Shown: piece by piece, positions 1 through 64,000 of the stretch
How positions within the stretch are numbered: the first letter of the stretch is position 1
Layout: the number at the start of each line of letters is the position of its first letter
Assembly: GCA_964648295.1 (NCBI GenBank)
Contig: CAZYNH010000004.1
Span: 613 to 64,612, forward strand
Length of the DNA: 64,000 nt
Reading direction: 5' to 3'
Source of the DNA: an uncultured Bacteroidia bacterium
GTDB taxonomy: Bacteria > UBA4055
Notes under the pieces: generated by a model
The model's input: only the letters and a program-made list of their open reading frames with translations
Databases searched by the model: none
Told to the model about the DNA's origin: nothing
Made by a program: the position numbers and the translations under genes

Positions 1-923
1 TACTGACATCTCCCTATTGCGACGATATTACAGGCTACGCAGGTCCTTTGAAAGCAGTGTTGATCTCCGGGACGGACGGAAAAATATTGGGTGTGAAGTT
101 ATTATCACACAGAGAAACTCCTTCCTGGATCAGCGGGTTAGAAAGAATAAAATTCTTTGATTCGTGGAACGGGAAGTCAGTTACAGAACTCGCCGATCAC
201 ACCGTAGACGCAGTCTCGGGAGCGACCTATACAAGCAGAGCTGTCGATAAAATTATCAGGAAGCGGGCAGAAATATTTACCGGGAGATCAGAATATGTTA
301 CTTCGGGCCGGAAAACGGAAATCTCTGTATTAAGATCGCCGATTGATGTGGTTCTATATGTTATTTTATCTATTTCCTTGTTAGGAATATTCATAAAAAA
401 AATAAACAAGTACAGGATATTAATACAATTATCGTCTGTTATATTTTTTGGTATCATTTCAGGAAGATTTGTTTCAATATACCTGCTCGAAAGTATTTCG
501 GTTAACGGGATAAAATTATTTACTTCGTGGACAACAATACTCCTGCTTGCTTTCTCGATCCTTATACCGTTTATCTTTAACAGGCATTACTACTGTTATT
601 ATATCTGTCCTTTCGGAGGCGCGCAGACAATTCTTGGAAAACTGCCTGTAAAAAAGATTGTTCCGGGTGCCGGAACTATAAGGTTCTTCAGATTGCTGAG
701 GTTGCTGGTGTTCGTTTCGCTCACGGTACTGATATTACTTAATGTTAAGATCAATCTGACTCTTGTTGAGCCGTTTACTGTTTTCATGTTCTTCTCGGCT
801 TCGGCAATAACAATAACAGGAAGTGCCGTAATATTTATAGCCTCTGTTTTTATTAAAAATCCCTGGTGTATTTACCTCTGCCCCACGGGACAGTTCTTTG
901 ATCTGCTTAAAGACGGTGTGTGA
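1..923 (+). CDS. FMN-binding domain / 4Fe-4S ferredoxin-type polytopic membrane protein (NosR/NirI/NapH-like), 5' partial
   Basis: Frame is open to the window edge. N-terminal FMN_bind-like motif (VDAVSGATYTSRAV), then hydrophobic helices and two Cys motifs (CPFGG, CIYLCPTGQ) typical of membrane-bound ferredoxin-type proteins. Confidence 0.55.
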   Translation, partial: LTSPYCDDITGYAGPLKAVLISGTDGKILGVKLLSHRETPSWISGLERIKFFDSWNGKSVTELADHTVDAVSGATYTSRAVDKIIRKRAEIFTGRSEYVTSGRKTEISVLRSPIDVVLYVILSISLLGIFIKKINKYRILIQLSSVIFFGIISGRFVSIYLLESISVNGIKLFTSWTTILLLAFSILIPFIFNRHYYCYYICPFGGAQTILGKLPVKKIVPGAGTIRFFRLLRLLVFVSLTVLILLNVKINLTLVEPFTVFMFFSASAITITGSAVIFIASVFIKNPWCIYLCPTGQFFDLLKDGV

Positions 924-1011
924 AAATGGATTATTTTTAACTTGATTATGGCTTGTTTTTTTAATATAGTTAAAGAAGCACAATATCGCGCCGATAACGG
1001 AGAATGGACAA

Positions 1012-2598
1012 TTGGTAAGTAAAAGTTCCATAAATGTATTGCTTGTTGAGGAGAACGAAGATCATGCAATTTTGATAAGCAACTCATTTTTCAAGTACGG
1101 AGAAAAATATAATTTAATATCAGCCGATTCATTAAAAAAAGCTTTCGAATATTTTGACGATAAAACAGACATAATCGTAACTAATCTTTATCTGCCCGAC
1201 GGCAGCGGTATTGAGTTTCTTAAGAACAAATCTATTTGTGATGATATTCCTGTTATCGTTCTCGAAAGCTATGTGGACCAGGAAACAGTCGTAAAACTGC
1301 TTAAATCGGGAATTTTTGATTATGTGGGTAAATCAGCAGACATATTTGATTCTCTTCCGGAAAAAATTGATAAATATATTCAGTTGAGGGATTTAAAAAG
1401 GGAAAGGAGAAGGATATCCGAGCAGCAGAACATGCTCAGTATAGCTATAAAACACTCGTCAGAGGTTATTCTTGTTACTGACGAAAAAGGTATTATCGAA
1501 TTTGTCAATCCGGCGTTTGAAAAAACCACAGGTTATTCAGCTGATGAAGTAGTTGGTAAATCTCCCTCAATACTCAAAAGCGGCCAGCACGATAAAAATT
1601 TTTATGATGGCCTGTGGAAAACAATAAAATCAGGAAAACCGTGGAAAGGTCATCTGATAAATAAAAGAAAAGACGGATCAATATTTGAAGAGGACGCTTC
1701 CATCTCCCCTGTTTTTGGTGAAAAAGGTGTAATTACTAATTACGTGGCTTTGAAAAGAGATATTTCCGAATTAATAAATATTGAGAATCAACTCAGGCAT
1801 GCGCAAAAAATGGAAGGCATAGGCACTCTTGCCGCAGGGATTGCGCATGAAATCAATACACCGCTGCAATATTTGAATGACAACACTCTATTTATCAAAG
1901 AATCCTTCAAGGCGATGTGCGAGGCAATATCGGAGATAAAGAAGATAGCTGCCGAAAAGGATGCCGATAATATGGGCAGTAAGCTAAACGATATTATCAG
2001 AAAAAATAAGCTGGAGTACCTTGTTGATGAAATTCCTAATGCTCTGGATGAAAATCTGAACGGGATCAAAATAGTTCGTAAAATTGTAACAGCGATGAAG
2101 AATTTCTCCCATCCCGGGTTGAAGACAATGCAGAAAGCTGATATTAACGAAGCGATCAAGTCCACAATAACTATTACAAAAAATGTATGGAAATATAACG
2201 CGGAAATAGTTACCGATCTTATGGATAAACTCCCCGAGGTGAGCTGTCACATTGGAGACATAAACCAGGTATTCTTGAACATGATAACAAATTCCTGTGA
2301 CGCGATAGCTGAAAAAAGTAAAGATGATAAGGGAACAATCCGAATTTCAACATCCTGCGACAACAGTTATGTTTATATTACTATTGAAGACAACGGAAAT
2401 GGAATTCCAAAAGATATCAAAGACAAAATATTCCAACCTTTTTTTACAACAAAACAAGTTGGAAAAGGGACGGGACAGGGCCTTGCTTTAAGTTATGACA
2501 TTATCGTGAATAAACATAACGGGGAGATCAAGGTTGAATCAGAGCCCGGAACAGGAACAAAGTTTACAATTAAATTACCTGTTGAACCTAATGAATAA
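1012..2598 (+). CDS. Hybrid sensor histidine kinase: atypical receiver - PAS - HisKA - HATPase_c
   Basis: Receiver-like N-terminus ([11 protein letters not shown] ... [13 protein letters not shown]), PAS ([21 protein letters not shown]), H-box ([12 protein letters not shown]), ATPase G-boxes ([20 protein letters not shown]). Start is a TTG in the track. Confidence 0.85.
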
Positions 2599-2618
2599 AT
2601 ATTAAAACGGAGATCAAT

Positions 2619-3821
2619 ATGAACAAAAATTTCAGAATTCTGTTTGTTGACGATGAGGCACCGGTTCTTAACGGTATCAGGCGGATATTTCAGGCAAGAA
2701 GAAGCAACTGGGAACTGGTTTTCGCATCAAGCGGGAAAGAAGCAATTCAGAAGGTTTCTGTAATAGATTTCGACCTGATCGTTACAGACGGAAAAATGCC
2801 CGGAATGAGCGGAAGCGAGATGCTTAGAGAAATGAAGGTCCAGGGACTGACAAAAGATATTCCCACAATAATGCTGACGGGTTATGTTGACGACGACATG
2901 AGAAAGGAAGCTCTTGAGTGCGGGATAATCGAATTTGTCAATAAACCCGTTATTCCCGACGAGTTCGTACTCAGAATTGAAAATGTGCTGAACTTCAAAA
3001 TGATGCATGACGAGCTCAAAACTTCGACTGAGCAACTCACCACCGTAAACAGCGAGTTAAACAGGCTCTACGAGATAATAAGTACTCAAAAGAAAGAACT
3101 TGAAGAGCTTAATGAAATGAAAAGTCAATTCATTGAAATCGCGATGAACGAATTCAGAAGCTCAACAAAAGAGATATCTGAATATACTTCAGGATTAAGA
3201 GGATTGATGAACCCTGAAACAGATAAAGAAAAAATTGTGATAACTGAACGAATTATTCAGAGTGTTTCCGAACTGTCCGGAGTATACAGGAAGATCGTTA
3301 ATATTTCAGATATTACAACCGGAACCTTAAAACTTAATTATTCCCGGTCAAATGTTCTTAAATTTTTCAATGAGCTCATTGAGAATTCATCCCATGTCGC
3401 AGAGAAAAAGAATATTAAATTGATTTCTGAGCATGACAATATCCTGCCTGTAGAAAACTATATGGATACGAACAAAATATGGATAGCTGTTTCAAAACTA
3501 CTTGAAAATGCCGTAAAATTCTCCGAAACTACGAATAAAGTAGATTTTGGAATGAAATATTCGGACAATATGCTTAAGTTCATAATAAAGGACTACGGTA
3601 TAGGGATGAATGATGATCAGATGAGGAATCTGTTCTCATTCAACAACAGTGATAATGAAAACAAACAGGGTGTCAGCCTGCCTCTTGTTAAAAAAATTAT
3701 TGACGCTCATAAAGGTAATATATGCGTTGAGAGTAAATTCGGCGGCGGAACAAAATTTACCGTCTCGATACCTGTACTGGAAACAATTCCCGGAGAACTT
3801 GATAATGGGTCCGAATCATAA
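2619..3821 (+). CDS. Receiver domain fused to a histidine-kinase-like module lacking the phospho-acceptor His (putative pseudo-kinase)
   Basis: Canonical REC (ILFVDDE, LIVTDGKMPGMSG, EFVNKP), coiled-coil linker, DHp-like segment with Asn at the His position (FIEIAMNEFRSS), HATPase N-box and G1 present (LLENAVKFS, IKDYGIGM). RBS GGAG before the ATG. Confidence 0.75.
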   Translation: MNKNFRILFVDDEAPVLNGIRRIFQARRSNWELVFASSGKEAIQKVSVIDFDLIVTDGKMPGMSGSEMLREMKVQGLTKDIPTIMLTGYVDDDMRKEALECGIIEFVNKPVIPDEFVLRIENVLNFKMMHDELKTSTEQLTTVNSELNRLYEIISTQKKELEELNEMKSQFIEIAMNEFRSSTKEISEYTSGLRGLMNPETDKEKIVITERIIQSVSELSGVYRKIVNISDITTGTLKLNYSRSNVLKFFNELIENSSHVAEKKNIKLISEHDNILPVENYMDTNKIWIAVSKLLENAVKFSETTNKVDFGMKYSDNMLKFIIKDYGIGMNDDQMRNLFSFNNSDNENKQGVSLPLVKKIIDAHKGNICVESKFGGGTKFTVSIPVLETIPGELDNGSES

Positions 3822-5601
3822 GCTCAATTCTTTCTTCAAGAACTACTTCGTTTATCTCTCGATCTTCACGATTGAGATAATCTGTGTCGTTGCCTATTTT
3901 ACTTATAAAAATATTAACTTGCTCGCCAATTCCGCGCTTGTTGAAAAATACGGCCTTTCTAAGCTTTATGCTGATGACATTGATCAATTTTTGGAGGCTT
4001 ACAAGGCTACCGTAAGTCAATATTATGTAATGGCGGGCATTGTAATAGCATCGGTTGCAGCTTTTGCCGTAATCATTCACTATCTGATGAAAAAAAGGAT
4101 GACCGATGTCGAAAAAATGAACGCTCTTGAAGATCTGACAAGGGATACTTCAAAGATACTCAAGAGCGAGATCAAATACCGTTCTCTTTTTGAGAACAAC
4201 GGTACCGCTATACTCGTAGTCGGTGACGACGAGAATATAAGCGACTGCAATGAGAAATTCAGCGAACTTATAGGTTATTCCAAAGAAGAGATGATCAGAA
4301 ATATGCATTGGAGTAAAATTGTCCATCATGAAGATATCGAAAGGGTCAAAGGTTACGACAAGCTGAGAAGAACGAATCCCGCCAAGGCTCCTGCCGAATA
4401 TATGATGAAACTGAGAAGGAAAGACGGAACATACAGGCAGGTGATAGTCAATGTCATTGTGCTTCAGGGTACAGAGCAGCTAGCTTCCGTAATAGATATA
4501 ACCGATATGATCGAAAAAGACAGAGCTTTAAGGGAAAATCAGGAACTCCTTAATCAGGCACAGGAGATAGCCTCCATGGGCAGCTGGACCTATTATCCCG
4601 AAAACGATGAGCTTAAAGTATCAAAAGAATTCCTGAAAATCCTGGGTATTGACAAGATCACAGAACCCTTAACTCTGACATATCTGAAAAACCGGTTTGG
4701 GTTTGATCAGTTTTATAATGAAGTGTCAGGATTGAATAACTCCGCAGCCGGCTTAGACAAAGAAATTACTTATCTGGATGAAAAATCGCCTCTGTCAGAC
4801 AAAACCAAATATTTTAAGCTCAAAGCCAGAGCAGGATCAACAGCCGAGAAAGAATTGAAAATTACGGGCATAATTTTGGACATTACAGACAGAAAAAAGA
4901 TCGAAAATGAGATAAATAGGGCAAACGAGGAAATGAAAAACCTTATTTATGTTACAACTCATGATCTGCAGATACCGCTTATCTCAATAGAGGGCTTCTC
5001 TAATCTTCTTTTAAGATCATGCCAGAATATTGAGATCACTCAGGAAGCAAAAGATTACCTTGAAAGAATAAAATCGAATGTTAAAACTATGAGTTCGATG
5101 TTTAAGAATTTCTTTGACATCTCAAAGATTACCGCGATAAAGAATCCTTTTGAATACATAAAAACTTCCGATCTTATTAACCAGGTGGCAAGTGAGATGC
5201 GGATACTGACAGACAAATACGGATCTTCAGTTAAAATTGACTGCGGCAATCTCTTACCCGATATATATGGGGACAGAGAAAATCTTAGGCTCGTTTTTTA
5301 CCATTTGGTTTCTAACGGCATTATTTACGGCGGCAAAACCGTGACTGCCGGTTATGAAAAAAGTAAAGGGTTCTTTATAAAAGACGACGGCACCGGAATA
5401 TGTACAGATGATCTGGAGAGAATTTTCCTGCCCGGAATAAAACTTGAAAAAGAAGAGAATTATGAGGGCTCCGGCATGGGCTTGACTATATGCAGAAAAG
5501 TTATTGAGCTGCACAACGGAAAAATATGGGCTGAATCTGATGGAAAAGGCAAAGGAACAACAATTTTCTTCACACTTAGTAATGAACTAATCAGGGATTA
5601 A
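3805..5601 (+). CDS. Membrane-anchored PAS sensor histidine kinase
   Basis: Start refined from track ORF 3649 to the ATG at 3805 (MGPNHK), 17 nt overlap with the upstream stop. N-terminal TM helices, two PAS-like regions, H-box (THDLQIPL), HATPase (IKDDGTGI, GSGMGLTICRKV). Confidence 0.8.
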   Translation: MGPNHKLNSFFKNYFVYLSIFTIEIICVVAYFTYKNINLLANSALVEKYGLSKLYADDIDQFLEAYKATVSQYYVMAGIVIASVAAFAVIIHYLMKKRMTDVEKMNALEDLTRDTSKILKSEIKYRSLFENNGTAILVVGDDENISDCNEKFSELIGYSKEEMIRNMHWSKIVHHEDIERVKGYDKLRRTNPAKAPAEYMMKLRRKDGTYRQVIVNVIVLQGTEQLASVIDITDMIEKDRALRENQELLNQAQEIASMGSWTYYPENDELKVSKEFLKILGIDKITEPLTLTYLKNRFGFDQFYNEVSGLNNSAAGLDKEITYLDEKSPLSDKTKYFKLKARAGSTAEKELKITGIILDITDRKKIENEINRANEEMKNLIYVTTHDLQIPLISIEGFSNLLLRSCQNIEITQEAKDYLERIKSNVKTMSSMFKNFFDISKITAIKNPFEYIKTSDLINQVASEMRILTDKYGSSVKIDCGNLLPDIYGDRENLRLVFYHLVSNGIIYGGKTVTAGYEKSKGFFIKDDGTGICTDDLERIFLPGIKLEKEENYEGSGMGLTICRKVIELHNGKIWAESDGKGKGTTIFFTLSNELIRD

Positions 5602-5607
5602 TGTAAA

Positions 5608-7476
5608 ATGGCCATGAATTTATTTAGAATAAAAGAATTCCCGTCTGAAAAATCTTATCAGGATGCGGAGCTTCACTTATCAAAACAGGGTAAAAACTTT
5701 GTATTCATATGTAAACTGGAAGGAAAATATTTTGCGCAGTCTGACGATAATATATACGGAGCTTTTGACTCGGTAGAAAATGTAACATTTAGAAAAGAAG
5801 GAAAAATATTCGCCTTCAAGTCTTCAACTTTTTCAAAAAAATTAGGGGTTATAAAAGACGAAAATCAGGACTCTTTATACATTAACAATAAAATATTGGG
5901 CCCGTTCACAAAAATAAGGGATTTCAAAATAAACGACAATCTAACATATTACATATGGTATGAAACCTTCGGGAATTCGTATGTTATTATCAACAATAAC
6001 AAATTGGGAAGCTTTAAAAGCGTATATCAGGTAACTATGGCTCAGGACGGAACATCGTATGCTTTGATATACAAAGACGGCGGAAAAAAATATTTGCGAA
6101 TTAATGATGAAATATTTGGAGGATACGAAGAAATATTCGACTTTGTCTGCGATTATGAAAAAGGTTTTACCGGTTTTGTTTTCAAAAATTTATCAGGCGA
6201 GTATTACGCAAGAATTAATAACACGGAGATAGGTCCGTTCGGGAGTTGTACGGGTCTCAATTATTTTGCGGACATAAATAAATATCAGATTGAATACAAA
6301 AAAGACGCCGCAAATTTCATACAGATCAACGAAAGTGTTTTCTCGGGATCGGATACATATCAGGTAGAATTGATAAACGAATCTCTGGCTGTAATTAAAT
6401 GCTTCAAAGACAAATTGAGTTCTTATAATATCGTTGCCTGGGAGATCGGTTCTTTTAACGATGTTATTGAGTATCGGATAAGTAATTCAGGAAAGAAATT
6501 CATCTTTGTGTATGTAAAATTCAACCAGTATTTTGTTGTAGCCGGTGATTACGAATATGGCCCGTACAAAAAAGTCTCAAACTTATCAATAAGCCCGAAC
6601 GGAGAGAATTATTCATTTATTTTTACAAATCAGCATTACAATTATTATGCCAATATAAACGGGAATACTTACGGACCTTACATCTTAATAAACGAGACAG
6701 CTGTATCTGATTCACCCTCCGCCTTCGGATTTATTTTCCAGAGAAACTCTAAGTATTTTGTTAACATTTCCGACACGATACACGGAATGTATGATTCTGC
6801 TTTAAATTTAAAACTGTCACCCGACGGTTCCCTTTATTCATACATGTTCACTAAAAAAATAAAAATAAATCAGCTTTATTCAAAGCTGCAAAGTTATTTG
6901 TCACTTAATGGTGAAGTATCTGAAAATGACATAGCTATAATAGATCTTCAGAGAAACTCAATGCAAATAGAAGCAATCGTATTTAAAAAGAACTCAAAAT
7001 GGTATATCAGCCTTAACGAGACTATGTTCGGCCCTTATGACCATATAGCTGACTGGAGATTTTTAACCGACGAAACGCTTTTTTCATTCAGGTTCAAAAA
7101 CCTGCAATCTGATTTCTACAATCTTCAAATAAACGGCAGAACATATTATTCCCGAAACAAAAATCTGCAGGTACATTCACCCGTATTCAGCCGGGACGGA
7201 ACAAAATTTGCCTTTATTCATTATTCCGACATCCATTATTACATACAAATATGCGATCAAACCTACGGCCCTTTTGATCATGCCGACCTGCCGACTTTCT
7301 CACCGGACAGTAAAATGGCAGTATTCAGGTACATTGAGTCAAAAAAGACATATTTAAACATAAACGGCATGAAGACCGGACCTTTCGGAGTGGCTGAATA
7401 CACATTCTCTGACGGAAAGCTTTATACATGTTATCTTCAGGACAAGACGATCATAATTGACGAGATCACATGGTAA
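5608..7476 (+). CDS. Hypothetical protein with about 13-14 degenerate tandem repeats of ~37 aa (possible beta-propeller-like fold)
   Basis: Repeat consensus roughly YY-x-IN-x3-YGPY/F ... SPDG-x-Y-F, PD40-like but no confident family match. No signal peptide or TM helix. Last gene of the plus-strand kinase operon. Confidence 0.5.
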   Translation: MAMNLFRIKEFPSEKSYQDAELHLSKQGKNFVFICKLEGKYFAQSDDNIYGAFDSVENVTFRKEGKIFAFKSSTFSKKLGVIKDENQDSLYINNKILGPFTKIRDFKINDNLTYYIWYETFGNSYVIINNNKLGSFKSVYQVTMAQDGTSYALIYKDGGKKYLRINDEIFGGYEEIFDFVCDYEKGFTGFVFKNLSGEYYARINNTEIGPFGSCTGLNYFADINKYQIEYKKDAANFIQINESVFSGSDTYQVELINESLAVIKCFKDKLSSYNIVAWEIGSFNDVIEYRISNSGKKFIFVYVKFNQYFVVAGDYEYGPYKKVSNLSISPNGENYSFIFTNQHYNYYANINGNTYGPYILINETAVSDSPSAFGFIFQRNSKYFVNISDTIHGMYDSALNLKLSPDGSLYSYMFTKKIKINQLYSKLQSYLSLNGEVSENDIAIIDLQRNSMQIEAIVFKKNSKWYISLNETMFGPYDHIADWRFLTDETLFSFRFKNLQSDFYNLQINGRTYYSRNKNLQVHSPVFSRDGTKFAFIHYSDIHYYIQICDQTYGPFDHADLPTFSPDSKMAVFRYIESKKTYLNINGMKTGPFGVAEYTFSDGKLYTCYLQDKTIIIDEITW

Positions 7477-9780
7477 TCAGTTTTTGAGTATTTCTTTTAC
7501 GTTTTCGACTAAAGACTGTCTTGAAAAAGGTTTCTGTAAATAGATCTTATTTTTATCCAGCAGACTGAAATCCATTATAGTGCTTTCTGTATAGCCGGAC
7601 ATATATATGACCTTTGCCTCAGGGTACTTTTCGAGCAGCTTCTCACCTATCTCATCACCATTCATATCCGGCATGATAACATCCGTTATCAACAGATCAA
7701 TTTTTTCGGTTTCGTAAAATTTCATAATATCTTCAAAAGATGAGGCGCAAAAAACATTAAATCCTTCCTGCTCAAGCATTTTAGCCACTACATCCCTTAT
7801 TTCTTTCTCATCATCGATCACTACGATTTTTTCACCGTGCGGCTCTACATTCTCATACTGTTTGATCTCTTTCTCTATATATTCTTCAGCATCTGCTGAC
7901 GGAAGGTATATTTTGAAACAAGTCCCTCTACCGGGTTCGCTGTAACAGGACACATATCCGTTGCTCTGTTTCACTATCCCGTAAACCGTTGAAAGACCCA
8001 GTCCTGTACCCTTTCCCAAGCCTTTTGTGGTAAAAAACGGCTCAAATATTTTGTCCACTGTTTCTTTTGTCATTCCTGTACCGGTGTCAGTTACGGCAAT
8101 CATCGCATAACTTCCGGGTTTAAGTTCAGAGTATTTTTTTATATAATTATCATCTATCTTTACATTCTTAGTCTCTATCGTTATCTTCCCGCCTTTGGGC
8201 ATGGCGTCCCTTGCGTTGATCACCAGATTCATTATCACCTGATCCATCTGTCCTTTATCAGCCTTCACCGGACTGATCCGCGGTTCAAGAACAGCTACCG
8301 TGTCAATTCTCTCTCCGACCAGTCTTTTTATCATTTTCTCAAGATCGTTGACTATTGTATTCAGATCTATTATCTGAGGTTTCAGAACCTGTTTCCGGCT
8401 GAATGCGAGAAGCTGACTTGTCAGTTCGGCTGCCCGCTGCCCGCTTTTTTTTATCTCGATGATATCTTCCGTAAGAGTGTCATCATTCTTCGATCTTGCA
8501 AGTATTAAATCGCAGTTGCAGAGAACCACCATAAGCAGATTGTTAAAATCGTGAGCTATTCCGCCGGCCAAAAGACCAATCGCTTCCATTTTCTGAGATT
8601 GCCTGAACTGTTCCTCAAGCTCTTTCTGTTCAGTGACATCATGTACTATTCCAAGCATTTTTGCGGTCTTTCCGTACCTGTTCTTCTCGAATTGTGCTTT
8701 TACATGAATTTTCCTTAAAGAACCGTCCTTTCTTTTAATCGAATGAATTTTTTCAAAAGGCTTACACTCGTTTATTGCCCTTGTAAATTCGGCGTTGATT
8801 TCATCTCTTTCATCTTCCGGAATGAAACTCATATACAACTTATAGTCCGGTTTTGTTGAAGATTGATCTAATCCAAAAATTCTGTATACTTCATCAGTCC
8901 AGGTAAAATCCATTGTTTTACTGTCAAAGATCCAACTGCCGACATGCACAATTTCCTGTGTTCTTCTAAGCAGAGCTTCATTAGATTTTAATTTATTTTC
9001 AGCTTTGATCTTCATTGTCATATCCAGCCCCACACAGAGTAATCCCGAAATGTCAAAATATTCGTTCTTAATCTGCGACACATGCCATTCGACAAATAGA
9101 CTTCCCCCCTCTTTCTTTGTTATTCTTGTTACACAACTCGAATCGATTTCAGTTGTTAGGCACTTGGTAAAAAAATCGGCGGCTGATTTTTGATAATTAA
9201 GGGACACATAATTTTTTATAAGACTTTTATTCCTTGCTTCTTCCACTCTGTAGCCGGTTATATCTCTGAAAAACTCATTTACATTCACAATGTTGAATTT
9301 CCCGTCGATCACCATTATAATAGCTTTTGCAGTGTTTATTATGTTATCTGACAGCTGTTTTTGTGAGATCAGATTGTCAAGCGCTTTTTTTCTTTCGATA
9401 GAATGCCTTATAGCTCTTATTAGTGCGTCTTTATCAAATTTCCCTTTAATAAGATAATCCTGAGCCCCAATACTAAGCACTTTCTTTATTATCCTTATAT
9501 CGTCACTTCCTGTTAAGGCAATGACCGGTAAAGTGGGATTCTCGTTAATTATCATCATGGGAGCTTCAGCTCCCACGCACCCGGGCAGCCCGAGATCGAC
9601 AAGGGCAATATCATAGCGCATGAACTCAAAATCTTCCAGAGCACTGTCAATATCTTTAAAATGACTTATCTCAGCGTCCGCGTAATCGAGCATTTCTTCT
9701 ATCAGTACCGCGTCTCCGTCATTGTCTTCGACAATAGCGATCTTAAGATTTTTATCCATTTTTACATCTCCGTTCATCAT
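7477..9780 (-). CDS. Hybrid sensor histidine kinase: REC - PAS x2 - HisKA - HATPase_c - REC
   Basis: N-terminal REC (KIAIVEDNDGD, ALVDLGLPG), PAS regions, H-box (IAHDFNNLL), HATPase (VTDTGTGM, GLGKGTGLGLS), C-terminal REC (KIVVIDDE, LLITDVIMPDMNG). True start may be the internal Met at about 9759. Confidence 0.85.
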   Translation of the reverse strand: MMNGDVKMDKNLKIAIVEDNDGDAVLIEEMLDYADAEISHFKDIDSALEDFEFMRYDIALVDLGLPGCVGAEAPMMIINENPTLPVIALTGSDDIRIIKKVLSIGAQDYLIKGKFDKDALIRAIRHSIERKKALDNLISQKQLSDNIINTAKAIIMVIDGKFNIVNVNEFFRDITGYRVEEARNKSLIKNYVSLNYQKSAADFFTKCLTTEIDSSCVTRITKKEGGSLFVEWHVSQIKNEYFDISGLLCVGLDMTMKIKAENKLKSNEALLRRTQEIVHVGSWIFDSKTMDFTWTDEVYRIFGLDQSSTKPDYKLYMSFIPEDERDEINAEFTRAINECKPFEKIHSIKRKDGSLRKIHVKAQFEKNRYGKTAKMLGIVHDVTEQKELEEQFRQSQKMEAIGLLAGGIAHDFNNLLMVVLCNCDLILARSKNDDTLTEDIIEIKKSGQRAAELTSQLLAFSRKQVLKPQIIDLNTIVNDLEKMIKRLVGERIDTVAVLEPRISPVKADKGQMDQVIMNLVINARDAMPKGGKITIETKNVKIDDNYIKKYSELKPGSYAMIAVTDTGTGMTKETVDKIFEPFFTTKGLGKGTGLGLSTVYGIVKQSNGYVSCYSEPGRGTCFKIYLPSADAEEYIEKEIKQYENVEPHGEKIVVIDDEKEIRDVVAKMLEQEGFNVFCASSFEDIMKFYETEKIDLLITDVIMPDMNGDEIGEKLLEKYPEAKVIYMSGYTESTIMDFSLLDKNKIYLQKPFSRQSLVENVKEILKN

Positions 9781-10189
9781 TTTTTTTCATAAATTCGTCG
9801 ATACTCTTAAAAACATCGAAAAAATCGCCGAGATCCATAGGTTTTGTAATATATTCGCTTGCCTTGTACCTGTAACAGCTGTTGATATCGCTCTCGCTGT
9901 TCGAAGTGGAAAAAACTATTACGGGTAATGATTCCGTCTTGGGTTCATTTTTTAGAATCTGAAGAATCTCAAGCCCGGTCATGCCAGGCAGGTTCAGATC
10001 CAGAAGTATCACATCCGGTCTCGGGTTCTTTTCCTCATACAGATATTCGAGAGCCTGATCGCCGTTGTATAGGTGGACAATACGGGATTCAGAACCGTTA
10101 TGAGCAAGAGCTTCCCGCGCCAGCACGGCATCACCCTCGTTATCCTCCACGAGCAGGATCAGATATTTTTTGGTTCTACACATTTTCAT
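9752..10189 (-). CDS. Single-domain response regulator (CheY/Rcp1-like receiver)
   Basis: LILLVEDNEGD, DVILLDLNLPGMTG, VIVFSTSN, YITKP. No output domain. Confidence 0.85.
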   Translation of the reverse strand: MKMCRTKKYLILLVEDNEGDAVLAREALAHNGSESRIVHLYNGDQALEYLYEEKNPRPDVILLDLNLPGMTGLEILQILKNEPKTESLPVIVFSTSNSESDINSCYRYKASEYITKPMDLGDFFDVFKSIDEFMKKNDERRCKNG

Positions 10190-11786
10190 CCCACCTATTG
10201 AGCGTAAAAATGAACCTTGTGCTTTTTCCTTTTTCGGACTCGGCCCGGATCATTCCGCCGTGCCTTTCAATTATCTTTTTTACGATCGCAAGGCCTATAC
10301 CCGTTCCCGGGTATTTGTCCTGCGAATGAAGCCTGTGAAATATTCGGAAAATATTTCCTGTATGTCTCAAGTCCATCCCGATTCCGTTATCTTCAACGGT
10401 TATTCTGACTTTTCCCTGAATTTCCGCCTCCTCAGCTTTTATATGAATTTCAGGAACTAATTCGGTCTTTCTAAATTTTATCGCATTTCCTAAAAGATTC
10501 TGAAACACGGAAATGATCTGCGATCTGTCACCGAGAACAACGGGAAGGCTGTCATAGCTGATCATCGCCCCGGTTTCGACAACAGACGATGATAGGTTTT
10601 TTAAAGCTTCCTTTACCGCTTCGTTCAGATCCACATTACCGAAAGGATCGCGCTGCGTGGTCACCCTCGAATAAGCCAGCAAACCCTGTATCTGGGCCTG
10701 CATTCTCTTGGCTCCGTCAACAGAATAGTTTATGTATGTTTTAGCCTCATCATTCAAAACAGATCCATATTTTTTAATAAGAAGGTCGCTGAATCCCGAC
10801 ACCATTCTCAAAGGCTCCTGAAGATCGTGCGAGACTGTATAGGCGAAGTCTTGAAGCTCCCTGTTGGAATTTTCGAGCTTTTTTTCGTACTCCTTAATTT
10901 CTGTTATATCTACAATCGCGCCTATCAGGCCCGTAATATTTTCCAGATGGTCAACAAGAGCGGCTTTGTGAAATACTACATTCCTGATTCCTCCGGACTT
11001 ATTAGCAAACTTCCACTCGTAGATCTGCGTTCCGCCTTTTTCAAAAAGTTCTTTGTCCATTTCATCGTATTTGAGAGCGATCTCTTCAGGGGCTATATCG
11101 TAAACGGTTTTTCCTATGATCTGATCTTCTTTCATTCCCAGCATTCTTGCGAATTCGCTGTTACAGCCCAGATACATTCCTTTTGAATCTTTATAGAATA
11201 TCGGAAGGGGTGCGTTGTTCAAAAGCGTTCTGAACAGCTCTCTGCTTTCCTCAAGCTTTATCCTGGCATCAACAAGTTCCGTTACATCTCTGAATACCCC
11301 GTAGCTGGAAACGAATTTACCGTCATCGTCGTAATTCGGACTTACTGTAACTTCAATAATTTTGGTATTTCCTTTGTTCGTTACTATCTTAAGTTCATAT
11401 TTTTCAGAAAAACCTTTTTTTCGATTTTCAGTACCTTTTTTGATCTTTTGCATTTCTTCCGAGTTGAGGAATTCGGATAAATTTTTCCCTATCAGATTTC
11501 TGCTTTCGCATTCGAATATGATCTCGGCCGCATTGTTCGCATATAAGAAAAATTCGTTCTCGTCTACAATGCCTATACCGTCTCCTACGGTTTCAACGAG
11601 CTTGTGATATTTTCTCTCTTTTTCGATCAGCTCTTTTTCTGCCGATATTCTTCTTTCAAGCTCCACCCTGTATGCCTTATTTTTCCTGATCAGATCCCTT
11701 CTGACGGACAGAAGCCAGATAAGAGACAGTACAAGTATAAGTGAAAGAAACATTTCTAAAAAAATGTGATCAGGGAAAATCGTCAT
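10176..11786 (-). CDS. Membrane-anchored PAS sensor histidine kinase
   Basis: N-terminal TM helix, two PAS regions, HisKA (YTVSHDLQEPLRMV), HATPase (VEDNGIGM, GTGIGLAIVKKI). 4-nt overlap with the upstream gene. Confidence 0.85.
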   Translation of the reverse strand: MTIFPDHIFLEMFLSLILVLSLIWLLSVRRDLIRKNKAYRVELERRISAEKELIEKERKYHKLVETVGDGIGIVDENEFFLYANNAAEIIFECESRNLIGKNLSEFLNSEEMQKIKKGTENRKKGFSEKYELKIVTNKGNTKIIEVTVSPNYDDDGKFVSSYGVFRDVTELVDARIKLEESRELFRTLLNNAPLPIFYKDSKGMYLGCNSEFARMLGMKEDQIIGKTVYDIAPEEIALKYDEMDKELFEKGGTQIYEWKFANKSGGIRNVVFHKAALVDHLENITGLIGAIVDITEIKEYEKKLENSNRELQDFAYTVSHDLQEPLRMVSGFSDLLIKKYGSVLNDEAKTYINYSVDGAKRMQAQIQGLLAYSRVTTQRDPFGNVDLNEAVKEALKNLSSSVVETGAMISYDSLPVVLGDRSQIISVFQNLLGNAIKFRKTELVPEIHIKAEEAEIQGKVRITVEDNGIGMDLRHTGNIFRIFHRLHSQDKYPGTGIGLAIVKKIIERHGGMIRAESEKGKSTRFIFTLNRWDENV

Positions 11787-13288
11787 ATATTTTTATCCTT
11801 CGCCGAATTTGGAATGCTGAATTTTAAAACAGCGCCTTTATTTTTGCCGTCCGATTCTGCCCATATCCTTCCGCCCTGTCTTTCGATTATTCTTTTACAA
11901 AGAGCGAGACCGATCCCGTCCCCGGGTTTATCAGCGGCTTCCGAGAGCCTTTTGAATATAACGAATACCTTTTCAATATCCTCCTCTTTGATCCCGATAC
12001 CGTTATCCTTTACATATATTATCACTTCATCACCCTGCGAATTTTTCAAGTCCGATCCTATCTCAATTAAACATTTTTCATCTTCTTTCCTGAATTTTAT
12101 CGCGTTCCCTATCAGGTTTTGAAAAACATGCGTGATCTGATCCGGTTCTACCATTACATCAGGAAGGTCTTTGTATCTGATCTCAGTCCCTGTTTCCTGA
12201 ATTGTCAAGTTGAGATTATAAACAGCATTCTTCAGAGGTATAGACAGATTGATCAGAGTCTTTTCTTTCTTTCTCGAACCGATCCTTGAGTATTCGAGAA
12301 GTCCTCTGACGAGATTCTGCATCCTTCTCGTGTTGGTTACAATATAATCAAGGTAACCCTTAGCTTCATCATTCAGCCTATGGGTATGTTTAAGTTCGAG
12401 AAGCTGCGAAAAACTCGATATGATCCTTAACGGTTCCTGAAGGTCATGCGATGCAATAAAAGCGAACTGCTCAAGCTCTTTGTTGGATGCCTCAAGTGCT
12501 TCCTTTTCCTTTATAAGTTCCTTCAGGAGCTGTTTTTTATCGGTTATGTCCTGCGACAGCTTTAAAAAATTCGTTATGTTTCCTTTATCGTCAAATATCG
12601 GTCCGACTGTTGCTCCTTCCCAGTAAAGTTCTCCGCTTTTCTTTCTGTTCCTGAACTCCCCTTTCCATATATTTCCGGATTTTATTACATCCCACAATTC
12701 TTTATACTCATTTTCGCTCATTTCTCCGGACTTCAGAATTTTGGGATTTTTGTAAATAACCTCTTTAAAAGTATAACCTGTAACCTGAGTAAAGCGCGGA
12801 TTCACATATTCGACATTTCCATTTGTATCGGTCATTAAGATAATGGACGGGCTCTGGTTGACCGCGGCAGTCAGTTTTAAAAGTTCCGAATGTTCTTTCG
12901 ACGCTTTTTTTCTATTCTCGTATTCTTTGATCTCTCTTTCTATCGTCGGCACAAGTTTCCTCAGCTTGTCTTTCATTATGAAATCATTTGCGTCGTTGCG
13001 CATGAGATCAACGGCTTTTTCTTCTCCTATAGTGCCTGAAACAAGTATAAAAGGTATCTCAGTATCTTTTTCCCGTAAAATCAAGAGAGCTTCCTCTCCG
13101 TTAATGTCGGGCAGATTAAAATCTGAAAGGACTATATCGGGTTGTTTTTCATTCAAAAATTTCCTGAATTCTTCTTTATTCTTACAAATAGAGATTTCTT
13201 TTTCAGTCTTGAGCTTTTTTAACTCATACAGCACAAGATCAAGGTCGCTCTCGTTGTCTTCAAGTATTAGTATGCGTATCTTATCCAT
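11783..13288 (-). CDS. Hybrid histidine kinase: REC - PAS - HisKA - HATPase_c
   Basis: REC (IRILILEDNESD, IVLSDFNLPDING), PAS (YVNPRFTQVTGYTFKEV), HisKA (IASHDLQEPLR), HATPase (VKDNGIGI, GDGIGLALCKRI). Confidence 0.85.
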   Translation of the reverse strand: MDKIRILILEDNESDLDLVLYELKKLKTEKEISICKNKEEFRKFLNEKQPDIVLSDFNLPDINGEEALLILREKDTEIPFILVSGTIGEEKAVDLMRNDANDFIMKDKLRKLVPTIEREIKEYENRKKASKEHSELLKLTAAVNQSPSIILMTDTNGNVEYVNPRFTQVTGYTFKEVIYKNPKILKSGEMSENEYKELWDVIKSGNIWKGEFRNRKKSGELYWEGATVGPIFDDKGNITNFLKLSQDITDKKQLLKELIKEKEALEASNKELEQFAFIASHDLQEPLRIISSFSQLLELKHTHRLNDEAKGYLDYIVTNTRRMQNLVRGLLEYSRIGSRKKEKTLINLSIPLKNAVYNLNLTIQETGTEIRYKDLPDVMVEPDQITHVFQNLIGNAIKFRKEDEKCLIEIGSDLKNSQGDEVIIYVKDNGIGIKEEDIEKVFVIFKRLSEAADKPGDGIGLALCKRIIERQGGRIWAESDGKNKGAVLKFSIPNSAKDKNI

Positions 13289-13296
13289 GAAATTCC

Positions 13297-13746
13297 TTAT
13301 TTCTGCACAGTTTTGTTCAGAACCATCCAGTAATAGCCGATTTCTTTTATCGAATTACTGAACTTGCTAAAATCAATAGGCTTGACAATGTAGCTGTTCA
13401 CTCCGAGTTCATAAGCACTAACGATATCTTTTTCCTCATTCGATGAAGTAAGCACGACCACAGGGATTTTTTTCGTCCGTTCATCTTTCCTGACGGCTCT
13501 TAAAACCTCTATCCCGTCAACTTTCGGCATTTTCAGATCAAGCAGGATGACTTTCGGCGGGCATTCGATATCCCTGCCTTCATATCTGCCTGTTCCAAAA
13601 ATGAACTCCAAAGCTTCCTCGCCGTCTTTTACCCTTAAAAGGTCATTGGCGAGTTTATGTTTCTTCAGCTCTCTTATAGCCAGTTCGGCCTCGTCATCAT
13701 TATCCTCGACCATCAGTACCATCACCTGCTTATACCCGTTCTTCAA
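13297..13746 (-). CDS. Single-domain response regulator (CheY/Rcp1-like receiver)
   Basis: VLMVEDNDDE, VILLDLKMPKVDG, VVVLTSSNEE, YIVKP. Confidence 0.85.
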   Translation of the reverse strand: MKNGYKQVMVLMVEDNDDEAELAIRELKKHKLANDLLRVKDGEEALEFIFGTGRYEGRDIECPPKVILLDLKMPKVDGIEVLRAVRKDERTKKIPVVVLTSSNEEKDIVSAYELGVNSYIVKPIDFSKFSNSIKEIGYYWMVLNKTVQK

Positions 13747-16733
13747 CTTTCACCTCCGTTTTTTTCCTCAAATGGAATTTTTATATAGAAAGTTGCCCCG
13801 TTACCGTTCTTACTTTCTGCGTCCAAGCTCCACCCGTGCTTTGCGGCCACTTTTGCCACTATTGACATTCCGACGCCCGTTCCGGGAAATTCCTCCGCGG
13901 TGTGGAGCCGTTGGAAAACTTCGAATATCTTGTGCTTATATTTCTCATCGAAACCGGCCCCGTTATCTTTTATCGATATAATATGAAATTTTCCGTCATT
14001 TTCATAATTAATTCTGATCCCGGCAACATCTTTTTTATTCGTAAATTTAACGGCATTTCCGATGATATTCTGGAACATCTGCATTACAAGCGTACGATCT
14101 GCCTGGATATCAGGGATTTTTTCATTAACCGAAAAATCGAATTTCCTGTCCTTTTCTCCGTCCGTTACCTCCTCAAATATCTTTTTAAGAAGACTGACCG
14201 TATTGATCTTCTGCGGTTTTATAGTGCTTCTCCCCACTCTCGAATACTCGAGCAGGTCGTCAATAAGCCTCTGCATTTTAGATGTATTATCCACTATCTT
14301 CTGCATATATCTCTTGCCCTCGTCGTCAAGGTCTTTGCAGTAATCATCTTTAAGAATATTAGCGAAACCGAGAATTGCCCGTAAAGGCGCTCTTAGGTCG
14401 TGAGATACAGAGTAGCTGAAGGCCTCAAGTTCTTTGTTCGCGGCGGTCAGCTTGGCATTGATTTTCTCAAGTTCGCTTCTCGCTTCATTAACATCTTCGA
14501 GTAGTATAACCAGAGATTCCTGAGCTGAAGTAAGTTCCCTGTTCTGCTTTTCGAGCCTTGCTGTCCTTTCCCTGACTTTTTCTTCCAGTTCGGCATTAAG
14601 CTTTTTTAATTCTTCCTGCGCATTTTTTCTCTCTTTAATTTCACTATTTACATCTTTAAGGATATTGAGCATTGCTGCTTTATTTTTTTCAAGTTCTTTA
14701 AGATAAGCATCAATCCTTAATTCATCTTTCTTCCTTTCTGAAATATCTGAAAAAATTGTGATAGTTCTTTCATCTCCGTTAGAGTCCAGATAAATATTTG
14801 ATGTGAGCATGAGCGGGATTTTACCTCCGCTTTTTCCTAATGCGTTTATTTCACCTCTAAAAGATCCTTTTTTACTTCTGATCTCGAGTGATTCAATGAA
14901 AGCAGGGTCTTTTATGTCAAACAGCTTGTCTCTTCCAAGTTCAGTAATCTCCTTCTCAGACCTTCCGAGAATCCTGCAGGCTTCAGGATTCGCACTCAGG
15001 ATCGTCCCGTCAGGCCTGGTCATAAATATACCTTCGCTTGCCGAATCGAACACCTGACGGTATTTTTCCTCGCTTTCCTTTAGAAGAATATTCTTCTGTT
15101 TGAGTTCTGTTTCGTTTAAGATCAACAGCTCTTCGGCTATTCTCCTTGTCTCGATCTCCTCTCTCAGTTCTTTTGTTTTCTTAGTGACCTGATCATTTAA
15201 TGACCTGTTCCAGAAAACGAAAATAGCAATAACAACAATTGCCGGTATCAAAAAGAAAAGTAAATACTTTATGATCTCCTTTAGGCTCAAAGGTTTTTCA
15301 GGTCCGTAGGTTCCGAACCATTTTATATGTATATTCCTTATTTCTCCGGATGTTTTAAGATTGTTGATGGCGTTGTTTATATTGCTTAAGAGCACACTAT
15401 TGCCCTTTTTCACGGCATAGCAGAATTCAGCGCTGTGTATATTTTCCCCGCCGTAAACAATACCGGGAAGTTCCTTTTTATTGATTACATACATAGCAGT
15501 TAGGTACGAAAGCAGGGCATACTCAGCATCACCGGATATAAGCATCATAAGAGCTTCTTCATGCGAACCGGCAATTTTCAGATTTTCACCTAACCCTGCA
15601 AGAACAGCCTTTTCGTGCATAATGTCGCTGTTTTCAACGGCGGTATATTTATCTTTCAGATCATTTATTGAACGGGGTATCGTCGTTCCTTTTTTAGCGA
15701 AGATCTTGTATGAAGAAACTGCGAAAGGAACGGAAAAATCCATGTATTCCGCTCTTATATCTGAGTATAAGATCCCATGTATCGCGTCATATTCACCCCG
15801 TCTGAAATTTTCCATCAGTCCTGACCACTTTTCGAGCCTGAGATCAAGAAGCAATCCAAGCTCTTTTGCCATAGCCCGCGATATATCAACATCAGGACCG
15901 GAGGCATTTCCTTTTTCATCAATAAAACTGTACGGATGGTAATTGGAGTCACCGGCAATGATTATCGTCTGTTTTCCGATCTCGAATGAAGGAGTGAACC
16001 ATTTTTCATGGAGTTTATCGTATGTGCCGTTTAAAATAACAATCGAAAGTCCTTCATTTATTTCTTCGAGAAGTCGTTTATCACCTTTTCTTACAGCAAA
16101 GCAGAATTTCTGTTGGAAGTCGTCTATACTTATATCTAGCGGTTCAATATTTTTGATGCCCAGATCATTTATCATACTCAAGCCCATTACTTTCTGGGTA
16201 ACGACTATATCGCATCCGCCTTCGGAAAGTAAACGGAAGGCATCTTCAAATTTTGAAACTGTGATAATACTGTCGGACAGCTTTACCCTTCGCGCAAACT
16301 CCTCGGCATTATCGCCTTTCATCACGGCGAGGACAGCTTTTTTTAAGCCATCTCTATTTTTGAACCCGGTCCCGTCACTCCTCGCAAAGACAGCTCCGTG
16401 ATAGATCATATAAGGAAATGTAAAATCGTAAAAAGGTTCTCTTTCCGGTGTTCTGCCGACGAGAGGGAGCACATCAAGTTTACCGTCAGCAAGCTCCTGT
16501 TTAATAATATTCCACTCGTCCACTTTAAAAGTAATTTCATGCTTCGCAGCTTCGCAGGTCGCCTTAAGCAGTTCAACAGAAAACCCGCCGGCCGTTCCGT
16601 CCGGATTTATTATACAAAAAGGCGGATAGTCATACTCGGAAGCTGATCTTAAAATCTCTGATCCCGCTTTCTGACCGAACAGTGCCGAGATCAGCACGAT
16701 TAGGTATAAAAAAGATCCGTATTTCCTGCGCAT
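13743..16733 (-). CDS. Sensor histidine kinase with two periplasmic solute-binding (SBP family 3-like) domains, TM helix, PAS, coiled coil, HisKA, HATPase_c
   Basis: Signal peptide; duplicated SBP_bac_3-like segments (EYDYPPFCIINPDGTAGGFSVEL and GDSNYHPYSFIDEKGNASGPDVDI); TM helix; PAS; HisKA (YSVSHDLRAPLR); HATPase (IKDNGAGF, GTGVGMSIVAKV). Confidence 0.85.
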   Translation of the reverse strand: MRRKYGSFLYLIVLISALFGQKAGSEILRSASEYDYPPFCIINPDGTAGGFSVELLKATCEAAKHEITFKVDEWNIIKQELADGKLDVLPLVGRTPEREPFYDFTFPYMIYHGAVFARSDGTGFKNRDGLKKAVLAVMKGDNAEEFARRVKLSDSIITVSKFEDAFRLLSEGGCDIVVTQKVMGLSMINDLGIKNIEPLDISIDDFQQKFCFAVRKGDKRLLEEINEGLSIVILNGTYDKLHEKWFTPSFEIGKQTIIIAGDSNYHPYSFIDEKGNASGPDVDISRAMAKELGLLLDLRLEKWSGLMENFRRGEYDAIHGILYSDIRAEYMDFSVPFAVSSYKIFAKKGTTIPRSINDLKDKYTAVENSDIMHEKAVLAGLGENLKIAGSHEEALMMLISGDAEYALLSYLTAMYVINKKELPGIVYGGENIHSAEFCYAVKKGNSVLLSNINNAINNLKTSGEIRNIHIKWFGTYGPEKPLSLKEIIKYLLFFLIPAIVVIAIFVFWNRSLNDQVTKKTKELREEIETRRIAEELLILNETELKQKNILLKESEEKYRQVFDSASEGIFMTRPDGTILSANPEACRILGRSEKEITELGRDKLFDIKDPAFIESLEIRSKKGSFRGEINALGKSGGKIPLMLTSNIYLDSNGDERTITIFSDISERKKDELRIDAYLKELEKNKAAMLNILKDVNSEIKERKNAQEELKKLNAELEEKVRERTARLEKQNRELTSAQESLVILLEDVNEARSELEKINAKLTAANKELEAFSYSVSHDLRAPLRAILGFANILKDDYCKDLDDEGKRYMQKIVDNTSKMQRLIDDLLEYSRVGRSTIKPQKINTVSLLKKIFEEVTDGEKDRKFDFSVNEKIPDIQADRTLVMQMFQNIIGNAVKFTNKKDVAGIRINYENDGKFHIISIKDNGAGFDEKYKHKIFEVFQRLHTAEEFPGTGVGMSIVAKVAAKHGWSLDAESKNGNGATFYIKIPFEEKNGGES

Positions 16734-16745
16734 CAGCGCACCTCT

Positions 16746-18284
16746 CTAATACTTAGGCTCTTTTCCCGCTTCTTTCAGAAGCTTATTTATCTCTTCCTTC
16801 AGTTCGGTCATTCTGATCTCCCTGTCAACCATAAGTTCGTTGAACTTTCTAAGCTCTTCTGCTTTGGCAATAAGATCATCATGTGCTATTTTTCTTTTGG
16901 ATATGTCTTCAAAAACAACGGCAAATTCATTTTCCCGTGTCCTGTACGCATAAACTTTGTACCATTTCTTGAGTACGGACGAATAATTCTCAAAAGTTTC
17001 GGGAATACCTGATCTTGTTATTTCGGCATACTTTTCTATCCAAAAATCCTCAACACCCGGCAAAATTTCTTTACAATTTCTGCCAACTACCTTTTCTCTT
17101 ACCAGTCCCGTCATTCTCTCAAAGCTCGGATTTATCTCAATGAACCTGTAGTCAACAGGATTACCGTTTTCATCGTAGATCATTTCATGGACTGCCATAG
17201 CAAGTTCCATTTCGTTTATCATAGCTCTGATCTTTTCATCACTTTCGGCTTTCAGCTTTAAATAGTCTGAAATGTCCTTTCCAATTCCTATGAGACACAC
17301 CTCTTCTTCCATATTTACGGTTTTTGCAGAAAATAATGCTTTGAATTCTTCATCGTTTCTTTTTAGTCTGACTTCCGCATTATTGATTTCGCCCTTTTCT
17401 TCCATTATATCTACGATATTTTCTCTTTGTCTGACATCCGCCCAGATATTTAACTCAGGTGTTTTCTTGCCGATAACGGTTTTATCAAAATTGAATAAAT
17501 CATAAAAACTACGATTGGCATTCAGTATCAGTCCGTCAGATAATCTCGTCAGAGTAACAGGATCAGGTATTGTGTTGAAAAGAAGCTCGAAGTGTTCCTT
17601 TGATATTCGCAATTCTTCGGATACTTTTTCATTTACAAGAACAATATAACCGAAAGTCCATATTATACTAACTACAAGACCTGATGAAAATGATAATAGA
17701 TTGACAGGATGAGAATCGAACATATCCTTCAGATCATAAAGATTGTTTACAACAGCGTATAGTCTAAGTACCAGTACTGCTGAATAAATGATAAAAGTAA
17801 ACGAAAGCAGTTTTTGAAGCTTCTTCCTTTTTCCTGAATTTTTATAAAGGCTCAACCCCACTAAAATTGAATATACGAGCAGATATAAATTGACAGTAAA
17901 AGATCTGATAGCAAGATCGTCTTTAAAAAAACTGAAAAATACGAGTACAAATAAATAGACCGCTGAAGTTATTATGATCGACCGGTAATTACGCGGTAAT
18001 CCGAGATATTTTAGAGTACCCAGATACAAGGATATGATCGCTGATAAAAGAAATGTGTTTTGAAAGACTACCACAAAGTTAAAAATGCTTTGAAAATCCC
18101 TGAAAAACATGACAGAGAATCCTAATGATTCGAAAATGCTCCACAGAAGCCAGTATTTAATGTCTTTATAATTTTTATTGTGTTTCAGCTGATGTGAAAA
18201 GACCACGATCTGAATTAACCGTGTAAGAACCATTATCATTATGATCGTCTTTATGTCCGGAACCATGATCGTTACCCCAAGCAT
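16746..18284 (-). CDS. Polytopic membrane PAS sensor protein with no output domain
   Basis: About six N-terminal TM helices, two PAS-like regions, then a C-terminal coiled-coil stub (LMVDREIRMTELKEEINKLLKEAGKEPKY). No HisKA or HATPase. Confidence 0.6.
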   Translation of the reverse strand: MLGVTIMVPDIKTIIMIMVLTRLIQIVVFSHQLKHNKNYKDIKYWLLWSIFESLGFSVMFFRDFQSIFNFVVVFQNTFLLSAIISLYLGTLKYLGLPRNYRSIIITSAVYLFVLVFFSFFKDDLAIRSFTVNLYLLVYSILVGLSLYKNSGKRKKLQKLLSFTFIIYSAVLVLRLYAVVNNLYDLKDMFDSHPVNLLSFSSGLVVSIIWTFGYIVLVNEKVSEELRISKEHFELLFNTIPDPVTLTRLSDGLILNANRSFYDLFNFDKTVIGKKTPELNIWADVRQRENIVDIMEEKGEINNAEVRLKRNDEEFKALFSAKTVNMEEEVCLIGIGKDISDYLKLKAESDEKIRAMINEMELAMAVHEMIYDENGNPVDYRFIEINPSFERMTGLVREKVVGRNCKEILPGVEDFWIEKYAEITRSGIPETFENYSSVLKKWYKVYAYRTRENEFAVVFEDISKRKIAHDDLIAKAEELRKFNELMVDREIRMTELKEEINKLLKEAGKEPKY

Positions 18285-18323
18285 TTGTTATATCTCGCTT
18301 AGCTTTATTTCCTGCATTAAGAA

Positions 18324-20195
18324 TCAAATATCATATTTTTCTTCCTTACCCAGTTCTTTTAAAAGTTCGTTCACTTCCTTTTTGAGTTCGATCATCTTCA
18401 ATTCTCTTCCGACCATAAGAGAATTCATTTCTGTGAGCTCATAGTTCTTTTTTCTCATTTCCTCTTTATAAGCTTTTTCTTCGGTAATGTCTCTTGCTGA
18501 AGATATTCCGCCAAGAATATTTCCTTTTTCATCTTTATTGACTTTACACCACCATGCCAGCAATCTGACTTTGCCGTCTTTTCTTCTCTGATAGCTTTCT
18601 ACATAGATAACATCCTCCTTACCCCTGAATAACGGCTCGACCATGTCATAAGTATTTTGCTCACCCTCAAAATAATAGGATGCTTCCTTTCCGATAACAT
18701 CGTCCCCGAAGAATTCGTATCCTGCTTTATTCGCCCATGTGTATAGCTTATTATTATCAACTTCCATTATAATTTCAGGTACAGTTTCAAGAACAGCGCT
18801 ATGTTTAAATGCTAAACTCATCAGACTTTCTTCCGCAGCTTTTTGCTCGGTAATATCTCTGAATACACAATATGTTTGTTTGAATCTGCCGCTGAAATCA
18901 TAAGCCACAACACCTTCAAATATGACATTTATATAGTCACCGGATTTTTTTTTAAGAGTGAAATGAATATCGTTAACAGTTCCTGAAACTTTAAATTGAG
19001 GAAAACGATTCCTGAAAGTTTCGATCATGTCTGGATGAAGCAGATCTCCGAACCATTTTCCGATAACATCCTCCCTGTTATATCCCAGTATAGAAAGCCA
19101 TTTCGGATTTACATCTATGATCAGACCGTTCTCATCAAGAGACTGATACGGAACGGGAGCATAGTCATACAGGGATTTGAACTTTTTTTCGCTTTCAATC
19201 AGTTCGTTCTCCATGATCTTAAATTTCGTTATTTCTGTTGTCATTCCGCAGACACCCGAAATGATACCGTTTTCTTCTGTTACAGGAAACTTTACTGATA
19301 GAAAATATTTTTTACCATCACCAGTTTCTAAGATTTCTTCAATTTCGACAGCTTTTCCCGATTTAAGTACATTCATATCATTATTATAAAATCTATCCGC
19401 ATTCTCTTTTGAAAAAACTTCATGATCTGTTTTTCCGATCACGTTCTCACGCCTCAGACCGGTGGCCTCTTCCCATCTGCCGTTGATTAAAAGGTATTTG
19501 CCATTCTTTTCCTTTACGAATACCAGTGCGCCGCTGTTCTCGATTAGTTCGGAAAGGAATCTTTCATTTTTCTTAATACGGTTTACATATCCTGCTTTTT
19601 CCAGGTTGTCTGAAATGATCTTGCCTATCAGGATAGTGGCTATCGGATAGATTGTTATTACCGGCAAAGCGAGATTCTCGATCGTTTTCCATACCGCATC
19701 TTTCGGTAAAGTGAACATCAGAAGAATCATTGCGGCGTGTACAATTATTCCCAATAGAAGGAGTATGGTAACGCTTAACTTGTGACCTTTACGGTAAATT
19801 CTGTAATGGAACAGCAGCCCTATGATCGCCGATGCTGATATGACAGAGACTCCCATTACTGCCCCGCCGCCTCCCATTTGAATGCGAAATAGAGCAGCCA
19901 TAACTGCGCTAATTAAGGCTGATACGGGTCCGAAGAACAGTGCACACAAGCTGATCACTACCGATCTGCCGTCAAAAATTATGCCGGGCGCGAAATTAAC
20001 CGGATAAAGCAGGCCTATTACGGCGACCGAACCGAAGAGCAGGCCGTGGAGTACCGATTTTTGAATATCGGAAATTTTCTCCCTCTGCCCGATAAATGCC
20101 GTGACTACGCTCAAAGCCACCAGCAGCGAAAGGTTATATGTAAGCTGCAGAAATATCATACCGGCACTTCCAAGAATACTAAAATTAATCCTCAC
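18324..20195 (-). CDS. Membrane sensor with 5TMR-LYT-like N-terminus and about three PAS domains, no output domain
   Basis: Five TM helices with a GxxFDGR-type motif (IIFDGRSVV) as I recall for LytS/YhcK-type receptors; PAS regions; C-terminal stub (LMVGRELKMIELKKEVNELLKELGKEEKY) homologous to the tail of the previous gene. Confidence 0.6.
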   Translation of the reverse strand: MRINFSILGSAGMIFLQLTYNLSLLVALSVVTAFIGQREKISDIQKSVLHGLLFGSVAVIGLLYPVNFAPGIIFDGRSVVISLCALFFGPVSALISAVMAALFRIQMGGGGAVMGVSVISASAIIGLLFHYRIYRKGHKLSVTILLLLGIIVHAAMILLMFTLPKDAVWKTIENLALPVITIYPIATILIGKIISDNLEKAGYVNRIKKNERFLSELIENSGALVFVKEKNGKYLLINGRWEEATGLRRENVIGKTDHEVFSKENADRFYNNDMNVLKSGKAVEIEEILETGDGKKYFLSVKFPVTEENGIISGVCGMTTEITKFKIMENELIESEKKFKSLYDYAPVPYQSLDENGLIIDVNPKWLSILGYNREDVIGKWFGDLLHPDMIETFRNRFPQFKVSGTVNDIHFTLKKKSGDYINVIFEGVVAYDFSGRFKQTYCVFRDITEQKAAEESLMSLAFKHSAVLETVPEIIMEVDNNKLYTWANKAGYEFFGDDVIGKEASYYFEGEQNTYDMVEPLFRGKEDVIYVESYQRRKDGKVRLLAWWCKVNKDEKGNILGGISSARDITEEKAYKEEMRKKNYELTEMNSLMVGRELKMIELKKEVNELLKELGKEEKYDI

Positions 20196-20199
20196 TTGA

Positions 20200-20643
20200 T
20201 TACGCTTCGCTTATCTCCGGATTCTCCTCGTTCAGAATACCCCAGAAGTATCCTATACTTTTGACAGCTTTAAAGTACTGATCGATATCTATAGGCTTGA
20301 CCACATAAGCTGACGCGCCGGCCTGATAAGATTCGATCACATCATGTTCGTAATTTGATGAACTGAACATTACGACCGGGATCTTTTTTAAAATTTCGTC
20401 CCTTTTGACTTCTTTTAAAAATTCGACGCCGTCCATTCTCGGCATCTTTTTGTCGAGTATTATGACAGCAGGATTTTCGGGCTGCCTGCCTTCGAACTTC
20501 CCCTTTCTTAAAAGGAAGTCGATCCCTTCAGCGCCGTCGCTGATTACAGCGATCATTCCTTTAAAACCCTCTCTCAAAGCCCTGACCGTAAGCTCCACAT
20601 CATTCTGATCATCTTCGATCAGCAGGATGAATTTTGAGTTCAT
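20200..20643 (-). CDS. Single-domain response regulator (CheY/Rcp1-like receiver)
   Basis: ILLIEDDQNDVE, VIILDKKMPRMDG, VVMFSSSNYE, YVVKP. Confidence 0.85.
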   Translation of the reverse strand: MNSKFILLIEDDQNDVELTVRALREGFKGMIAVISDGAEGIDFLLRKGKFEGRQPENPAVIILDKKMPRMDGVEFLKEVKRDEILKKIPVVMFSSSNYEHDVIESYQAGASAYVVKPIDIDQYFKAVKSIGYFWGILNEENPEISEA

Positions 20644-20644
20644 T

Positions 20645-23221
20645 TTATTTCCCTCCCCCGTTTTGTACCGGCAAAGTGAAGTAGAAAGACGCGCCCTTGC
20701 CCTCTCCGTCCGACTCAGCCCATGTTCTTCCGCCGTGCCTTGAAATTATTCTTCTTACATTCGCAAGTCCTATGCCTGTTCCCGGAAATTCTTTTTCGAG
20801 ATGCAGCCTCTGGAAAATCCCGAACAGTTTGTGCTTGAATTCAGGATTGAATCCGACCCCGTTGTCTGTTATGGAAAATATATATTCTCCGTTCTTCTCA
20901 TCGCAGCTGACGGATATCTCTGCCGGAGCTTTTCCTTTTGTATATTTGCAGGCATTATCTATCAGATTTTTCCATACGATCGTAATCAGGTTCCTGTCAG
21001 CATTTACTGCCGGCATATCGCCAGTGCGTATTTCAACATTACGGTTATCTTTACAGTCTTTATAAGAATCGAGCACTGATCTGAGCACTTCACCCATATT
21101 GAACTTAGATATAAATATCTCCTGCCTGCCCGTTCTTGAAAGCATCAGCAGGTCGTCTATCAGTCTTTCCATCCTGTGAGCGCTTGAAGTTATCCTTGAA
21201 AATGTTTCTTTCGACCTTTCGTTCAATACTTCCGGATTTTCTTTCAAAAAGAAGTCCGTGAACCCGATAATATGCCTTACTGGAGCTCTTAAATCATGTG
21301 AGATCGAATAACTGAAAGATTCAAGTTCTTTATTTGCATGCTCAAGCTGGGATGTTCTTTCCGCGACTTTTATTTCAAGTTCCGCATTGAATTCTCTCAG
21401 CTTTTCCTCAATTCTCTTTCTTTCAGTTATATCGTAGAAGACACCGTAAGTGCCTATAACATTCCCTTTTTCGTCCAGTTCGGGGCTCGCGGCGACCTGT
21501 ATAGTCTTTTTAGTGCCTTTCGCTGTTATTATATCGAGTTCATACCTTGTTGATTGACCTTTCTGCCTGTTTGATGTTTCAGCGAGTATTTTTTCTTTTG
21601 TCTCACCTGAAATAAAATCCAATAGCGACCTGTTTGTAAGACCGCCTCTTTCAACCTCGAATATCCTTTCAGCGCTTTCGTTAGTAAAAATAAAATTCTC
21701 GTTTTTATCTACTATCCCAATTCCGTCGTTAATATTATGAATAAGCCTGGAATACTTTTCTTCATTATCCTTCAGCTCCTTTTCGATCCTTTTACGTTCG
21801 GTAATATCCCTGAAAATGGACTGATAGCTTCCGTCTGTCATCATCTTGGTTTTCATTTCAATATTAACAATCGCATTGCCCGGCTTTAAAATGTCTCTTT
21901 CCGTAACTACCGTTCTGCCTTCATTCAACAGATCGAACCTCAGGGGATTTTTTTCAATGCTTTCTTTAGTGAAAGGTACCGCTGTTACATATTTGCCGAT
22001 CAGCTCTTCTTTTTTCATTCCTATCAGCGAGCATGCCATCTCATTGACTTCGGTTATATAGCCGTCGTGGGTACCGAGAAGTATCCCGTCAGCTCCGAAT
22101 TCGATCAGGTTCCTGAACCTTTCTTCCGATATTGCCAGCTCTTCTTTGTGCTTAAGCTCTTCAAGTGCTTCTTTAGCCTTCTCTTTCCGGTATTTGTAGT
22201 AAAGAATTACCGAACCCGTAAGGAAAAGAGCGGCAAGTAAAGAAAGCGCAAACTTTGCTCTTTTATGCTCCCCGGCAAGATGGTCTTCGTACAAAAATCC
22301 CTCTATTTCGAAATCCTGATCTATCATGCCCACTCTGATAAAAGTCTGGGCTATATGATCCCATCGCCCCCTGCTCATGTTGCCCAGATCTAACAGCTCA
22401 GGCATTATAAGTTTTTTCATCTGCCTGTACTCATACATCAGATGCTCATATTTCAGGCCCGGTTTATATTTCAATATTATTTTGATCGTCTCTTCAGGAT
22501 GATCCATTGCATAGCGCCACCCTTTGAGAGAAGCGTCACGAAAGGCTTTGACCTTTTCCGGATCTTTTTTTATCAACTTTTCGGATGTAAAGAGGCAGTC
22601 CCCGTAAAAATCTACGCCATAAGTAACGGGTCTGATGTAGCCGAATGTGTTTTCAGTCTGCCCGGGAAGGTATGTCATGTCGGTAATGTATCCTGTTGAG
22701 GCGTCAGCCTTACCTTCAAGAACATCCTGGTAATTTCCGTTGAACTCGATGATCTCTACTTTATCTATAAGCCCTTCGTTGAGAAGCATGGACCTGATTT
22801 CTACATTCTTTAAGCCCATCATTATTTTCTTTCCTGTAAGCTGAGAAAGATATTCGATGCCGCTTTCTTTGTTGACGATCAGTGCTACAGGAGAATGCTG
22901 GAAGACCGCAGCGAGCACTGTTACCGGAAGCCCTTTTGATCTGTCAACAAGGATCGAGGGCGTCTGAACACCGTAGGAAGCCCTGCCTGAAACCACTTCA
23001 TCCGCGACATCCGTGTAAGGCCCCCCCTCTATTATCTCAACATCAAAACCGGCCTTTTCATAAAACCCCAGCTCTTTAGCTGCGTAATAACCCGCAAACT
23101 GGTACTGATGATACCAGCGCAGCCGGAGTTTTATTTTATCTTTCTCATCCGTACCGGCATTCAAAGCTGACTGCATTAGAAAGATCAGCAAAAAGAAAAT
23201 AATTACATTTTTTTTCTTCAA
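20645..23221 (-). CDS. Sensor histidine kinase with periplasmic NMT1/SsuA-like binding domain, TM helix, PAS domains, HisKA, HATPase_c
   Basis: Signal peptide; periplasmic domain (LRLRWYHQYQFAGYYAAKELGFYEKAGFDVEI); TM helix; PAS; HisKA (YSISHDLRAPVRHI); HATPase (ITDNGVGF, GTGIGLANVRRI). Confidence 0.8.
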   Translation of the reverse strand: MKKKNVIIFFLLIFLMQSALNAGTDEKDKIKLRLRWYHQYQFAGYYAAKELGFYEKAGFDVEIIEGGPYTDVADEVVSGRASYGVQTPSILVDRSKGLPVTVLAAVFQHSPVALIVNKESGIEYLSQLTGKKIMMGLKNVEIRSMLLNEGLIDKVEIIEFNGNYQDVLEGKADASTGYITDMTYLPGQTENTFGYIRPVTYGVDFYGDCLFTSEKLIKKDPEKVKAFRDASLKGWRYAMDHPEETIKIILKYKPGLKYEHLMYEYRQMKKLIMPELLDLGNMSRGRWDHIAQTFIRVGMIDQDFEIEGFLYEDHLAGEHKRAKFALSLLAALFLTGSVILYYKYRKEKAKEALEELKHKEELAISEERFRNLIEFGADGILLGTHDGYITEVNEMACSLIGMKKEELIGKYVTAVPFTKESIEKNPLRFDLLNEGRTVVTERDILKPGNAIVNIEMKTKMMTDGSYQSIFRDITERKRIEKELKDNEEKYSRLIHNINDGIGIVDKNENFIFTNESAERIFEVERGGLTNRSLLDFISGETKEKILAETSNRQKGQSTRYELDIITAKGTKKTIQVAASPELDEKGNVIGTYGVFYDITERKRIEEKLREFNAELEIKVAERTSQLEHANKELESFSYSISHDLRAPVRHIIGFTDFFLKENPEVLNERSKETFSRITSSAHRMERLIDDLLMLSRTGRQEIFISKFNMGEVLRSVLDSYKDCKDNRNVEIRTGDMPAVNADRNLITIVWKNLIDNACKYTKGKAPAEISVSCDEKNGEYIFSITDNGVGFNPEFKHKLFGIFQRLHLEKEFPGTGIGLANVRRIISRHGGRTWAESDGEGKGASFYFTLPVQNGGGK

Positions 23222-23231
23222 CGATACTCCT

Positions 23232-25088
23232 TTAATTTTTCGGCAGACTGAAATAGAAGCACGCGCCTTTTCCCTCTCCTTCGGATTCGCCTCTTACACT
23301 TCCGCCGTGCCTCGACACTATTCTTTTAACAGTAGCAAGGCCTATCCCGGTTCCGGGAAAATCCTTCTCGGAATGCAGCCTCTGGAAAACCCCGAACAGC
23401 TTCTGAGAGAACTGCGGATCGAAACCCGCTCCGTTATCTTTAACGAAATACTCGTACCCGTTGCCAATATCGTTACAGCCTATGCTTATTATGGCATTTT
23501 TGTTCTGCGAAGTATATTTGAAAGCGTTCCCGATCAGATTTTCCCAAACAAGCCTGAACAGCGCGGGATCGCATTCTACAGGCGGAAGTGCTGATATTTT
23601 CCATTCTATTTTCCTGTGAGGCTCTGCAGAAGTGATCTCTCTGATGATAAACTCCGCTAACGGTTTCATATTCGTCCGCTTGGATGAAAGTTCCACCCTG
23701 CCTGTTCTGGAAAATTTTAACAGATCATCAATGAGCCTTTCCATTTTATCGGCTGAATATCGGATCTTTTCGATAGCCGATGCCTGTTCTGGAAGGATGC
23801 TTTTACCTAAAGACTTCGATAAAATGTCCGAAAATCCGGATATGTGCCTTACGGGCGCTCTCAGATCGTGCGAGACAGAGTAGCTGAAAGATTCGAGCTC
23901 TTTATTCAGATATTCCAGCTGGAGTGTTCTCTGGATCACTTTATCCTCGAGAGATTCGTTTATCCGTTTAATCTCTTTTTCGGCTTCCATCCGGAAGGTA
24001 ACATCCCTGACTATGGCCTGAAGATAAGTTTTGCCTTTCAGGACCACCCTGTTCAGAGAGACCTCCGCGTCAAAATCGGCGCCTGTCTTTTTCCTGTGCT
24101 TCCAGTAAAACCTTTGCGGCCTTCCTGCCAGAGCCTCGTTTATGTGCTCAAGTGCGGACATCACCGTGTTTCTTCCGTCAGGCTGGACATGCGGCGAAAA
24201 TTCCATCGGCTTGTGGTTGACCATCTCGTTCCTGTCCGCGCACTCGAACATTCTGACCGCCTGATCATTGCACTCGATAAATGTATCGCCGTCCATAAGG
24301 TAGATCGCGTCGTTCGATTCCTCAAAGAGCGTTCTGTATTTTTCCTCGTTCTCCTCAAGTTCCCGTTCTATCCTTTTTCTTTCGGTAATGTCGCGGTAAA
24401 TAGACTGATATGATCCGTCCTCCATCATTTTGGTCTTCATCTCGATGATTATCTCGGACCCGTCCCGCCTTCGTATGGCTCTTTCACTTATGACGGTCTT
24501 ACCTCCCTTTAAAAGATCGAACCTAAACGGCGATTTTTCGATGCTTTCTTTTGTGAAAGGCATTTTGCTTATGTGAAGGCTTAAGATCTCTCTTTTGCTC
24601 ATTCCGAAAAGTTCGCAGGCGGCCTGATTCGCCTCAGTTATGTAGCCTTCGTGAGAACCCAGCAGTATCCCGTCCGCGGCGAATTCAATTGTTCTTCTGA
24701 ATTTTTCCTCTGAGTCTTTCATACCCTTAAAATAAATGTCCTTTTCGGAAATATCCTCCGCCGTGACAATCATTCCGCAGTATTTCCCGTTATCCAGAAG
24801 AGGCGTCATCCAGCCTCTGTGAACGAATTCTTTTCCGGCGGAGTCTTTCAGCCTTACCTCGTACTCGCCCGGGAACAGGTTCCTCTTAACTTTTCCGTAA
24901 CACTCAAGAAATTCCTTATTGCCGGGTCTGTCCATGTCTTTGAATACTTCAAGACCTGTAAATCGCTCGGACGAAACTCCCGCTATGACTGCCATAGCCT
25001 TGTTTATATAAACCACTCTGTCATCAGGATCGGTCACCCATACACCTGACGGAAGTTCGTCGAGGGTCTTTTTCAGCAAGTCATTCAT
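23232..25088 (-). CDS. Cytoplasmic multi-PAS sensor histidine kinase
   Basis: No TM helix; about three PAS regions, the middle one close to a PAS of the preceding gene; HisKA (YSVSHDLRAPVRHI); HATPase (VKDNGAGF, GTGIGLATVKRI). Confidence 0.85.
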   Translation of the reverse strand: MNDLLKKTLDELPSGVWVTDPDDRVVYINKAMAVIAGVSSERFTGLEVFKDMDRPGNKEFLECYGKVKRNLFPGEYEVRLKDSAGKEFVHRGWMTPLLDNGKYCGMIVTAEDISEKDIYFKGMKDSEEKFRRTIEFAADGILLGSHEGYITEANQAACELFGMSKREILSLHISKMPFTKESIEKSPFRFDLLKGGKTVISERAIRRRDGSEIIIEMKTKMMEDGSYQSIYRDITERKRIERELEENEEKYRTLFEESNDAIYLMDGDTFIECNDQAVRMFECADRNEMVNHKPMEFSPHVQPDGRNTVMSALEHINEALAGRPQRFYWKHRKKTGADFDAEVSLNRVVLKGKTYLQAIVRDVTFRMEAEKEIKRINESLEDKVIQRTLQLEYLNKELESFSYSVSHDLRAPVRHISGFSDILSKSLGKSILPEQASAIEKIRYSADKMERLIDDLLKFSRTGRVELSSKRTNMKPLAEFIIREITSAEPHRKIEWKISALPPVECDPALFRLVWENLIGNAFKYTSQNKNAIISIGCNDIGNGYEYFVKDNGAGFDPQFSQKLFGVFQRLHSEKDFPGTGIGLATVKRIVSRHGGSVRGESEGEGKGACFYFSLPKN

Positions 25089-25092
25089 TTAA

Positions 25093-27495
25093 TTATTCTC
25101 CGGTTTTCGGCAGTGTGAAATAGAAGCAGGCTCCTTTCCCTTCGCCTTCAGACTCTCCTCTTACAGCTCCTCCGTGCCTTTCGACAATGCGCCTTACATT
25201 TGCCAGACCGATCCCGGTTCCCTCGTATTCTGATTTGCCGTGAAGCCTGTAGAACACTCCGAAAAGTTTATCTGAGTAATTCATATCGAACCCCGCGCCG
25301 TTGTCTCTGACAAAAAATTCAAAACAGTCCCCCTTATCTTTACATCCAATCATTATTTCCGGATTTGGAGTTTTTGAACTATATTTTAAAGCATTTTCTA
25401 TCAGGTTAAGCCAAACAGTCCTGATAAGGTTCTCGTCGCAAAAAACAACCGCAGGCAGATCATTATACTCGATCGAAGCTTTTGAGTATTTTTCTTCACA
25501 TAGAAGTTTTTCTTTTAAATCTTTCAGAATATCCTGAATATTCACAGCTTTCCTGTTAAGGTCAGCGCGACCTGTTTTTGAATACTCAAGCAGATCGTCT
25601 ATCAAAGCTCCCATATCAAGAGCGCTTGAAGAAATCTTATTCAGATATTCAAGAGCTTCTTTGCCGCAGTTTGAACATATCTGCTCCATTGAGCGGGCGA
25701 AGCCGTTTATGTGGCGAAGGGGCGCTCTTAAATCGTGCGATACGCTGTACGCGAACGACTCCAGTTCCCTGTTCGACAACTCAAGTTCTTTAGTGCGTTC
25801 GACAACCTTTCTAGAAAGCTTTTCGTTCAGGATTTTGATCTCCTCCTGAGCCGCTTTGATATCTGAAACATCATAGAACATCACTGCCATTCTGTTTTTT
25901 TCTATGCCGAAAGCGACGATGTTAAAGCAGCCTTTGATACCCTTATGGTCATAAGGAAAGCTGTCAGTAGTCCAGTTAACCCCTTCCGCAGCGACTTTTT
26001 TATACATCTCCGGGATATCGGTGACGGCAAGCATCGGGAACGCCTCTTCTATTGTTTTTCCCAAGAACCTGCCGTGATCGGTCCCGATTATTCTGTCGGC
26101 CGCAGGATTGTAACCGGAAAAGACAAGACTGCCGGCACTTGTAAGTTCGTAGACATAAATTCCAAACGGGGCTGATTCGACTATCTTTCTGAAAGAACTT
26201 TCGCTGGCTATTCTTTTTTCTTCAGCATTGTATTTCTCGGTAACATCGGAAAAGACCATGATCACCCCGTGAATGTTCCCGCTTTGGTCTCTGATCGGAG
26301 CGGCGGAATCCGCTATCTGGAATTCCCTGCCGTCTCTGGCGATTAAAACCGTGTGGTTCGCAAGCCCGACGGTTTTTCCTTTTGCGATCACCAGTTCTGC
26401 GGGATTTATTACCTCCTGTCTCGTATCGGCATTCACTATCCTGAAGATTTCACTGAGGGGTTTTCCCATAGCTTCTTCAAGCTTCCATCCGGTAAGTTCC
26501 AGTGATGTTTTGTTCATGTTGACGATATTGCCGGATATGTCGGTGCTGATCACTCCGTCGCCGATGGATTCGAGCGTGATCCTCAGGTTCTCTTCGCTTT
26601 TGATCAGCGAAAGGGTCTTTTTCTTTATCTCCCGTTTAAGTATCAGCATAAAAAACGCAAGCACAATTAACGCTGAGATGATTATTAGCATCAACGATCT
26701 TAGCCATACCGGAAAAATATTTTTCTGAAAGGAGCTTTTATTGAATAAAGCGTCAAGCGCGGAATAATAAACGGATTTTTTGTCGGATTTTAACTCCGAA
26801 AGCCTGCGGTCCAGTCTTTCGATTATTTTATCGGCGTCGGGATTATTTTTCCTAAGAGCGTATTGCATTCTGGCCGGCTGAAGGATAACAGGTGTAGATT
26901 CAATTGAATAATATTTTTCATTATCGCTGCCGAAATCCTTGTCAACGAGTCCGGCGTCGATTGAACCCAGCTCGAGGTAACTGAAAATGTCTTTATAACT
27001 TTCGAGTTCAGCTACGGTGGCGTTTATCTGGAAATCCCTGAGCAGCCTTTTCAGCCCGTCGGGACCTTCAAGATCAAAACTGTTCCTGAGCCCGCCTATC
27101 CTCATATTCTCAAGATCGAGAATGCTCTGAATTACGGCGTTTTTGTTCCTGTATAATTTCGTCCAGCTGAGATATACCGTTTCGTTATTGAATGAATACT
27201 TCTGTTTCCTCGCGGGAGTCACGCCTGTATCTGTCATTATGTCAATATCACCGTTCTCGAGCCTGCGCAAGCATTCATCCCATGTCCCGTAAACCCATTT
27301 AAGATCCCAGTTCTCCTTTTCCGCTATCGCGACGGTTATCTCATACCAGAAACCGGCGAGTTTCCCGTTCTCGTCCATATAAATCTTTGGCGGGTTGTCG
27401 TAAGCACCCGCGCGGATAGTCTCCGCAGATGATACTGACAATGAGAATATTAAGAACAAAAATAAGAAATCCCTGAGAACTTTAGCTTTCATCAT
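25093..27495 (-). CDS. Sensor histidine kinase with periplasmic solute-binding (SBP family 3-like) domain, TM helix, PAS, HisKA, HATPase_c
   Basis: Signal peptide; periplasmic domain (ETIRAGAYDNPPKIYMDENGKLAGFWYEI); TM helix; PAS; HisKA (YSVSHDLRAPLRHI); HATPase (VRDNGAGF, GTGIGLANVRRI). Confidence 0.85.
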   Translation of the reverse strand: MMKAKVLRDFLFLFLIFSLSVSSAETIRAGAYDNPPKIYMDENGKLAGFWYEITVAIAEKENWDLKWVYGTWDECLRRLENGDIDIMTDTGVTPARKQKYSFNNETVYLSWTKLYRNKNAVIQSILDLENMRIGGLRNSFDLEGPDGLKRLLRDFQINATVAELESYKDIFSYLELGSIDAGLVDKDFGSDNEKYYSIESTPVILQPARMQYALRKNNPDADKIIERLDRRLSELKSDKKSVYYSALDALFNKSSFQKNIFPVWLRSLMLIIISALIVLAFFMLILKREIKKKTLSLIKSEENLRITLESIGDGVISTDISGNIVNMNKTSLELTGWKLEEAMGKPLSEIFRIVNADTRQEVINPAELVIAKGKTVGLANHTVLIARDGREFQIADSAAPIRDQSGNIHGVIMVFSDVTEKYNAEEKRIASESSFRKIVESAPFGIYVYELTSAGSLVFSGYNPAADRIIGTDHGRFLGKTIEEAFPMLAVTDIPEMYKKVAAEGVNWTTDSFPYDHKGIKGCFNIVAFGIEKNRMAVMFYDVSDIKAAQEEIKILNEKLSRKVVERTKELELSNRELESFAYSVSHDLRAPLRHINGFARSMEQICSNCGKEALEYLNKISSSALDMGALIDDLLEYSKTGRADLNRKAVNIQDILKDLKEKLLCEEKYSKASIEYNDLPAVVFCDENLIRTVWLNLIENALKYSSKTPNPEIMIGCKDKGDCFEFFVRDNGAGFDMNYSDKLFGVFYRLHGKSEYEGTGIGLANVRRIVERHGGAVRGESEGEGKGACFYFTLPKTGE

Positions 27496-27632
27496 GCCTC
27501 CGGATTATGTATCATAATGACAATATAATCTTTGTTCTCTCAAATTCAAGCAAAATAATTATTGTTTTTTTATAATCGCATAAGTCATAATAATTGTATA
27601 TATTACAGATCAAAATAAATCGGAACAGGATA

Positions 27633-30600
27633 ATGAGCAGATCCCTTTCTATTTTCATACTCTTCACTTTAACCTTTCTATTCCCGTTCGGCAAAAATAA
27701 AGTTCAGTACCACGATTTTGACTGGAATTTCATAGAAACGGATCATTTCAGGATATATTTCTACCGGGGCGGCGAACACCTTGCGGAATTCACCGCCGAA
27801 GCCGCTGAAATGTCGCTTGAATTCTTAAGAAGGGATATGATGTTCGTTCCGAGGTCAAAAGTGCATGTGATCGTATATAACTCCCACAACCATTTTGAGG
27901 AAACGAATGTGATGGGCGGCATCCCGGAGGAATCGGTCGGCGGTTTCACGGAATTCTTCAAGAACAGGGTCGTGGTGCCGTATGAAGGCAACTGGGAAGG
28001 GTTCAGGCATGTGATACATCATGAACTCACGCACGCGATCATGAACCAGATGCTGTTCCAGGGCAATTACCAGTCCATCGTGGCCGGATTAAGCAAGATG
28101 AACATGCCGCTTTGGTTCATTGAAGGAATAGCCGAATACGAAAGCCGGGGAGGGTGGGACAGCGAATCCGACCAGACAGTAAGGGACGCGGTATATCACA
28201 ATTACATCGGCAATGTCTACTATCTCAACAATTACATGGCATACAAAGGCGGCCAGTCCCTTTTCAAATACATTGCTGACACTTACGGAAGCAAGAAGAT
28301 CGGAGAGGTACTAAGATCTATAAACATGATAAGGTCGGTCGAGGACGCGTTCTTAGACGCCATAGGCACGAATTTTACCGATCTCTCACAGAACTGGGAT
28401 AAATGGCTTAAAACGAAGTATTGGGACAGCCTGATAAAGACTGATGAGCCTAAAGCGGTCGCGACGATGCTTTCTGACCATGAGAAATACGGAAATTCGA
28501 TAAACAACTCCCCCGTCATCAGCCCTGACGGGAAAAAGATAGTTTTTTTGAGCAACAAATCAGATTATTTTGATATATATCTGATGCGTACTTTCGACGG
28601 AGAGATAATAAGGAAGATAGTTTCAGGCCAGTCGTCAGGGGATTTTGAGGAATTCCACTGGCTGAGACCCGGTTTCGCATGGTCGCCGGACAGCCGGTAC
28701 ATAGCGTTCTTCACCAAAAGTTCAGAGCAGGACGCTCTGTTCATTTATGAAGCCGAGACCGGTAAAAGGGTCAAAAGGTTAAAATTCGGTTTAGACGGCC
28801 TGTATTATCCCGAGTGGTCCCGCGACGGAAAGCACCTGTGTTTTACCGGAATAAAGGACGGTTTCTCCGATATCTATCTTTACACCTTAGACAGCGGCGA
28901 GCTCAAAAAACTGACCGACGACATTTATTCGGACAATGAGCCGAAATTCTCCCCTGACGGGAAAAAGATCGCTTTTTCTTCAGACAGAAAGAGAGATCTG
29001 ACCATTGATAAAAAGGAGCTCTCGAATATCCTTAACAGAAATCTGAATGTAAAAGACATTTTTATTCTCGATATTGAATCGGACACCATACATCCCGTCA
29101 CAGAGCCCGACGGGTTCAGAAAATTCTCTCCTTTCTGGATAGACGACAACAGGCTCGGATTTATATCTGACGGGTCAGGTATTTCGAATCTGTACTATAA
29201 GGATATCGAAGCGGATGAAACAACCGGGCTGACCAATTTTATGACAGGCTGCTCTCAGGCATCATATAACGACAATAAGATAGCTTTTACTGCGGTCTTC
29301 AAAGCCGGTTACGATATTTTCATGATCGAGGACGCCGAGAAACTGATAAAAGAAAAAAAAGAGCCCTTATATGTGAGATGGTATGAGGAAACGGACTTCT
29401 CAAAGAAGCCTGCCGAAAAAGATTCGACTTTTGACTACACAAAGACCGATCTGAGAAAATTCAGATTCTCAAAGAACATGCTCGGTAAAGTCTCTGAGGA
29501 AATACTCTCCGACGACCAGAGGTCGCGGCTGAGAACGCCTAAGCCATACGAGATTAAGTTCACGCCTGACATCATAACTGTCAACGCAGGATACGCGACC
29601 GGGTACGGGGTCGTGGGTTCCGCCTACCTTCAGTTCTCGGATTACCTTTCCGACCACAGCTTTATAATAATGACAGATTTAAATCAGGATCTCCTTAACT
29701 CAAATCTAGGATTTTATTATTATTACCTCAAAAAAAGGATAAATCTCGGAATGGGCCTCAGCCATGATGTTGTCTATTATTACATCTGGAACGAAGACGA
29801 CCTTACCGCGAACGACTGGTACAGGGACAGGCTTCTGGGATTTCATCTCATGGCTCAATATCCTTTCAGCAGGTATTCCAGGATAGACTCATATCTGAAT
29901 GTCAAAAGCGTGGTCAATGAGGTTTACAGCATCCCTGCAGAAGACTATATTCACGGAAGCACGAATACGATCTTCACATTCGGGGGCGGATATTCGTACG
30001 ACAATGTGATCTGGGGCTATTACGGGCCCGAGAACGGAACAAGGGTCAGGCTCGAAGCGCTTTACGGGTCGGAAACGGACGATATTTCCTTAAAAGATCC
30101 CTCGACAGCATATTTTTCGACTTTCGGGCTCGATTACAGAAAATACTTCAGGATAAAAGGCGATTATCAGCTGGCATTCAGGTTATCGGGCGCACTAAGC
30201 GAGGGAAGCACTCCCCAGAAATTCTATCTTGGAGGATTATCCAACTGGCTGAATTACAGATTTAATACCGATCACGATTTTGAGACTGTGATAGACAAAT
30301 ACTATTCTTCATACGAATATCCTCTGAGAGGGTTCAGGCTTCTGGAGAAATCCGGGAACAGATACGCTCTTTTTAACACCGAGTTCAGATATCCCTTTAT
30401 AAAGTATTTAGCACTCGGATTCCCTCTTCCGGTGGTATTGGGAAACATAAGCGGGGTTCTTTTTTCAGATGTCGGCAGCGCGTGGAACAATTCGGATTTC
30501 AGGGGAACGGTAAAATATGACGGCGAGAACCGGAGGCTGAACGACATTCTTTTCTCTTCAGGCATAGGTTCAAGGATGAATGTCGGGTATTTCATACTCC

Positions 30601-30683
30601 GTTATGATGTCTCATGGACATGGGATTTCGGATCGTCAAGCTCAAAACCTATGCACATATTCAGCCTGGGGGCAAATTACTAA
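27633..30683 (+). CDS. Putative outer-membrane protein: HExxH metallopeptidase-like domain, PD40 beta-propeller repeats, Omp85/surface-antigen-like beta-barrel
   Basis: Start refined to the ATG at 27633 (MSRSLSIFILF, signal peptide; AGGA RBS). HExxH (HELTHAIMNQ); PD40-type repeats (SPDGKKIVFLS, SPDSRYIAFF, SPDGKKIAFSS); C-terminal FYLGGxxxLRGF-like motif and aromatic-rich tail. Confidence 0.6.
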   Translation: MSRSLSIFILFTLTFLFPFGKNKVQYHDFDWNFIETDHFRIYFYRGGEHLAEFTAEAAEMSLEFLRRDMMFVPRSKVHVIVYNSHNHFEETNVMGGIPEESVGGFTEFFKNRVVVPYEGNWEGFRHVIHHELTHAIMNQMLFQGNYQSIVAGLSKMNMPLWFIEGIAEYESRGGWDSESDQTVRDAVYHNYIGNVYYLNNYMAYKGGQSLFKYIADTYGSKKIGEVLRSINMIRSVEDAFLDAIGTNFTDLSQNWDKWLKTKYWDSLIKTDEPKAVATMLSDHEKYGNSINNSPVISPDGKKIVFLSNKSDYFDIYLMRTFDGEIIRKIVSGQSSGDFEEFHWLRPGFAWSPDSRYIAFFTKSSEQDALFIYEAETGKRVKRLKFGLDGLYYPEWSRDGKHLCFTGIKDGFSDIYLYTLDSGELKKLTDDIYSDNEPKFSPDGKKIAFSSDRKRDLTIDKKELSNILNRNLNVKDIFILDIESDTIHPVTEPDGFRKFSPFWIDDNRLGFISDGSGISNLYYKDIEADETTGLTNFMTGCSQASYNDNKIAFTAVFKAGYDIFMIEDAEKLIKEKKEPLYVRWYEETDFSKKPAEKDSTFDYTKTDLRKFRFSKNMLGKVSEEILSDDQRSRLRTPKPYEIKFTPDIITVNAGYATGYGVVGSAYLQFSDYLSDHSFIIMTDLNQDLLNSNLGFYYYYLKKRINLGMGLSHDVVYYYIWNEDDLTANDWYRDRLLGFHLMAQYPFSRYSRIDSYLNVKSVVNEVYSIPAEDYIHGSTNTIFTFGGGYSYDNVIWGYYGPENGTRVRLEALYGSETDDISLKDPSTAYFSTFGLDYRKYFRIKGDYQLAFRLSGALSEGSTPQKFYLGGLSNWLNYRFNTDHDFETVIDKYYSSYEYPLRGFRLLEKSGNRYALFNTEFRYPFIKYLALGFPLPVVLGNISGVLFSDVGSAWNNSDFRGTVKYDGENRRLNDILFSSGIGSRMNVGYFILRYDVSWTWDFGSSSSKPMHIFSLGANY

Positions 30684-30703
30684 TTTAATTAACCGGAGAG
30701 ATC

Positions 30704-31360
30704 ATGATACATATAGCGCCATCCCTTCTATCCGCGGATTTTAGAACGCTGGGATCAGAACTTGAGAGCGTGAAGGAATCAGGAGCAGATTTTCTGCATC
30801 TGGACATAATGGACGGCCATTTCGTTCCGAACATTACTTTCGGCCCGTTTATTGTTGATTTCTGCAGAAAATCTACGGATCTTGTGCTTGATGTTCATCT
30901 GATGATAGAAAGACCGGAGAATTTCATTGCCTCTTTCGCCAAAGCGGGCGCCGATATTATCTCGATACATGTCGAGACATGCCCGCACCTGCACAGACAG
31001 CTTCAGCTGATAAGGTCGCTGGGAGTAAAGTCTGCGGTCGCTGTCAACCCGGCCACGGAAATTGATTTTCTCGATTATGTGATCGACGACCTCGACATGA
31101 TACTCTTCATGACCGTAAACCCGGGCTTTTCAGGCCAGAAATTCATTCCTTCGGTGCTTAACAAGATAGATTCTTTCAACGAAAGGTACAGAAAACACAT
31201 TAAAGAAGACTTCATTGTCCAGGTGGACGGCGGCGTAAATGATGAAACCTGCGCCCTTCTTACCAACAGAGGGGTCAACTGCCTTGTCTCGGGCAATTAT
31301 TTCTTTAAGCACCCGGACAGAAAAAAGGCGGTAAGCATACTCCGCAGCGAAAAAATTTAG
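30704..31360 (+). CDS. rpe: Ribulose-phosphate 3-epimerase
   Basis: Full-length match to the Rpe family (APSLLSADF, HLDIMDGHFVPN, DVHLMI, FMTVNPGFSGQKF, VDGGVN). Confidence 0.9.
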   Translation: MIHIAPSLLSADFRTLGSELESVKESGADFLHLDIMDGHFVPNITFGPFIVDFCRKSTDLVLDVHLMIERPENFIASFAKAGADIISIHVETCPHLHRQLQLIRSLGVKSAVAVNPATEIDFLDYVIDDLDMILFMTVNPGFSGQKFIPSVLNKIDSFNERYRKHIKEDFIVQVDGGVNDETCALLTNRGVNCLVSGNYFFKHPDRKKAVSILRSEKI

Positions 31361-31370
31361 ATTAAAATTT

Positions 31371-33893
31371 ATGACTGCATTATCAGACAGAATAGAAACG
31401 GAATTCCTGCCGTTCGTAAATAAGCCTTTGCGTTACTCGGGTTCTGAAAAGAACACAATTACGAAGACGCACGAAGGAAAGACCAGCATTGTCCTCATAT
31501 ACCCCGACAAATACGAGATAGGCATGTCCTACAAGGGATTCCACATCCTGTACCATGTTCTGAACAGTTTTGAGGATATTGTATGCGAAAGAGCCTTTAT
31601 CCCTGAAAAGGACGCCTGTGATCTTTTGAGAGAGAAGGGCATTCCTCTGTTCAGTCTGGAAACAAGGACGCCGCTTTCCGGCTTCGATTTCGTAGGCATA
31701 ACTCTCCCCTACGAACTGTGCTTTACCAACATACTTGAAATACTTTCACTTTCAGGAATTCCGCTTTACGCAATGGATAGGAAAGGGAAAAAACCTCTTG
31801 TTCTTGGAGGAGGGATCAACGCGATAAACCCGGAGCCCGTCGCGGACTTCTTCGACCTGTTCCTGATAGGTGACGGGGAGGAACGCCTGCCTGAACTGTT
31901 AAAGCTGTACGCAAAAGAAACGGCGGGAGCAAAGGACAGGACCGGTCTGCTCAAGGAACTTTCACAACTTGAAAGCATATATGTACCGTCGCTGAAGACG
32001 GAGAAAACAAAGGTTAAGAAAGCCGTGGCGATGCTCAAGGCGGAGAACTACACGGACAGCCCGGTAGTCCCTTTAATGGAGATCACCCAGGACAGGATCT
32101 CCGTTGAGGTCATGCGCGGCTGCGACCGCGGCTGCCGGTTCTGTCAGGCGGGCTACTATTACCGTCCTTTACGGGAGCGCCCGACCGCCGATATTGTCAG
32201 GCAGGCGTCCTCCATGATCGCCCGCTCGGGCTGGAAAGAGCTGACGCTCCTTTCCCTCTCGACCTCAGATTACACCAACATCGAACCTCTTCTTGAAACA
32301 CTTTATGAAAAATGTTCGATGAAGGGTGTAAAACTCTCGTTCCCGTCCATGCGCGCCGAATCCTTCACCGATGAAATAGCTTTCATCGCGTCGATAGGAA
32401 GAAAAAGTTCCTTCACATTCGCGCCCGAGGCCGGCTCGGAGAGGATGAGGATGATCATCAACAAGCCGATCGAACTGTCATCAATACTCGATGTGCTGGA
32501 AAAAGTGCTCAGGCTCGGCTGGAAAAGCATAAAGCTTTATTATATGATCGGCCTGCCCTTTGAGACGGACGAGGACATCATCGAGATGGCGGAAATGATC
32601 AACGAGATCGGCAGGTACAGCAGCTCCTACGGCAGGATCAAGATCAACGTGTCCATCTCCCCTTTCAACCCCAAGCCGCACACTCCTTTCCAGTGGGCCG
32701 AGCAGGCGCCTCTGAGCGTGTTCAGGAGCAGGATCGGCATACTTCTGTCAAGGGTGAGGACCGCAAATGTTCACATTACCTGGCGCGATCCCGAAGTGTC
32801 CATACTCGAGGCGATATTCTCAAGAGGCGACAGAAGACTCTCCAAAGCGGTTCACGAGGCTTACAAGCAGGGCGCGCTCTTCGACGCGTGGACGGAAAGC
32901 TTCGACTTCGGACTGTGGAAGAAGGTATTCAAAAAGACCGGCGTAGATCCCGACGACTACCTGTCCGAAAGAAAAGTGAACGAACCTCTTCCCTGGGACT
33001 TTATAGACATCGGCGTAAGCAGGGAATTCCTCGAATCGGAATGGGATAAGGCCCGCAGCGAAAGTCTCACGAAATACTGCCTTAAACAGTGCCAGAAATG
33101 CGGGATCGAAAAGGAATATAAATGCAGGGAGCTTCTCGCGGAAAAAGTGAAGGCTCCGGGAATAAAAGAGATCGTAAAGGAACATTCGGAAGTGCTGGGT
33201 CACAAGGCCGAACCCGTTCCCAGAGCTGACGTAAGATACAGAGTAAAGTTCAGAAGGCTGAGATCTTCAAGATTTCTGTCGCAGCGTAACCTGAGCGCGT
33301 ATATCGAAAGGGAGTTCTTCATTCACGACATACCGGTCGCATACACGAAAGGCTTCCATCCCATGCCCGTACTCAGTTTCTCGCACCCTCTCCCGTTCGG
33401 CTTCACCTCCGACTGCGAGTTCGCCGACATCGGCTTCAAGGACGATTACATCGGGGACATCGAATCCGACATGAGAAAGGTATTCTCGAACATCACCGAA
33501 TTCGTCGAGGTCAAAAAGCTCTCCGGCAAGTTCACTCCGCTGATGCATTTCATCGACTATACGGAATATTACATCATCATCCCCGACAACGCAGCCGAAT
33601 ACTTTACGGAATGTATCCTCAAATTCAGATCCAAGAAGAAGCTGATCATAACGAGGGAGAACAAAGGCAAGGTGAAAGAGATCGACATCGTGCCTTTCGT
33701 GCCCAAGCTGGAGTTCGACGGGGACAACGTCATCGCGGGAATAGGCTTCATAGACGGTGCGTCGGTCAAGATGAGCGAGATTTTCGAGCATGTATTTAAA
33801 ATATCCGAAGAGGATTATTACAGATATCCTATAAAAAAGATAAGAACGGGAAAGATGTCAGAGGCAGGACTGATCGACCCGTTCGGCAATTAA
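31371..33893 (+). CDS. B12-binding domain radical SAM protein fused to a C-terminal DUF2344-like domain (TIGR03960/TIGR03936-type)
   Basis: Radical SAM CxxxCxxC motif (CDRGCRFCQAGYY), B12-binding-like N-terminus, long conserved C-terminal extension. Locally higher GC than the kinase island. Confidence 0.75.
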   Translation: MTALSDRIETEFLPFVNKPLRYSGSEKNTITKTHEGKTSIVLIYPDKYEIGMSYKGFHILYHVLNSFEDIVCERAFIPEKDACDLLREKGIPLFSLETRTPLSGFDFVGITLPYELCFTNILEILSLSGIPLYAMDRKGKKPLVLGGGINAINPEPVADFFDLFLIGDGEERLPELLKLYAKETAGAKDRTGLLKELSQLESIYVPSLKTEKTKVKKAVAMLKAENYTDSPVVPLMEITQDRISVEVMRGCDRGCRFCQAGYYYRPLRERPTADIVRQASSMIARSGWKELTLLSLSTSDYTNIEPLLETLYEKCSMKGVKLSFPSMRAESFTDEIAFIASIGRKSSFTFAPEAGSERMRMIINKPIELSSILDVLEKVLRLGWKSIKLYYMIGLPFETDEDIIEMAEMINEIGRYSSSYGRIKINVSISPFNPKPHTPFQWAEQAPLSVFRSRIGILLSRVRTANVHITWRDPEVSILEAIFSRGDRRLSKAVHEAYKQGALFDAWTESFDFGLWKKVFKKTGVDPDDYLSERKVNEPLPWDFIDIGVSREFLESEWDKARSESLTKYCLKQCQKCGIEKEYKCRELLAEKVKAPGIKEIVKEHSEVLGHKAEPVPRADVRYRVKFRRLRSSRFLSQRNLSAYIEREFFIHDIPVAYTKGFHPMPVLSFSHPLPFGFTSDCEFADIGFKDDYIGDIESDMRKVFSNITEFVEVKKLSGKFTPLMHFIDYTEYYIIIPDNAAEYFTECILKFRSKKKLIITRENKGKVKEIDIVPFVPKLEFDGDNVIAGIGFIDGASVKMSEIFEHVFKISEEDYYRYPIKKIRTGKMSEAGLIDPFGN

Positions 33894-33905
33894 AAGGAGG
33901 GATTT

Positions 33906-35501
33906 ATGTTCAAGTGGCTGTTCAGGATCGTTCTGTTCGTAGTATTCGTGGTCGTGGTCGGTCTTTTCGCTTTAAAGATCTACCTGGAGAAATATTTCGA
34001 CAAGGACATTATCGTCAAAGCGGTGGAATCCGAGACCAATTCGAGGTTCGAGCTTTCGGACGTGAGTATCGGGATATTCTCTTTCACTCCGTCGCTGGAG
34101 ATCGACGGGATCAAGCTCGGAAAGAGGGATAAGTACGCGGACGAAAAAGTGCACATCGACGAAAGGCCGAAAATGGAAGGCGAGATCGTCTCCGTCGAGA
34201 AGATCGAGCTGAAAGCCAACCTGATCCCGCTCTTCGACAAGAGGTTCGAGCTGAACAAGTTCATCATCCAGAGGCCGGTCGCAAGACTTGTTCTCGGCGA
34301 AGAGGGACAGGACAACCTTTCTCCCCTGCTCGGTCAGCCTTCCGGAAAAGCTCAGGCGGCGGCTCCGGCTGAAACTGTAGAAGCGGAAAAAGAAGAGAAA
34401 GCAGTTGAGCAGGAAGAAATAAAACAGGCTGAACCGCAACAGGAATTTTCCGCGAAGGACGTCCCGATCGCCGCTACTATGAACCAGATCGGCGTGGAGA
34501 ACGGCGAGGTCGATATTTTCTTCAAGACAACGCAGCAGCGCTTCCTGATCTCGGACTTTTTCATGGTCATTGACAAGATCGACATAGACCCGAAGGACCT
34601 TGTCAATCACAATAAAGCTACCGTCACTTTCAACACGAACATGGCTATATACAACAAGGAAAAGTCCGAACAGGCGAAACTCGGAATCAAGTCGAACGCC
34701 GTTCTCAGACCGCTCGACCCCGAAACAGGCAAACCGAACCCCGAAGCCGTTTACGGCGTAACGCTTACGAAAGGTTCCTTCATTCAGGCGCTCGTGGCAC
34801 TTGAGAAAGCCAAATCTTCAATGGAAACGCTCGAGAAGGTCGGCATCAACCTGGACATCCTGAGCAAGAAAGCAGTACTCAGCAAGGACGCGGAAACCAG
34901 GATCAGCTACAAGGAAGGCAGAGTCGCGTTCGAGGAGGATCTCAAGGTCCTGACCGAGGATTATGATATCGTCATAAGGAAGGAAAGCTGGTTCAACGTA
35001 ATGAACAATCAGCACAATTTTAAAGGCGACGTCACGGTATCCAAAGCCGAATCCGACAAACTCCTCGCGCAGACCGACAAATTCATCGACGACAGCATGA
35101 AAGACGTCAAAATTAAAGGCGTCAAGATAGACAAGCAGGTGATCAAGGACGAACTCCTCTCCGGGCTCTTAAAAGACGGAAGAATATATATCGAGTTCAC
35201 ATCCAAGGGCGACATATCAGACCCCGACGTCAAAGTATCCTTCATGCCCGTCAGCCTCACCGACCTCATAAAGAAGAAAGCCGGCGCGCTCGTTGACCAG
35301 AAGATCGAGGAAGTAAAACAGAAGGTCAATGAAGAAGTCGATAAAGCCAAAGCCGAAGCTCAGGCCAAAATAGACGAAGAGAAAGCCAAAGCCGAAGCCA
35401 AAGCAGCGGAGGAAAAAGCGGCAGCCGAAGCCAAGGCTAAAAAAGAAGCCGAAAAAGCGGCAGCCGAAGCCAAGAAAAAGATCAAAATACCCGGATTCTA
35501 A
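33906..35501 (+). CDS. AsmA-family-like membrane-anchored protein with Lys/Ala/Glu-rich C-terminal tail
   Basis: N-terminal TM anchor (FRIVLFVVFVVVVGLFAL), AsmA-like N-terminal region, low-complexity tail (KAKAEAQAK...AEAKKK). RBS AGGAGG upstream. Confidence 0.5.
   Translation: MFKWLFRIVLFVVFVVVVGLFALKIYLEKYFDKDIIVKAVESETNSRFELSDVSIGIFSFTPSLEIDGIKLGKRDKYADEKVHIDERPKMEGEIVSVEKIELKANLIPLFDKRFELNKFIIQRPVARLVLGEEGQDNLSPLLGQPSGKAQAAAPAETVEAEKEEKAVEQEEIKQAEPQQEFSAKDVPIAATMNQIGVENGEVDIFFKTTQQRFLISDFFMVIDKIDIDPKDLVNHNKATVTFNTNMAIYNKEKSEQAKLGIKSNAVLRPLDPETGKPNPEAVYGVTLTKGSFIQALVALEKAKSSMETLEKVGINLDILSKKAVLSKDAETRISYKEGRVAFEEDLKVLTEDYDIVIRKESWFNVMNNQHNFKGDVTVSKAESDKLLAQTDKFIDDSMKDVKIKGVKIDKQVIKDELLSGLLKDGRIYIEFTSKGDISDPDVKVSFMPVSLTDLIKKKAGALVDQKIEEVKQKVNEEVDKAKAEAQAKIDEEKAKAEAKAAEEKAAAEAKAKKEAEKAAAEAKKKIKIPGF
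35330..35480 (+). repeat. Low-complexity GCC/AAA/GAA-rich coding repeat (K/A/E-rich tail of the AsmA-like gene)
   Basis: Repeated units such as aaagccgaagcc / gcagccgaagccaag visible in the sequence. Confidence 0.5.
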
Positions 35502-35510
35502 GGGAATAGA

Positions 35511-35541
35511 AAAGGGCTGACATAACGTCAGCCCTTTTTTT
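35511..35541. terminator. Bidirectional rho-independent terminator between convergent genes
   Basis: aaaGGGCTGACataaCGTCAGCCCttttttt: GC-rich hairpin followed by a T-run, with an A-rich stretch on the other side. Confidence 0.7.
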
Positions 35542-35597
35542 ATAACTATTTTCTTTATCGAACTATTCTGTGCTTCTGCAGCCTGTACAGCCGTTCA

Positions 35598-36491
35598 TTA
35601 AAGCCATTTGTATATTTCAGGATCCCATTTTAGCGTTAGATCGGAAGGATTAATTACAGGCACGATAAAATTCTTAATATCTGATATTATGGCAGAAAAA
35701 GATTCCGGTAATCCGTTCTGTCTGATCTTTTTTCTAAACGCTTTCCATTGTACTGTCTTAGATTCTGCAAAATCATTAGAAAAAGCTGTTATGTTTCGAT
35801 CTAGTATGACATTCCTATGATTAAAAGTCTTTTGTAATGATTCAGACAATATTCTCATTTCAAAAGTAAAATTATGCGAAAGCAGCCAGATATCATAAAA
35901 ATCTTTCATGCGGCTGTTCAAAATCCCGAGAGTCGTCATCGCTTCAAACTTCTCTGCTATAGCAGTTTCTTTAGAATAGCTTAAAATAACAGGATTAGGA
36001 AAATCAAGAATAACCGGGAATTCAATCTTCTGAGGCTCAGGAAAAGTCAGGTCGTTAAATCCGACATCAACCTGCATATAAATTCTTGCTGTATCAAGTT
36101 TTGCATAGAAGGTAACTCTCACACCGTGATATTCGGCATCATGTTTGATGAGGGCAGTGCTGATCGTTTCGGAAAAGAATTTTATTCCGTCATCTTCTAC
36201 CTTTGTATTTAAGATATTCCTGAATACTTCTCTGATATTTTCTTCTGAGTTTTCAAGTTTTCCCAAAAGATCAATATCCTTTGTCAGCCTGAGATTACTA
36301 TTTCTCCAAATTGTAAAAAGTAATGCTCCTTTAAGAATAAACCTGTCTGAATATTCCGATCTTGAAATTCTGTATAATAATCTTTCCATTGCGTAAAGGT
36401 TCAGGATTTCATCGAATTGTACTGTTTCCGTTTTAGACTTGTTTTTGAGTCTTTCTCTGACCGAAAATGCCATATTTTTAATTACTTTCAT
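35598..36491 (-). CDS. AbiEii/AbiGii-family nucleotidyltransferase toxin (type IV TA / abortive infection)
   Basis: N-terminal region typical of DUF1814/AbiEii (ERLLYRISRSEYSDRFILKGALLF, DIDLLG); about 297 aa; 4-nt overlap with the upstream AbiEi-like gene. Confidence 0.75.
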   Translation of the reverse strand: MKVIKNMAFSVRERLKNKSKTETVQFDEILNLYAMERLLYRISRSEYSDRFILKGALLFTIWRNSNLRLTKDIDLLGKLENSEENIREVFRNILNTKVEDDGIKFFSETISTALIKHDAEYHGVRVTFYAKLDTARIYMQVDVGFNDLTFPEPQKIEFPVILDFPNPVILSYSKETAIAEKFEAMTTLGILNSRMKDFYDIWLLSHNFTFEMRILSESLQKTFNHRNVILDRNITAFSNDFAESKTVQWKAFRKKIRQNGLPESFSAIISDIKNFIVPVINPSDLTLKWDPEIYKWL

Positions 36492-37093
36492 ACTACTGCC
36501 TCAAGATATGGCTGCATCACTTTAACAACACGGCTCATTTTTGCGTATTCATATATTTTATTTACATCCATTCTGCCTCGTTCACGGTAAAACTTCAGAG
36601 CTTCGATCGCTACATCAAGACCGATCTTATTTCTGAACCTGAAACAGTCCACAAGTGTTTTTTCCGGATCATAAACTTTTATTTTTACTCCGTCAATTGT
36701 ATGCTCTTCGATCCCGGCTGAATAAATATCCGGTTTCAGATAATGCACATCAAGACGAATTCCGTTTACTGTCGGAGGTCTGGATCTTTCGATTATGGCG
36801 ATACTTACAGATCTTTGTATCTGTGTTGTCATTCTATGAAAAACGAGTGCGGATATCAGAAAAATTACTGCTTTTGATGATTTTGAGCAAACAAGCTGAA
36901 TATCCGGATAAGAAAAGTTCTGAGCTGATGCGAGTCTGTAAACTCCTCTCGTAATTTTTTCGAAAATACCCTTCTTTACCATCGAAGAAAGGTGATAACG
37001 GCTTATACCAGACCTGACAGCTTCAGACATTCTCATCTGACCGCCATGTTCTCTGAATATTTCCAGCATTTTTTTAGTCATAACATTGAACAT
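36488..37093 (-). CDS. AbiEi-family antitoxin / transcriptional regulator
   Basis: N-terminal wHTH-like segment (EAVRSGISRYHLSSMVKKGIFEKITRGVYRL); size and position immediately upstream of the AbiEii-like gene. Confidence 0.7.
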   Translation of the reverse strand: MFNVMTKKMLEIFREHGGQMRMSEAVRSGISRYHLSSMVKKGIFEKITRGVYRLASAQNFSYPDIQLVCSKSSKAVIFLISALVFHRMTTQIQRSVSIAIIERSRPPTVNGIRLDVHYLKPDIYSAGIEEHTIDGVKIKVYDPEKTLVDCFRFRNKIGLDVAIEALKFYRERGRMDVNKIYEYAKMSRVVKVMQPYLEAVV

Positions 37094-37179
37094 AATGTTT
37101 GTAATTATACATAACTAACGACAATATGTATAATATTTTACTATAAGTCAAGCAATATTTATAATATTTTACGCTTGAA

Positions 37180-38112
37180 TTAAAATGAATCACTTTGCTT
37201 CCCCAATCTACTCAGCATTTCTACTGCTTGAATATCCATCCTTGAAAACCCGAACCACTTTTTGCCCAAATCTTTTAGTGAAGCTCCGAAATGATAGATA
37301 ATATTTTCATCAATTATTATAAATCTGTCGTGCGAATTACTGAACTCTACAATTTCCACAGGTTCATACTGCTCGTTGAACTTCTTAACATCAAGCTTGA
37401 GCTGATCAGATACCGACTTGGAATAGATCGAGGCCTTAACTCCCGTTATTCTCTTTGACAACATCGTTAAGACTGAATCATCAATATAGTTATCTATGAT
37501 CAGAATTGACTTCTCCGCGCTTTTGAAAATATCGGATACGAATTTATATGCATCATATACCTGGCCATCATAGAATACTCCACTCTTCTGCTTAACTTCT
37601 CCGCTTTCCATTAATGAAAACAGTTTATCGAACTTTTGATCATAATCAATCTGTTTAAGCTCTATTCTATCAAGTCTTTGAAATACCTGAGCATTAGTCT
37701 GAATAAATTTCCTCATTTCAATAAAAGCACTCATAATTCTCACACTGATCTCAATGGCTGTTTTACTATTAAGAACTGCCGATAGCATAGCAACACCCTG
37801 CTCTGTAAAAACATAAGGAAGATATTTTCTGTGCTGACCTCTTCCATCTGTTTTTATGGTGACAAATTGGCACCTTAAAGAAATATATTCAGTTTCATTT
37901 AATTGAAAACAAAACGAACTCGGAAATCGTTCTGAATTCCGTTTCATCACTCGATTAAGATATTTGGTCTCAACCCTGTACAACTCTGCCAAGTCTCTGT
38001 CCAGCATCACCTGGAATCCCCGGATCGAATATATCTTTTCTCTGATCTTGCTCTCGAACTTTTCCAATTCATACTCCGACATAACCGCCTCTCCAACATT
38101 ACTTTTACGCAA
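37180..38112 (-). CDS. ORF6N (KilA-N-like) domain-containing protein
   Basis: N-terminal ORF6N-like segment (IYSIRGFQVMLDRDLAELYRVETKYLNRVMKRNSERFP); C-terminal half unrecognised. Start probably the internal Met at MSEYEL. Confidence 0.6.
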   Translation of the reverse strand: MRKSNVGEAVMSEYELEKFESKIREKIYSIRGFQVMLDRDLAELYRVETKYLNRVMKRNSERFPSSFCFQLNETEYISLRCQFVTIKTDGRGQHRKYLPYVFTEQGVAMLSAVLNSKTAIEISVRIMSAFIEMRKFIQTNAQVFQRLDRIELKQIDYDQKFDKLFSLMESGEVKQKSGVFYDGQVYDAYKFVSDIFKSAEKSILIIDNYIDDSVLTMLSKRITGVKASIYSKSVSDQLKLDVKKFNEQYEPVEIVEFSNSHDRFIIIDENIIYHFGASLKDLGKKWFGFSRMDIQAVEMLSRLGKQSDSF

Positions 38113-38169
38113 TATACCACCGGAGGCGTGTCAAATCATGAACCTGCAAGAAATATTATGTAATTTCTT

Positions 38170-38745
38170 CTATTTCCCGTGGCCGGTAATATTGTTCTTG
38201 AATTTGATCAGGCGCTCATAAGCTCTCTGAAGGGTCCTGTCGGCCTCTTCTTTTATTACCTCAATGTCTTTTAGCCTGACCGAGCTGGTATTTTTGCATT
38301 TTTTGCATTCAAAGATCAGTTTTTCCCCTCTTTCGATCCTGTCTGCGTCCCAGAAGTCCTCTCCGCATATAGCGCAGCACGGCCCTTTTACGGCGGGAAA
38401 ATCCTTGTTCAGCGTCTTGTCGGTCATGTACGAATGATAGAAAGCTAAGGACCCGAGTTTCAGCCCAAGTTCATCTTCACCTTTCATTGCTTTCTTCGCT
38501 TTTTCACGGTTCAGGAGCATGCCTATGTATAAACCCGTGAAGATGAATACTACCACTCCCGGTACCACGAACAGCAGAAACGCCATAAAACGCATATTCG
38601 AGACTATCATATCCCTGTTGATTATTAAAGAGGCCAGGAACACTGCCATCACAAAGCTCAATACGGCTCCGCTGACGATAGGGTGTCTGACGAAATATTC
38701 GTTTATTTTCTCAAAAAATTCTTTTTTCTTAAACTGCCCTGTCAT
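38170..38745 (-). CDS. Hypothetical membrane protein with C-terminal zinc-ribbon-like Cys cluster
   Basis: Two or three TM helices followed by CCAICGEDFWD ... CKKCKN. Confidence 0.4.
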   Translation of the reverse strand: MTGQFKKKEFFEKINEYFVRHPIVSGAVLSFVMAVFLASLIINRDMIVSNMRFMAFLLFVVPGVVVFIFTGLYIGMLLNREKAKKAMKGEDELGLKLGSLAFYHSYMTDKTLNKDFPAVKGPCCAICGEDFWDADRIERGEKLIFECKKCKNTSSVRLKDIEVIKEEADRTLQRAYERLIKFKNNITGHGK

Positions 38746-38746
38746 T

Positions 38747-40069
38747 TTACACCTTTTTACTTTTTAGCACTTCTTCTACCGCGGAAAAAACATATTCCGG
38801 ACTGGAGTTATGCAGCAGCACGGTCATATCTGTTCCTGCATCTTCGCTTGTTCTAATAAAATATCCGATCTCTTTCTTTATATCCTCTTTATTCAGCCTG
38901 TTACGGGCATATAGCGTTGTATCCATCACAACCAGCGGTCTTTCCGTAATCTGATAAGGTCTTCTTTTATCAAAATCCCAAGGTCTGAATTCTCTTCCTG
39001 TTCCGCAGCGGAAACCGGCATGGGCTGAGTAACCCATAGTAAAGTCATGAGTTATTCCCGAATTTTCCAGAATCCCGTAAGAACTTCTAACATCGAACTG
39101 AAGAAAATGCGCCCTTCCCTTATTTACTGTAATGCAGTACTTCTTCTCCAGTTCCGACTTCTCGGCAATAATATTTTTTTCGTTCAGGAGAGAAAAATAA
39201 CCGTAGTGAAGCCCGATCTCAGCCCCTTTATTACAAAGTCCGGAGAATACCGCCTTATCCCTGTTTTGCCTGGTGAACCATCCGTCATTATACGGTCCTT
39301 CGGGTGATGTCAGTATAAAATAAACAGGCTTCGTTCCAAGCCGGCCGGCTGTCTCATTTATCCTGCCGAATCTGTCATAAGGGTCTTTTGCCCCCAGCAT
39401 CTTTGCTGTATACCTGAAAAGATCGGAAACAAAGAGAAAAGGGTCGAACCTTTTTATAATATGGCCGGCGAACATCTTGAGCGTTCTGCCCGGAAGGAAT
39501 TTTTCAAAAGAGTCGACATCGCAGGTTACGAATATTCCCGGTTTATGCTCAACAAAAGATATTGAAGGATCAAGTTTACGAATAAGTTTTTTTAAAAAGT
39601 TCGCATATTCGTCAACAACCGGACGCTTTATAAAGCCGTCTTTTACCGACAGGCACAGTTCCGATACAGTTCTGCCGTGATCGTCCTTTTCTTCTATCGC
39701 GGACTCCTCCCACCTGCTGAGCATGAAGAATACCGACGCGACTATATCGAACTCTATTCTGATCTCATTTTCATTTTCAAAAAAAGACCCGTCACCGAAG
39801 ATCAGCGGAAGATCATCACAATAGCTGCAGGTGAGGCGTTCCGTTCTCTGCGGGATCAGACTTCTGTCAATATATGTGTCCCAGCCCTCCGCTCTTCTGA
39901 AGAAAATATCGCTGAAAATGATCTTCTTGTTTCCGGGCAGGATGAACTCGTAGTCTTCCGATCCCCGCTCGATCACAAAGTCCGATCCTGTGAAAGCGGA
40001 AAGAGCTTTCAGAGCATATTGTTTCTCTTCGATATAGCTCCCGGGTATTCTGATCAGTATCTCTGCCAC
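38747..40069 (-). CDS. Hypothetical protein, possibly polysaccharide deacetylase (CE4)-like
   Basis: Track ORF runs to 40339 but would overlap the upstream permease gene by 270 nt; a GTG at 40067-40069 (VAEILIRIPG) overlapping that gene's stop is the more plausible start. Weak CE4-like features (GLHYGYFS, VVMDTTLY). Confidence 0.4.
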   Translation of the reverse strand: MAEILIRIPGSYIEEKQYALKALSAFTGSDFVIERGSEDYEFILPGNKKIIFSDIFFRRAEGWDTYIDRSLIPQRTERLTCSYCDDLPLIFGDGSFFENENEIRIEFDIVASVFFMLSRWEESAIEEKDDHGRTVSELCLSVKDGFIKRPVVDEYANFLKKLIRKLDPSISFVEHKPGIFVTCDVDSFEKFLPGRTLKMFAGHIIKRFDPFLFVSDLFRYTAKMLGAKDPYDRFGRINETAGRLGTKPVYFILTSPEGPYNDGWFTRQNRDKAVFSGLCNKGAEIGLHYGYFSLLNEKNIIAEKSELEKKYCITVNKGRAHFLQFDVRSSYGILENSGITHDFTMGYSAHAGFRCGTGREFRPWDFDKRRPYQITERPLVVMDTTLYARNRLNKEDIKKEIGYFIRTSEDAGTDMTVLLHNSSPEYVFSAVEEVLKSKKV

Positions 40070-41136
40070 TATTTGGCCCTCCTTATCAGATAAAGGCCTG
40101 TTAGGCCGAAAATAATGTTCGGAGCCCACGCCGAAACTGTTACGCCGAGCTGACCCACCGAGCCCCAGTTCTTGAACATGATTATAAGAAGATAATAAAT
40201 GAAAGCGATCCCGACAGAGATCCCGAAATTGACAGAAACGGCGCTTCTTGCTCTTCCCGTACCCAGAGGTATCGCGATAAGTATAAGAACCAGATTGATC
40301 ACGCTGTACGATATTTTTGAATATTTCTCTACCTCCCATTTGGTCATCTCAGCTCCGAGCTTCTTCTTTTTTTCTATATACTCGCTCAGTTCAAAAAAGC
40401 CCATCTCAATTGGTTTGAGCTCGGTCTGAGTAATGTCTTCAGGCTCAAAATCAAGAAAAATTGACATCCTCTCCAGCCTTTCGAAAGCGGTCGAGTCCTC
40501 AATAAAAGTGCGCCTTACAACATTCTTCAGTTCCCATTTGCCATCGGAATATGTCATTTCATCGGCGTCTAGCCTGAAATCTATCTTTCCGTCATGAATA
40601 GCCTGAATAGATATCCCTCCGGCGATGTTGCGGTTGCCGTCGAAGGTGCTTATATAAACGATGCTGTTGCCTTCCTGATATACGAACTCATTGTACTTTC
40701 TGTGAATTTTCGCCGATTTTGTAAGGTAATAATCCTTGGCCTCATAATGTTTCCTTGAAGCGTAAGGCACGACCGTTTCGGCAAAATAAAAATGTCCGGC
40801 CGAGATAAGTATTCCAAGAATAATGAACGGCAGGGATATCCTGAACAAACTGATTCCGGAAGAAAGCATCGCCACGATCTCGTTGTATTTTGTCAGACTG
40901 CCCAAAGTAATAAGCAGCGCCATGAAACTGACCAGCGGAAGTATCTGCGATATTATCTCAGGTATCTTGAGGGTATAGTATAAAAAATAACCCATTAACG
41001 GCATATTCGAATCGAGAAATCTGTTGAGATGATCGAAAAGATCGATGATGATGTAGACGATTATCATTGTTGCAAGAGATACGAAAAGCGTTATTATAAA
41101 TTTTTTTACGAGGTATGTATCGAGGATCTTTACCAT
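40069..41136 (-). CDS. LptF/LptG-family LPS export permease (second of pair)
   Basis: YjgP/YjgQ-family N-terminus (MVKILDTYLVKKFIITLFVSLATMIIVYIIIDLF), 6-TM layout with a periplasmic domain; start overlaps the stop of the upstream paralogue. Confidence 0.8.
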   Translation of the reverse strand: MVKILDTYLVKKFIITLFVSLATMIIVYIIIDLFDHLNRFLDSNMPLMGYFLYYTLKIPEIISQILPLVSFMALLITLGSLTKYNEIVAMLSSGISLFRISLPFIILGILISAGHFYFAETVVPYASRKHYEAKDYYLTKSAKIHRKYNEFVYQEGNSIVYISTFDGNRNIAGGISIQAIHDGKIDFRLDADEMTYSDGKWELKNVVRRTFIEDSTAFERLERMSIFLDFEPEDITQTELKPIEMGFFELSEYIEKKKKLGAEMTKWEVEKYSKISYSVINLVLILIAIPLGTGRARSAVSVNFGISVGIAFIYYLLIIMFKNWGSVGQLGVTVSAWAPNIIFGLTGLYLIRRAK

Positions 41137-42323
41137 TATTTTCCCGGCCTGAATTTGTGTAGTACATAGTAAATGGACGAAGTGACCCATGAGAAATTGA
41201 TCTTGAAACCTCTTGAAGCATATCTAATCATGATAAGACCGAGAATGCCTATTACGATATTCGCGTTCCACATCGCCATGGCGGGATCCAGTTTGCCTCT
41301 GTCCGCCAGGTCCTCGCCGGAGATCAGAAAGAACCAGTAAACCGTGAATACAAGTATGCTGAGCGTGGCGGAAGGGCCGAGCCCTCCCCGCCCGGACATG
41401 AGTCCAAGAGGCGCTCCGATAAGCACCATTATCAGGCAGGCTAAAGAAAGCGCGTATTTCTTATGATATTCAACCTCGACCTGCGCGATTAAAAGAGGAG
41501 ACGCTTTCCTTGCTTTTAGACGCTCTATCTTTGCGAGAAGGCTGTCCGCGCTTTTTTCCCTGTCCCCGTAATAATTTTTATCCTCGACCTCAAAATCTAT
41601 GCCTGACACTTCTTTTGTCAGCTCCATTTTTGAGAATTTCGACCTGAAATATCCGTCAGGTTTCTGCGGGTCAAGGTTGGCTATCTCGCCGTCCGACAGG
41701 ATTATCCTGTACCTTTTGACTGCCTGATCGTATATCATTTTACCTCTGTCGGCCGTGATCGTTCTTCTTTCCTTTCCCCTTTTAGTGCCTTCAAGTATTA
41801 CAACTTTATACAGCTCGTTCTTGTGGTGATCCACGGACTCAGCCTTGATCACATAGCCCGGAATATCCGTGATGAATACGCCCGGCTCGATCACCGCGAG
41901 AGGTTTCTTTTTTGTGATCGAGGACTTGATTATCTTGCTTTTATGATTCATTTCCGGAAGTATGTTATTATGAAAATATATCATCCCCCAGCTCAGCAGT
42001 ATCGAGGCGATCACGGCGGGCGCTATAGCCTGATAGACCGATATGCCGCTTGACTGCATAACCGACCACTCGTTATCCTGCGACAGCCTGCCGTAGGCCA
42101 TCAGTGAAGCGACAAGGACAGACATGGGAATGGCGAGCGCAAGTATCCAGCCGAGGCTGAGATAAAAGAACTCAATTATCACTATTATATCGAGCCCCTT
42201 ACCGACAAAAGTCGTCATCATTTTCATTACGATATTCAGAATGAAAAGCGAAAGGATCATTATAAGAGACATAAAGAAAGGAAAAACATGCCCGCGGAGT
42301 ATGTAAAGATAAAGTATTCTCAA
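41136..42323 (-). CDS. LptF/LptG-family LPS export permease (first of pair)
   Basis: YjgP/YjgQ-family N-terminus (MRILYLYILRGHVFPFFMSLIMILSLFILNIV), same architecture as the next gene. Confidence 0.8.
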   Translation of the reverse strand: MRILYLYILRGHVFPFFMSLIMILSLFILNIVMKMMTTFVGKGLDIIVIIEFFYLSLGWILALAIPMSVLVASLMAYGRLSQDNEWSVMQSSGISVYQAIAPAVIASILLSWGMIYFHNNILPEMNHKSKIIKSSITKKKPLAVIEPGVFITDIPGYVIKAESVDHHKNELYKVVILEGTKRGKERRTITADRGKMIYDQAVKRYRIILSDGEIANLDPQKPDGYFRSKFSKMELTKEVSGIDFEVEDKNYYGDREKSADSLLAKIERLKARKASPLLIAQVEVEYHKKYALSLACLIMVLIGAPLGLMSGRGGLGPSATLSILVFTVYWFFLISGEDLADRGKLDPAMAMWNANIVIGILGLIMIRYASRGFKINFSWVTSSIYYVLHKFRPGK

Positions 42324-45300
42324 TTTTTTATCGCCTCAAGCATCAGTTCGACAGCCTTTTTTATCTCAGGTTCGTCATCGTTTATTATCTGATTGAAGGT
42401 CGGTTCTACCAGAATATCCGGTTCTACTCCGTTACCCTCCATATTGGTTCCGTCTTTTCTGTACCATCCTACTCTCGGCAGCCTCATTGACGAACCGTCC
42501 ATCAGAGTATGGTGACTGGTGCCTATGACCCCGCCCGTGGTCGGCGAACCGATGATCTTTCCCAGTCCCATCTCCCTGTAAATCGCGGGGAATATCTCCG
42601 CGTCGGAAAAGGAGTGGGTATTTATAAGGACAACGGAAGGTTTATCCCATATATCGAAAGGCGTTTTAAGCTTTTCCGCCCTGTTCCATCTGTAGGCTGA
42701 ATACGCGTACTGCTTTTTGGTTAATATCTCTAGGAGCTCGTCATGTGTATATCCTCCGCCGTTGAACCTGACATCGATTATAAGCGCTTCTTTGCTGAAC
42801 GTCTCTGAAAACAGATCCTCTTTGAATTTCTGAAGAGGGCCTTCGGTCATTCCCTGAATATGTATGTAACCTATCCTTCCTCCGCTGAGTCTGTCAACCA
42901 TGTCGCGTCTTTCTTTTACCCATGTATTGTATTTCAACTGATAATCACTTTCGAGACCCTTTATGGTGATATTTGCAGTTTTACCGTCCTTTTTTGTAAT
43001 ATCAAGCCTTATTTTTTCACCTGTCTTGTTCACAAAAAGCGTAAAAATATCTGTTTTTGGCGTTATTTCGACCCCGTCGACAGCGGTAAGTATATCTCCC
43101 GCCTGAACATTGTGTACGGTCATAAGTACGGAACCTTCATATACTTTGCTTATCCTCAAGCCTTTTTCAAGTCTTTTTTTCAGATCGAACTCGGCTCCGA
43201 TGTAGGCGTATTTCATCACAGCAGGGCCGGGTTCCTGTACGGGATAATATCCCGTATGAGACGAATTCACATCCCCGATCATTTCATCAATGATAGAAGA
43301 GAAACTTTCACTGTCCATGTTTATGCTCAGATAAGCCGAAAAATCCTTCTTCTGCTTTTCCCAGTCCGTTCCGTGCATTGCAGGGTCATAGAACCATCTC
43401 TTAAAGACCGAATGGATCTCATCGAACACCTTCCAGAAAATCTCCTGCCTGTTGTATTCATATTTCGTGTTAAAAGCAGTATCTTTGGATTTCTTTGAAG
43501 CCATTTCGAAAGACTTGATCCTGCCGTCCTGAAGATAAAAAACAGTTGATGTGGAATCGCAGAAGGAAAATTTTCTGATTCCGTTGCCTTTGAATTCTGT
43601 TATAAGCTCGTCTTTTCCCGACTGATAATCGGTCTTCCACAGGCTTTTATTATTATCGGTCTCATTAATGTAAAAGATCTCACGGTCTTTGTTGAGCGCG
43701 ATAATATAATTATTTCCCTGTTTTTTGATTATTTCCTTTTCAAAACTGTTAAGGTTCTTTTTGAAAAAATCAGATTTGATCTCCTGATCCTTTTCCGATT
43801 TTTTCTTTTTATCCTTTTTATCAAAAATATCTTTCCACTTATCTTTCTCAAAATGGAATTCCGAAATGTTCTTCATGTCGCTTCTGTATATCACGCCGCC
43901 CTTATTGTAAAAAAAGAACTCCTCTTTCGGGTCGAGCATGAAATTGTTTGTCCAGTCAACACCGGAATAAATAAGCTCTCTGCTGTTCTTTTTTGAATCG
44001 TACATATAAAGGTCGGTTCTGAAAATGCCCGGCTCTAAAACCGTATAGAAAACGAATGAGCCGTCGGCGGATATGTCCGCATCTATAACATATTTGCCTT
44101 TCTCAATGTCTGTAAATTCATCCCCGGAATTATCTTTCAGGGCAAGTTTATTCCTTTCGTCCCCCACGGAATAAAAAACAAATATTCTTCCCTTTATATA
44201 CTTTATCATGTCGATTGCCTTTTCACGGCTCCAGGTAAGCATTTCCGGAGTTTTTGCCGACCGGATGTCAGTTTTATACAGTTTCGGTTCGCCGGAGACC
44301 AGCATGGAAAAATATACCGTCTCGTTATCTGACGCGATCACAAAATCAGTTATGCCGTTTGAATCCGTCGTTATTCTCCTGATCTCACCGCCCTCGTACG
44401 GTACCGCGAAAAGATCGAACTTGTATTTATAAAGGATCCAGTTCCCCAGCGGCGAAACGCAATACTTATCGGTGGAAGACGCGTTCGCTTCGCTCACGAC
44501 ATCGGGTCCGAATATGTCCTCTTTTATGTCAATTTCGATCTTTTCGGCTTTTTTCAAAGCCGGGTCGAGCGTCCAGAGCCCGTCAAAGTACTCATAGACC
44601 ATCCTGTCATTCTCGCGGGCTATGGATATATCTCTTGCCGACCACCAGTCGAAATCAGTGAGCTGCTCGACGCGCGGTTCCTGTTTGCCGATCTCTTCCT
44701 GCGGCAGTAAAAAGATCTGGAATCTTTCACCGTCAGATCCCGCAAAATATATTCCTTTTCCGGTCTTTGAGTACACCGGGTATCTCTCTGTATATTTGCC
44801 GTCGTAGATCCTGTAATACGAGTCTGTAGCAAAATCGAGAAGGTGCAGACTTCCGCTTCCGCTGCCCGTCATTTTTTCTCTGAATGGCTCTCCCCTGTGG
44901 CAGAAAACGAATTTGTCATCGTCTTTTGAAAGATCTCCGTAAATAAAACCTGCTGAGTTAAGATCGGTCAGGCCGCTGCCGTCAAGTTTAACTTTGTACA
45001 GTTTGTTGCCCACAAATCTTTCACCGGCTGAAAGCAGAAGTTCATCCGAGTCTTTAAACCAGCCTGTGAGTAAATAATTTCCGGATATGACCTTTTTCGC
45101 AATACCGCCTCCTGACGGCATATAATAGATCGTGCTGTATCCGTCTCTGTTCGAGTTAAAAGCGATCTTTTTCCCGTCCGGCGAATATGACGGGTTCGAA
45201 TCCTCTCCGAAAACCGAGGTGAGCCTTTTTGCCGTTCCCCCTTCAAAAGGTACTGCCCACAGATTTTTTTTGTATGAGAAACATACTGTATTCCCGTCCG

Positions 45301-45388
45301 GAGAGATAGCCGGGTCCTTCATAAAAAAAGGTTCGAACGCCCAGAGCTGTACAGATATTAAAAGTACCGAAAACGAAAACAATCTCAT
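42320..45388 (-). CDS. Tricorn-protease-like S41 family peptidase with PD40/TolB-like beta-propellers and PDZ domain
   Basis: Signal peptide; PD40 repeats (SPDGNTVCFSY, SPDGKKIAFNS); C-terminal S41 core (VLINTHSFSDAEIFPAIYREMGLGKIIGSPTTGG). Confidence 0.8.
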   Translation of the reverse strand: MRLFSFSVLLISVQLWAFEPFFMKDPAISPDGNTVCFSYKKNLWAVPFEGGTAKRLTSVFGEDSNPSYSPDGKKIAFNSNRDGYSTIYYMPSGGGIAKKVISGNYLLTGWFKDSDELLLSAGERFVGNKLYKVKLDGSGLTDLNSAGFIYGDLSKDDDKFVFCHRGEPFREKMTGSGSGSLHLLDFATDSYYRIYDGKYTERYPVYSKTGKGIYFAGSDGERFQIFLLPQEEIGKQEPRVEQLTDFDWWSARDISIARENDRMVYEYFDGLWTLDPALKKAEKIEIDIKEDIFGPDVVSEANASSTDKYCVSPLGNWILYKYKFDLFAVPYEGGEIRRITTDSNGITDFVIASDNETVYFSMLVSGEPKLYKTDIRSAKTPEMLTWSREKAIDMIKYIKGRIFVFYSVGDERNKLALKDNSGDEFTDIEKGKYVIDADISADGSFVFYTVLEPGIFRTDLYMYDSKKNSRELIYSGVDWTNNFMLDPKEEFFFYNKGGVIYRSDMKNISEFHFEKDKWKDIFDKKDKKKKSEKDQEIKSDFFKKNLNSFEKEIIKKQGNNYIIALNKDREIFYINETDNNKSLWKTDYQSGKDELITEFKGNGIRKFSFCDSTSTVFYLQDGRIKSFEMASKKSKDTAFNTKYEYNRQEIFWKVFDEIHSVFKRWFYDPAMHGTDWEKQKKDFSAYLSINMDSESFSSIIDEMIGDVNSSHTGYYPVQEPGPAVMKYAYIGAEFDLKKRLEKGLRISKVYEGSVLMTVHNVQAGDILTAVDGVEITPKTDIFTLFVNKTGEKIRLDITKKDGKTANITIKGLESDYQLKYNTWVKERRDMVDRLSGGRIGYIHIQGMTEGPLQKFKEDLFSETFSKEALIIDVRFNGGGYTHDELLEILTKKQYAYSAYRWNRAEKLKTPFDIWDKPSVVLINTHSFSDAEIFPAIYREMGLGKIIGSPTTGGVIGTSHHTLMDGSSMRLPRVGWYRKDGTNMEGNGVEPDILVEPTFNQIINDDEPEIKKAVELMLEAIKN

Positions 45389-45472
45389 AAGACACCGTCC
45401 TTTTTTATTAAAAGTCAGTAAAATATAATAAATAAGGCAGGAAAAAGAAAAGAAAAAGCTGTGTAAAACAAA

Positions 45473-45838
45473 TTATTTTATTGATCTGTGAACACGATAT
45501 CCGGGATTGTTATTTGTATCGCTGACAAATTTTCCGTACTCAACGCTGGTATTTAGCCACTCATTCATCTTTTCATCGCAGTTAAGCGCCTCCGAACCAA
45601 TTTTTATCCAGCAGTCGTAGGACCTGTTCTTAAAAATAAACTCTTCGACATGGTCGAGTTTTATCAGATCTTCTTTAGTTTTTGGATCTATCCTTGTTAT
45701 GAGTTCCGTATCGGTAACCGCGCATAAAAGATGTCCGTTCAACATGAAGCAGACACCGCCTTTTGCCTCCCTTATATCAGGATTAAGGTTCCTCAAAGCT
45801 CCATATGTCTTAATTGCCAGTTCCCTGTTGTAAGACAT
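45473..45838 (-). CDS. Hypothetical protein, possibly TfoX N-terminal-domain-like
   Basis: Weak resemblance only (AKGGVCFMLNGHLLCAVTDTELITRIDPKT). Confidence 0.3.
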   Translation of the reverse strand: MSYNRELAIKTYGALRNLNPDIREAKGGVCFMLNGHLLCAVTDTELITRIDPKTKEDLIKLDHVEEFIFKNRSYDCWIKIGSEALNCDEKMNEWLNTSVEYGKFVSDTNNNPGYRVHRSIK

Positions 45839-45930
45839 CTCTGTTACCCGTATTTTTTACATTTCGGTTCAAAAAAAGGGGGCGTTTCTTCAGCTAATAT
45901 AACAATTTTTTTTTATAAAAACAAATAAAA

Positions 45931-45960
45931 AAAACCCGGAATTTACCGGGTTTTTACAAT
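45931..45960. terminator. Rho-independent terminator (bidirectional hairpin) after the repeat-lipoprotein gene
   Basis: aaaAAACCCGGaatttaCCGGGTTTttt, flanked by A-run and T-run. Confidence 0.6.
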
Positions 45961-45973
45961 TACTCATATTATC

Positions 45974-46444
45974 TTATAAATTGAAGTTAATTATCGGCAA
46001 AAGGAAAAATATCGGACTGTTCTTATTGTAGTTGATAAGCCCGATCTGGAAATTCGCGCCGCCGCCCTGAACGATATTTACCAGACCGAGCTGCAGTCCC
46101 GTCAGGTTCTGGCCGGTGTGGTTGACAAGCCCCCACTGAAGTCCCTTCATATTAGCGGAAGTGGAAAATATCTCGGCGAGCTGGATCCCTGTAGTATTAC
46201 CCTTGTTGAAGTTGACCCAGTTCCATTGCAGACCTGCGAAATTCGAGTTTACCTGGCTTACGAATCCAAGATCAAGTCCTGTCACATTCGAGTTAGCGCT
46301 GTGAACCAGATTTATCTTGACACCTTTAATGCTTTCACCCTCGCCCGTGAGCTGAAGCGGATTCACGATACCTATCTGAAAAGGCTTTTCCGCGAAGAGC
46401 GACACGCTTAATGCAACCAGAAGTAGCGTAATCAGTTTTTTCAT
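45974..46444 (-). CDS. Secreted hypothetical protein with short tandem repeats
   Basis: Signal peptide (MKKLITLLLVALSVSLFA); about five repeats of ~20 aa with core TGLQ(L/W)G(L)VN. Confidence 0.4.
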   Translation of the reverse strand: MKKLITLLLVALSVSLFAEKPFQIGIVNPLQLTGEGESIKGVKINLVHSANSNVTGLDLGFVSQVNSNFAGLQWNWVNFNKGNTTGIQLAEIFSTSANMKGLQWGLVNHTGQNLTGLQLGLVNIVQGGGANFQIGLINYNKNSPIFFLLPIINFNL

Positions 46445-46460
46445 TTCACTGCCTCCTTAT

Positions 46461-47309
46461 CTAGAATTTGTACGCAAGTCCTATGCCGAGTACTTCCTTG
46501 AACTGCGATTTTGTGTCAACATTGTCGTCATGAGCCATTTCAAAGCTGAAGTTCGCTGAAAGATATTCATTGACCTTCATAGACAGCAGGTTTGTCCAAA
46601 TCAGATCGATATTCTGCGGTTTCAGATCCTTCTTTTCGTCTTTCTGATAGTTAGAGAACGCTTCGAATTTTGATTCCAGGCTTACATTCGTCCATATCTC
46701 CTGTTTGTATTTCAGCCTTGCGTACCCCCCGATATTTGTTTCCGTATCAACATCTTTGATAAATGTTGATTTCATGGTGAGAGGCGATATGAAAGCGGTG
46801 AATATCTCACCGGGCTTATAATCCATACCGAGAGCAAGAAGTACGGCACCCGGCGACATGAATTCCGAAATCGTATTTCCCGCTGCGTCTTCTGTAGGCG
46901 TCATCTGCGATTTAAAATTGAACAAACCTGCATAATACCAGTCCTGAAAAGCTTTTCTTCCGTATTTAGATGTCAGGTCGATCTTGTCTTCGGATTTTAC
47001 AGGATCGTCGCTTTCAATTTTTGTGAACCCGTAACCGAGATCAAGATTATTATCCCATATATTTACCCCGTCGGAAAAATTCATAAAAACGCTTACAAGC
47101 GCGTTCAGCGTCATGGTATTCGTTCCTCCGGACGCCCAGTTGGAAGAAAAAGCGGCCTGCGAGAAATTCACATTCACTACTCCGCCTTTTTTCCATCCTG
47201 TATGGTCTGAGGTCAGTTCTTTTTTAAGAGTTCCTTCCGCTTCAGTTGTCTGAGCGAAAACAGTGACCGTCAATGCCAGTGCTATTATCACAGAAATGAT
47301 TTTTTTCAT
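46461..47309 (-). CDS. Putative outer-membrane beta-barrel protein (DUF3078-like)
   Basis: Signal peptide, alternating aromatic/hydrophilic pattern, ends in aromatic residue (GLAYKF); family call from memory. Confidence 0.45.
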   Translation of the reverse strand: MKKIISVIIALALTVTVFAQTTEAEGTLKKELTSDHTGWKKGGVVNVNFSQAAFSSNWASGGTNTMTLNALVSVFMNFSDGVNIWDNNLDLGYGFTKIESDDPVKSEDKIDLTSKYGRKAFQDWYYAGLFNFKSQMTPTEDAAGNTISEFMSPGAVLLALGMDYKPGEIFTAFISPLTMKSTFIKDVDTETNIGGYARLKYKQEIWTNVSLESKFEAFSNYQKDEKKDLKPQNIDLIWTNLLSMKVNEYLSANFSFEMAHDDNVDTKSQFKEVLGIGLAYKF

Positions 47310-47320
47310 TTCGATCTCCT

Positions 47321-47767
47321 TTATTTGTTTTTTAAAATGTCTCTTATCTCGGTCAGCAGCGTTTCCTCTTTTGTCGGTGCGGGCGGAGCAGCGGGGGCGG
47401 GGGCTGCTTCCTCTTTCTTTTTAAGGCTGTTCATAATTTTCACCATCATGAAGATAGCGAAAGCCACGATCAGAAAATCGAATGTTACCTGAAGGAAATT
47501 TCCGTATTTGAGAGTTACAGCAGGCATGGCCGCGATAGCTTTTCCCGCTTCGTCAAATCCGGCCGGAACTGCTTCTTTTATCGTTACGGCAAGGTCTTTA
47601 AAATCGACACCGCCTACGAGAACACCGATCGGCGGCATGATCACATCGTTAACTACCGACGCCACTATTTTACCGAACGCTCCGCCGATTATGATACCGA
47701 CGGCCATGTCAACCACGTTTCCTTTCATCGCAAATTCTTTGAATTCTTTCATCATTCCCATTTTCAA
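47321..47767 (-). CDS. mscL: Large-conductance mechanosensitive channel
   Basis: [30 protein letters not shown] ... PPIG matches MscL closely; true start is probably the internal Met at about 47755. Confidence 0.9.
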
Positions 47768-47890
47768 ACCTCCATTTTTTTTAATATAATGTGTGCAAAT
47801 CTGAAATTTGCCTGATCGTTATTTGTGCGTACAATAGCAATATAAACAAAGAGACCTGCTTTTACAAGCAAAATAAATGTTTAAAATATA

Positions 47891-48985
47891 TTAGCCCGAG
47901 TGACTTTCGACTGCTTTATCAAATTCGCGCTCAAGCTCAGCGAACAGTTCTTTGACCGATATGATCTTATCGATCCTGAAGGCGTTTGCCCCGCAGAAAG
48001 CGAATCCGTGTTCAAGATGTCCCTGTTTTGCGTTGGCCAGAGCCTGACCTATGCAGTACTGGGCTTTGTCGGCGGCGCAGCTTTTTAAACACAGCCACGG
48101 GCATGTCACTTTTTTTGCGTGCCCTTCCTCGATCTCTTTTAAAAAACGGTTCTTTATTGCTCTTCCGGGAAGTCCGACCGGGCTCTGGATTATTACTATA
48201 TCGTCCTTTGTGCATTTGATGTATTCGTTCTTGAACTCGTCCGTCGCGTCGCATTCGTGAGTTGCTACGAACCTTGTTCCCATCTGAACGGCTTTAGCTC
48301 CAAGTTTCAGGATGTTGTAGATGTCCTCTCCGGTATAGATTCCGCCGCCTGCTATCAGAGGTATCTCCCTGCCGTACTTTTCCGCGAAAGGTTTTATCTC
48401 CGCAAGCACCTGAGGGACAAGATTCTCAAGCTTGAATTCTTCTTTGAAAAGATCCTCTCTTTTATAGCCGAGATGTCCGCCTGCCAGAGGACCTTCCACA
48501 ACAAAAGCGTCCGGGATCATGTTGAAATTCCTGTCCCATTTTCTCAAAATGATCTTCGCTGCAAGCCCGGATGAAACGATCGGTACGATCTTAACACCCG
48601 AACTGATGTACCTGTCCAAACCTATTTCGTGCGGAACATCAGTCGGAAGTCCGGCGCCCAGAAATAGTATGTCAATCTTTTCATCAACAGCCGTATTTAT
48701 GATCTCTTTATAGTCGGTCAGAGCCACCATCACGTTCAACCCTATAACACCTTTTGTAGCTGATCTCGCTTTTCTTATTTCATTTCGTAAAGCTCTCAGG
48801 TTCGCTTCCTGATAATCAGTCTTAAAATCGTCTTCCAGAAGCCCTGCGCCCACAGACGCGATAACACCTATTCCGCCCTCTTCAGCCACTGCCGCCGCAA
48901 GGCCGGAAAGCGAAACTCCGACTCCCATCCCGCCCTGAACTACAGGCTTTTCTATTTCCAAATCCCTAATACAAAACTGCTGCAC
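47891..48985 (-). CDS. NAD(P)H-dependent flavin oxidoreductase, nitronate monooxygenase / FabK-like family
   Basis: N-terminal motif (PVVQGGMGVGVS), TIM-barrel FMN-binding pattern (IPLIAGGGI); Cys-rich C-terminal extension. Confidence 0.7.
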   Translation of the reverse strand: MQQFCIRDLEIEKPVVQGGMGVGVSLSGLAAAVAEEGGIGVIASVGAGLLEDDFKTDYQEANLRALRNEIRKARSATKGVIGLNVMVALTDYKEIINTAVDEKIDILFLGAGLPTDVPHEIGLDRYISSGVKIVPIVSSGLAAKIILRKWDRNFNMIPDAFVVEGPLAGGHLGYKREDLFKEEFKLENLVPQVLAEIKPFAEKYGREIPLIAGGGIYTGEDIYNILKLGAKAVQMGTRFVATHECDATDEFKNEYIKCTKDDIVIIQSPVGLPGRAIKNRFLKEIEEGHAKKVTCPWLCLKSCAADKAQYCIGQALANAKQGHLEHGFAFCGANAFRIDKIISVKELFAELEREFDKAVESHSG

Positions 48986-49112
48986 AATATTCTCCTAAAT
49001 TGTTTCCTTATCGGGTCATCGAAATATTTACCCGTTTTCACAAATAAAAAGATCGGTGATCTCTTACTTTAAATCTAACGAATTTTACTTAAATACACAA
49101 TGTAATATCTCA

Positions 49113-52100
49113 TTATTTTGAAAGTGTCTTAATGAATTTTTCTGTAAATTCGAACCTGTTCTCCCCGTAAGGTATTTCTACGGTCACTTTTTCTCCACCG
49201 TTCTCAAGCTTTATATCATAATTCATTTCTGTTATTTCCCTCGTCAAGTTCTCCTGAACTTTGATCGCAGTTTCGGTGTTCTCGATCTCCTCGAGCTTTT
49301 CTATATCAAAAGTGAATTTAATATCTTCCTTGGTGCCCCTTTCAGCCAGAGCTATATTTTTAATAAAAATTCTGCCTGCTATTATCGAGAGGTACAGGTT
49401 ATTTAAGAGATTTACAACTTCCGGGGGCAGAACGCCGAACCTGTCCTTTATCTCCGCTCTTAATACTTCTATCTCATCCGTTTCGGTAAAGTTCATCATG
49501 CGGCGGTATATTTCGACCCTTTCGGAATCCTCCTCAATGTAATGCTCGGGCAGGAACATCTGCGATTTGAGGTTGACAGCGGCCTTGCTATATTTTGAAG
49601 GCACTTTAACATGCCTCAGAACTTCTTTAAATTCCTGCTCTTTGAGCTCGGCTACCGCTTCCTCAAGTATCTTTGAGTACATGTCGAATCCGACATTCTC
49701 GATAAAACCGCTCTGCTCGCTGCCCAGGAGGTTACCGGCACCTCTTATTTCCAGATCCTTCATGGCTATCTGGAAACCTGAACCCAGATCGGTGAATTCC
49801 GAGATAGTCTCGAGCCTTTTCTTCGCGGTCGGGGTCAGAGAATGCGGGTCGCCGGTAAGCAGGTACGCATACGCCTGCCTTGAAGACCTTCCTATCCTGC
49901 CCCTAAGCTGATAGAGCTGCGAAAGCCCGAAATTGTCGGCGTTGTTGACTATCATCGTATTGACATTCGGGATGTCCACCCCGTTCTCGATTATCGTTGT
50001 AGCGATGAGAACGGAATATTTTTTGTACATAAACTCGTGCATGACCTTTTCAAGCTCGGAAGGTTTCATCTGTCCGTGCGCGGCGACCATGCTGACCTTG
50101 GGAACGATCTTTTCAAGCATGGCCCGGACGGAATAGATCGTCTCGACCCTGTTGTGGATGAAGAACACCTGCCCTCCCCTGTCGATCTCCTTCATTATCG
50201 CTTCGTAGATCACATCGTTCCTGAACGGATGTATCTCGGTTTTAATGGGCAGCCTGTTGACGGGAGGGGTGTTTATCAGGCTCAGGTCGCGCACGCCAAT
50301 GAGCGACATGTGGAGCGTTCTCGGTATCGGCGTCGCTGTTAAGGTCATTACATCAACATTGATCCTCAATTCCTTGATCCGCTCCTTGTGAGTTACGCCG
50401 AACCGCTGCTCCTCATCGACGATCAGCAGGCCGAGGTCCTTGAATATCACATCCTTTGAAAGCAGGCGGTGCGTTCCGATCACAATATCGATCTTGCCTT
50501 CTTTGATGTCAACAAGGGTTTTGTTCTGATCTGAAGTGCTCTTGAACCTCGATAGATATTCTATGCGGACGGGATATTTTTCCAGCCTGCTTTTAAAGTT
50601 CTCGTAATGCTGATCGACTAAAATCGTGGTCGGCGCGAGGACGGCGACCTGTTTGCCGGACACCGCCGCCTTGAAGGCCGCGCGGATGGCGATCTCGGTC
50701 TTGCCGTATCCGACATCCCCGCAGATGAGGCGGTCCATGGGCATTGAGGCTTCCATATCTCGCTTAAAGTCTTCCGTGGATTTGAGCTGATCGGGCGTGT
50801 CCTCGTATTCAAAGGAAGCCTCAAGCTCCGTCTGCCACACCGTGTCAGCCGGATAGGCGAAGCCTTTGGCCGTCTTCCTCATCGCGTAGAGCTTAATAAG
50901 CTCGCGCGCGGCCGTCTTGACACTTTCCTTCGTCTTCTCGACCAGTTTTCTAAACTGCTGGCCGCCCAGCTTTGACAAAGCGGGATTCGCTCCGTCGCCG
51001 GCTTTATATTTTTGAATCAGATGAATATGATCGAGCTTTAGGAAAAGAATGTCACCGCCCTTATAAAGCAGCTTGACGACATCGCGGACCGATCCTGCGA
51101 CCGTGATCTTTTCAAGACAGAGGAACTGTCCGATACCGTGATCCTGATGGACCACATAATCGCCGTATTTTAGCCTCTGAAGATCTTTGAAGGGTATTAC
51201 TTTTTTAAATCGCCTAGTCAGTTTGGGTCTTCTCACTCGCCCGAATATCTGATGGTCGGTATATACAGATATTTGCGAGCCGGGCAGGAAAAAACCCTCG
51301 TGAAGCCCCCCGTCCGAGATCGTATATCTCTTGAGCTGAGGTATCTCTTCTGAAATTATATCCGAGAACCTTTCAGTCTGACCCGGATTGTCGCACAGGA
51401 TATATGAATGAACTTCGGCGTTGTCGTTATTTAAAAGCGTGTTCAGGAAAGGTTTGAAATCGTACCTGAAAGATATCTGTTCCCTAATGTTTATTTTTAT
51501 ATCTTTGGCGTCATCAGTGAACCCGTTAAAGTATCCCCTGCCTTTCATCAGCCTCTGCTCAACGAACTGAACAGGAAAATACTTCTTTTCAGGATGCGTC
51601 CCCTTTTCAGATATTCTTTCCCAGCCGGCGAGGATCTGGTCATTATAGTAAGCGTCCAGCTTCGTTTTAAGATCTTCGCATTCCTCTACGAAAAAAACCG
51701 TCGTTCCGCTGTCGGTTAAGTCTATAAGGTTAATTCCCTCACCTTCATCACTCTTCATGTCCGACAGGTATATTTCGGCGGATTTCACCGCTTCGATCTT
51801 CTTCTGGCTCGCCGGGTCGAAATACCTTAATGACTCTATCTCGTCGCCGAAGAACTCTATTCTGAGCGGGTATTCCGAAGCGTACGGATAGATGTCGATT
51901 ATGTTGCCTTTTCTGGCGAATTCGCCTATGTTCTCGACCGACGATACTTTTTCGAAACTTTTCTCAACGAACTGCCCTACGAGTTTTTCGGGCTTGACTG
52001 AACTTCCCGCCTTTACTTTGAGCTTTATGTCTTTGATGCCTTCTCTGTCCGGTATCTTCTCAAAAAGATTCCTGTATGTAGTCGAAATTATGCCGAATTT

Positions 52101-52445
52101 CCCGCTGAGCACTTTTTCCAGAGTGACGAGTCTTGAGCCTTTCCTTTCGTCGTCGATGTCGCCTGAACAGTATGGGTAATTCTCGCCGGGAAGAAGCAGG
52201 TCGCAGGCATCGTCCTTTCCCGCGATCAGGTTAATATCATCCCTGAATTTTTCCGCGTTCTCGACTGAATCCGCAAAAAATACGACCTTCATTTTGTTCT
52301 TTTCGTGCAGGTATGACAATAAAAATGCCCTGAATGAGTAAGTGATGCCTTTAGAGCGGACGATCTTCTGCCTGCCTATTATCTCTGCCGATCTTTCAAG
52401 GTCCGGTGACGCAAATATTGCTTTTTTTAATTTCTGAACTGACAT
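49113..52445 (-). CDS. mfd: Transcription-repair coupling factor
   Basis: 1110 aa; superfamily-2 helicase motifs ([19 protein letters not shown]), Mfd-like N- and C-terminal regions. Confidence 0.92.
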
Positions 52446-52462
52446 TTAAGACTTTGCGGCAT

Positions 52463-52792
52463 TTAGGATTTTTTAACTTTACCGCTGTCTTTGATAAAAT
52501 AAACTACGGCGTCAGAGATGAGAATATAAACAAGAAGGCTTAAAGCTGTGCGGGTCATGTATTTGACCAGAATTGCCCTGTTAATGAAGAACGAATCGAA
52601 GCATGCTACAACTATCATTACGAAAAAGAAGAAATATATTATGGCCCAGAAGATGTTGTTGAGCTTCATGTTTTTATATTTCAGCGATCCTTCTTCAAAA
52701 TCCTGTTCTTTCTTTAAAATGTCCGGCACGAAAAGGCCGAATGCGGCTATCATCAGCGTCCATGCGAGGAATTTGTTCTTAGTTTCTTTCAA
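52463..52792 (-). CDS. Small hypothetical membrane protein
   Basis: Three predicted TM helices; TTG start in the track; no recognisable family. Confidence 0.3.
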   Translation of the reverse strand: MKETKNKFLAWTLMIAAFGLFVPDILKKEQDFEEGSLKYKNMKLNNIFWAIIYFFFFVMIVVACFDSFFINRAILVKYMTRTALSLLVYILISDAVVYFIKDSGKVKKS

Positions 52793-52816
52793 TTTTTTAC
52801 GCTCCGTCAGTTGTGA

Positions 52817-52954
52817 TTATTTGATCTCCAGTTGATCAGGATCCTGCCTGCAATCCCAAATCGTATGGATTATTATTTCATCTGCGCTATGTTCATAAAA
52901 TATAATCAGGTTTTCCACGATCAGCCCCCTTACAGGATCCAAATCGGTTTTCAT
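52817..52954 (-). pseudogene. Truncated RelE/ParE-family toxin remnant (C-terminal half only)
   Basis: 45-codon ORF right after the antitoxin stop (MKTDLDPVRGLIVENLIIFYEHSADEIIIHTIWDCRQDPDQLEIK) resembling a RelE/StbE C-terminus; the N-terminal ~45 aa are absent. Coordinates +/-1. Confidence 0.3.
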
Positions 52955-52984
52955 ACAGCTTCGATCTGGCTTTATTGGACCAGA

Positions 52985-53221
52985 TTATCTTCCTTTGAGC
53001 CATCCGGCGACTTCCTTTTCAAATATCTTGTGCTCGGTAAATAACCCTTTTTCAATATCCTTCTTTGACTCTATGATCTCATTTCTCTGCTTTTTTGTCA
53101 ATGTCAAAACTTCAGAATCAGTCTTAGAATCCAGAATGGTTTTTATGGCTTTAAGAAAAGAAAGATCGTCAATCTCAGCTATTCTGTGTATCAATATTTT
53201 TTTTAATTCAAGAGTCGTCAT
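52985..53221 (-). CDS. Putative addiction-module antitoxin (TIGR02574-like)
   Basis: 78 aa (MTTLELKKILIHRIAEIDDLSFLKAIKTILDS...) matches the small helical antitoxin family that pairs with RelE/ParE toxins. Confidence 0.55.
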   Translation of the reverse strand: MTTLELKKILIHRIAEIDDLSFLKAIKTILDSKTDSEVLTLTKKQRNEIIESKKDIEKGLFTEHKIFEKEVAGWLKGR

Positions 53222-53302
53222 ACCTTAATTCTCCATCTTTCACTCTATATGTAAAGATACGCAATCGGCGCATGCATATCAATCCTTTTTTACAAATCTT
53301 TT

Positions 53303-53614
53303 TTATCTGGCGGTTTTTAGATCAATTACATTTGACGGGTTACTGCTTTTAAAATCTTCAACTTCTTTTCTTAAATCACTTGTTTCTATTGTAGACCAAC
53401 CATTCTTATATTTTGCTTCTTCTACATCATATACATATTGAATAGATAACGGATCGTTGTTAGTCCACATATTCGCTGTTGAATTAGCTGGACTTGAATC
53501 CATTTCAAAAGGAATCGGTGAAAGATAATCGTAATTTAATTGTTCATGATATGTACTAAGTTCATCAAGAGAATTAGTAATTCCACCCATAACCATGTGT
53601 GAAAACAAACGCTT
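53303..53614 (-). pseudogene. ORF fragment, probably the 3' part of a gene disrupted by the IS3 insertion
   Basis: Track ORF 53303..53722 begins inside the IS terminal repeat, so its N-terminus is IS-derived; the remainder has no recognisable family. Confidence 0.25.
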
Positions 53615-53649
53615 TGTGTCAACAAAGATGTCGCCTCTGTTAATTGATT

Positions 53650-54570
53650 TCACTGTTTGATCTCCGGATTCAAAACCACTTTTTCCGGCGCACCCCAGAT
53701 TTTCATATTTCTCTTTCCCCATCTTTCGGGATATAGTTTCTTGGCTTCATCCATAACGGCGTTACGCTTTGTAAAAATCATTTTTGCTTCACCGCTTCTC
53801 ATCTGTGCCGGAGTAACATAATCCACAGACGAATGAAGGTGATCATTGTTATACCAGTTTACGAAGTCAGCCATCCATTCTCTCGCATGATTTATGTCTT
53901 TGAAGCGTAGCGGATACTTCGGATCGTACTTTAAAGTTTTGAAGAACGATTCGATGTAGGGATTATCATTGCTGGTTCTCGGACGGCTGAACGACACATT
54001 GACTTTAAGCTCGCTTAAAAGAGCCATCAGGGTTACGCCTTTCATTATCGAACCGTTATCGGAATGTAGATAGCTGAACTTGATATTTCTTCCGCATAAA
54101 ATACTTTTGAAAAGCTCTTCGCTGTGCTCATCTTTTTCTTCTTCGTAAACTGCCCAGCCGACGATGCATTTATCGAAAATATCTATTATCATATAGGCAT
54201 AAAAGAAAAGGCCTTTTATAAGCGCGGGAAGCCATGTTACATCCCAGCACCATACCTGATCGGATCTTGTGGCTGTACGCTCGGGCGGTCTGGACTGCTT
54301 TCTACGCTTTGCAGGACGAACCAGACTGGCTGTTTTCAAGATTCTGTAAAATGTTCTGACCGAACCATAATATATAGTGTTGTCAAGAAGCATAGGCACA
54401 ACTTTATGCGGGCTGAGATCACGGTACTCAGGCTCGTTGCATACATTTATTATTTCCTGACGCTCATCCGGTTCAAGCTTTCTTATTACTTTTGTATGCG
54501 ATCCTTTTCTCCTGTCTATCAAGCCTATCTTTCTCCACCTTTGTAAGGTTCTTTTATCAATGCCTACCAC
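53650..54570 (-). CDS. IS3-family transposase OrfB (integrase/rve catalytic domain)
   Basis: DDE/rve motifs (WCWDVTW, YLHSDNGS, NDNPYIESFFKTLK). Confidence 0.9.
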   Translation of the reverse strand: MVGIDKRTLQRWRKIGLIDRRKGSHTKVIRKLEPDERQEIINVCNEPEYRDLSPHKVVPMLLDNTIYYGSVRTFYRILKTASLVRPAKRRKQSRPPERTATRSDQVWCWDVTWLPALIKGLFFYAYMIIDIFDKCIVGWAVYEEEKDEHSEELFKSILCGRNIKFSYLHSDNGSIMKGVTLMALLSELKVNVSFSRPRTSNDNPYIESFFKTLKYDPKYPLRFKDINHAREWMADFVNWYNNDHLHSSVDYVTPAQMRSGEAKMIFTKRNAVMDEAKKLYPERWGKRNMKIWGAPEKVVLNPEIKQ

Positions 54571-54653
54571 TTCACAAGCCTTGAATTGTCTGGCACCGTT
54601 TGCACGAGCTTCATCTATCAGGACGACTATCTCTGATTTTACTACCTCAGGGA

Positions 54654-55151
54654 TCAGTCGTCCCCGTCTTCCCCCAAAAGAGTCTCTAATTTTTTTTTTA
54701 GCACAAGCAAAGCTGCTGTTTCTGCGAGTGCTTTTTCTTTCCTTGCAAGTTCCTTCTCAAGCTCTTTATTCCGCTTCATAAGCTCGCGGAGTTTCTTATC
54801 TTTTTTGTCTTCCTTTTTCGTTACCATTTCTCTAAGCTCCTGATCCCATAATTTTAAATGTTCCGAGTGAAGTCCCCGTTCACGCAGAAATTCTCCCAGT
54901 TTCTCTTCAGGTAGCCTGGCTGATTCCATCAGAAGCTGGTATTTTTCCTTACTGCTCAGGTGACGAAGACTCTTGTTAACTTGTACAGTATCAAATATAC
55001 CATCTTTTTTCTGTTTTATCCAATTACGAATTGTCTGTTCGCTGAACCCAAACTGCCGACTTGTGCCTCTAATACTCTTGCTTTCAGGCGGTAACACTTT
55101 CTTTAAAACTCCGATCTTTATTGATCGTGAATACTCCATTTGTTCCTCCAA
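54654..55151 (-). CDS. IS3-family transposase OrfA (HTH + leucine zipper)
   Basis: HTH (GTSRQFGFSEQTIRNWIKQ), Lys/Glu-rich zipper, KKK encoded by an 11-nt A-run near the 3' end (candidate frameshift site). Confidence 0.85.
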   Translation of the reverse strand: MEEQMEYSRSIKIGVLKKVLPPESKSIRGTSRQFGFSEQTIRNWIKQKKDGIFDTVQVNKSLRHLSSKEKYQLLMESARLPEEKLGEFLRERGLHSEHLKLWDQELREMVTKKEDKKDKKLRELMKRNKELEKELARKEKALAETAALLVLKKKLETLLGEDGDD

Positions 55152-55408
55152 CTTGAGGCGACATCTTTATTGGCACATAGTGATTAGCAACACTGCTGCT
55201 CGTATTAAAACACGGGAAAAGCAGCATGAAAACAAAGAAAAATAGTAAAAACAGCCTTCTTTTTTGGCAATCGCTCAAAAATGGCAGTTTTCCGGCACTG
55301 TTCATGTCTAGAGACAAAAATTCTTTTAAAGCGGGATTTTCAGCTTTTGCTGAATATGGCGTGTTCATAAGTTCCTCCGGTGAGGGTTTGATAAGGTTTT
55401 GCTTGCTT

Positions 55409-55660
55409 CTATTCGTAAGCTTCTTTCCTGTGCTTGATCCTCAATACAAGTACTGTGCTATCAGAAGTTATTGAGTAAATTATTCTGTAATCGCCAACTC
55501 TGAACTTTCGGAGGCCGGCAAATTTTCCTTTCAGCTCAGGATACTGGTCCGGTTTTTCTGCAAGATCTTTTTCAATTTTATCGAATATCCGTTTGATCTG
55601 CTTTTTATCAATGCCTTTCAGATCCTGAGTAACAGAATTTTTGAAAGATATGTTATACAT
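55409..55660 (-). CDS. RelE/ParE-family type II toxin
   Basis: 83 aa ending ...FRVGDYRIIYSITSDSTVLVLRIKHRKEAYE; overlaps the upstream antitoxin gene by 8 nt. Confidence 0.75.
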   Translation of the reverse strand: MYNISFKNSVTQDLKGIDKKQIKRIFDKIEKDLAEKPDQYPELKGKFAGLRKFRVGDYRIIYSITSDSTVLVLRIKHRKEAYE

Positions 55661-55871
55661 TCAGTTTTTTCCTAAGATCAGTAATGGATATTTCTGTATC
55701 TGAAGTATCGCGCATCCTGTCGAGCGCTATCTGAAGATCAGCCTGCTCCTCAATATATGATTCTATAGCTTTTTTGATAAGGAAAGACCTAGATCTTTCT
55801 GTGATCTTTGCGATCTCGTCAAGCGAGGAGGCTAGTTTATCCGGCAGTCTTACAGTAACAGTGGTATTCAT
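55653..55871 (-). CDS. Ribbon-helix-helix (CopG/ParD-like) antitoxin
   Basis: 72 aa, N-terminal RHH signature (TVTVRLPDKLASSLDEIAKITERSRSFLIKKAIESYI). Confidence 0.7.
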   Translation of the reverse strand: MNTTVTVRLPDKLASSLDEIAKITERSRSFLIKKAIESYIEEQADLQIALDRMRDTSDTEISITDLRKKLNV

Positions 55872-55930
55872 AAAAACTCCTTTGTCATCATTTGTAATAC
55901 AATATAATCACTTTAATTACAAAAGTCAAA

Positions 55931-56419
55931 TTAATCTTTTTTTGCTTTGTTCTTTTTATCTCTCTCCCTCAGCTCGCGGAAAAAATTCTGCATGAGTTCC
56001 TGAATTTCATTGCGCATCAGGCCGCTTTCGACTGTCACGGTCTTGTTGATGTTTAGTTCTTTAAGGCCGTCGAATTTTGACGAAATAAAGCCCATTCTGG
56101 GGTCTTCAGCGCCAAAGACGATTCGACCTATTCTGGAAAGAGAGATCGCTCCGGTGCACATCATACAGGGTTCCACAGTGACATAGAGCGTGCAGTCGTT
56201 GAGTCGCCAGTTGTCTTTACTGTTCTCGGCTGAAGTAATGGCGATCATTTCGGCATGAGCTGTCGCGTCGCGTAAAAGTTCGGTCTGATTGTAGCCCTCA
56301 CCGATTATGATGCCGTCACGCACTATCACCGCTCCGACCGGCACTTCTCCCTCTTCGTAAGCCCTCATCGCGAGTAGGTATGCTTTTTTCATGAATTTTA
56401 TGTCATTTTCGTCGAACAA
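55931..56419 (-). CDS. tadA: tRNA-specific adenosine deaminase
   Basis: CDA zinc-binding motifs (HAEMIAI and PCMMC), about 160 aa, typical TadA N-terminus. Confidence 0.85.
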   Translation of the reverse strand: MFDENDIKFMKKAYLLAMRAYEEGEVPVGAVIVRDGIIIGEGYNQTELLRDATAHAEMIAITSAENSKDNWRLNDCTLYVTVEPCMMCTGAISLSRIGRIVFGAEDPRMGFISSKFDGLKELNINKTVTVESGLMRNEIQELMQNFFRELRERDKKNKAKKD

Positions 56420-56430
56420 TTTATTCTCCT

Positions 56431-58008
56431 TTAAAGCAGAGCTTTTTCCCAGAGCGTTTTAAGCGCATCCGGATTTCCCACGCTGAACAGGTTCAGATAT
56501 TCGGGATCATCGTACAGGTTCGATTTCTCTATATCCTCATATCTCCTGCCTTCGTAACGCTCAAGTCCTCTCAGAAGCTCGGTCTCCATCTTCTTTTCAA
56601 AGTGAATGTGAAAATAAAGCCCCATCGGCTGACTGTACTTAAGCCAGTTCGCCATAAAGTCCGCAAACCACCTTCTCAGTTCCACAATATATTCCTCTAT
56701 CAGTCTGCTGACAGTTACCGCCGGAGAATTTTTCCTTATCGCCAGATGGAGTTCGATCTTCTTTTTGAACAGAACAGTCTGATCCGCAAAAAGTTTTATG
56801 TCTTTTTCAAATTCTGTTTCGAATTTTACATCTTTTACAGATGCTTCTACTTGTAAAATTCTTGTTAACAATTCAGACAGCTGACCGTCATTCTGATCGG
56901 CAAAACTTTTGCCGGAAAAAGGGTTGTCATGAAACATAAGTTTGGTGATATATTCCGGTTTGTTTCTGACACATTCCGAGTTAAGATAATCACCGTAATG
57001 TACTTTATCTAAAAGTTTTATTATTTTATCTATTTCGTCTTTTGCATTATATTTTTCAACCATCTGACCATTAAAAACTTTAACTGCCATATTAAATAGA
57101 TTTTCTGTGAATGAAAATGGATGAACATGACCTGCATCTCCCCAGTCGGTTATCATGTAGCCGAAAGCATCAAGTTCGTCGGCTCTTTCCTTCATCAAAC
57201 GGAAATTTTTAAGAGCGTAATCATACCGCGGAAAGAAACTTTTCCATGTGTTCGTTCCCGGACAGACAAGTATTTTCGCGTCGATATTCTTGTAGCTTTC
57301 AGGCATGTCTTTAAAGTCGTAATTCCAGTAGCAGACCACAGTATCGGGACCCAGCTTCTTCATAACTTCTGGATTTTTATCTATCATATCGCCCCAGAGA
57401 ACGATCTTTCTGTCATGCCTTGCCGCTATCTCTTTCAGCTTCAGAATATGGTTAAGAAAAAGCTCATCCTTCGATATATGCTGAAGTAAATGCGCGCTTT
57501 TGCCCGTAGCCATGTCATAAACTTCGTCACCGCCGATGTGGATGTATTCAGAGTTGAACACCTGCGAAGCTCTCATATAAAGGTCGTCTATAAGCTCATA
57601 GGTCTGATCCGAAACAGAGACCGACCATTTTTTCTCCGATTCGGCAAGATTTTCATATTCCTTCCATTTAAGAATGTGGAACATGTGACCGAAAGACTGA
57701 ATAAGAGGAACCAGAGAGAGTTTCAAACCTTCCGCGTAATCAGAAAGCTCTTTAAACTCCATAATTTCGTACCCGTCAGATTCAAAGCCTATCATCTGAT
57801 GTTCAGGTATCTTAAAAGTGTGTTCGATATTGAAAAAGACGGTATTGTAGCCGTATCCCGCAATATTTTTCAGCATCAGTTTCAGCCTCTCAAGCTTCGG
57901 GACACGGAACCTCGAAATATCTATCATGCAGGCTTTCATTTTATATCCGGTCATCCTTCCTCCACAAAATACGGTTTTCAAATTTAACTGATAAAACTCT
58001 GTTTTCAA
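56431..58008 (-). CDS. Glycoside hydrolase family 20-like protein (putative beta-N-acetylhexosaminidase)
   Basis: HIGGDE catalytic motif (SEYIHIGGDEVYD); TIM-barrel-like N-terminal half; no signal peptide. True start may be an internal Met. Confidence 0.55.
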   Translation of the reverse strand: MKTEFYQLNLKTVFCGGRMTGYKMKACMIDISRFRVPKLERLKLMLKNIAGYGYNTVFFNIEHTFKIPEHQMIGFESDGYEIMEFKELSDYAEGLKLSLVPLIQSFGHMFHILKWKEYENLAESEKKWSVSVSDQTYELIDDLYMRASQVFNSEYIHIGGDEVYDMATGKSAHLLQHISKDELFLNHILKLKEIAARHDRKIVLWGDMIDKNPEVMKKLGPDTVVCYWNYDFKDMPESYKNIDAKILVCPGTNTWKSFFPRYDYALKNFRLMKERADELDAFGYMITDWGDAGHVHPFSFTENLFNMAVKVFNGQMVEKYNAKDEIDKIIKLLDKVHYGDYLNSECVRNKPEYITKLMFHDNPFSGKSFADQNDGQLSELLTRILQVEASVKDVKFETEFEKDIKLFADQTVLFKKKIELHLAIRKNSPAVTVSRLIEEYIVELRRWFADFMANWLKYSQPMGLYFHIHFEKKMETELLRGLERYEGRRYEDIEKSNLYDDPEYLNLFSVGNPDALKTLWEKALL

Positions 58009-58089
58009 AGTAAAATTTGATCATTTTTCATTTTGATTTAGGCAGTTCGGTTATTATATTTACTGTCCTAAAACAAACCGGAGAATAAA

Positions 58090-58986
58090 ATGGCGAACGC
58101 TCTGATCAGCTCAAATATAACTGACCTCAAACTGTTCAATAAAGGCAAGGTAAGGGAGATCTACGAATTTCAGTCAGACAAACTGCTGATAGTAACCTCC
58201 GACAGGATAAGCGCTTTCGATGTGATCATGGACCAGCCCGTCCCCGAAAAAGGCAAGATACTTTCCACAATCTCAAATTTCTGGTTCAAAAAATTCGAGA
58301 ATATTGTGAAAAATCACCTTATATCTACCGAGCCTGAAAAAGATTATCCCGAACTTACAAAATGGAAAGATCAGCTTGAAGGAAGATCGGTCGTCGTCAG
58401 CAAATGCAGGCCGCTGCCGATCGAGGCTATCGTGAGAGGTTATCTTGCGGGATCGGGGTTAAAAGAGTACAAAAAGTCAGGCACAGTCTGCGGAATTAAA
58501 CTCGAAGCCGGTCTCACGAATTCATCCAAGCTTGAAGAACCCATATTCACTCCGTCCACAAAGGCTGAAATAGGGGAACATGACGAGAACATCTCATTCG
58601 AGGGAATGAAAAAGCTGATCGACCCTGCTCTGGCTGAGAAAGTCAAGTCCGTAAGCCTTGAACTTTATAAGACCGGCAGAGATTACGCGGCAACGAGAGG
58701 CATAATAATCGCCGATACCAAGTTCGAATTCGGACTTCTTGATGACGAACTCGTTCTCATCGACGAAGTCCTCACGCCCGACTCATCGAGGTTCTGGCCG
58801 GCGGATCAGTACAAAGAAGGCGAAAATCAGAAAAGCTTTGACAAGCAATACCTGAGAGACTACCTTGAGACGCTTGTAGAAGGGGGCAAATGGGACAAAA
58901 ATCCGCCGCCGCCGGTACTCCCGGATGAAGTTCTGCTGACTACAGCCGAAAAATATAGAGAAGCGATGAAAAGGCTGGCGGAATAG
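58090..58986 (+). CDS. purC: Phosphoribosylaminoimidazole-succinocarboxamide synthase (SAICAR synthetase)
   Basis: Long-form PurC (LFNKGKVREIYEF, SDRISAFDV, IIADTKFEFG). Confidence 0.9.
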   Translation: MANALISSNITDLKLFNKGKVREIYEFQSDKLLIVTSDRISAFDVIMDQPVPEKGKILSTISNFWFKKFENIVKNHLISTEPEKDYPELTKWKDQLEGRSVVVSKCRPLPIEAIVRGYLAGSGLKEYKKSGTVCGIKLEAGLTNSSKLEEPIFTPSTKAEIGEHDENISFEGMKKLIDPALAEKVKSVSLELYKTGRDYAATRGIIIADTKFEFGLLDDELVLIDEVLTPDSSRFWPADQYKEGENQKSFDKQYLRDYLETLVEGGKWDKNPPPPVLPDEVLLTTAEKYREAMKRLAE

Positions 58987-59274
58987 ATGAAAACCGAATT
59001 AAAAGGAAAAAACGCGTTAATATCTGTCGGCGGCGACCTGAGAGGAGACAGCTCAAAAGAGTTCGTTGAGTCGCTGAGATCATTTATTGCTGAGGATATC
59101 CGCAGGTTCACAGTCGATTTTGCCGGAGTGTCTTTCGCGGACACTTATACTGTATCAAGCCTGATAATTCTGTGCAATAAGCCTGATATCGAATTCACAT
59201 TCAGGAACGTGGGAAAACCTCTTATGAATATATTCAGCATCGCTGAATTTGGGAAAAGGGTCCTCTTCGAATAA
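58987..59274 (+). CDS. STAS-domain protein (anti-sigma-factor-antagonist-like)
   Basis: 95 aa with STAS-like pattern (ISVGGDLRGDSSKEF ... FTVDFAGVSFADTYTVSSL); ATG immediately follows the purC stop. Confidence 0.45.
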   Translation: MKTELKGKNALISVGGDLRGDSSKEFVESLRSFIAEDIRRFTVDFAGVSFADTYTVSSLIILCNKPDIEFTFRNVGKPLMNIFSIAEFGKRVLFE

Positions 59275-59302
59275 AATCCGTTTTTTTGGTATAAATATTG
59301 TC

Positions 59303-59331
59303 TTGACAATGTATAAGTGCTAAAATAAATT
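59303..59331 (+). promoter_or_regulatory. Candidate sigma70-type promoter for the LKR/SDH operon
   Basis: TTGACA, 17-nt spacer, TAAATT, about 30 nt before the GAGGAG RBS and ATG. Consensus may not apply to this lineage. Confidence 0.35.
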
Positions 59332-59364
59332 CCAACGCTTAAAAAATTATTGAGAGGAGTCTCC

Positions 59365-60663
59365 ATGGCAAGCACAGTAGGAATAAGATACGAAGACAAA
59401 TATGAACTCGAGAGAAGAGTTCCGCTTGTACCTGAGGATATCAAAAAACTTACAGGTGAAGGACTTCGCATACAAGTTCAGTCGTCGGAGAAAAGGATAT
59501 TCGGAGACTCGGAGTACAGCCGGGCCGGGGCGGAGATAGTTCCAGATATGAAAAATGCTGATGTCATATTCGGCGTCAAAGAGGTAACGATCCCTTCTTT
59601 TGAACAAAATAAAACTTATGTCTTTTTCTCACATATAATCAAAGGCCAGTCATACAATATGCCGATGCTCAGATCAATGATCGAGAAAAAAGTGAACCTG
59701 ATCGATTACGAAAAAGTTACGGACGAAAAAGGAAGAAGACTTATATTCTTTGGTAACTACGCGGGTCTTGCCGGCATGATCGATACGATATGGGCTCTTG
59801 GCCTCAGGCTGAAATATATGGGCATTGACACACCGTTTATCAAGCTCAAGCAGGCAAGAATGTACAACTCGCTTGAAGAAGCTAAATCAGATCTCAGAGA
59901 TATTTCAGCGGAGATAGCGGAAAAAGGCCTTCCTGAAGAAATATGTCCGCTTACAGTCGGGTTTACCGGGTACGGGAATGTGTCGAAAGGTGCTCAGGAA
60001 ATATTCAACATCCTGCCTTTCAAGGAAATTTCACCCGCTGAACTTCCCGGTCTGAATAATTCAAAGACATCTAACAAAAAGCTTTATAAAACAGTGTTCA
60101 AAGAAGAGCATCTGGCCGAAAGAAAAGACGGATCCCAGTTCATTCTACAAGATTATTATGATCACCCTGAATTGTTCAGCGGCACTTTTGAGAAATACAT
60201 CCCGCATCTTTCAGTCATGATGAACTGCGTTTTCTGGACAGAAAAATATCCCAGGCTCGTGACAAAAAAATATTTAAAAGCTAATCACACCGGTTCGTCA
60301 AAGCTTCTCGCTATCGGGGATGTAACATGCGATGTACACGGATCTGTGGAATGCACTGAGCTGGGTACGCCTATTAACGACCCGATTTATGTCTACGATC
60401 CCGTAAAAGGAACACATAAAATGGGATACACAGGCGACGGACTTTTAATAATGAGCGTGGATATTCTTCCGAGCGAGCTGCCGAGAGAATCTTCGGAGTT
60501 CTTCAGCAGAGAACTTTATCCGTTCGTCAAATCTATTGCCTCTTGCGATTTTTCCGCCGGGTATGAAGACCTTTCTCTTCCCGTTGAGATAAAAAAAGCC
60601 CTGATCCTTCATAAAGGGGAATTTACGCCGGACTATAGATACATACAGAATTTTCTAAAATAA
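59365..60663 (+). CDS. Lysine-ketoglutarate reductase (LKR)-like protein, homologous to the N-terminal domain of eukaryotic bifunctional AASS
   Basis: Start refined to the ATG at 59365 after a GAGGAG RBS. Collinear conserved blocks versus the AASS LKR domain as recalled (IRYEDKYELERRVPLVPEDIK, FFSHIIKGQ, LIDYEKV, GTGNVSKGAQEIFN). Confidence 0.75.
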   Translation: MASTVGIRYEDKYELERRVPLVPEDIKKLTGEGLRIQVQSSEKRIFGDSEYSRAGAEIVPDMKNADVIFGVKEVTIPSFEQNKTYVFFSHIIKGQSYNMPMLRSMIEKKVNLIDYEKVTDEKGRRLIFFGNYAGLAGMIDTIWALGLRLKYMGIDTPFIKLKQARMYNSLEEAKSDLRDISAEIAEKGLPEEICPLTVGFTGYGNVSKGAQEIFNILPFKEISPAELPGLNNSKTSNKKLYKTVFKEEHLAERKDGSQFILQDYYDHPELFSGTFEKYIPHLSVMMNCVFWTEKYPRLVTKKYLKANHTGSSKLLAIGDVTCDVHGSVECTELGTPINDPIYVYDPVKGTHKMGYTGDGLLIMSVDILPSELPRESSEFFSRELYPFVKSIASCDFSAGYEDLSLPVEIKKALILHKGEFTPDYRYIQNFLK

Positions 60664-60669
60664 ACGGAG

Positions 60670-62013
60670 ATGAAAATGAAAAAAGTACTGATACTTGGCG
60701 CAGGAATGGTCGTAAAACCGATAGTCACATATCTTTTAGACCACAAATTCCAGGTAACCGTAGCTACAAGAACAAAATCCAAAGCAGATGAAATGATCGC
60801 AGGCCACAAGAACGGCAAGTCTGTTGCGTGGACTGTCGAAGATGAAAAAACGCTTGACAAGATGATCAAAGAACACGATCTGACAGTGAGCCTTCTGCCC
60901 TGGATGCACCACATAATGGTGGCAAAACACTGCATAAAGAACAAAAAGAACATGGTGACGACATCTTATGTCAAACCTGAGATGAAAGCTCTGGAAGCGG
61001 AAGCAAAAAAAGCGGGCATCATCATACTTAACGAACTTGGCCTTGATCCCGGAATAGATCACATGTCGGCCATGAGGATAATTGACCATATCCACAATAA
61101 AAAAGGCAAGGTCGTAGAATTCTATTCATTCTGCGGAGCGCTCGTTGCGCCGGAAGTGGAAAAGAACCCGTTCAACTACAAGTTCACATGGGCTCCCAAA
61201 GGCGTTGTAATGGCCGGAAATAATGACGGGAAATATCTCCGTCACGGTAAAGTCAAATACATTCCGACAGCCGACCTTTTCAAAAAACCTCTTAAAGTCG
61301 ATTTCCCCAAAGTCGGAAAACTCGAGGTTTATCCAAACAGAGATTCCTTGCCATACATTGAGCTTTACGGAATACCTGAAACAAAAACAATGTTCAGGGG
61401 GACTTTCAGATATCCTAAATGGTGTCAGGTACTTACCGCAATGAAAGAAATGAACCTGATTTCTTACGACAAGATCAATCTGAAAGATAAAAGCTACGCT
61501 GATTTCATGGCCGGCCAGATTGGTGAAAAAAGCTCCAAGGATATTAAATCCAAGGTGGCGAAATTCCTGAAAGTATCAGAAAGATCAAATCCTCTGAAAG
61601 CTCTTGAATGGCTTGGCCTTTTCTCGAACAAAAAAATCGGCCGTGTTGAAGATTCACCTTTCGAGATCGTATCGGATCTCATGCTTGAAAAAATGATGAT
61701 AGCTGATCACGAGAGGGATATGGTCGTCATGCAGCATACATTCGTTGCCGAATACAAAGGCGGAAAAAGAGAGGTCATTAAATCAAGAATGCTGGATTTC
61801 GGAACTCTTGAAACAGACACTTCCATAGCCAGGACCGTTGCTTTACCCGCGGCTGTCGGAGTCAAAATGATCCTTGACGGCGAGATAAAAGAAAAAGGTG
61901 TTCACATTCCGGTACTGCCCGGTATATACAACCCGATCTTAGACGCTTTGGAGCACATGAATATAAAAATGGTTGAGGAATACGGACTTCCGGAGTCGGA
62001 AACGATTAAATAA
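60670..62013 (+). CDS. Saccharopine dehydrogenase (SDH)-like protein, homologous to the C-terminal domain of AASS
   Basis: Rossmann N-terminus (KKVLILGAGMV) and conserved blocks (SLLPWMHH, MVTTSYV, LNELGLDPGIDHMSAM, FTWAPKGV, YPNRDSLPY). Confidence 0.8.
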   Translation: MKMKKVLILGAGMVVKPIVTYLLDHKFQVTVATRTKSKADEMIAGHKNGKSVAWTVEDEKTLDKMIKEHDLTVSLLPWMHHIMVAKHCIKNKKNMVTTSYVKPEMKALEAEAKKAGIIILNELGLDPGIDHMSAMRIIDHIHNKKGKVVEFYSFCGALVAPEVEKNPFNYKFTWAPKGVVMAGNNDGKYLRHGKVKYIPTADLFKKPLKVDFPKVGKLEVYPNRDSLPYIELYGIPETKTMFRGTFRYPKWCQVLTAMKEMNLISYDKINLKDKSYADFMAGQIGEKSSKDIKSKVAKFLKVSERSNPLKALEWLGLFSNKKIGRVEDSPFEIVSDLMLEKMMIADHERDMVVMQHTFVAEYKGGKREVIKSRMLDFGTLETDTSIARTVALPAAVGVKMILDGEIKEKGVHIPVLPGIYNPILDALEHMNIKMVEEYGLPESETIK

Positions 62014-62045
62014 GAGAAGGGGGCTGATGCCCCTTTTTTTTTATT
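62014..62045. terminator. Bidirectional rho-independent terminator between the SDH-like gene and a convergent kinase gene
   Basis: GAAGGGGGCtgatGCCCCttttttttt; the T-run overlaps the last codons of the minus-strand gene. Confidence 0.65.
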
Positions 62046-63339
62046 TTACAACGGGAAGGTATACAAAAAACTTTGTTCCGATGTTCAACTGAGTTTCAAA
62101 TGTTAAAGCTCCGCCGTGATTCTTAATTATCCCCCATGCTGACGGCAGGCCAAGACCGAAACCCTTTTTGTTCCTTTTCGTTGTAATAAAGGGCTCAAAT
62201 ATTTTTTTCCTGACGGATTCGTCAATTCCGGGGCCGTTGTCAATAATGATTATCCTGATATATTTCTCTTCTTTCAGGTGAAGATTCTCAAGAGAATCAC
62301 CCGGATAAAAAATGTCCGTTCTGATCTCGATCCTGCCTGACTCGCCTGCTGCCTGAACAGCATTGGTAAGTATATGCGTTAAAGCAAGCGAGATCTGCCC
62401 CCTGTCCCCTTTGACCGCGACCTTTTCTTTTAACTTCTTACGGGTAATATTTATGTTCTTATACGAGGCTGAGAAATTTTCCGTGAGTATACCGATTATT
62501 TCTTCGGGATCGAATTCAGTGACAACATATTTACCCATACCGGCAAGGCTGAGGAGGTTGGCCGAAAGTCTTGAAGCCTCTTTTATCTGCTCTTCGATCA
62601 TATTCAGTCTTTTCATGATCTCATTATTATTCTCGAATTTTAGTTTTAAAATTGACACGCTGCCCTGGATACCTGTGAGAAGATTGTTGAAATTATGCGA
62701 CACACCTGACGCAAGACTTCCAAGAGCAGACAGCCTTTCGGACTCTTTAACCATTTCGCTTAACTCTCTTTCAGTCTGTTCCGAAAGTTTAAAATCAGTA
62801 ATGTCATGAAATACCAGCTGATACCCGGATAATTCTTTTTTCTCATTATAATCTGCCTGTACATTTATTAAATAGTAGAACCTGATCTGCCCGACCATAA
62901 AAGAAAACTCAAAACTTCCTGACGGATCTGCTACGGAAAGCTCGTCTAATTTTGAATTTATCAAAACAGCCTCATCTTCTCCGAATATTGCTACAATATC
63001 TTTACCTATGACCCGTTTTTCAACTATTTTAAATCTTTGATAAAAAGCTTTGTTGAAGAAAATTATCTTTTTACTTCTGTCCAGTCTGCATACCATCGAT
63101 GAGAGATCCGCAACTATTGTCCTGAATAATGCGCTTACTTTTACAAGCTTTAGCTCCAGCTCTTTTCTTTTTCCGTTCTCGCTGATCAATTTTTCGAATT
63201 TTCTGACCTTAAAGACATGAAATATAATAATGAGTATGAGCGGTATCAGGGAGATATAAATGTTTTCGCAGTAGAATATAGTAATATAAAACAGGATCAG
63301 TATTATTATGAGAGAAAGATAATTCCGCAATTGGTCCAT
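62041..63339 (-). CDS. Membrane-anchored PAS sensor histidine kinase
   Basis: N-terminal TM helices, PAS-like region, HisKA (GVSHNFNNLLTGIQG), HATPase (IIDNGPGI, GFGLGLPSAWGI). Confidence 0.85.
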   Translation of the reverse strand: MDQLRNYLSLIIILILFYITIFYCENIYISLIPLILIIIFHVFKVRKFEKLISENGKRKELELKLVKVSALFRTIVADLSSMVCRLDRSKKIIFFNKAFYQRFKIVEKRVIGKDIVAIFGEDEAVLINSKLDELSVADPSGSFEFSFMVGQIRFYYLINVQADYNEKKELSGYQLVFHDITDFKLSEQTERELSEMVKESERLSALGSLASGVSHNFNNLLTGIQGSVSILKLKFENNNEIMKRLNMIEEQIKEASRLSANLLSLAGMGKYVVTEFDPEEIIGILTENFSASYKNINITRKKLKEKVAVKGDRGQISLALTHILTNAVQAAGESGRIEIRTDIFYPGDSLENLHLKEEKYIRIIIIDNGPGIDESVRKKIFEPFITTKRNKKGFGLGLPSAWGIIKNHGGALTFETQLNIGTKFFVYLPVVK

Positions 63340-63498
63340 CTGACTTTTCCTGTATGTTCGAATTTTCTCTTTTAAAAATGTAATAAGGGCGCACCCTGTT
63401 AATTAATATAACAACACGGCGGTCAAAATAAAAGAATAATTTTTGATTTTATGTTTTTTAACATTATATTGCATTCTTTATGTATAAATGAGTTGCAA

Positions 63499-64000
63499 GT
63501 GAAAAAGATACTCCCGATACTGTTTATAATAATCTCTCAGCTCTTAATCTGTTCAGAAAAGGCTGAAGGAAACGGAAGCGACTCAACTTATGTCGCTGAC
63601 AACAAATTCATAATTCTTCCTTTCGGATTTTACACAAGCGATACAAGCGTCGCTCTGGGACTGTTCTCACAGCTAAAATTAAAAGACAGCGATAATATCT
63701 TCGGCAATATTATATATACTTTCAAAAACCAGCTTATGATGTTCGCGGTCACCGATTATCATCAGGGCGATAAAATCATTTACAATAAACTCAAAGCCGA
63801 AAATTACTATTCCGAGTCTTACGGAACGGGCATCAGCTCAGGTACCCGGGACAAGTACGATTACAGATACACAATGATCGACATTCATACAGATTTCGGA
63901 CAGAATATCAGAAAGAACACCGGATTATTTGTATCCATAAACAATTTTTTTTACAGTCCCAAAGACGGAAAAGACAGCCTGGCAAACATTTACTCCACAG
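63499..64000 (+). CDS. Secreted hypothetical protein, 3' partial (GTG start; runs off the window)
   Basis: Frame open from the GTG at about 63499 to the window end; signal-peptide-like N-terminus (VKKILPILFIIISQLLICS); not in the ORF track because no stop is reached. Confidence 0.35.
   Translation, partial: MKKILPILFIIISQLLICSEKAEGNGSDSTYVADNKFIILPFGFYTSDTSVALGLFSQLKLKDSDNIFGNIIYTFKNQLMMFAVTDYHQGDKIIYNKLKAENYYSESYGTGISSGTRDKYDYRYTMIDIHTDFGQNIRKNTGLFVSINNFFYSPKDGKDSLANIYST

What the first reader, a model, noticed from the sequence alone, without database searches (positions are those of the whole stretch)
1012..27495. Signalling island: 17 consecutive kinase, receiver and sensor genes with no encoded output domain
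Two convergent blocks (plus strand 1012-7476, minus strand 27495-7477) hold 17 consecutive signalling genes, all but a 622-aa repeat protein: PAS-rich histidine kinases and hybrids, three 145-149-aa stand-alone receivers, two sensor-only proteins. Genes are packed with 1-29 nt overlaps and the two blocks end on adjacent bases (7476/7477). No DNA-binding, GGDEF/EAL, CheB/CheR or other effector domain was seen in any gene, so the output of the whole network is unassigned. The receivers resemble Rcp1-type partners of Cph1-type kinase modules (my recollection). The island looks AT-richer than the housekeeping genes downstream.
Basis: partly seen in the sequence, partly recalled or inferred. Interest (0 to 1): 0.7.

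Follow-up and report, generated by a model that had tools for sequence, protein, structure and literature searches.

The report
Conserved two-component signalling gene supercluster
A 26-kb run of 16 tightly packed genes in an uncultured Delongbacteria genome holds 15 sensor-kinase, receiver and sensor genes and no conventional output domain; it is real and conserved in the lineage, but it is an enlarged example of a known kind of kinase-relay network.

Summary
Positions 1012-27495 carry 16 genes, not 17, in two convergent operon-like blocks that abut at 7476/7477. Fifteen are two-component genes: 10 kinase-type proteins, 3 stand-alone receivers and 2 membrane PAS sensors without a kinase. One is a 622-aa cytoplasmic tandem beta-propeller. 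Pfam and NCBIfam found no DNA-binding, GGDEF/EAL/HD-GYP, CheB/CheR or Hpt domain, including in the leftover segments.

The three receivers are Rcp1/RcpA/bacteriophytochrome-regulator-like, and each sits directly after a kinase gene. No phytochrome sensor is present.

The region is AT-richer than the rest of the window (40.4% vs 45.1% GC). It is not a recently acquired island. Other Candidatus Delongbacteria contigs keep the same locus, with orthologues at 50-79% identity against 23-47% between in-window paralogues.

Two conserved degenerate parts were found. The g01 receiver has Asn in place of the phospho-Asp. In g02 a receiver is fused to a kinase-like module with Asn in place of the phospho-His.

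Most likely this is a many-kinase relay: kinases feed Rcp-like receivers and receiver-gated kinases, as in the BphP1-AgR-ExsG-ExsF and Lhf systems, with the final effector encoded elsewhere or reached by protein contacts. Interest is modest.

The parts
1..923 (+). FMN_bind + Fer4_5 membrane redox protein, cut off by the window start; conserved neighbour directly upstream of g01
   Evidence: Pfam FMN_bind 1.4e-12 and Fer4_5 5.4e-12. The frame is open back to base 3. The same gene (382-391 aa) lies directly upstream of the g01 orthologue in L006, L008, L009 and L010.
1012..2598 (+). g01 (528 aa): pseudo-receiver, NifL-PAS1-like PAS domain and histidine kinase
   Evidence: Pfam Response_reg (weak, 44 bits), PAS and HATPase_c. 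The position of the phospho-Asp is Asn58, invariant in 5 orthologues, and the H-box [10 protein letters not shown] (His279) is invariant. NCBIfam nifL scores 177 bits on residues 144-267.
2619..3821 (+). g02 (400 aa): receiver with intact Asp57 fused to a kinase-like module that lacks the phospho-acceptor His
   Evidence: Pfam Response_reg and HATPase_c, no HisKA. The H-box reads IEIAMNEFR, with Asn177 where His is expected. This is conserved in 13 Delongbacteria orthologues down to 50% identity (one has Asp). The G2 box is degenerate. Distant REC-HisKA-HATPase relatives keep the His.
3805..5601 (+). g03 (about 598 aa from the ATG at 3805; the ORF opens at 3649): two transmembrane helices, PAS, HisKA and HATPase kinase
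   Evidence: Pfam. Start candidates and hydrophobic segments. H-box VTTHDLQIPL. Orthologues are 595-603 aa.
5608..7476 (+). g04 (622 aa): cytoplasmic tandem beta-propeller protein made of SPDG/INGxxxGPY-type repeats; the only non-two-component gene
   Evidence: Pfam gives only a sub-threshold PD40 hit. NCBIfam gives a partial TmcD_fam hit, 56 bits against a cut-off of 440. The AlphaFold2 model is all-beta with mean pLDDT 89.4. The best Foldseek matches in the PDB are double beta-propellers, E 6e-11. No hydrophobic segment. Every named homologue is from Delongbacteria.
7477..9780 (-). g05 (767 aa): REC-PAS-PAS-HisKA-HATPase-REC hybrid kinase, last gene of the minus block
   Evidence: Pfam finds two Response_reg stretches, PAS, PAS_3, HisKA and HATPase_c. 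H-box GIAHDFNNLL. Both receivers keep the Asp. NCBIfam CckA scores 447 bits, below its cut-off of 1000. Orthologues are 59-70% identical.
9752..10189 (-). g06 (145 aa): Rcp-like stand-alone receiver directly after kinase g07
   Evidence: Pfam Response_reg only. Best solved structures are RcpA 1.1e-23, RcpB and Rcp1. Asp and Lys are conserved. Orthologues of 134-135 aa precede the g05 orthologue in every relative.
10176..11786 (-). g07 (536 aa): TM-PAS-PAS-HisKA-HATPase kinase
   Evidence: Pfam. One hydrophobic segment at residues 8-26. H-box VSHDLQEPLR.
11783..13288 (-). g08 (501 aa): REC-PAS-HisKA-HATPase, a receiver-gated kinase directly after receiver g09
   Evidence: Pfam. Asp is present. 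H-box ASHDLQEPLR.
13297..13746 (-). g09 (149 aa): Rcp-like stand-alone receiver overlapping the stop of kinase g10 by 4 nt
   Evidence: Pfam. Best solved structures are the bacteriophytochrome response regulators 5brj (1.7e-39) and 5ic5, then RcpB. The L008 orthologue is 79% identical.
13743..16733 (-). g10 (996 aa): two periplasmic SBP_bac_3 domains, TM, PAS, HisKA and HATPase kinase (BvgS-like sensor layout without receiver or Hpt)
   Evidence: Pfam SBP_bac_3 9.6e-57 in two stretches. Hydrophobic segment at 490-508. The 103-aa linker is coiled-coil-like only.
16746..18284 (-). g11 (512 aa): six transmembrane helices and two PAS domains, no kinase
   Evidence: Pfam finds PAS only. Six hydrophobic segments. 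The N-terminal 217 aa and the C-terminal tail match no family.
18324..20195 (-). g12 (623 aa): 5TMR-LYT membrane domain and three PAS domains, no kinase
   Evidence: Pfam 5TM-5TMR_LYT 3.2e-27 plus PAS. NCBIfam sensory_box in three stretches. A 5TMR_LYT-PAS sensor-only gene occupies the equivalent place in relative L017.
20200..20643 (-). g13 (147 aa): Rcp-like stand-alone receiver, 1 nt after kinase g14
   Evidence: Pfam. Best solved structures are 5ic5 (3.1e-39) and 5brj, then RcpB and RcpA. The L006 orthologue is 68% identical.
20645..23221 (-). g14 (858 aa): periplasmic NMT1/THI5-like binding domain, TM, PAS-PAS, HisKA and HATPase kinase
   Evidence: Pfam NMT1 5.3e-48. It is the closest in-window paralogue of g15, at 47% identity. 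Orthologues with NMT1 occur in relatives.
23232..25088 (-). g15 (618 aa): soluble PAS x3, HisKA and HATPase kinase
   Evidence: Pfam. The kinase core matches 8f71 (2e-34), bacteriophytochrome kinase modules (6e-32) and HK853 (9e-27). Orthologues are 59-80% identical.
25093..27495 (-). g16 (800 aa): SBP_bac_3, TM, PAS, a degenerate PAS, HisKA and HATPase kinase; first gene of the minus block
   Evidence: Pfam. Hydrophobic segment at 268-286. Residues 423-578 give only weak PAS hits.

Best explanation
This is a lineage-conserved two-component supercluster of Candidatus Delongbacteria that works as a many-kinase phosphorelay network. It is not a set of sensor-to-transcription-factor pairs.

Shown here: nine kinase modules keep the catalytic motifs, namely the H-box His and the N, G1 and G2 boxes. 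Their sensors are diverse: periplasmic solute-binding domains in g10, g14 and g16; membrane domains in g03 and g07; soluble PAS domains in g01, g05, g08 and g15. Seven receiver domains keep the phospho-Asp. Three of these are stand-alone Rcp-like receivers, each encoded directly after a kinase gene (g14-g13, g10-g09, g07-g06). Two of the three are followed by a kinase with an N-terminal receiver (g09-g08, g06-g05).

Inferred: the kinases phosphorylate the adjacent Rcp-like receivers and the N-terminal receivers of g08 and g05. Phosphorylation of those receivers turns the next kinase up or down. The stand-alone receivers act as phosphate sinks, shuttles or dimerising adaptors. The kinase-less PAS membrane proteins g11 and g12 modulate neighbouring kinases by contact. 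In the + block, the competent kinases g01 (probable flavin/redox PAS) and g03 phosphorylate the receiver of g02. The His-less kinase-like domain of g02 is then that regulator's output and acts by binding other kinases or receivers, in the manner of DivL or RetS. The tandem beta-propeller g04 serves as a scaffold.

The final effector is either encoded outside the island or reached only by protein-protein contact. The C-terminal receiver of g05 would need an Hpt protein and a terminal regulator, and neither is present in the window.
For: Domain content, with no output domain found. Catalytic residues. Rcp-family identity of the three stand-alone receivers. Tight packing that fits two operons and translational coupling of kinase-receiver pairs. 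Conservation of g01-g06 in every relative, of g07-g10 in L008 and of g14-g13...g12-like...g10-like in L017, with orthologues at 50-79% identity. The His-to-Asn change in g02 and the Asp-to-Asn change in g01 are conserved. g04 is a confident tandem propeller without an enzyme domain. Experimental precedents for the wiring: the BphP1 / AgR (stand-alone, Rcp1-like) / ExsG (receiver-kinase inhibited by receiver phosphorylation) / ExsF cluster (PMC3899027); and the R. palustris Lhf system, in which the stand-alone receiver LhfD acts as a phosphate sink next to the hybrid kinase LhfE (PMC6879726). Further precedents, taken from titles and abstracts listed in search output: the DivL pseudokinase (PMC4211667), the MrrA receiver hub (PMC5964349) and multikinase networks (PMC5992135).
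Against: No phosphotransfer, interaction or transcript data exist for these proteins, so partner assignments rest on gene order alone. Gene content of the distal minus block varies between relatives (L006 lacks g07, g09-g12 and g14). That variation would also fit a loose collection of independent kinases. No Hpt protein was found for the g05 C-terminal receiver. Only 64 kb of a contig of at least 508 kb was seen, so output regulators elsewhere cannot be counted. Promoter and terminator scans were at chance level and do not establish operon structure.
Confidence: 0.6

Rival explanations
1. The kinases are only co-located. The locus is a hot spot where sensor-kinase genes accumulate, and each kinase signals independently to a conventional response regulator encoded elsewhere in the genome. 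There is no integrated network.
For: The sensor domains are very diverse. The paralogues are old and diverged (23-47% identity). Several are no closer to each other than to kinases of other phyla. Content of the distal block differs between relatives. An NtrC-type regulator lies a few kb outside the array in one relative.
Against: Every junction is 39 nt or less, several genes overlap, and gene order is kept across species. Each of the three stand-alone receivers follows a kinase directly. Kinases with N-terminal receivers, a receiver fused to a pseudo-kinase and kinase-less sensors only make sense as parts of multi-step signalling.
Confidence: 0.25
2. The region is a horizontally acquired genomic island, as its lower GC content might suggest.
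For: GC is 40.4% against 45.1% and GC3 is 43.6% against 54.0% relative to the other genes of the window. The known mobile or defence genes in the window are also AT-rich (37.8%).
Against: The same locus, with the same left neighbour (FMN_bind/Fer4_5, preceded by small ORFs and a TPR gene), occurs in several Delongbacteria contigs, with orthologue identities of 50-79%. No tRNA gene is present in the window. The only integrase-type genes found are the IS at 53.6-55.2 kb, about 26 kb from the island. Homologues of g04, g02 and the closest ones of g15 carry Delongbacteria names. The GC drop is mostly at third codon positions (GC1+2 38.7% vs 40.7%). The arrays in relatives are as AT-rich as, or slightly AT-richer than, their own flanks.
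Confidence: 0.05
3. The locus is a chemotaxis-like adaptation pathway, with methylation-based output through CheB/CheR.
For: CheB_methylest-CheR fusion proteins lie inside the equivalent arrays of two relatives: L010 17305-19050 and the L017 gene from 14702 onward.
Against: The window has no CheA, CheW, MCP, CheB or CheR domain. The CheB-CheR fusions in the relatives lack a receiver and sit next to, or are fused with, PAS_10 multi-PAS modules; no CheA or CheW gene was called in those loci.
Confidence: 0.03
4. The array is decaying: the sensor-only genes, the His-less kinase and the Asp-less receiver are remnants on the way to pseudogenes.
For: g11 and g12 lack kinases, g02 lacks the His and g01 lacks the Asp.
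Against: All 16 reading frames are intact. The substitutions in g01 and g02 are fixed across orthologues that are otherwise 50-70% identical, with strong conservation of the surrounding motifs. Sensor-only PAS genes recur at equivalent places in relatives.
Confidence: 0.05

Closest known systems
Bacteriophytochrome-associated relay BphP1 / AgR / ExsG / ExsF (Rhizobium NT-26, Agrobacterium)
   Same: A kinase is followed by an Rcp1-like stand-alone receiver, a kinase with an N-terminal receiver and another stand-alone receiver, all in one cluster without an output domain. Receiver phosphorylation gates the second kinase (PMC3899027). The window repeats this motif as g10-g09-g08 and g07-g06-g05. 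Its stand-alone receivers belong to the same structural family.
   Different: There is no phytochrome sensor, since no gene has a GAF or PHY domain. The second-tier kinases are HisKA-type, not HWE. The motif is repeated and embedded in 16 genes with solute-binding and membrane sensors.
Rhodopseudomonas palustris Lhf system (BphP2, BphP3, LhfD/Rpa3017, LhfE/Rpa3018, LhfA)
   Same: Two kinases share a stand-alone receiver that acts as a phosphate sink, and a neighbouring redox-sensitive hybrid kinase carries the signal on (PMC6879726).
   Different: The Lhf operon encodes its own putative transcription regulator (LhfA). No such protein is encoded in the window's cluster.
Caulobacter DivJ/PleC - DivK - DivL - CckA network
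   Same: Several kinases feed a stand-alone receiver. A kinase-like protein without the phospho-His is used as a sensor of receiver state (abstract of PMC4211667). The network also contains a PAS-PAS-kinase-receiver hybrid. g02 lacks the His and g05 has a CckA-like layout.
   Different: g05 scores 447 bits against a CckA cut-off of 1000, so it is not an orthologue. g02 has Asn rather than Tyr, and its N-terminus is a receiver rather than PAS domains. No ChpT, CtrA or Hpt is present.
Multikinase networks and stand-alone-receiver hubs (GacS/RetS in Pseudomonas; MrrA in Caulobacter)
   Same: Many kinases converge on few receivers. Kinase-kinase contacts and single-domain receivers integrate the signals (PMC5992135, PMC8498467, PMC5964349; abstracts listed).
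   Different: Those networks are spread around the genome and end in known outputs (GacA/Rsm, PhyR). Here the parts lie in one 26-kb block and the output is unknown.
BvgS/EvgS-type Venus-flytrap sensor kinases
   Same: g10 has two periplasmic SBP_bac_3 domains, a membrane helix, a PAS domain and a kinase. The comparison with BvgS rests on my own knowledge of that family.
   Different: g10 has no C-terminal receiver or Hpt domain.

Membership tests
Rcp1/RcpA/bacteriophytochrome-response-regulator family of stand-alone receivers (g06, g09, g13) | A single receiver domain of about 140-150 aa with no output domain | tested here: met
   145, 149 and 147 aa; Pfam finds Response_reg only.
Rcp1/RcpA/bacteriophytochrome-response-regulator family of stand-alone receivers (g06, g09, g13) | Closest sequence similarity is to solved members of the family rather than to CheY, Spo0F or DivK | tested here: met
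   The top PDB hits are RcpA, RcpB, Rcp1, 5brj, 5ic5, 4zyl and 6xvu at E 1e-21 to 1e-39. CheY, Spo0F and DivK score 1e-10 to 1e-15.
Rcp1/RcpA/bacteriophytochrome-response-regulator family of stand-alone receivers (g06, g09, g13) | Phospho-acceptor Asp and the conserved Lys are present | tested here: met
   Alignment with CheY gives Asp at the D57 column and an invariant Lys at the position of CheY Lys109 in all three.
Rcp1/RcpA/bacteriophytochrome-response-regulator family of stand-alone receivers (g06, g09, g13) | C-terminal extension after helix 5 carrying the aromatic F/Y-W motif used in dimer contacts (feature recalled from the literature) | tested here: inconclusive
   g09 has IGYYW and g13 has IGYFW, aligned with IEEFW of RcpA. 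g06 has IDEFM, without the Trp. Dimerisation itself cannot be tested here.
Rcp1/RcpA/bacteriophytochrome-response-regulator family of stand-alone receivers (g06, g09, g13) | Encoded directly downstream of the cognate kinase, which is a phytochrome | tested here: not met
   Each receiver does follow a kinase directly. However, none of those kinases has a GAF or PHY domain. The receivers therefore belong to the receiver family, but the systems are not phytochrome systems.
Cph1/bacteriophytochrome sensor kinases | PAS-GAF-PHY photosensory core | tested here: not met
   No GAF or PHY hit in any of the 16 proteins.
Cph1/bacteriophytochrome sensor kinases | Kinase core of the phytochrome-associated HisKA type | tested here: inconclusive
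   The g15 core matches bacteriophytochrome kinase modules at 6e-32, HK853 at 9e-27 and 8f71 at 2e-34. The preference is small and only g15 was tested.
Chemotaxis (Che) locus | CheA, CheW and MCP, with CheB/CheR | tested here: not met
   None were found in the window. CheB-CheR fusions occur only in relatives.
CckA-ChpT-CtrA phosphorelay | A CckA orthologue plus a histidine phosphotransferase and a terminal DNA-binding regulator | tested here: not met
   g05 scores 447 bits against the CckA cut-off of 1000. No Hpt or ChpT domain passes threshold and no DNA-binding regulator is present.
Histidine pseudokinases (DivL-like, His-less transmitter) | DHp-CA fold retained while the phospho-acceptor His is replaced, with the change conserved among orthologues | tested here: met
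   g02 has Asn177 in the H-box column in all 4 syntenic and 13 database orthologues (one has Asp). The N and G1 boxes are kept and G2 is degenerate. Absence of autophosphorylation cannot be tested here.
Horizontally acquired genomic island | Deviant composition together with mobility genes or a tRNA at the border and patchy distribution among relatives | tested here: not met
   Composition deviates. There is no tRNA and no integrase at the borders. The locus and its left flank are conserved in the relatives.

The most novel reading that the evidence does not exclude
The conserved + block (g01-g04 and the upstream FMN/Fe-S membrane protein) could be a previously undescribed signalling device. 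In it, a response regulator's output domain is a His-less kinase module (g02). That module would dock without phosphotransfer onto the Asp-less receiver of the redox-sensing kinase g01, or onto the neighbouring kinases, assembled on a dedicated tandem beta-propeller scaffold (g04). This core would act as the hub that reads out the whole variable kinase array by protein-protein contacts alone.
Probability: 0.12. Interest if true: 0.55.

Novelty: new member of a known kind. Interest (0 to 1): 0.3.

Why it matters
The locus shows that members of an uncultured phylum keep a 26-40 kb block of sensor kinases, Rcp-like stand-alone receivers and receiver-gated kinases with no conventional effector. 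That adds a compact, conserved example to the open question of how stand-alone receivers and multikinase networks produce an output. The conserved pairing of an Asp-less receiver (g01), a His-less kinase module fused to a live receiver (g02) and a lineage-specific tandem propeller (g04) is a concrete set of proteins to test for signalling by contact. It does not overturn anything known. Clusters of this logic have been characterised on a smaller scale, and no isolate of the organism came up in this work.

Tried and rejected
2. The metagenome scan with the g04 alignment gave only four loci.
3. Exact-protein look-ups failed for g06 and MscL, probably because of different start calls.
4. Rfam and tRNA scans of the window found nothing.
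5. Promoter and terminator pattern scans of 1-7700 were at chance level: 26 promoter-like sites against 25.8 expected, and 8 terminator-like sites against 5.1 expected. A TTGATT-17-TATAGT site at 942-970 ahead of g01, and hairpins inside g04 on the minus strand, are noted but carry no weight.
6. My first kinase alignment suggested that g01 lacks the H-box His. That was an artefact of where I cut the sequence; the orthologue alignment shows an invariant [10 protein letters not shown].
7. The unassigned segments were scanned for hidden domains: the g16, g03 and g10 linkers, the g11 and g12 tails, the g02 middle and the g11 membrane domain. Only weak PAS or coiled-coil noise appeared.
8. The only non-Delongbacteria-like g04 homologue (P0018) sits on a 3.9-kb contig with no informative neighbours.
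9. A literature search for Delongbacteria signalling found nothing relevant.
10. Recent in-situ duplication was considered and rejected. Only g14 and g15 (47% identity) look like a lineage-internal tandem pair.

Full report
**What is there**

Between 1012 and 27495 the window carries 16 open reading frames, not 17. Four are on the + strand: g01 1012-2598, g02 2619-3821, g03 3649/3805-5601 and g04 5608-7476. Twelve are on the - strand, g05 to g16, spanning 7477-27495. The two blocks converge and their stop codons touch at 7476/7477. Every junction is either an overlap of 4-29 nt or a gap of 0-39 nt, so no further gene fits. The largest overlaps depend on the start codon chosen; another gene caller gives 8 nt where I read 29 and 14.

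**Domain content (Pfam, NCBIfam, hydrophobicity)**

- g01: REC-PAS-kinase.
- g02: REC and a kinase-like module without a HisKA hit.
- g03: 2TM-PAS-HisKA-HATPase.
- g04: no family above threshold.
- g05: REC-PAS-PAS-HisKA-HATPase-REC.
- g06: REC only (145 aa).
- g07: TM-PAS-PAS-kinase.
- g08: REC-PAS-kinase.
- g09: REC only (149 aa).
- g10: SBP_bac_3 x2-TM-PAS-kinase.
- g11: 6TM-PAS-PAS, no kinase.
- g12: 5TMR_LYT-PAS x3, no kinase.
- g13: REC only (147 aa).
- g14: NMT1-TM-PAS-PAS-kinase.
- g15: PAS x3-kinase.
- g16: SBP_bac_3-TM-PAS-kinase.

No DNA-binding, GGDEF, EAL, HD-GYP, CheB, CheR, sigma-54 or Hpt domain was found. Scanning the unassigned stretches at E<=1 gave only weak PAS or coiled-coil noise. 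The central observation, a long run of signalling genes with no conventional output domain, is correct.

**Are the parts functional?**

Alignment with CheY shows the phospho-acceptor Asp and the conserved Lys in seven of the eight receiver domains. The g01 receiver has Asn at that position, and this Asn is invariant in five orthologues.

Nine kinase modules have an H-box His plus N, G1 and G2 boxes. I first thought g01 lacked the His. That was a cutting artefact, because its [10 protein letters not shown] motif is invariant.

g02 is different. Its H-box reads IEIAMNEFR, with Asn where the His should be. Its G2 box is degenerate and the stretch between G1 and G2 carries a deletion relative to His-containing relatives. 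This is conserved in 13 Delongbacteria orthologues down to 50% identity, one of which has Asp. More distant proteins with the same REC-HisKA-HATPase layout keep the His. g02 is therefore a live receiver fused to a conserved pseudo-kinase module, and g01 is a live kinase with a conserved pseudo-receiver.

The g01 PAS domain scores 177 bits against the N-terminal PAS region of the NifL model. From my knowledge of NifL, that is its flavin-binding redox sensor, so flavin-based redox sensing by g01 is an inference.

**The non-signalling gene**

g04 has homologues almost only in Delongbacteria. Its AlphaFold2 model is all-beta with mean pLDDT 89.4. It matches double beta-propeller proteins in the PDB at E down to 6e-11, with low TM-scores of about 0.2, which may reflect different relative placement of the two propellers. 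It has no hydrophobic segment, only a sub-threshold PD40 hit and a partial TmcD_fam hit. I read it as a cytoplasmic interaction scaffold, not an enzyme or a DNA binder.

**The receivers and the kinase type**

All three stand-alone receivers find RcpA, RcpB, Rcp1 and the bacteriophytochrome response regulators as their best solved relatives, at E 1e-21 to 1e-39. That is far better than CheY, Spo0F or DivK.

Each receiver lies directly after a kinase gene (g14-g13, g10-g09, g07-g06). Two are followed by kinases with N-terminal receivers (g09-g08, g06-g05).

The g15 kinase core matches bacteriophytochrome kinase modules only slightly better than HK853. No gene has GAF or PHY domains, so these are not phytochrome systems.

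**Organism and conservation**

The rest of the window is ordinary diderm-bacterial content: rpe, LptF/G, Mfd and MscL. Homologues of g04, g02 and g15 that carry names are from Candidatus Delongbacteria. The same DNA is present in a Logan assembly of run SRR5581382.

Contigs of other Delongbacteria keep the order FMN_bind/Fer4_5 gene, g01, g02, g03, g04, then convergent g05 and g06. Protein identities are 50-70%. L008 also keeps g07-g10. L006 keeps g08, g13, g15 and g16 but lacks g07, g09-g12 and g14. L017 keeps g14, g13, a 5TMR_LYT-PAS sensor and a double-SBP protein in the window's order. In one relative the array runs on for more than 30 kb, with further kinases and sensor-only proteins.

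In-window paralogues are only 23-47% identical, much less than orthologues, so the duplications are old. Only g14 and g15 look like a lineage-internal tandem pair. Kinases of other phyla are as close to g15 as most of its neighbours are.

**Composition**

The island genes have 40.4% GC and 43.6% GC3. The other chromosomal genes of the window have 45.1% and 54.0% (p about 0.001). The AT-richness is real, but it lies mainly at third codon positions. Given the conserved synteny, the absence of a tRNA gene and the absence of border mobility genes, it does not indicate recent transfer.

**How it most likely works**

The architecture is an iterated form of a module that has been studied experimentally. 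In Rhizobium NT-26, BphP1 phosphorylates the Rcp1-like stand-alone receiver AgR and the N-terminal receiver of the kinase ExsG. This phosphorylation inhibits ExsG, which in turn phosphorylates the stand-alone receiver ExsF. All four genes sit in one cluster without an output domain (PMC3899027). In R. palustris, two bacteriophytochromes share the stand-alone receiver LhfD as a phosphate sink, next to the redox-sensitive hybrid kinase LhfE (PMC6879726).

By analogy, I propose that the solute-, membrane- and PAS-sensing kinases of the minus block feed the three Rcp-like receivers and the receiver-gated kinases g08 and g05. The kinase-less sensors g11 and g12 would modulate neighbours by contact. 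The + block would use g01 and g03 to phosphorylate g02, whose His-less kinase-like domain acts by binding, as the pseudokinase DivL does (PMC4211667). g04 would be a scaffold.

The last step is not encoded here. The C-terminal receiver of g05 would need an Hpt protein and a terminal regulator. These steps are inferred from gene order and precedent, not shown.

**Rivals**

- Independent kinases that are merely co-located (about 0.25).
- A horizontally acquired island (about 0.05; contradicted by synteny).
- A Che-like methylation pathway (about 0.03; CheB-CheR fusions occur only in relatives).
- A decaying array (about 0.05; contradicted by conserved substitutions and intact frames).

**Verdict**

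The finding is real and carefully described, apart from the gene count and the island connotation. It is a large, conserved example of a known kind of system: multikinase relays with stand-alone Rcp-like receivers and receiver-gated kinases. A specialist would not be very surprised. The most interesting detail is the conserved trio of pseudo-receiver kinase, receiver-pseudokinase and lineage-specific tandem propeller.

Noticed in passing
window 2619-3821 (g02) and 1012-1401 (g01 receiver): g02 is a receiver fused to a kinase-like module with Asn in place of the phospho-His. The g01 receiver has Asn in place of the phospho-Asp. Both changes are fixed across Delongbacteria orthologues, which suggests a matched pair of non-phosphorylatable docking modules.
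   Followed up: partly
L010 17305-19050 and 14581-17196; L017 14702-17143: In two related Delongbacteria the equivalent array contains a CheB_methylest-CheR_N-CheR fusion protein without a receiver. In L010 it lies next to an 871-aa multi-PAS sensor-only protein that starts with PAS_10; in L017 the fusion continues into PAS_10/PAS domains in the same protein. The window has no such gene.
   Followed up: partly
L016 1-4284: In one relative the far end of the array is flanked by two N_methyl (pilin-like) genes, a 638-aa unknown protein and an NtrC-type receiver/sigma-54 activator. In the window that end is instead flanked by a peptidase and rpe.
   Followed up: no
window 7474-7479; L006 11893-11896; L008 11847-11869; L010 11878-11881: The convergent genes g04 and g05 have no intergenic space in any genome seen: they abut in the window and overlap by 4, 23 and 4 nt in the relatives. 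Any terminator must therefore lie inside the opposite gene.
   Followed up: partly
window 1-923: The FMN_bind/Fer4_5 membrane protein gene runs off the window start, and the frame is open from base 3. The ORF tool lists it as 48-923. It is the constant upstream neighbour of g01 in the relatives, where three small unknown ORFs and a TPR protein precede it.
   Followed up: partly
window 5608-7476: g04 gives a partial hit (56 bits, residues 449-582) to the NCBIfam model for TmcD, the uncharacterised subunit of the Desulfovibrio Tmc electron-transfer complex. This may reflect a shared repeat type.
   Followed up: no
window 62041-63339 (-): This is an orphan PAS-HisKA-HATPase kinase (432 aa) outside the island. 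No long open frame lies in the 660 bases upstream of it, so no receiver gene precedes it.
   Followed up: partly
window 35598-38112 (-): An AbiEii toxin and AbiEi antitoxin pair plus an ORF6N-domain protein lie in a 36% GC patch. This is a small defence or mobile insertion among housekeeping genes.
   Followed up: no
window 53650-55151 (-): An insertion-sequence-type pair is present: an HTH_Tnp_1 transposase part and an rve integrase-core part (IS3-like layout). It is followed by several short unassigned ORFs at 52.4-53.7 kb.
   Followed up: no
window 27594-30683 (+) and 42320-45388 (-): These are two large beta-propeller peptidases: Peptidase_MA with PD40 repeats, and a Tricorn-like S41 protease with PDZ. 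The first is divergently transcribed from the minus signalling block, across a 98-nt gap.
   Followed up: no
window 38747-40339 and 40069-41190 (-): The listed ORFs for the DUF7033 protein and LptG overlap by about 270 nt. This probably reflects an over-extended start for the downstream ORF rather than a true overlap.
   Followed up: no

Follow-up and report, generated by a model that had tools for sequence, protein, structure and literature searches.

Why should a histidine kinase with an apparently intact catalytic core carry, at its N-terminus, a receiver domain in which the phospho-acceptor aspartate is an asparagine? The kinase in question, here called HK1, is encoded near one end of a 64,000 nucleotide stretch of contig CAZYNH010000004.1 from an uncultured bacterium; "the window" refers to the whole of that stretch. 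A sequence-only reading had proposed that this receiver cannot be phosphorylated, and had remarked upon the adjoining kinase-like gene, which lacks the phospho-accepting histidine. According to a 2025 review, the switching of bacterial pseudo-receivers and the reason for their retention are largely unknown. Published rates put receivers without the aspartate at 2-6% of bacterial receivers; with at least six receivers in the window, roughly 11-31% of comparable windows should hold one such domain. The mere presence of an Asp-less receiver is unremarkable, and it is conservation that makes the HK1 case real.

Domain organisation and predicted structure of HK1

The gene and the domains of its product are as follows.

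1012-2598, + strand: HK1, histidine kinase of 528 aa with the order pseudo-receiver, PAS, DHp, CA (open reading frame, Pfam domains, orthologues)
1030-1347, + strand: receiver-fold domain, aa 7-112, (beta-alpha)5 (PF00072, AF2, structural matches)
1336-1452, + strand: helix, aa 109-147, with alpha5 running unbroken into the PAS domain; candidate signalling helix (AF2 DSSP)
1447-1770, + strand: PAS domain, aa 146-253, of the MmoS / NifL-PAS1 type (Pfam PAS_9, 2.7e-19)
1831-1872, + strand: H-box with His279 (CAT, 1846-1848) (conservation)
2257-2586, + strand: catalytic ATP-binding (CA) domain, aa 416-525, with N, G1, F and G2 boxes (HATPase_c, 4.6e-27)

Translation begins at a TTG codon with GGAG 9 nt 5' of it, and Pfam recognises Response_reg (aa 9-110), PAS (aa 146-253) and HATPase_c (aa 416-525). 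Pfam HisKA found no match in HK1; His279 is invariant in alignment A1 and present in at least 90% of alignment A3, and the CA motifs taken from the translation, GKGTGQGL among them, are conserved among orthologues. Judged from these motifs, the kinase core is complete, with His279 and the N, G1, F and G2 boxes all present. The PAS domain aligns over its full length with the PDB entries 3ewk (1.7e-33) and 2gj3 (4.5e-22), from MmoS and NifL PAS1, both FAD-bound structures; the region 'PW.G.L.N+RKDG' is common to these and HK1, but MmoS and NifL have other domain contexts, and the flavin PAS of HK1 is predicted by homology. The NCBIfam nifL model aligns to HK1 aa 144-267, and at the NCBIfam cut-off no family was assigned to HK1 or to the following gene, gene 2.

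The receiver scores 44.3 bits against PF00072 (cut-off 30.2), covering profile positions 1-102 of 111; this is less than for the receivers nearby (gene 2: 79.9 bits) and the lowest in the window. The structural model that had been suggested as a check nevertheless gives a confident receiver fold: the AF2 receiver-only model (pLDDT 89.6, pTM 0.84) has five strands and five helices in order, with b1 at 7-12, a1 at 16-27, b2 at 33-38, a2 at 41-47, b3 at 54-57, a3 at 66-78, b4 at 81-85, a4 at 90-99 and b5 at 103-106, and it superposes on the PhoB, KdpE and PhoP receivers with TM 0.83-0.85. The helix from 109 to 147 is modelled at pLDDT 87-90, with L128, I135 and L142 at heptad spacing. In Foldseek searches, chains of LvrB matched both the full-length and the receiver-only HK1 models. 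The AF2 monomer fits BeF3-PhoB (rmsd 2.0) slightly better than apo PhoB (2.9), and PhoP and KdpE show no such difference. Reading an on or off state from the model was dropped, the Foldseek ranking of BeF3 versus apo structures being inconsistent across PhoB, PhoP and KdpE; a predicted AF2 monomer would in any case be unable to define the signalling state.

The phospho-acceptor and pocket positions

The sites of interest in the pocket of the HK1 receiver are these.

1048-1053, + strand: acidic pair after beta1, Glu13 (DD1) and Glu14 (DD2) (aligned to KdpE E8/D9)
1183-1185, + strand: Asn58 (AAT), in place of the phospho-acceptor Asp (profile, pairwise and structural alignments)
1264-1266, + strand: Glu85 (GAA), in place of the conserved Thr/Ser (the same three kinds of alignment)
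1321-1332, + strand: Tyr104 (K-3 switch aromatic) to Lys107 (conserved Lys), both kept (alignment)

In phmmer searches of the PDB the segment containing Asn58 pairs with 'DLIILDLGLPDGDGIEF' of KdpE, and 'VIVLES' with 'VIVLSA' of KdpE, both without gaps; therefore Asn58 corresponds to the phospho-Asp and Glu85 to the Thr/Ser. Across phmmer local alignments of 203 receiver domains out of the 150 best representatives, Asp stands opposite Asn58 in 196/203 and Thr or Ser opposite Glu85 in 198/203. In the AlphaFold models (REC pLDDT about 90) Asn58 comes right after beta3, Glu85 at the end of beta4 and Lys107, which is invariant in alignment A1, right after beta5. A shifted manual alignment, the error that could have undone the original observation, is ruled out by the gap-free KdpE alignments, by the 196 aspartates and by the AF2 strand positions. 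It is clear that both substitutions were read correctly, that of Asp by Asn and that of the usual Thr in VIVLESY by Glu. The contrast drawn with other receivers in the window also holds, the canonical block being 'VILLDLNLPGMTG' in the open reading frame at 9752-10189 on the - strand and 'LIVTDGKMPGMSG' in gene 2.

By the published definition (recognised by the profile, phospho-Asp missing) the sequence of the HK1 receiver makes it an aspartate-less receiver (ALR), or pseudo-receiver, and we strongly infer from the same residues that it cannot be phosphorylated. Asn is the second most common replacement of Asp in ALRs (16%; Maule et al. 2015, PMC4395418), and accounts for 6% of all pseudo-receivers in a later survey, where Glu at the Thr/Ser position was found in 0.10% of 9,153 bacterial pseudo-receivers (Bourret et al. 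2025, PMC12632262). The change from Thr to Glu requires at least two base changes. Glu13, Glu14, Lys107 and Tyr104 remain in the pocket, which speaks against its full dismantling, and some metal or ligand site may persist.

Comparison with orthologues and selection

Orthologues with the architecture of HK1 numbered 25, in Candidatus Delongbacteria MAGs; going by these names, the source is taken to be a Delongbacteria-type bacterium. The conservation check proposed for the asparagine gave a clear result: Asn58 and Glu85 occur together in 20/20 orthologues with 61-93% identity to HK1, encoded by AAT or AAC and by GAA or GAG respectively. In a neighbour-joining tree built from the PAS-kinase columns only, these sequences form one clade. 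Asp is retained in a sister clade of four sequences (P0021, P0022, P0024 and P0026; codon GAT in the one examined) and in the outgroups, and all but two of these retain the Thr too; at the sequence level, the sister clade thus has the receiver Asp of a Rec-controlled kinase. Since the Asn/Glu sequences are monophyletic and Asp is kept outside them, the changes of Asp to Asn and of Thr to Glu are read as one concerted event on one branch.

Synonymous sites are saturated even between proteins of 86-87% identity (whole-gene pS 0.58-0.69), which makes the dN/dS ratio unreliable, and pN was compared with pS instead. For the receiver, pN was 0.04-0.07 against a pS of 0.37-0.78, giving a pN/pS of about 0.1, and the PAS and CA domains gave similar values; the receiver of HK1 is therefore under purifying selection as strong as that on the PAS and catalytic domains. 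Sequencing or assembly error and a pseudogene are ruled out by this ratio together with the 20 independent metagenome/MAG sequences. On these comparisons Asn58 and Glu85 are taken to be stable, selected substitutions rather than errors. Furthermore, receiver identity is 64% within the clade and only 44% between clades, with the PAS and CA domains at 61-65%, a pattern that at the level of sequence indicates a functional shift rather than decay.

The distribution of change within the receiver is uneven. The Asn clade shows little or no variation at Asn58, Glu85, Lys107 and the two Glu, and relaxation is limited to positions of phospho-chemistry: DD2 (E in 12, D in 4, K in 3 and G in 1; both residues of the pair are acidic in HK1 itself), D+2 and D+4, the Pro at D+4 having gone in eight orthologues. 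Alpha1 and the alpha4-beta5-alpha5 region are conserved, and conservation is lowest in the alpha2/beta2 region. The conserved alpha1 face is also compatible with continued docking on another kinase. In the linker helix, the Asn clade has Ile at positions 119, 123 and 135, where the Asp clade has Ala, Asn and Ala/Gly, so that at these positions the helix is more hydrophobic in the former.

The surrounding locus

HK1 lies within a conserved module; the genes around it in the window are listed here.

1-923, + strand: FMN_bind and Fer4_5 membrane protein (NosR/NapH-like), 5' of HK1 and cut by the window edge (Pfam, synteny)
2619-3821, + strand: gene 2, canonical receiver, DHp and CA with a degenerate G2 box; candidate phospho-acceptor for HK1 (Pfam, alignments)
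3805-5601, + strand: gene 3, TM-PAS-HisKA-HATPase kinase (open reading frame, Pfam; orthologues of 596-603 aa)
5608-7476, + strand: 622-aa repeat protein, part of the conserved module (no Pfam family at cut-off)
7477-9780, - strand: hybrid kinase, REC-PAS-PAS-HisKA-HATPase-REC, both receivers canonical (open reading frame, Pfam)
9752-10189, - strand: single-domain receiver, the carrier of 'VILLDLNLPGMTG'

Gene 2 starts 20 nt after HK1 (15-22 nt in six distinct related loci), and its description as kinase-like and His-less proved accurate: Asn177 (3147-3149) occupies the His position, aligning with the phospho-His of HK853 in 'SHELR' and with 'IASHDLQSP' of a paralogue. Its receiver has Asp57 (2787-2789), Thr87 and Lys109. 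The order of HK1 and then gene 2 is kept in both clades, and in both the gene 2 homologues are without the His, having Asn or Asp there; the loss of His therefore predates the change of Asp to Asn in HK1. A coupled loss of the HK1 Asp and the gene 2 His was rejected for this reason, gene 2 being already without its His in the Asp-retaining clade, and from these sequences the two adjacent degeneracies are judged not to be coupled in time.

The slot upstream of HK1 differs between the clades. In the Asp clade it holds a hybrid kinase, 16 nt from HK1; in every Asn-clade locus the FMN_bind/Fer4_5 gene is there instead. The hybrid kinase at 7477-9780, which is convergent with the HK1 operon, has 36% identity over the kinase core to that directly upstream of HK1 in the Asp clade. 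Gene 3 probably starts at an ATG at 3805, with a 17-nt overlap with gene 2, and the 622-aa repeat protein has a weak TmcD_fam match and 35% identity to L001:10795-12708. No terminators were found between the genes in a promoter/terminator scan of 1-10300, in which the hits were at shuffle expectation (35 vs 31.8; 10 vs 7.3).

Discussion

The explanation that we favour, with a probability of about 0.6, is that HK1 is a PAS kinase with a phosphorylation-independent, conformational pseudo-receiver, in which the PAS domain is the regulated input. As predicted from sequence, HK1 would be cytoplasmic and its receiver would have lost the ability to accept phosphate from a kinase upstream of it, and the input that made the ancestral kinase Rec-controlled would therefore have become hard-wired. 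The pseudo-receiver would instead be a conformational or dimerisation module, acting via its alpha4-beta5-alpha5 face and the long alpha5/linker helix, and would hold the signalling helix in one state, possibly an activated-like one. The regulated input would pass to the MmoS/NifL-type PAS, which is probably flavin-binding and redox-responsive. Autophosphorylation would occur at His279, and the most likely acceptor thereafter is the canonical receiver of gene 2, the Rec-controlled His-less pseudokinase, a proposal based on adjacency.

The closest parallel for the pocket is RitR of Streptococcus pneumoniae, an ALR with Asn53 at the D position, Asp81 at the T position, Glu9/Lys10 as the acidic pair and Tyr100; in its crystal structure Asp81 is directed at Asn53 in an active-like rotamer (PMC4395418). 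HK1 likewise combines Asn at D with an acidic residue at T and has both Glu at DD1 and the Tyr, and Lys at DD2 is also found in three of its orthologues. By analogy with this Asn53/Asp81 pocket, the carboxylate of Glu85 may lie close to where the phosphoryl group once sat and pair with Lys107, and we propose that Glu85 is tolerated because Asp58 became a neutral Asn. The two differ in that the residue at T is Asp in RitR and Glu in HK1, and in that RitR is a DNA-binding regulator under Cys disulfide control whereas the output of HK1 is a PAS-kinase. RitR is absent among the PDB sequence matches listed for HK1, and so the resemblance is taken to be convergent. The rare feature of the HK1 pseudo-receiver is the Glu at the Thr position only, the pairing of Asn with an acidic residue having the precedent of RitR.

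A more specific reading is that Asn58 and Glu85, with the more hydrophobic alpha5/linker, form a built-in phosphomimic, shifted to the Thr position, and so lock a once Rec-controlled kinase 'on', in its coiled-coil geometry. In that case the two paired genes would make up a relay hard-wired to run one way, from the pseudo-receiver kinase with its His to the Asp-bearing receiver on the His-less pseudokinase. We hold this tentatively and think it rather unlikely. The model for such activation is LvrB, where phosphorylation of Rec causes the coiled coil to form and the kinase to become active (Agustoni et al. 2026, PMC13269768). As in LvrB, a helix connects the N-terminal receiver of HK1 with a DHp-CA core that has its phospho-His, and the paradigm fits the Asp-retaining sister clade with its hybrid kinase just upstream; HK1 itself differs in having a PAS domain between receiver and DHp, and in being without the phospho-Asp, the input that defines LvrB-type kinases.

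Alternatively, the pseudo-receiver could be a docking or decoy module that binds a two-component partner without taking phosphate, scaffolding or titrating a multi-kinase module. The partner proposed is the DHp of the former phosphodonor (the hybrid kinase), the gene 3 kinase, or the phosphorylatable receiver of gene 2 in a heterodimer. The usual docking and dimerisation faces, alpha1 ('NEDH.ILIN') and beta5-alpha5, are indeed among the strongly conserved parts of the Asn clade, HK1 lies in a conserved cluster of at least four kinases and receivers, and heterodimer and binding-competitor models have been proposed for pseudo-receivers such as CmrT and WhiI/BldM. However, the continuous helix tethers the domain to its own kinase, favouring an intramolecular role, and the hybrid-kinase gene order differs between the clades; on balance we regard this explanation as unlikely.

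ShkA (Caulobacter) and CikA (Synechococcus) also have a receiver-fold domain without a phosphorylation site within a histidine kinase, but there it is C-terminal to the kinase core, whereas that of HK1 is N-terminal, helix-coupled to PAS and without a known ligand. They are the only pseudo-receivers inside histidine kinases cited in the 2025 review. Both inhibit their kinase, with c-di-GMP (ShkA) and quinone (CikA) as ligands; that the known kinase-borne pseudo-receivers are inhibitory rather than activating speaks against a locked-on direction. By the same mechanism as in ShkA or CikA/KaiA, the HK1 domain might clamp the DHp or CA until released by a small molecule bound in the remodelled pocket or on the alpha4-beta5-alpha5 face. 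No class of mechanism other than such autoinhibition has been demonstrated where a pseudo-receiver lies within a histidine kinase (10.1101/675454); the near-invariant Asn58, Glu85, Lys107 and two Glu would suit a binding pocket, and the locus has a redox flavour (the FMN_bind/Fer4_5 neighbour, the MmoS/NifL-like PAS and the weakly TmcD-like neighbour). Yet the Asn clade varies at DD2, D+2 and D+4 around the pocket, and the alpha2/beta2 region, where the quinone site of CikA lies, is where the HK1 receiver is least conserved, and we consider a ligand-regulated clamp distinctly improbable.

It is far less probable again that the receiver still works through a cryptic acceptor, Asn58 being deamidated to Asp or another residue being modified; Asn followed by Leu, as at Asn58, is a context of slow deamidation. 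Asn at the acceptor position can deamidate back to Asp (Maule et al. 2015, PMC4395418) and the acidic pair and Lys are kept in HK1, but Glu replaces Thr/Ser in 20/20, DD2 is Lys or Gly in four and the D+4 Pro is lost in eight, and the hybrid kinase found upstream in the Asp clade does not occupy that slot here. That the domain is a sequence error, a decaying vestige or a product of a start called too far upstream, as the TTG codon and the lowest receiver Pfam score in the window might suggest, is hardly credible given both substitutions in 20 independent sequences, a pN/pS of about 0.1, the GGAG 9 nt 5' of the start and the confident AF2 fold.

HK1, read as a PAS kinase with a conformational pseudo-receiver, is a further, well-defined example of a class already known, and no concept is changed by it. 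Like other ALRs it is recognised by PF00072 and has the (beta-alpha)5 fold without the phospho-Asp; it differs from them in its rare Glu at Thr/Ser and in an origin traceable to a single branch, for which a canonical sister clade serves as comparison. The clade is thus a tidy comparative system, in which a concerted two-site event can be set against that sister clade in the same gene context, with the rest of the module conserved, including the His-less Rec-pseudokinase partner, and it comes from an uncultured phylum. Should the phosphomimic reading be true, the two clades together would be a natural before-and-after experiment for LvrB-type activation.

The phospho-acceptor position of the HK1 receiver

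HK1 is a receiver-PAS-DHp-CA histidine kinase. The sequence-only reading proposed that it carries Asn in place of the phospho-acceptor Asp of its receiver and that the usual Thr is replaced in the segment 'VIVLES'. The relevant features are:

1012-2598, + strand: HK1 ORF, 528 aa
aa 9-110, + strand: Response_reg (Pfam, 44.3 bits against a cut-off of 30.2)
1183-1185, + strand: AAT codon of Asn58
1264-1266, + strand: GAA codon of Glu85
aa 146-253 (1447-1770), + strand: PAS (Pfam)
1831-1872, + strand: DHp H-box (14 residues), containing His279, between PAS and HATPase_c
aa 416-525, + strand: HATPase_c (Pfam)

When compared to the PDB with phmmer, the 17-residue acceptor segment of HK1 aligned without gaps to KdpE 'DLIILDLGLPDGDGIEF', and 'VIVLES' paired equally gap-free with KdpE 'VIVLSA'. 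The receiver alone was then searched against 1.84 billion representatives and the 203 receiver domains from the best 150 matches were aligned locally; Asp stands opposite Asn58 in 196 of these domains, and Thr or Ser opposite Glu85 in 198. AlphaFold models (pLDDT 87.9 for full-length HK1; pLDDT 89.6 and pTM 0.84 for the receiver alone) give a regular (beta-alpha)5 fold, with TM-scores of 0.83-0.85 to the receivers of PhoB, KdpE and PhoP, in which Asn58 comes right after beta3, Glu85 closes beta4 and Lys107 comes right after beta5. Three independent lines (pairwise alignment, related receivers and structure) confirm that Asn58 occupies the phospho-acceptor column; the manual alignment of the sequence-only reading was therefore correct, and both proposed substitutions are borne out. 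The acidic pair is Glu13/Glu14, aligned to KdpE E8/D9; Lys107 is retained, as is Tyr104, the switch aromatic.

The HK1 start codon is TTG, with GGAG 9 nt upstream. Translation and the orthologue alignment show that the catalytic domain has its N, G1, F and G2 boxes, all of them conserved, and His279 is invariant across the alignment. The Pfam HisKA model gave no match in HK1. It is also absent from the precomputed domain lists of nearly all listed homologues, and both the H-box and an 'FSHPG' motif are strongly conserved in HK1 and its thousands of relatives; this kinase subfamily is badly covered by the HisKA model.

Origin and conservation of the substitutions

A full-length search returned 25 proteins of the same architecture, the named ones coming from Candidatus Delongbacteria MAGs. 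Conservation of the Asn was tested among these: HK1 and all 19 closer orthologues (the Asn clade, mutual identity 61-93%) have Asn at the acceptor position and Glu at the Thr position, while four more distant orthologues (the Asp clade, 54-57% identity) have Asp and Thr, with 'VEDD' following beta1. In a neighbour-joining tree built from PAS-kinase columns only, all Asn/Glu sequences form one clade, whose sister is the Asp/Thr clade; Asp is also found in the outgroups. The tree therefore indicates that Asn and Glu arose in one concerted change. Both synonymous codons are used for each residue across the orthologues.

For the receiver, the two closest orthologue pairs that have DNA give a pN of 0.04-0.07 and a pS of 0.37-0.78; this pN resembles that of PAS (0.06-0.10) and CA (0.07-0.08). 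Identity within the Asn clade is 64% for the receiver, 75% for PAS and 74% for CA; between the clades it is only 44% for the receiver, compared to 61% and 65%. Since the receiver is at 64% within the clade but 44% between clades, the pattern points to a functional shift rather than decay. Relaxation falls mainly at positions of the phospho-chemistry: the second acidic residue is E, D, K or G, and the second and fourth residues after the acceptor vary. The alpha1 helix, the surroundings of beta3 and the alpha4-beta5-alpha5 region remain conserved. The receiver subfamily is narrow, with only two 50%-identity representatives below 1e-30, both from the Asn clade.

Gene neighbourhood

HK1 is the second of five closely packed + strand genes, the others being:

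1-923, + strand: FMN_bind/Fer4_5 membrane protein (NosR/NapH-like), cut by the window edge
2619-3821, + strand: gene 2, starting 20 nt past HK1
3805-5601, + strand: gene 3, a PAS-HisKA kinase overlapping gene 2 by 17 nt
5608-7476, + strand: 622-aa repeat protein, 6 nt past gene 3

Beyond these come a hybrid kinase in convergent orientation and numerous further PAS kinases. The repeat protein is built from '...IN...YGPF/YGPY...' units; no Pfam family matched it up to its cut-off, and a weak TmcD_fam match covers aa 449-582. In both clades it is conserved beside this group of kinases; its identity to L001:10795-12708, from an Asp-clade locus, is 35%.

Gene order is identical at six Asn-clade places, representing four orthologues. 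At the two Asp-clade loci the HK1-gene 2 pair is kept with the repeat protein nearby, and the HK1 orthologue is preceded, at a distance of 16 nt, by a hybrid kinase (L001:6066-7985, L008:6464-7984); at every Asn-clade locus the FMN_bind/Fer4_5 gene fills this slot. A swap of the upstream neighbour therefore accompanies the loss of the acceptor Asp.

The receiver of gene 2 is fully canonical (Asp11, Asp12, Asp57, Thr87, Lys109). In its DHp, Asn177 (3147-3149) aligns to the phospho-His of HK853 and of a paralogue, with the following Glu and the Ser at +4 kept ('NEFRS' against 'HELRT'). The CA has N and G1 boxes, 'QGVSL' in place of the G2 'GxGxGL' and a shortened ATP lid; by its residues, gene 2 looks like a Rec-controlled pseudokinase. 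The description of HK1 and gene 2 as two adjacent degenerate phosphotransfer domains is thus accurate (Asn58; Asn177), to which it can be added that the losses are not coupled. Gene 2 is His-less in both clades, with Asn or Asp, and the Asp at the phospho-His position of the Asp-clade orthologue rules out a coupled loss. Because gene 2 of the Asp clade already lacks the His, that loss predates the loss of Asp in HK1.

Elsewhere in the window, a REC-PAS-HisKA-HATPase paralogue (11783-13288, - strand) shares the HK1 architecture, but its receiver is canonical throughout (ED, 'LSDFNLP', 'VSG', 'MKD'), so that it makes a convenient internal control. Positions 1-27500 are unusually dense in PAS, kinase and receiver genes (at least 11), among them two kinases with a solute-binding domain (13743-16733, 25093-27495), a kinase carrying an NMT1 domain (20645-23221) and two proteins that have PAS but lack a kinase core (16746-18284 and 18324-20195), the second of which also has a 5TMR-LYT membrane domain. 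An AbiEii toxin/AbiEi antitoxin pair with an ORF6N-domain gene (35598-38112, - strand) lies in the lowest-GC stretch of the window (0.356 against 0.44-0.51 in the flanks) and probably represents a small islet of mobile or defence genes.

Possible input and role of the receiver

MmoS and NifL PAS1 both bind FAD. In whole-domain alignment these are the best solved relatives of the HK1 PAS (3ewk, 1.7e-33, and 2gj3, 4.5e-22, respectively). A flavin-based redox input via this PAS is plausible because of this likeness, the flavin/iron-sulfur neighbour and the weakly TmcD-like repeat protein.

In LvrB, phosphorylated receivers rearrange into a 4-5-5 dimer, and the linker helices then build a coiled coil, freeing the catalytic domain (PMC13269768). 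At the sequence level, the Asp-clade HK1 with its upstream hybrid kinase agrees with this scheme; in the Asn clade, by contrast, the residues predict that input by receiver phosphorylation cannot operate. In the HK1 AlphaFold model, aa 109-147 form one continuous helix. The simplest explanation would be a receiver that has been turned into a phosphorylation-independent module that would fix the state of this helix, leaving PAS as the sensor. In RitR, a structurally characterised Asn-type aspartate-less receiver, the acidic Asp81 at the Thr position points at Asn53 in an active-like rotamer (PMC4395418); HK1 likewise combines an acidic residue at the Thr position, Glu85, with Asn58. It is possible that Glu85 reaches the former phosphoryl site and pairs with Lys107, and Asn58 would remove charge repulsion with Glu85. 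Further, the Asn clade carries Ile at all three of the helix positions 119, 123 and 135, where the Asp clade carries Ala, Asn and Ala/Gly, respectively; these Ile residues would favour constitutive helix packing. The RitR precedent and the Ile residues hint at an activated-like state.

Alternatively, the receiver could be inhibitory and ligand-regulated, as are both known kinase-borne pseudo-receivers, ShkA and CikA; these two examples speak against an activated-like state. A docking role may also be considered, which the conserved alpha1 face would suit.

Pseudo-receivers make up some 2-6% of bacterial receiver domains, and one among at least six receivers in the window is not unusual. By its residues the HK1 receiver belongs to this class, which supports the sequence-only reading of it as a predicted non-phosphorylatable pseudo-receiver. 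Among aspartate-less receivers, Asn is the second commonest replacement (PMC4395418). Glu at the Thr position occurs in 0.10% of 9,153 pseudo-receivers and, among the 150 nearest representatives, is confined to the Asn clade. Less common in HK1 are this Glu, the N-terminal helix-coupled receiver on a PAS kinase and the existence of a sister clade with the canonical residues. The HK1 clade would be no surprise to specialists; it is a useful comparative case for pseudo-receivers.

Follow-up and report, generated by a model that had tools for sequence, protein, structure and literature searches.

Related histidine kinases and pseudokinases

In receiver-controlled histidine kinases (Rec-HKs, also called hybrid response regulators), an N-terminal REC domain, a helical linker, a DHp domain and a CA domain form one soluble polypeptide, and phosphorylation of the receiver leads to autophosphorylation of the H-box His. 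LvrB of pathogenic Leptospira follows this scheme, with REC, signalling helix, DHp and CA in that order, intact receiver catalytic residues and a long helical linker of conserved length (PDB 8vc9; PMC13269768, PMC5863495). Its gene shares an operon with a kinase gene that immediately precedes it, and the product of that gene, LvrA, is a PAS-DHp-CA-REC-DHp-CA protein. LvrB autophosphorylates at His161 upon phosphorylation of its receiver, which controls the DHp/CA core, and the symmetric state of the protein has been proposed to be the phosphatase state (PMC13269768).

Other kinase-like proteins lack the acceptor His or do not autophosphorylate. DivL of Caulobacter crescentus is a lineage-conserved HisKA-type DHp-CA protein with Tyr in place of His, acting within a multikinase network; it is membrane-anchored, carries several PAS domains and no receiver, and its output domain senses phospho-DivK to control CckA (PMC4211667, PMC5361649). 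PsmA, a scaffold-type hybrid histidine pseudokinase of Streptomyces, carries receiver domains but no H-box His: the position is free (E, D, Q, V or Y), the D/ExxT/N motif has given way to XSLRGP, residues for ATP binding are absent, and the protein does not need its receiver Asp (PMC12963549). RetS of Pseudomonas aeruginosa keeps its His but cannot autophosphorylate; it has a degenerate HATPase, C-terminal receivers and a periplasmic sensor, and attenuates another kinase, GacS, by siphoning phosphoryl groups, by transmitter phosphatase activity of its HExxT motif on the GacS receiver, and by binding (PMC5992135; PDB 6dk7/6dk8).

The requirements for phosphatase activity in HisKA proteins have been dissected by mutation. 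In CrdS and HK853, the Asn/Thr at H+4 is needed for the phosphatase reaction only, and the phosphatase activity of CrdS and EnvZ is largely independent of the His itself; the substitution P376A at the H+5 position of CrdS strongly reduces the activity, and PleC H610A loses both phosphatase and kinase, which shows that some HisKA proteins do need the His (PMC3510030). In NtrB (NRII), the laboratory mutant H139N retains phosphatase activity only (10.1101/122606).

Organization of the gene and its product

The gene studied here lies within a stretch of 64,000 nucleotides, the whole of which is called the window. It starts with ATG, has an RBS-like GGAG 7 nt upstream, and encodes a 400-aa protein with the domain order REC–coiled-coil–DHp–CA, so that all elements of the Rec-HK architecture are present. 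Its features are as follows.

2619..3821, + strand: His-less Rec-DHp-CA gene, 400 aa, stop included (ORF list, upstream GGAG, 29 orthologues)
2619..2993, + strand: REC domain, residues 1-125, with catalytic D11, D12, D57, T87 and K109 (Pfam, conservation)
2787..2789, + strand: codon of Asp57, the predicted receiver phospho-acceptor (invariant column aligned with the receiver Asp of canonical Rec-HKs)
2955..3098, + strand: signalling helix (receiver alpha5 and coiled-coil linker), residues 113-160 (AF2 model, spacing)
3099..3317, + strand: DHp helical hairpin, residues 161-233, with alpha1 to 196, a loop and alpha2 at 203-233 (AF2, Foldseek/HMM)
3129..3164, + strand: degenerate H-box F-I-E-I-A-M-N-E-F-R-S-S, residues 171-182 (column counts, alignments)
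3147..3149, + strand: codon AAC of Asn177, in the phospho-acceptor His column (alignments)
3342..3776, + strand: CA (HATPase_c) domain, residues 242-386 (Pfam, AF2 alpha/beta sandwich)
3504..3524, + strand: N box E-N-A-V-K-F-S, residues 296-302, with invariant Asn297 and Lys300 (Mg/ATP-binding)
3591..3605, + strand: G1 box D-Y-G-I-G, residues 325-329, with adenine-binding Asp325 and D/G/G invariant
3669..3683, + strand: remodelled G2 box G-V-S-L-P, residues 351-355, where the canonical form is G-x-G-L-G-L

Pfam recognized Response_reg at residues 7-120 (E=2e-22) and HATPase_c at residues 284-386 (E=1.3e-16). In the AF2 model (pLDDT 83), the signalling helix runs on into DHp helix 1 as a single helix over residues 113-196, and the DHp hairpin is followed by a Bergerat-fold CA domain. 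Foldseek matched this model to HK853, ZraS, GacS and WalK, and also to DivL (4q20) and RetS, with LvrB (8vc9) as the best full-length structural match; for the DHp hairpin, Foldseek and HMM matches included HK853, LvrB, GacS, RetS and DivL.

Asparagine in the phospho-acceptor column

The initial annotation had compared the segment AMNEFRSS (residues 175-182) by eye with the H-boxes of neighbouring kinases, which are real in our alignment of the window kinases, and had proposed that Asn stands where His is expected. Because the Pfam HisKA model (PF00512), which the annotation had suggested for this purpose, gave no match even at E<=1, the column was fixed by other means; precomputed matches to this model are present in 0/29 orthologues. 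Three alignments agreed. Against HK853, phmmer paired 'mksqfieiamNefrss' with 'mktefianisHelrtp' without gaps, placing Asn177 in the His column; the custom DHp-CA HMM, applied together with all window kinases, placed it there again; and hhalign of the family profile with 23 canonical Rec-HKs (probability 100%, E=8.7e-72, 375 columns) set 'IAMNdFrNs' on 'iaAHDLRnP', the His being invariant in the Rec-HK profile.

The substitution belongs to the family as a whole. Among 29 orthologues the column holds Asn in 27, Thr in one, Asp in one and His in none, whereas His is found in 7/7 outgroups and in 267/278 DHp-CA domains of the nearest non-family relatives (149 representatives). Profile alignment placed no His elsewhere in the DHp domain, the outcome that would have spoken against the initial annotation, and no substitute His is conserved within DHp residues 161-233 among the 29 orthologues. 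Well-conserved His residues occur only at H130 (24/29), H272 and H364. The last two lie within the CA domain. H130 is replaced by N, Y or K in five members and belongs to the linker helix, 47 residues ahead of the catalytic position; none of the three was retained as an alternative acceptor. With Asn177 in the column and no replacement His in the DHp domain, autophosphorylation of the 400-aa protein at the canonical site should be impossible, as had been predicted, and the step that defines a Rec-HK would find no His to phosphorylate.

It is hardly credible that this picture arises from an artefact, from a pseudogene of an ordinary Rec-HK or from an ordinary kinase that uses another His. Asn and His codons are one base apart, but a sequencing error (CAC to AAC) was rejected since four independent assemblies agree on AAC and another one has GAC. 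Decay of the gene was likewise rejected on the basis of an intact reading frame, strong conservation throughout and the lack of His in all 29 orthologues. His130, shared by 24/29 members, could be invoked as a surrogate acceptor, but about 70 A of helix separate it from the downstream catalytic position, and the DHp domain offers no other His.

Since the His is absent from the DHp-CA core across the orthologous group, the protein classifies, at the level of sequence, as a histidine pseudokinase, and it is most likely a regulator rather than a kinase.

Conservation of the receiver, H-box surface and nucleotide pocket

The 29 orthologues are 49–100% identical and all belong to Candidatus Delongbacteria/UBP11. 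Mean column identity across the 26 full-length orthologues is 74%, and comparison of the sequences indicates strong purifying selection along the whole length of the protein. The family stands apart from its relatives: an exhaustive phmmer search with the DHp-CA part against 1.84 billion representatives recovered only the family itself and no wider His-less clade, with scores dropping from E=5e-65 within the family to 5e-36 for canonical kinases. A related-locus search with a family-only alignment gave full-length matches solely in Delongbacteria/UBP11, the matches in Spirochaetaceae, Sulfuritalea and others covering receiver and linker only. One related protein, P0030, carries a His-containing DHp domain behind a receiver 49% identical to this one, but it lacks a CA domain. 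Among solved structures, the DHp-CA core is closest in sequence to HK853 of Thermotoga maritima, a canonical HisKA kinase (PDB 2c2a, 3dge), which the family profile matches with E=1.5e-30 over positions 159-387; HK853 has no receiver and differs further in its His260, Thr264 and Pro265, its longer ATP lid and a G2 box of canonical form.

The receiver, which the initial annotation had described as intact, is so: the set D11, D12, D57, T87 and K109 is complete in 28/28 orthologues. The spacing from K109 to N177 is exactly 68 residues in 26/26 orthologues. In the H-box, the +1 position is D/E, the +3 position R/K and the +4 position N/T/S, each in 29/29 orthologues. The +4 residue belongs to the HisKA phosphatase motif D/E-x-x-N/T and is N in 26 members, T in two and S in one, the single Ser case being the window protein itself (N-E-F-R-S, with Glu at +1). 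The Pro at H+5 is replaced by S, T or A in every member.

The receiver is also the most conserved region of the protein (mean column conservation 0.88 versus 0.68-0.75 elsewhere). Together with the invariance of its catalytic residues and the constant presence of an adjoining kinase gene, this would fit a pure phosphate sink, in which the receiver drains phosphoryl groups supplied by the upstream kinase, or by a different one, and the DHp-CA part serves dimerisation or stability only, much as in the first mechanism of RetS or in single-domain sink receivers. We consider this explanation improbable. A receiver alone would suffice for it, and the cluster already has three stand-alone receivers; in addition, the H-box surface, the N, G1 and G2 motifs and the linker length are conserved over 49-70% identity, implying a function of its own for the DHp-CA core.

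The nucleotide-binding site is retained in part. The N box (N297, K300) and the G1 box (D325, G327, G329) are intact, as the initial annotation had noted, and these residues are invariant in the family; the same does not hold for the G2 box and the ATP lid, both of which are remodelled. The family G2 box reads G-V/I-S-L-P, with G351, S353, L354 and P355 invariant, and the window protein has KQGVSLP against the canonical GTGLGL. The preceding ATP lid (residues 343-349) is acidic, some 4-6 residues shorter and disordered in the AF2 model. The F-box Tyr/Arg are absent and the G2 glycines are lost, both being residues that normally contact the ATP phosphates. The initial annotation was silent on the non-canonical G2 box, the shorter lid and the lost H+5 Pro.

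Invariance of the N-box, G1 and altered G2 residues implies selection on the nucleotide pocket, and one could imagine that the CA domain binds ATP and phosphorylates the His of another protein, the Asn abolishing self-phosphorylation only. The partner would be a His-containing neighbouring kinase in a heterodimer, or a CA-less REC-DHp protein of the type that P0030 shows to exist elsewhere; if true, this would be a phosphorylation-licensed split histidine kinase with a receiver-gated 'kinase subunit'. We regard it as very unlikely, given the loss of the G2 glycines and F-box residues and the shortened lid. Moreover, the window cluster contains no CA-less or DHp-only kinase, its PAS-only ORFs being just PAS arrays, and the DHp sequences of the neighbours are dissimilar: comparison of DHp alpha1/alpha2 among all window kinases revealed no informative similarity for a shared partner or heterodimer. 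Nucleotide binding would be explained equally well as a cofactor or structural role in a phosphatase state. In EnvZ and NtrB, nucleotide is a cofactor or structural element of that state.

Gene neighbourhood

The gene is embedded in a dense multikinase cluster with at least eight kinases and three stand-alone receivers, the latter at 9752..10189, 13297..13746 and 20200..20643. Its members include the following neighbours.

1012..2598, + strand: REC-PAS-histidine kinase with H-box IAHEINTPL (Pfam), separated from the gene by 20 nt, a candidate for phosphorylating Asp57
3805..5601, + strand: membrane PAS-histidine kinase with H-box THDLQIPL, downstream, with a 17-nt overlap between its start and the stop of the gene
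5608..7476, + strand: 622-aa tandem beta-propeller-like protein, a conserved neighbour restricted to the same lineage
7477..9780, - strand: convergent hybrid kinase REC-PAS-PAS-HisKA-HATPase-REC, a conserved cluster member and possible target receiver
9752..10189, - strand: stand-alone receiver, 145 aa, a conserved cluster member and possible target

The REC-PAS kinase lies directly upstream in every orthologous locus examined (6 loci, both clades), at 55-69% identity. The downstream PAS-kinase shows full-length N-terminal conservation in loci L005 and L006. No output domain was found in the cluster by Pfam and ORF survey. The 622-aa neighbour was considered as an output enzyme and rejected, since its structure model shows a tandem beta-propeller-like scaffold of generic type and has no match to a catalytic protein.

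A non-catalytic regulator of the DivL type, or of the third RetS mechanism, is a less probable reading than the one we prefer. The His-less core would bind a phospho-receiver or the DHp domain of another kinase and would allosterically switch or block a partner kinase, such as the PAS-kinase encoded next to it or the hybrid kinase of convergent orientation, with no phosphatase chemistry; phosphorylation of Asp57 would set binding competence. Both proteins are among the structural matches, His-less DivL acts on CckA in this manner and RetS inhibits GacS autophosphorylation through direct interaction (PMC5992135). The crowding of kinases around the gene and the overlap of its stop with the next kinase gene suit such a role, the beta-propeller neighbour could assemble a complex, and a binding-only role would allow the H+5 Pro to be lost, a residue important for phosphatase activity in CrdS. 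However, the H+4 N/T/S is needed specifically for phosphatase chemistry and is kept in 29/29 orthologues, DHp alpha1 of the neighbours has no special similarity that would suggest heterodimerisation, and the invariant nucleotide pocket is left without explanation.

Comparison with described systems

LvrB and the protein described here share their size (377-400 aa), their architecture and the position of the gene directly behind a kinase gene, but Asn replaces the acceptor His and sequence identity is about 16-18%. Scores against the NCBIfam LvrA/LvrB models fall far short of the cut-offs (LvrA, 128.6 bits against 1200). An equivalence of LvrA to the REC-PAS-HK encoded upstream was rejected by the architecture of LvrA; the upstream kinase here is REC-PAS-DHp-CA, and the operon logic alone is analogous.

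Like DivL, the protein is a His-less member of a multikinase network conserved in its lineage; unlike DivL, it is a soluble protein whose input comes through an N-terminal receiver. In contrast to PsmA, its family has an almost fixed Asn, keeps the phosphatase motif (with Ser at +4 in the window copy) and the N and G1 boxes, and has an invariant receiver site in a receiver that comes first. RetS, which has a His and a degenerate HATPase, is in these respects the reverse of this protein, where the His is lost and N and G1 are kept. NtrB H139N has the same His-to-Asn change in a HisKA-type H-box, but it is PII-regulated, has no receiver and retains the H+5 Pro.

A probable receiver-controlled protein without kinase activity

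The reading that we favour, tentatively, is that of a kinase-dead, receiver-controlled HisKA protein which is probably a phosphorylation-gated phosphatase or a binder of a partner receiver. The REC-PAS kinase, whose gene ends 20 nt before this one, would phosphorylate Asp57 of the intact receiver, as LvrA does for LvrB, and the signal would reach the DHp/CA core along the signalling helix of invariant length, as in the LvrB structures. The output would not be autophosphorylation; instead, the H-box face with its HisKA transmitter-phosphatase motif (D/E at +1, R/K at +3, N/T/S at +4) would change in its ability to dock a partner receiver and, most probably, to dephosphorylate it. The partner may be a stand-alone REC or the hybrid-kinase receiver of the same cluster. 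Seen in this way, the protein would match in nature what NtrB H139N is as an engineered phosphatase-only mutant, with a receiver added for control, and would form a phosphorylation-gated negative branch, feed-forward or feedback, of the multikinase network.

The phosphatase reading is favoured because the H-box surface, apart from its His and Pro, is kept in 29/29 orthologues and because adjacency to the REC-PAS kinase is constant in the six loci. Several observations weigh against it. The H+5 Pro is replaced in all members, and at this position CrdS P376A strongly reduced the phosphatase; PleC H610A lost its phosphatase too. The window copy has Ser at +4, a change that does not occur among the mutants of the literature consulted. 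The cluster also shows no output domain. DivL has a near-canonical H-box and yet works by binding rather than catalysis, so retention of the motif is no proof of catalysis, and strict conservation of the nucleotide pocket would not obviously be needed for phosphatase activity alone, the HATPase of RetS being degenerate.

The protein combines two known kinds, histidine pseudokinases and Rec-HKs, in a new form; no description of a natural His-to-Asn Rec-HK was found in the literature searched. Few histidine pseudokinases are known, and for the most part each has been studied by itself, as for DivL, RocA, PsmA and, in part, RetS. The present family offers a clean natural case: it has a bona fide receiver input and a length-invariant coupling helix, and it retains the phosphatase motif together with most of the nucleotide pocket, the changes being limited to the His, the adjacent Pro and the G2/lid region. 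If it is indeed a receiver-gated phosphatase, it would be the natural equivalent of a tool from synthetic circuits, NtrB H139N, and a simple test bed for the LvrB proposal that kinase and phosphatase are split into two conformational states, with the practical limit that the host organisms are uncultured and represented by Candidatus Delongbacteria MAGs. Public databases annotate the protein as 'hybrid sensor histidine kinase/response regulator' or 'signal transduction histidine kinase', names which imply a phosphorelay step that should be impossible, and the wiring of the multikinase cluster would therefore be misread.

The initial annotation had suggested that a protein unable to autophosphorylate might be a phosphatase, a scaffold or a phosphate sink, and for this protein the evidence tilts towards a phosphatase or receiver binding. 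The same three activities have been shown experimentally for a single protein, RetS (PMC5992135).

Domain architecture of the His-less protein

2619..3821, + strand: gene of the His-less protein (ATG start, 400-aa ORF)
Residues 1-112: receiver, in the AlphaFold model
Residues 113-196: single unbroken helix comprising receiver alpha5, coiled-coil linker and DHp alpha1, in the same model
Hairpin, then residues 203-233: DHp alpha2, in the same model
Residues 242-385: alpha/beta CA domain, in the same model, with the ATP-lid loop (343-349) as the only disordered stretch

The ORF begins 20 nt past the stop codon of a REC-PAS-histidine kinase gene, with a GGAG 7 nt 5' of its ATG. Pfam recognised a receiver (residues 7-120, E=2e-22) and HATPase_c (284-386, E=1.3e-16) in the product, with no match to HisKA even at E<=1, a domain that most neighbouring kinases do match. 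A DHp-like segment is nonetheless present, since NCBIfam full-length kinase models align through residues ~131-388. The best full-length PDB match of the AlphaFold model (mean pLDDT 83) was LvrB of Leptospira (8vc9, Rec-DHp-CA), followed by HK853, ZraS, GacS, RetS and DivL, and the family profile matched HK853 with E=1.5e-30. The architecture is that of a receiver-controlled histidine kinase (Rec-HK) of the LvrB type; with a score of 129 bits, where the cut-offs are 500-1200, the protein falls outside the LvrA/LvrB families.

Loss of the acceptor histidine

The initial annotation had placed Asn where the phospho-acceptor His is expected, and three independent alignments bear this out. Against the PDB sequence of Thermotoga HK853, phmmer aligned residues 156-385 with an ungapped H-box ('mksqfieiamNefrss' over 'mktefianisHelrtp'), which puts Asn177 (codon AAC, 3147..3149) in the acceptor column. 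A custom DHp-CA HMM placed His opposite Asn177 in each window kinase aligned through the H-box (SHDLRAPL, SHDLQEPL, THDLQIPL, AHDFNNLL); the IAHEINTPL of the upstream kinase was taken from its translation and not from this alignment. Finally, hhalign paired a 26-member family profile with 23 canonical Rec-HKs (probability 100%, E=8.7e-72, 375 columns), matching 'IAMNdFrNs' with 'iaAHDLRnP', and the His column is invariant in the canonical set.

Among the 29 orthologues this column holds Asn in 27, Thr in one, Asp in one and His in none, while seven of seven outgroups have His. An artefact or an alternative His is a reading we give hardly any credence: four independent assemblies have AAC as the codon, the distant clade has GAC, and none of the columns in DHp residues 161-233 holds His in more than two of the 29 members. 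Conserved His do occur outside the DHp, namely H130 (24/29), which lies in the linker 47 residues N-terminal to Asn177, and H272 and H364 in the CA domain, but judged by sequence none can substitute for the missing acceptor. The sequence shows that autophosphorylation at the canonical position is impossible and, to the extent that sequence alone can tell, it supports the earlier prediction of a protein that cannot autophosphorylate.

Orthologues and rarity of the loss

A homologue search covering 5.8 billion proteins returned a tight orthologous group (48-100% identity) in which every named member comes from Candidatus Delongbacteria and none of the 29 has a precomputed HisKA match; beyond it, similarity falls abruptly to canonical REC-HisKA-HATPase proteins at ~25% identity. 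When the DHp-CA part was run with HMMER exhaustively against 1.84 billion representatives, the family alone came up (E=5e-65) before canonical kinases, starting at E=5e-36. The 149 nearest non-family representatives contain 278 DHp-CA domains, with His in 267, Gln in two and a gap in seven; one further domain is a register slip beside a genuine His. Loss of the His is thus uncommon in relatives, at about 1%, and in this Delongbacteria clade it is fixed.

The two Gln cases (P0147, SQELRTPL; P0238, TQEIRTPLN) are other natural losses in otherwise canonical H-boxes, independent pseudokinase domains within large multi-kinase-domain proteins among the nearest relatives. Of the relatives that have the His, P0030 (262 aa, from a 1.4-kb metagenomic contig) is nearest in its receiver-linker module. 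Its receiver, 49% identical to that of the family, is followed by a DHp with His (ANHELNQPL) and no CA domain; either a REC-DHp phosphotransferase or truncation of the gene could account for this form.

Conserved and remodelled motifs

Conservation is high along the entire protein (mean column identity 74% across 26 family sequences), and the sequences show that selection maintains it over its full length. The receiver is the most conserved region (0.88), with D11, D12, D57, T87 and K109 in 28/28, so that the receiver described as intact in the initial annotation has its full catalytic set; the ATP-binding N and G1 boxes, also called intact there, are likewise invariant (E296, N297, A298, K300 and S302; D325, G327, I328 and G329). 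The distance from K109 to N177 is exactly 68 residues in 26/26, which by a rough measure falls in the commonest heptad phase among the canonical Rec-HKs sampled. The H-box is kept throughout, save for the His and the next Pro.

Family H-box, with positions counted from the acceptor column
F171, E173, A175, M176, F179: invariant
+1: D/E, 29/29
+3: R/K, 29/29
+4: N 26, T 2, S 1 (Ser in the window copy)
+5: S/T/A in place of Pro, 29/29

The G2 box of the CA domain reads G-V/I-S-L-P against the canonical G-x-G-L-G-L, and in this altered form G351, S353, L354 and P355 do not vary. The F-box lacks its Tyr/Arg, and the ATP lid is acidic and 4-6 residues shorter.

A pure phosphate sink would be served by such a receiver, and the H-box and nucleotide pocket are retained beside it; we regard this reading as improbable. 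A kinase acting in trans, for which the invariant N, G1 and altered G2 residues could speak, is less probable still.

Proposed mechanism

We tentatively propose a phosphatase or receiver-docking protein, a model that we hold with somewhat less than even confidence. Asp57 would be phosphorylated by the upstream REC-PAS kinase, much as LvrB is by LvrA, the signalling helix would relay this state, and as output a partner receiver would dock on the H-box surface that has been kept, probably to be dephosphorylated there. In LvrB, phosphorylation of the receiver triggers coiled-coil formation and releases a CA domain; of its conformations, the symmetric one is the proposed phosphatase state (PMC13269768). 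The docking and dephosphorylation step is supported by several precedents: in CrdS and HK853 the H+4 Asn/Thr is needed exclusively for phosphatase activity, and in CrdS and EnvZ the His is largely dispensable for it (PMC3510030); NtrB H139N is a phosphatase-only protein (10.1101/122606); RetS, which is unable to autophosphorylate, dephosphorylates the GacS receiver through HExxT (PMC5992135); and in PsmA, a scaffold-type pseudokinase, the motif is lost, the His position varies freely and the receiver Asp is not needed (PMC12963549).

Against phosphatase activity, CrdS P376A (H+5) cut it strongly and PleC H610A lost kinase as well as phosphatase function (PMC3510030), while the H+5 Pro is absent from the His-less family and the window copy has Ser at +4. 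Since this copy alone among the 29 members has Ser there (Ser181, codon 3159..3161), it may differ from its orthologues in phosphatase competence. The RetS precedent also does not require a conserved nucleotide pocket (PMC5992135). A non-catalytic regulator of the DivL/RetS kind, both of which are among the structural matches, is an unlikely though not negligible alternative. The confidence attached to the phosphatase/docking model and its rivals reflects literature support and counter-evidence together, and a small share of it is given to no reading.

In its defect the protein resembles histidine pseudokinases of the DivL, PsmA and RocA kind, and it lacks the very residue that defines a functional histidine kinase. 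No natural His-to-Asn Rec-HK was found described in the literature searched, and the LvrB text consulted makes no mention of His-less members (PMC13269768). What is new is a combination of features and not a new kind of protein: receiver-controlled input, an almost fixed Asn in the His column, a putative phosphatase motif retained with the N/G1 pocket, a G2 box remodelled yet invariant, and confinement to one candidate phylum. The organisms that carry the family are uncultured. For a two-component specialist, this is a neat natural experiment more than a surprise.

The surrounding kinase cluster

1012..2598, + strand: upstream REC-PAS kinase
5608..7476, + strand: 622-aa protein, no Pfam family
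9752..10189, - strand: stand-alone receiver
13297..13746, - strand: stand-alone receiver
20200..20643, - strand: stand-alone receiver

The gene downstream of the His-less gene encodes a membrane PAS-kinase. Its most likely start codon is the ATG at 3805, which gives a 17-nt overlap with the stop of the His-less gene, and orthologous loci show conservation of its N-terminal sequence right from residue 1. In loci L001/L002 and L005 the REC-PAS-kinase gene is followed by those of the His-less protein, the PAS-kinase, the 622-aa protein, a convergent hybrid kinase and a stand-alone receiver; L006, a contig of only 5.5 kb, stops after the fourth gene of this series. The distant clade, represented by L003 (His-less protein 52% identical), again has the REC-PAS-kinase directly upstream (57% identity), and further along come a counterpart of the 622-aa protein (35%), a stand-alone receiver and relatives of the PAS-kinase. 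The two strands of 1012..25088 form an unusually dense two-component cluster with at least eight histidine kinases, three stand-alone receivers and two PAS-only proteins, and no DNA-binding or enzymatic output domain was found in this interval.

The 622-aa protein occurs only in Candidatus Delongbacteria, always beside the His-less kinase on the same contigs. Its model, a confident one (pLDDT 89), is all-beta and tandem beta-propeller-like, with repeated 'IN..x.GPF/Y' motifs, a likeness to scaffolds that is only generic and a weak match to NCBIfam TmcD_fam (56 bits; cut-off 440). Conceivably it serves the multikinase cluster as a scaffold.

Pfam HisKA barely recognises the DHp of the upstream kinase (E=0.069), although its H-box is clear and NtrB/AtoS-like; among the NCBIfam models T2SS_HK and EspC matched it best, both under cut-off. 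Periplasmic solute-binding domains (SBP_bac_3, NMT1) form fusions with two of the cluster kinases. The gene at 18324..20195 (- strand) encodes a 5TMR-LYT membrane sensor that has three PAS domains and lacks a transmitter domain; it is followed by a gene for a 512-aa PAS-only protein (16746..18284, - strand) whose first ~230 residues match nothing. Both are sensors without visible output and may belong to a split system. An FMN_bind and Fer4_5 membrane protein gene (48..923, + strand; NosR/NapH-like) immediately precedes the kinase operon; the close clade keeps it in this position (64% identity in L005; a 384-aa gene call in L001), and it is not conserved at that place in the distant clade. The G+C content, about 0.42 on average in the window, swings from 0.51 at 32001..34000 to 0.36 at 36001..38000, which may mark rRNA or foreign DNA.
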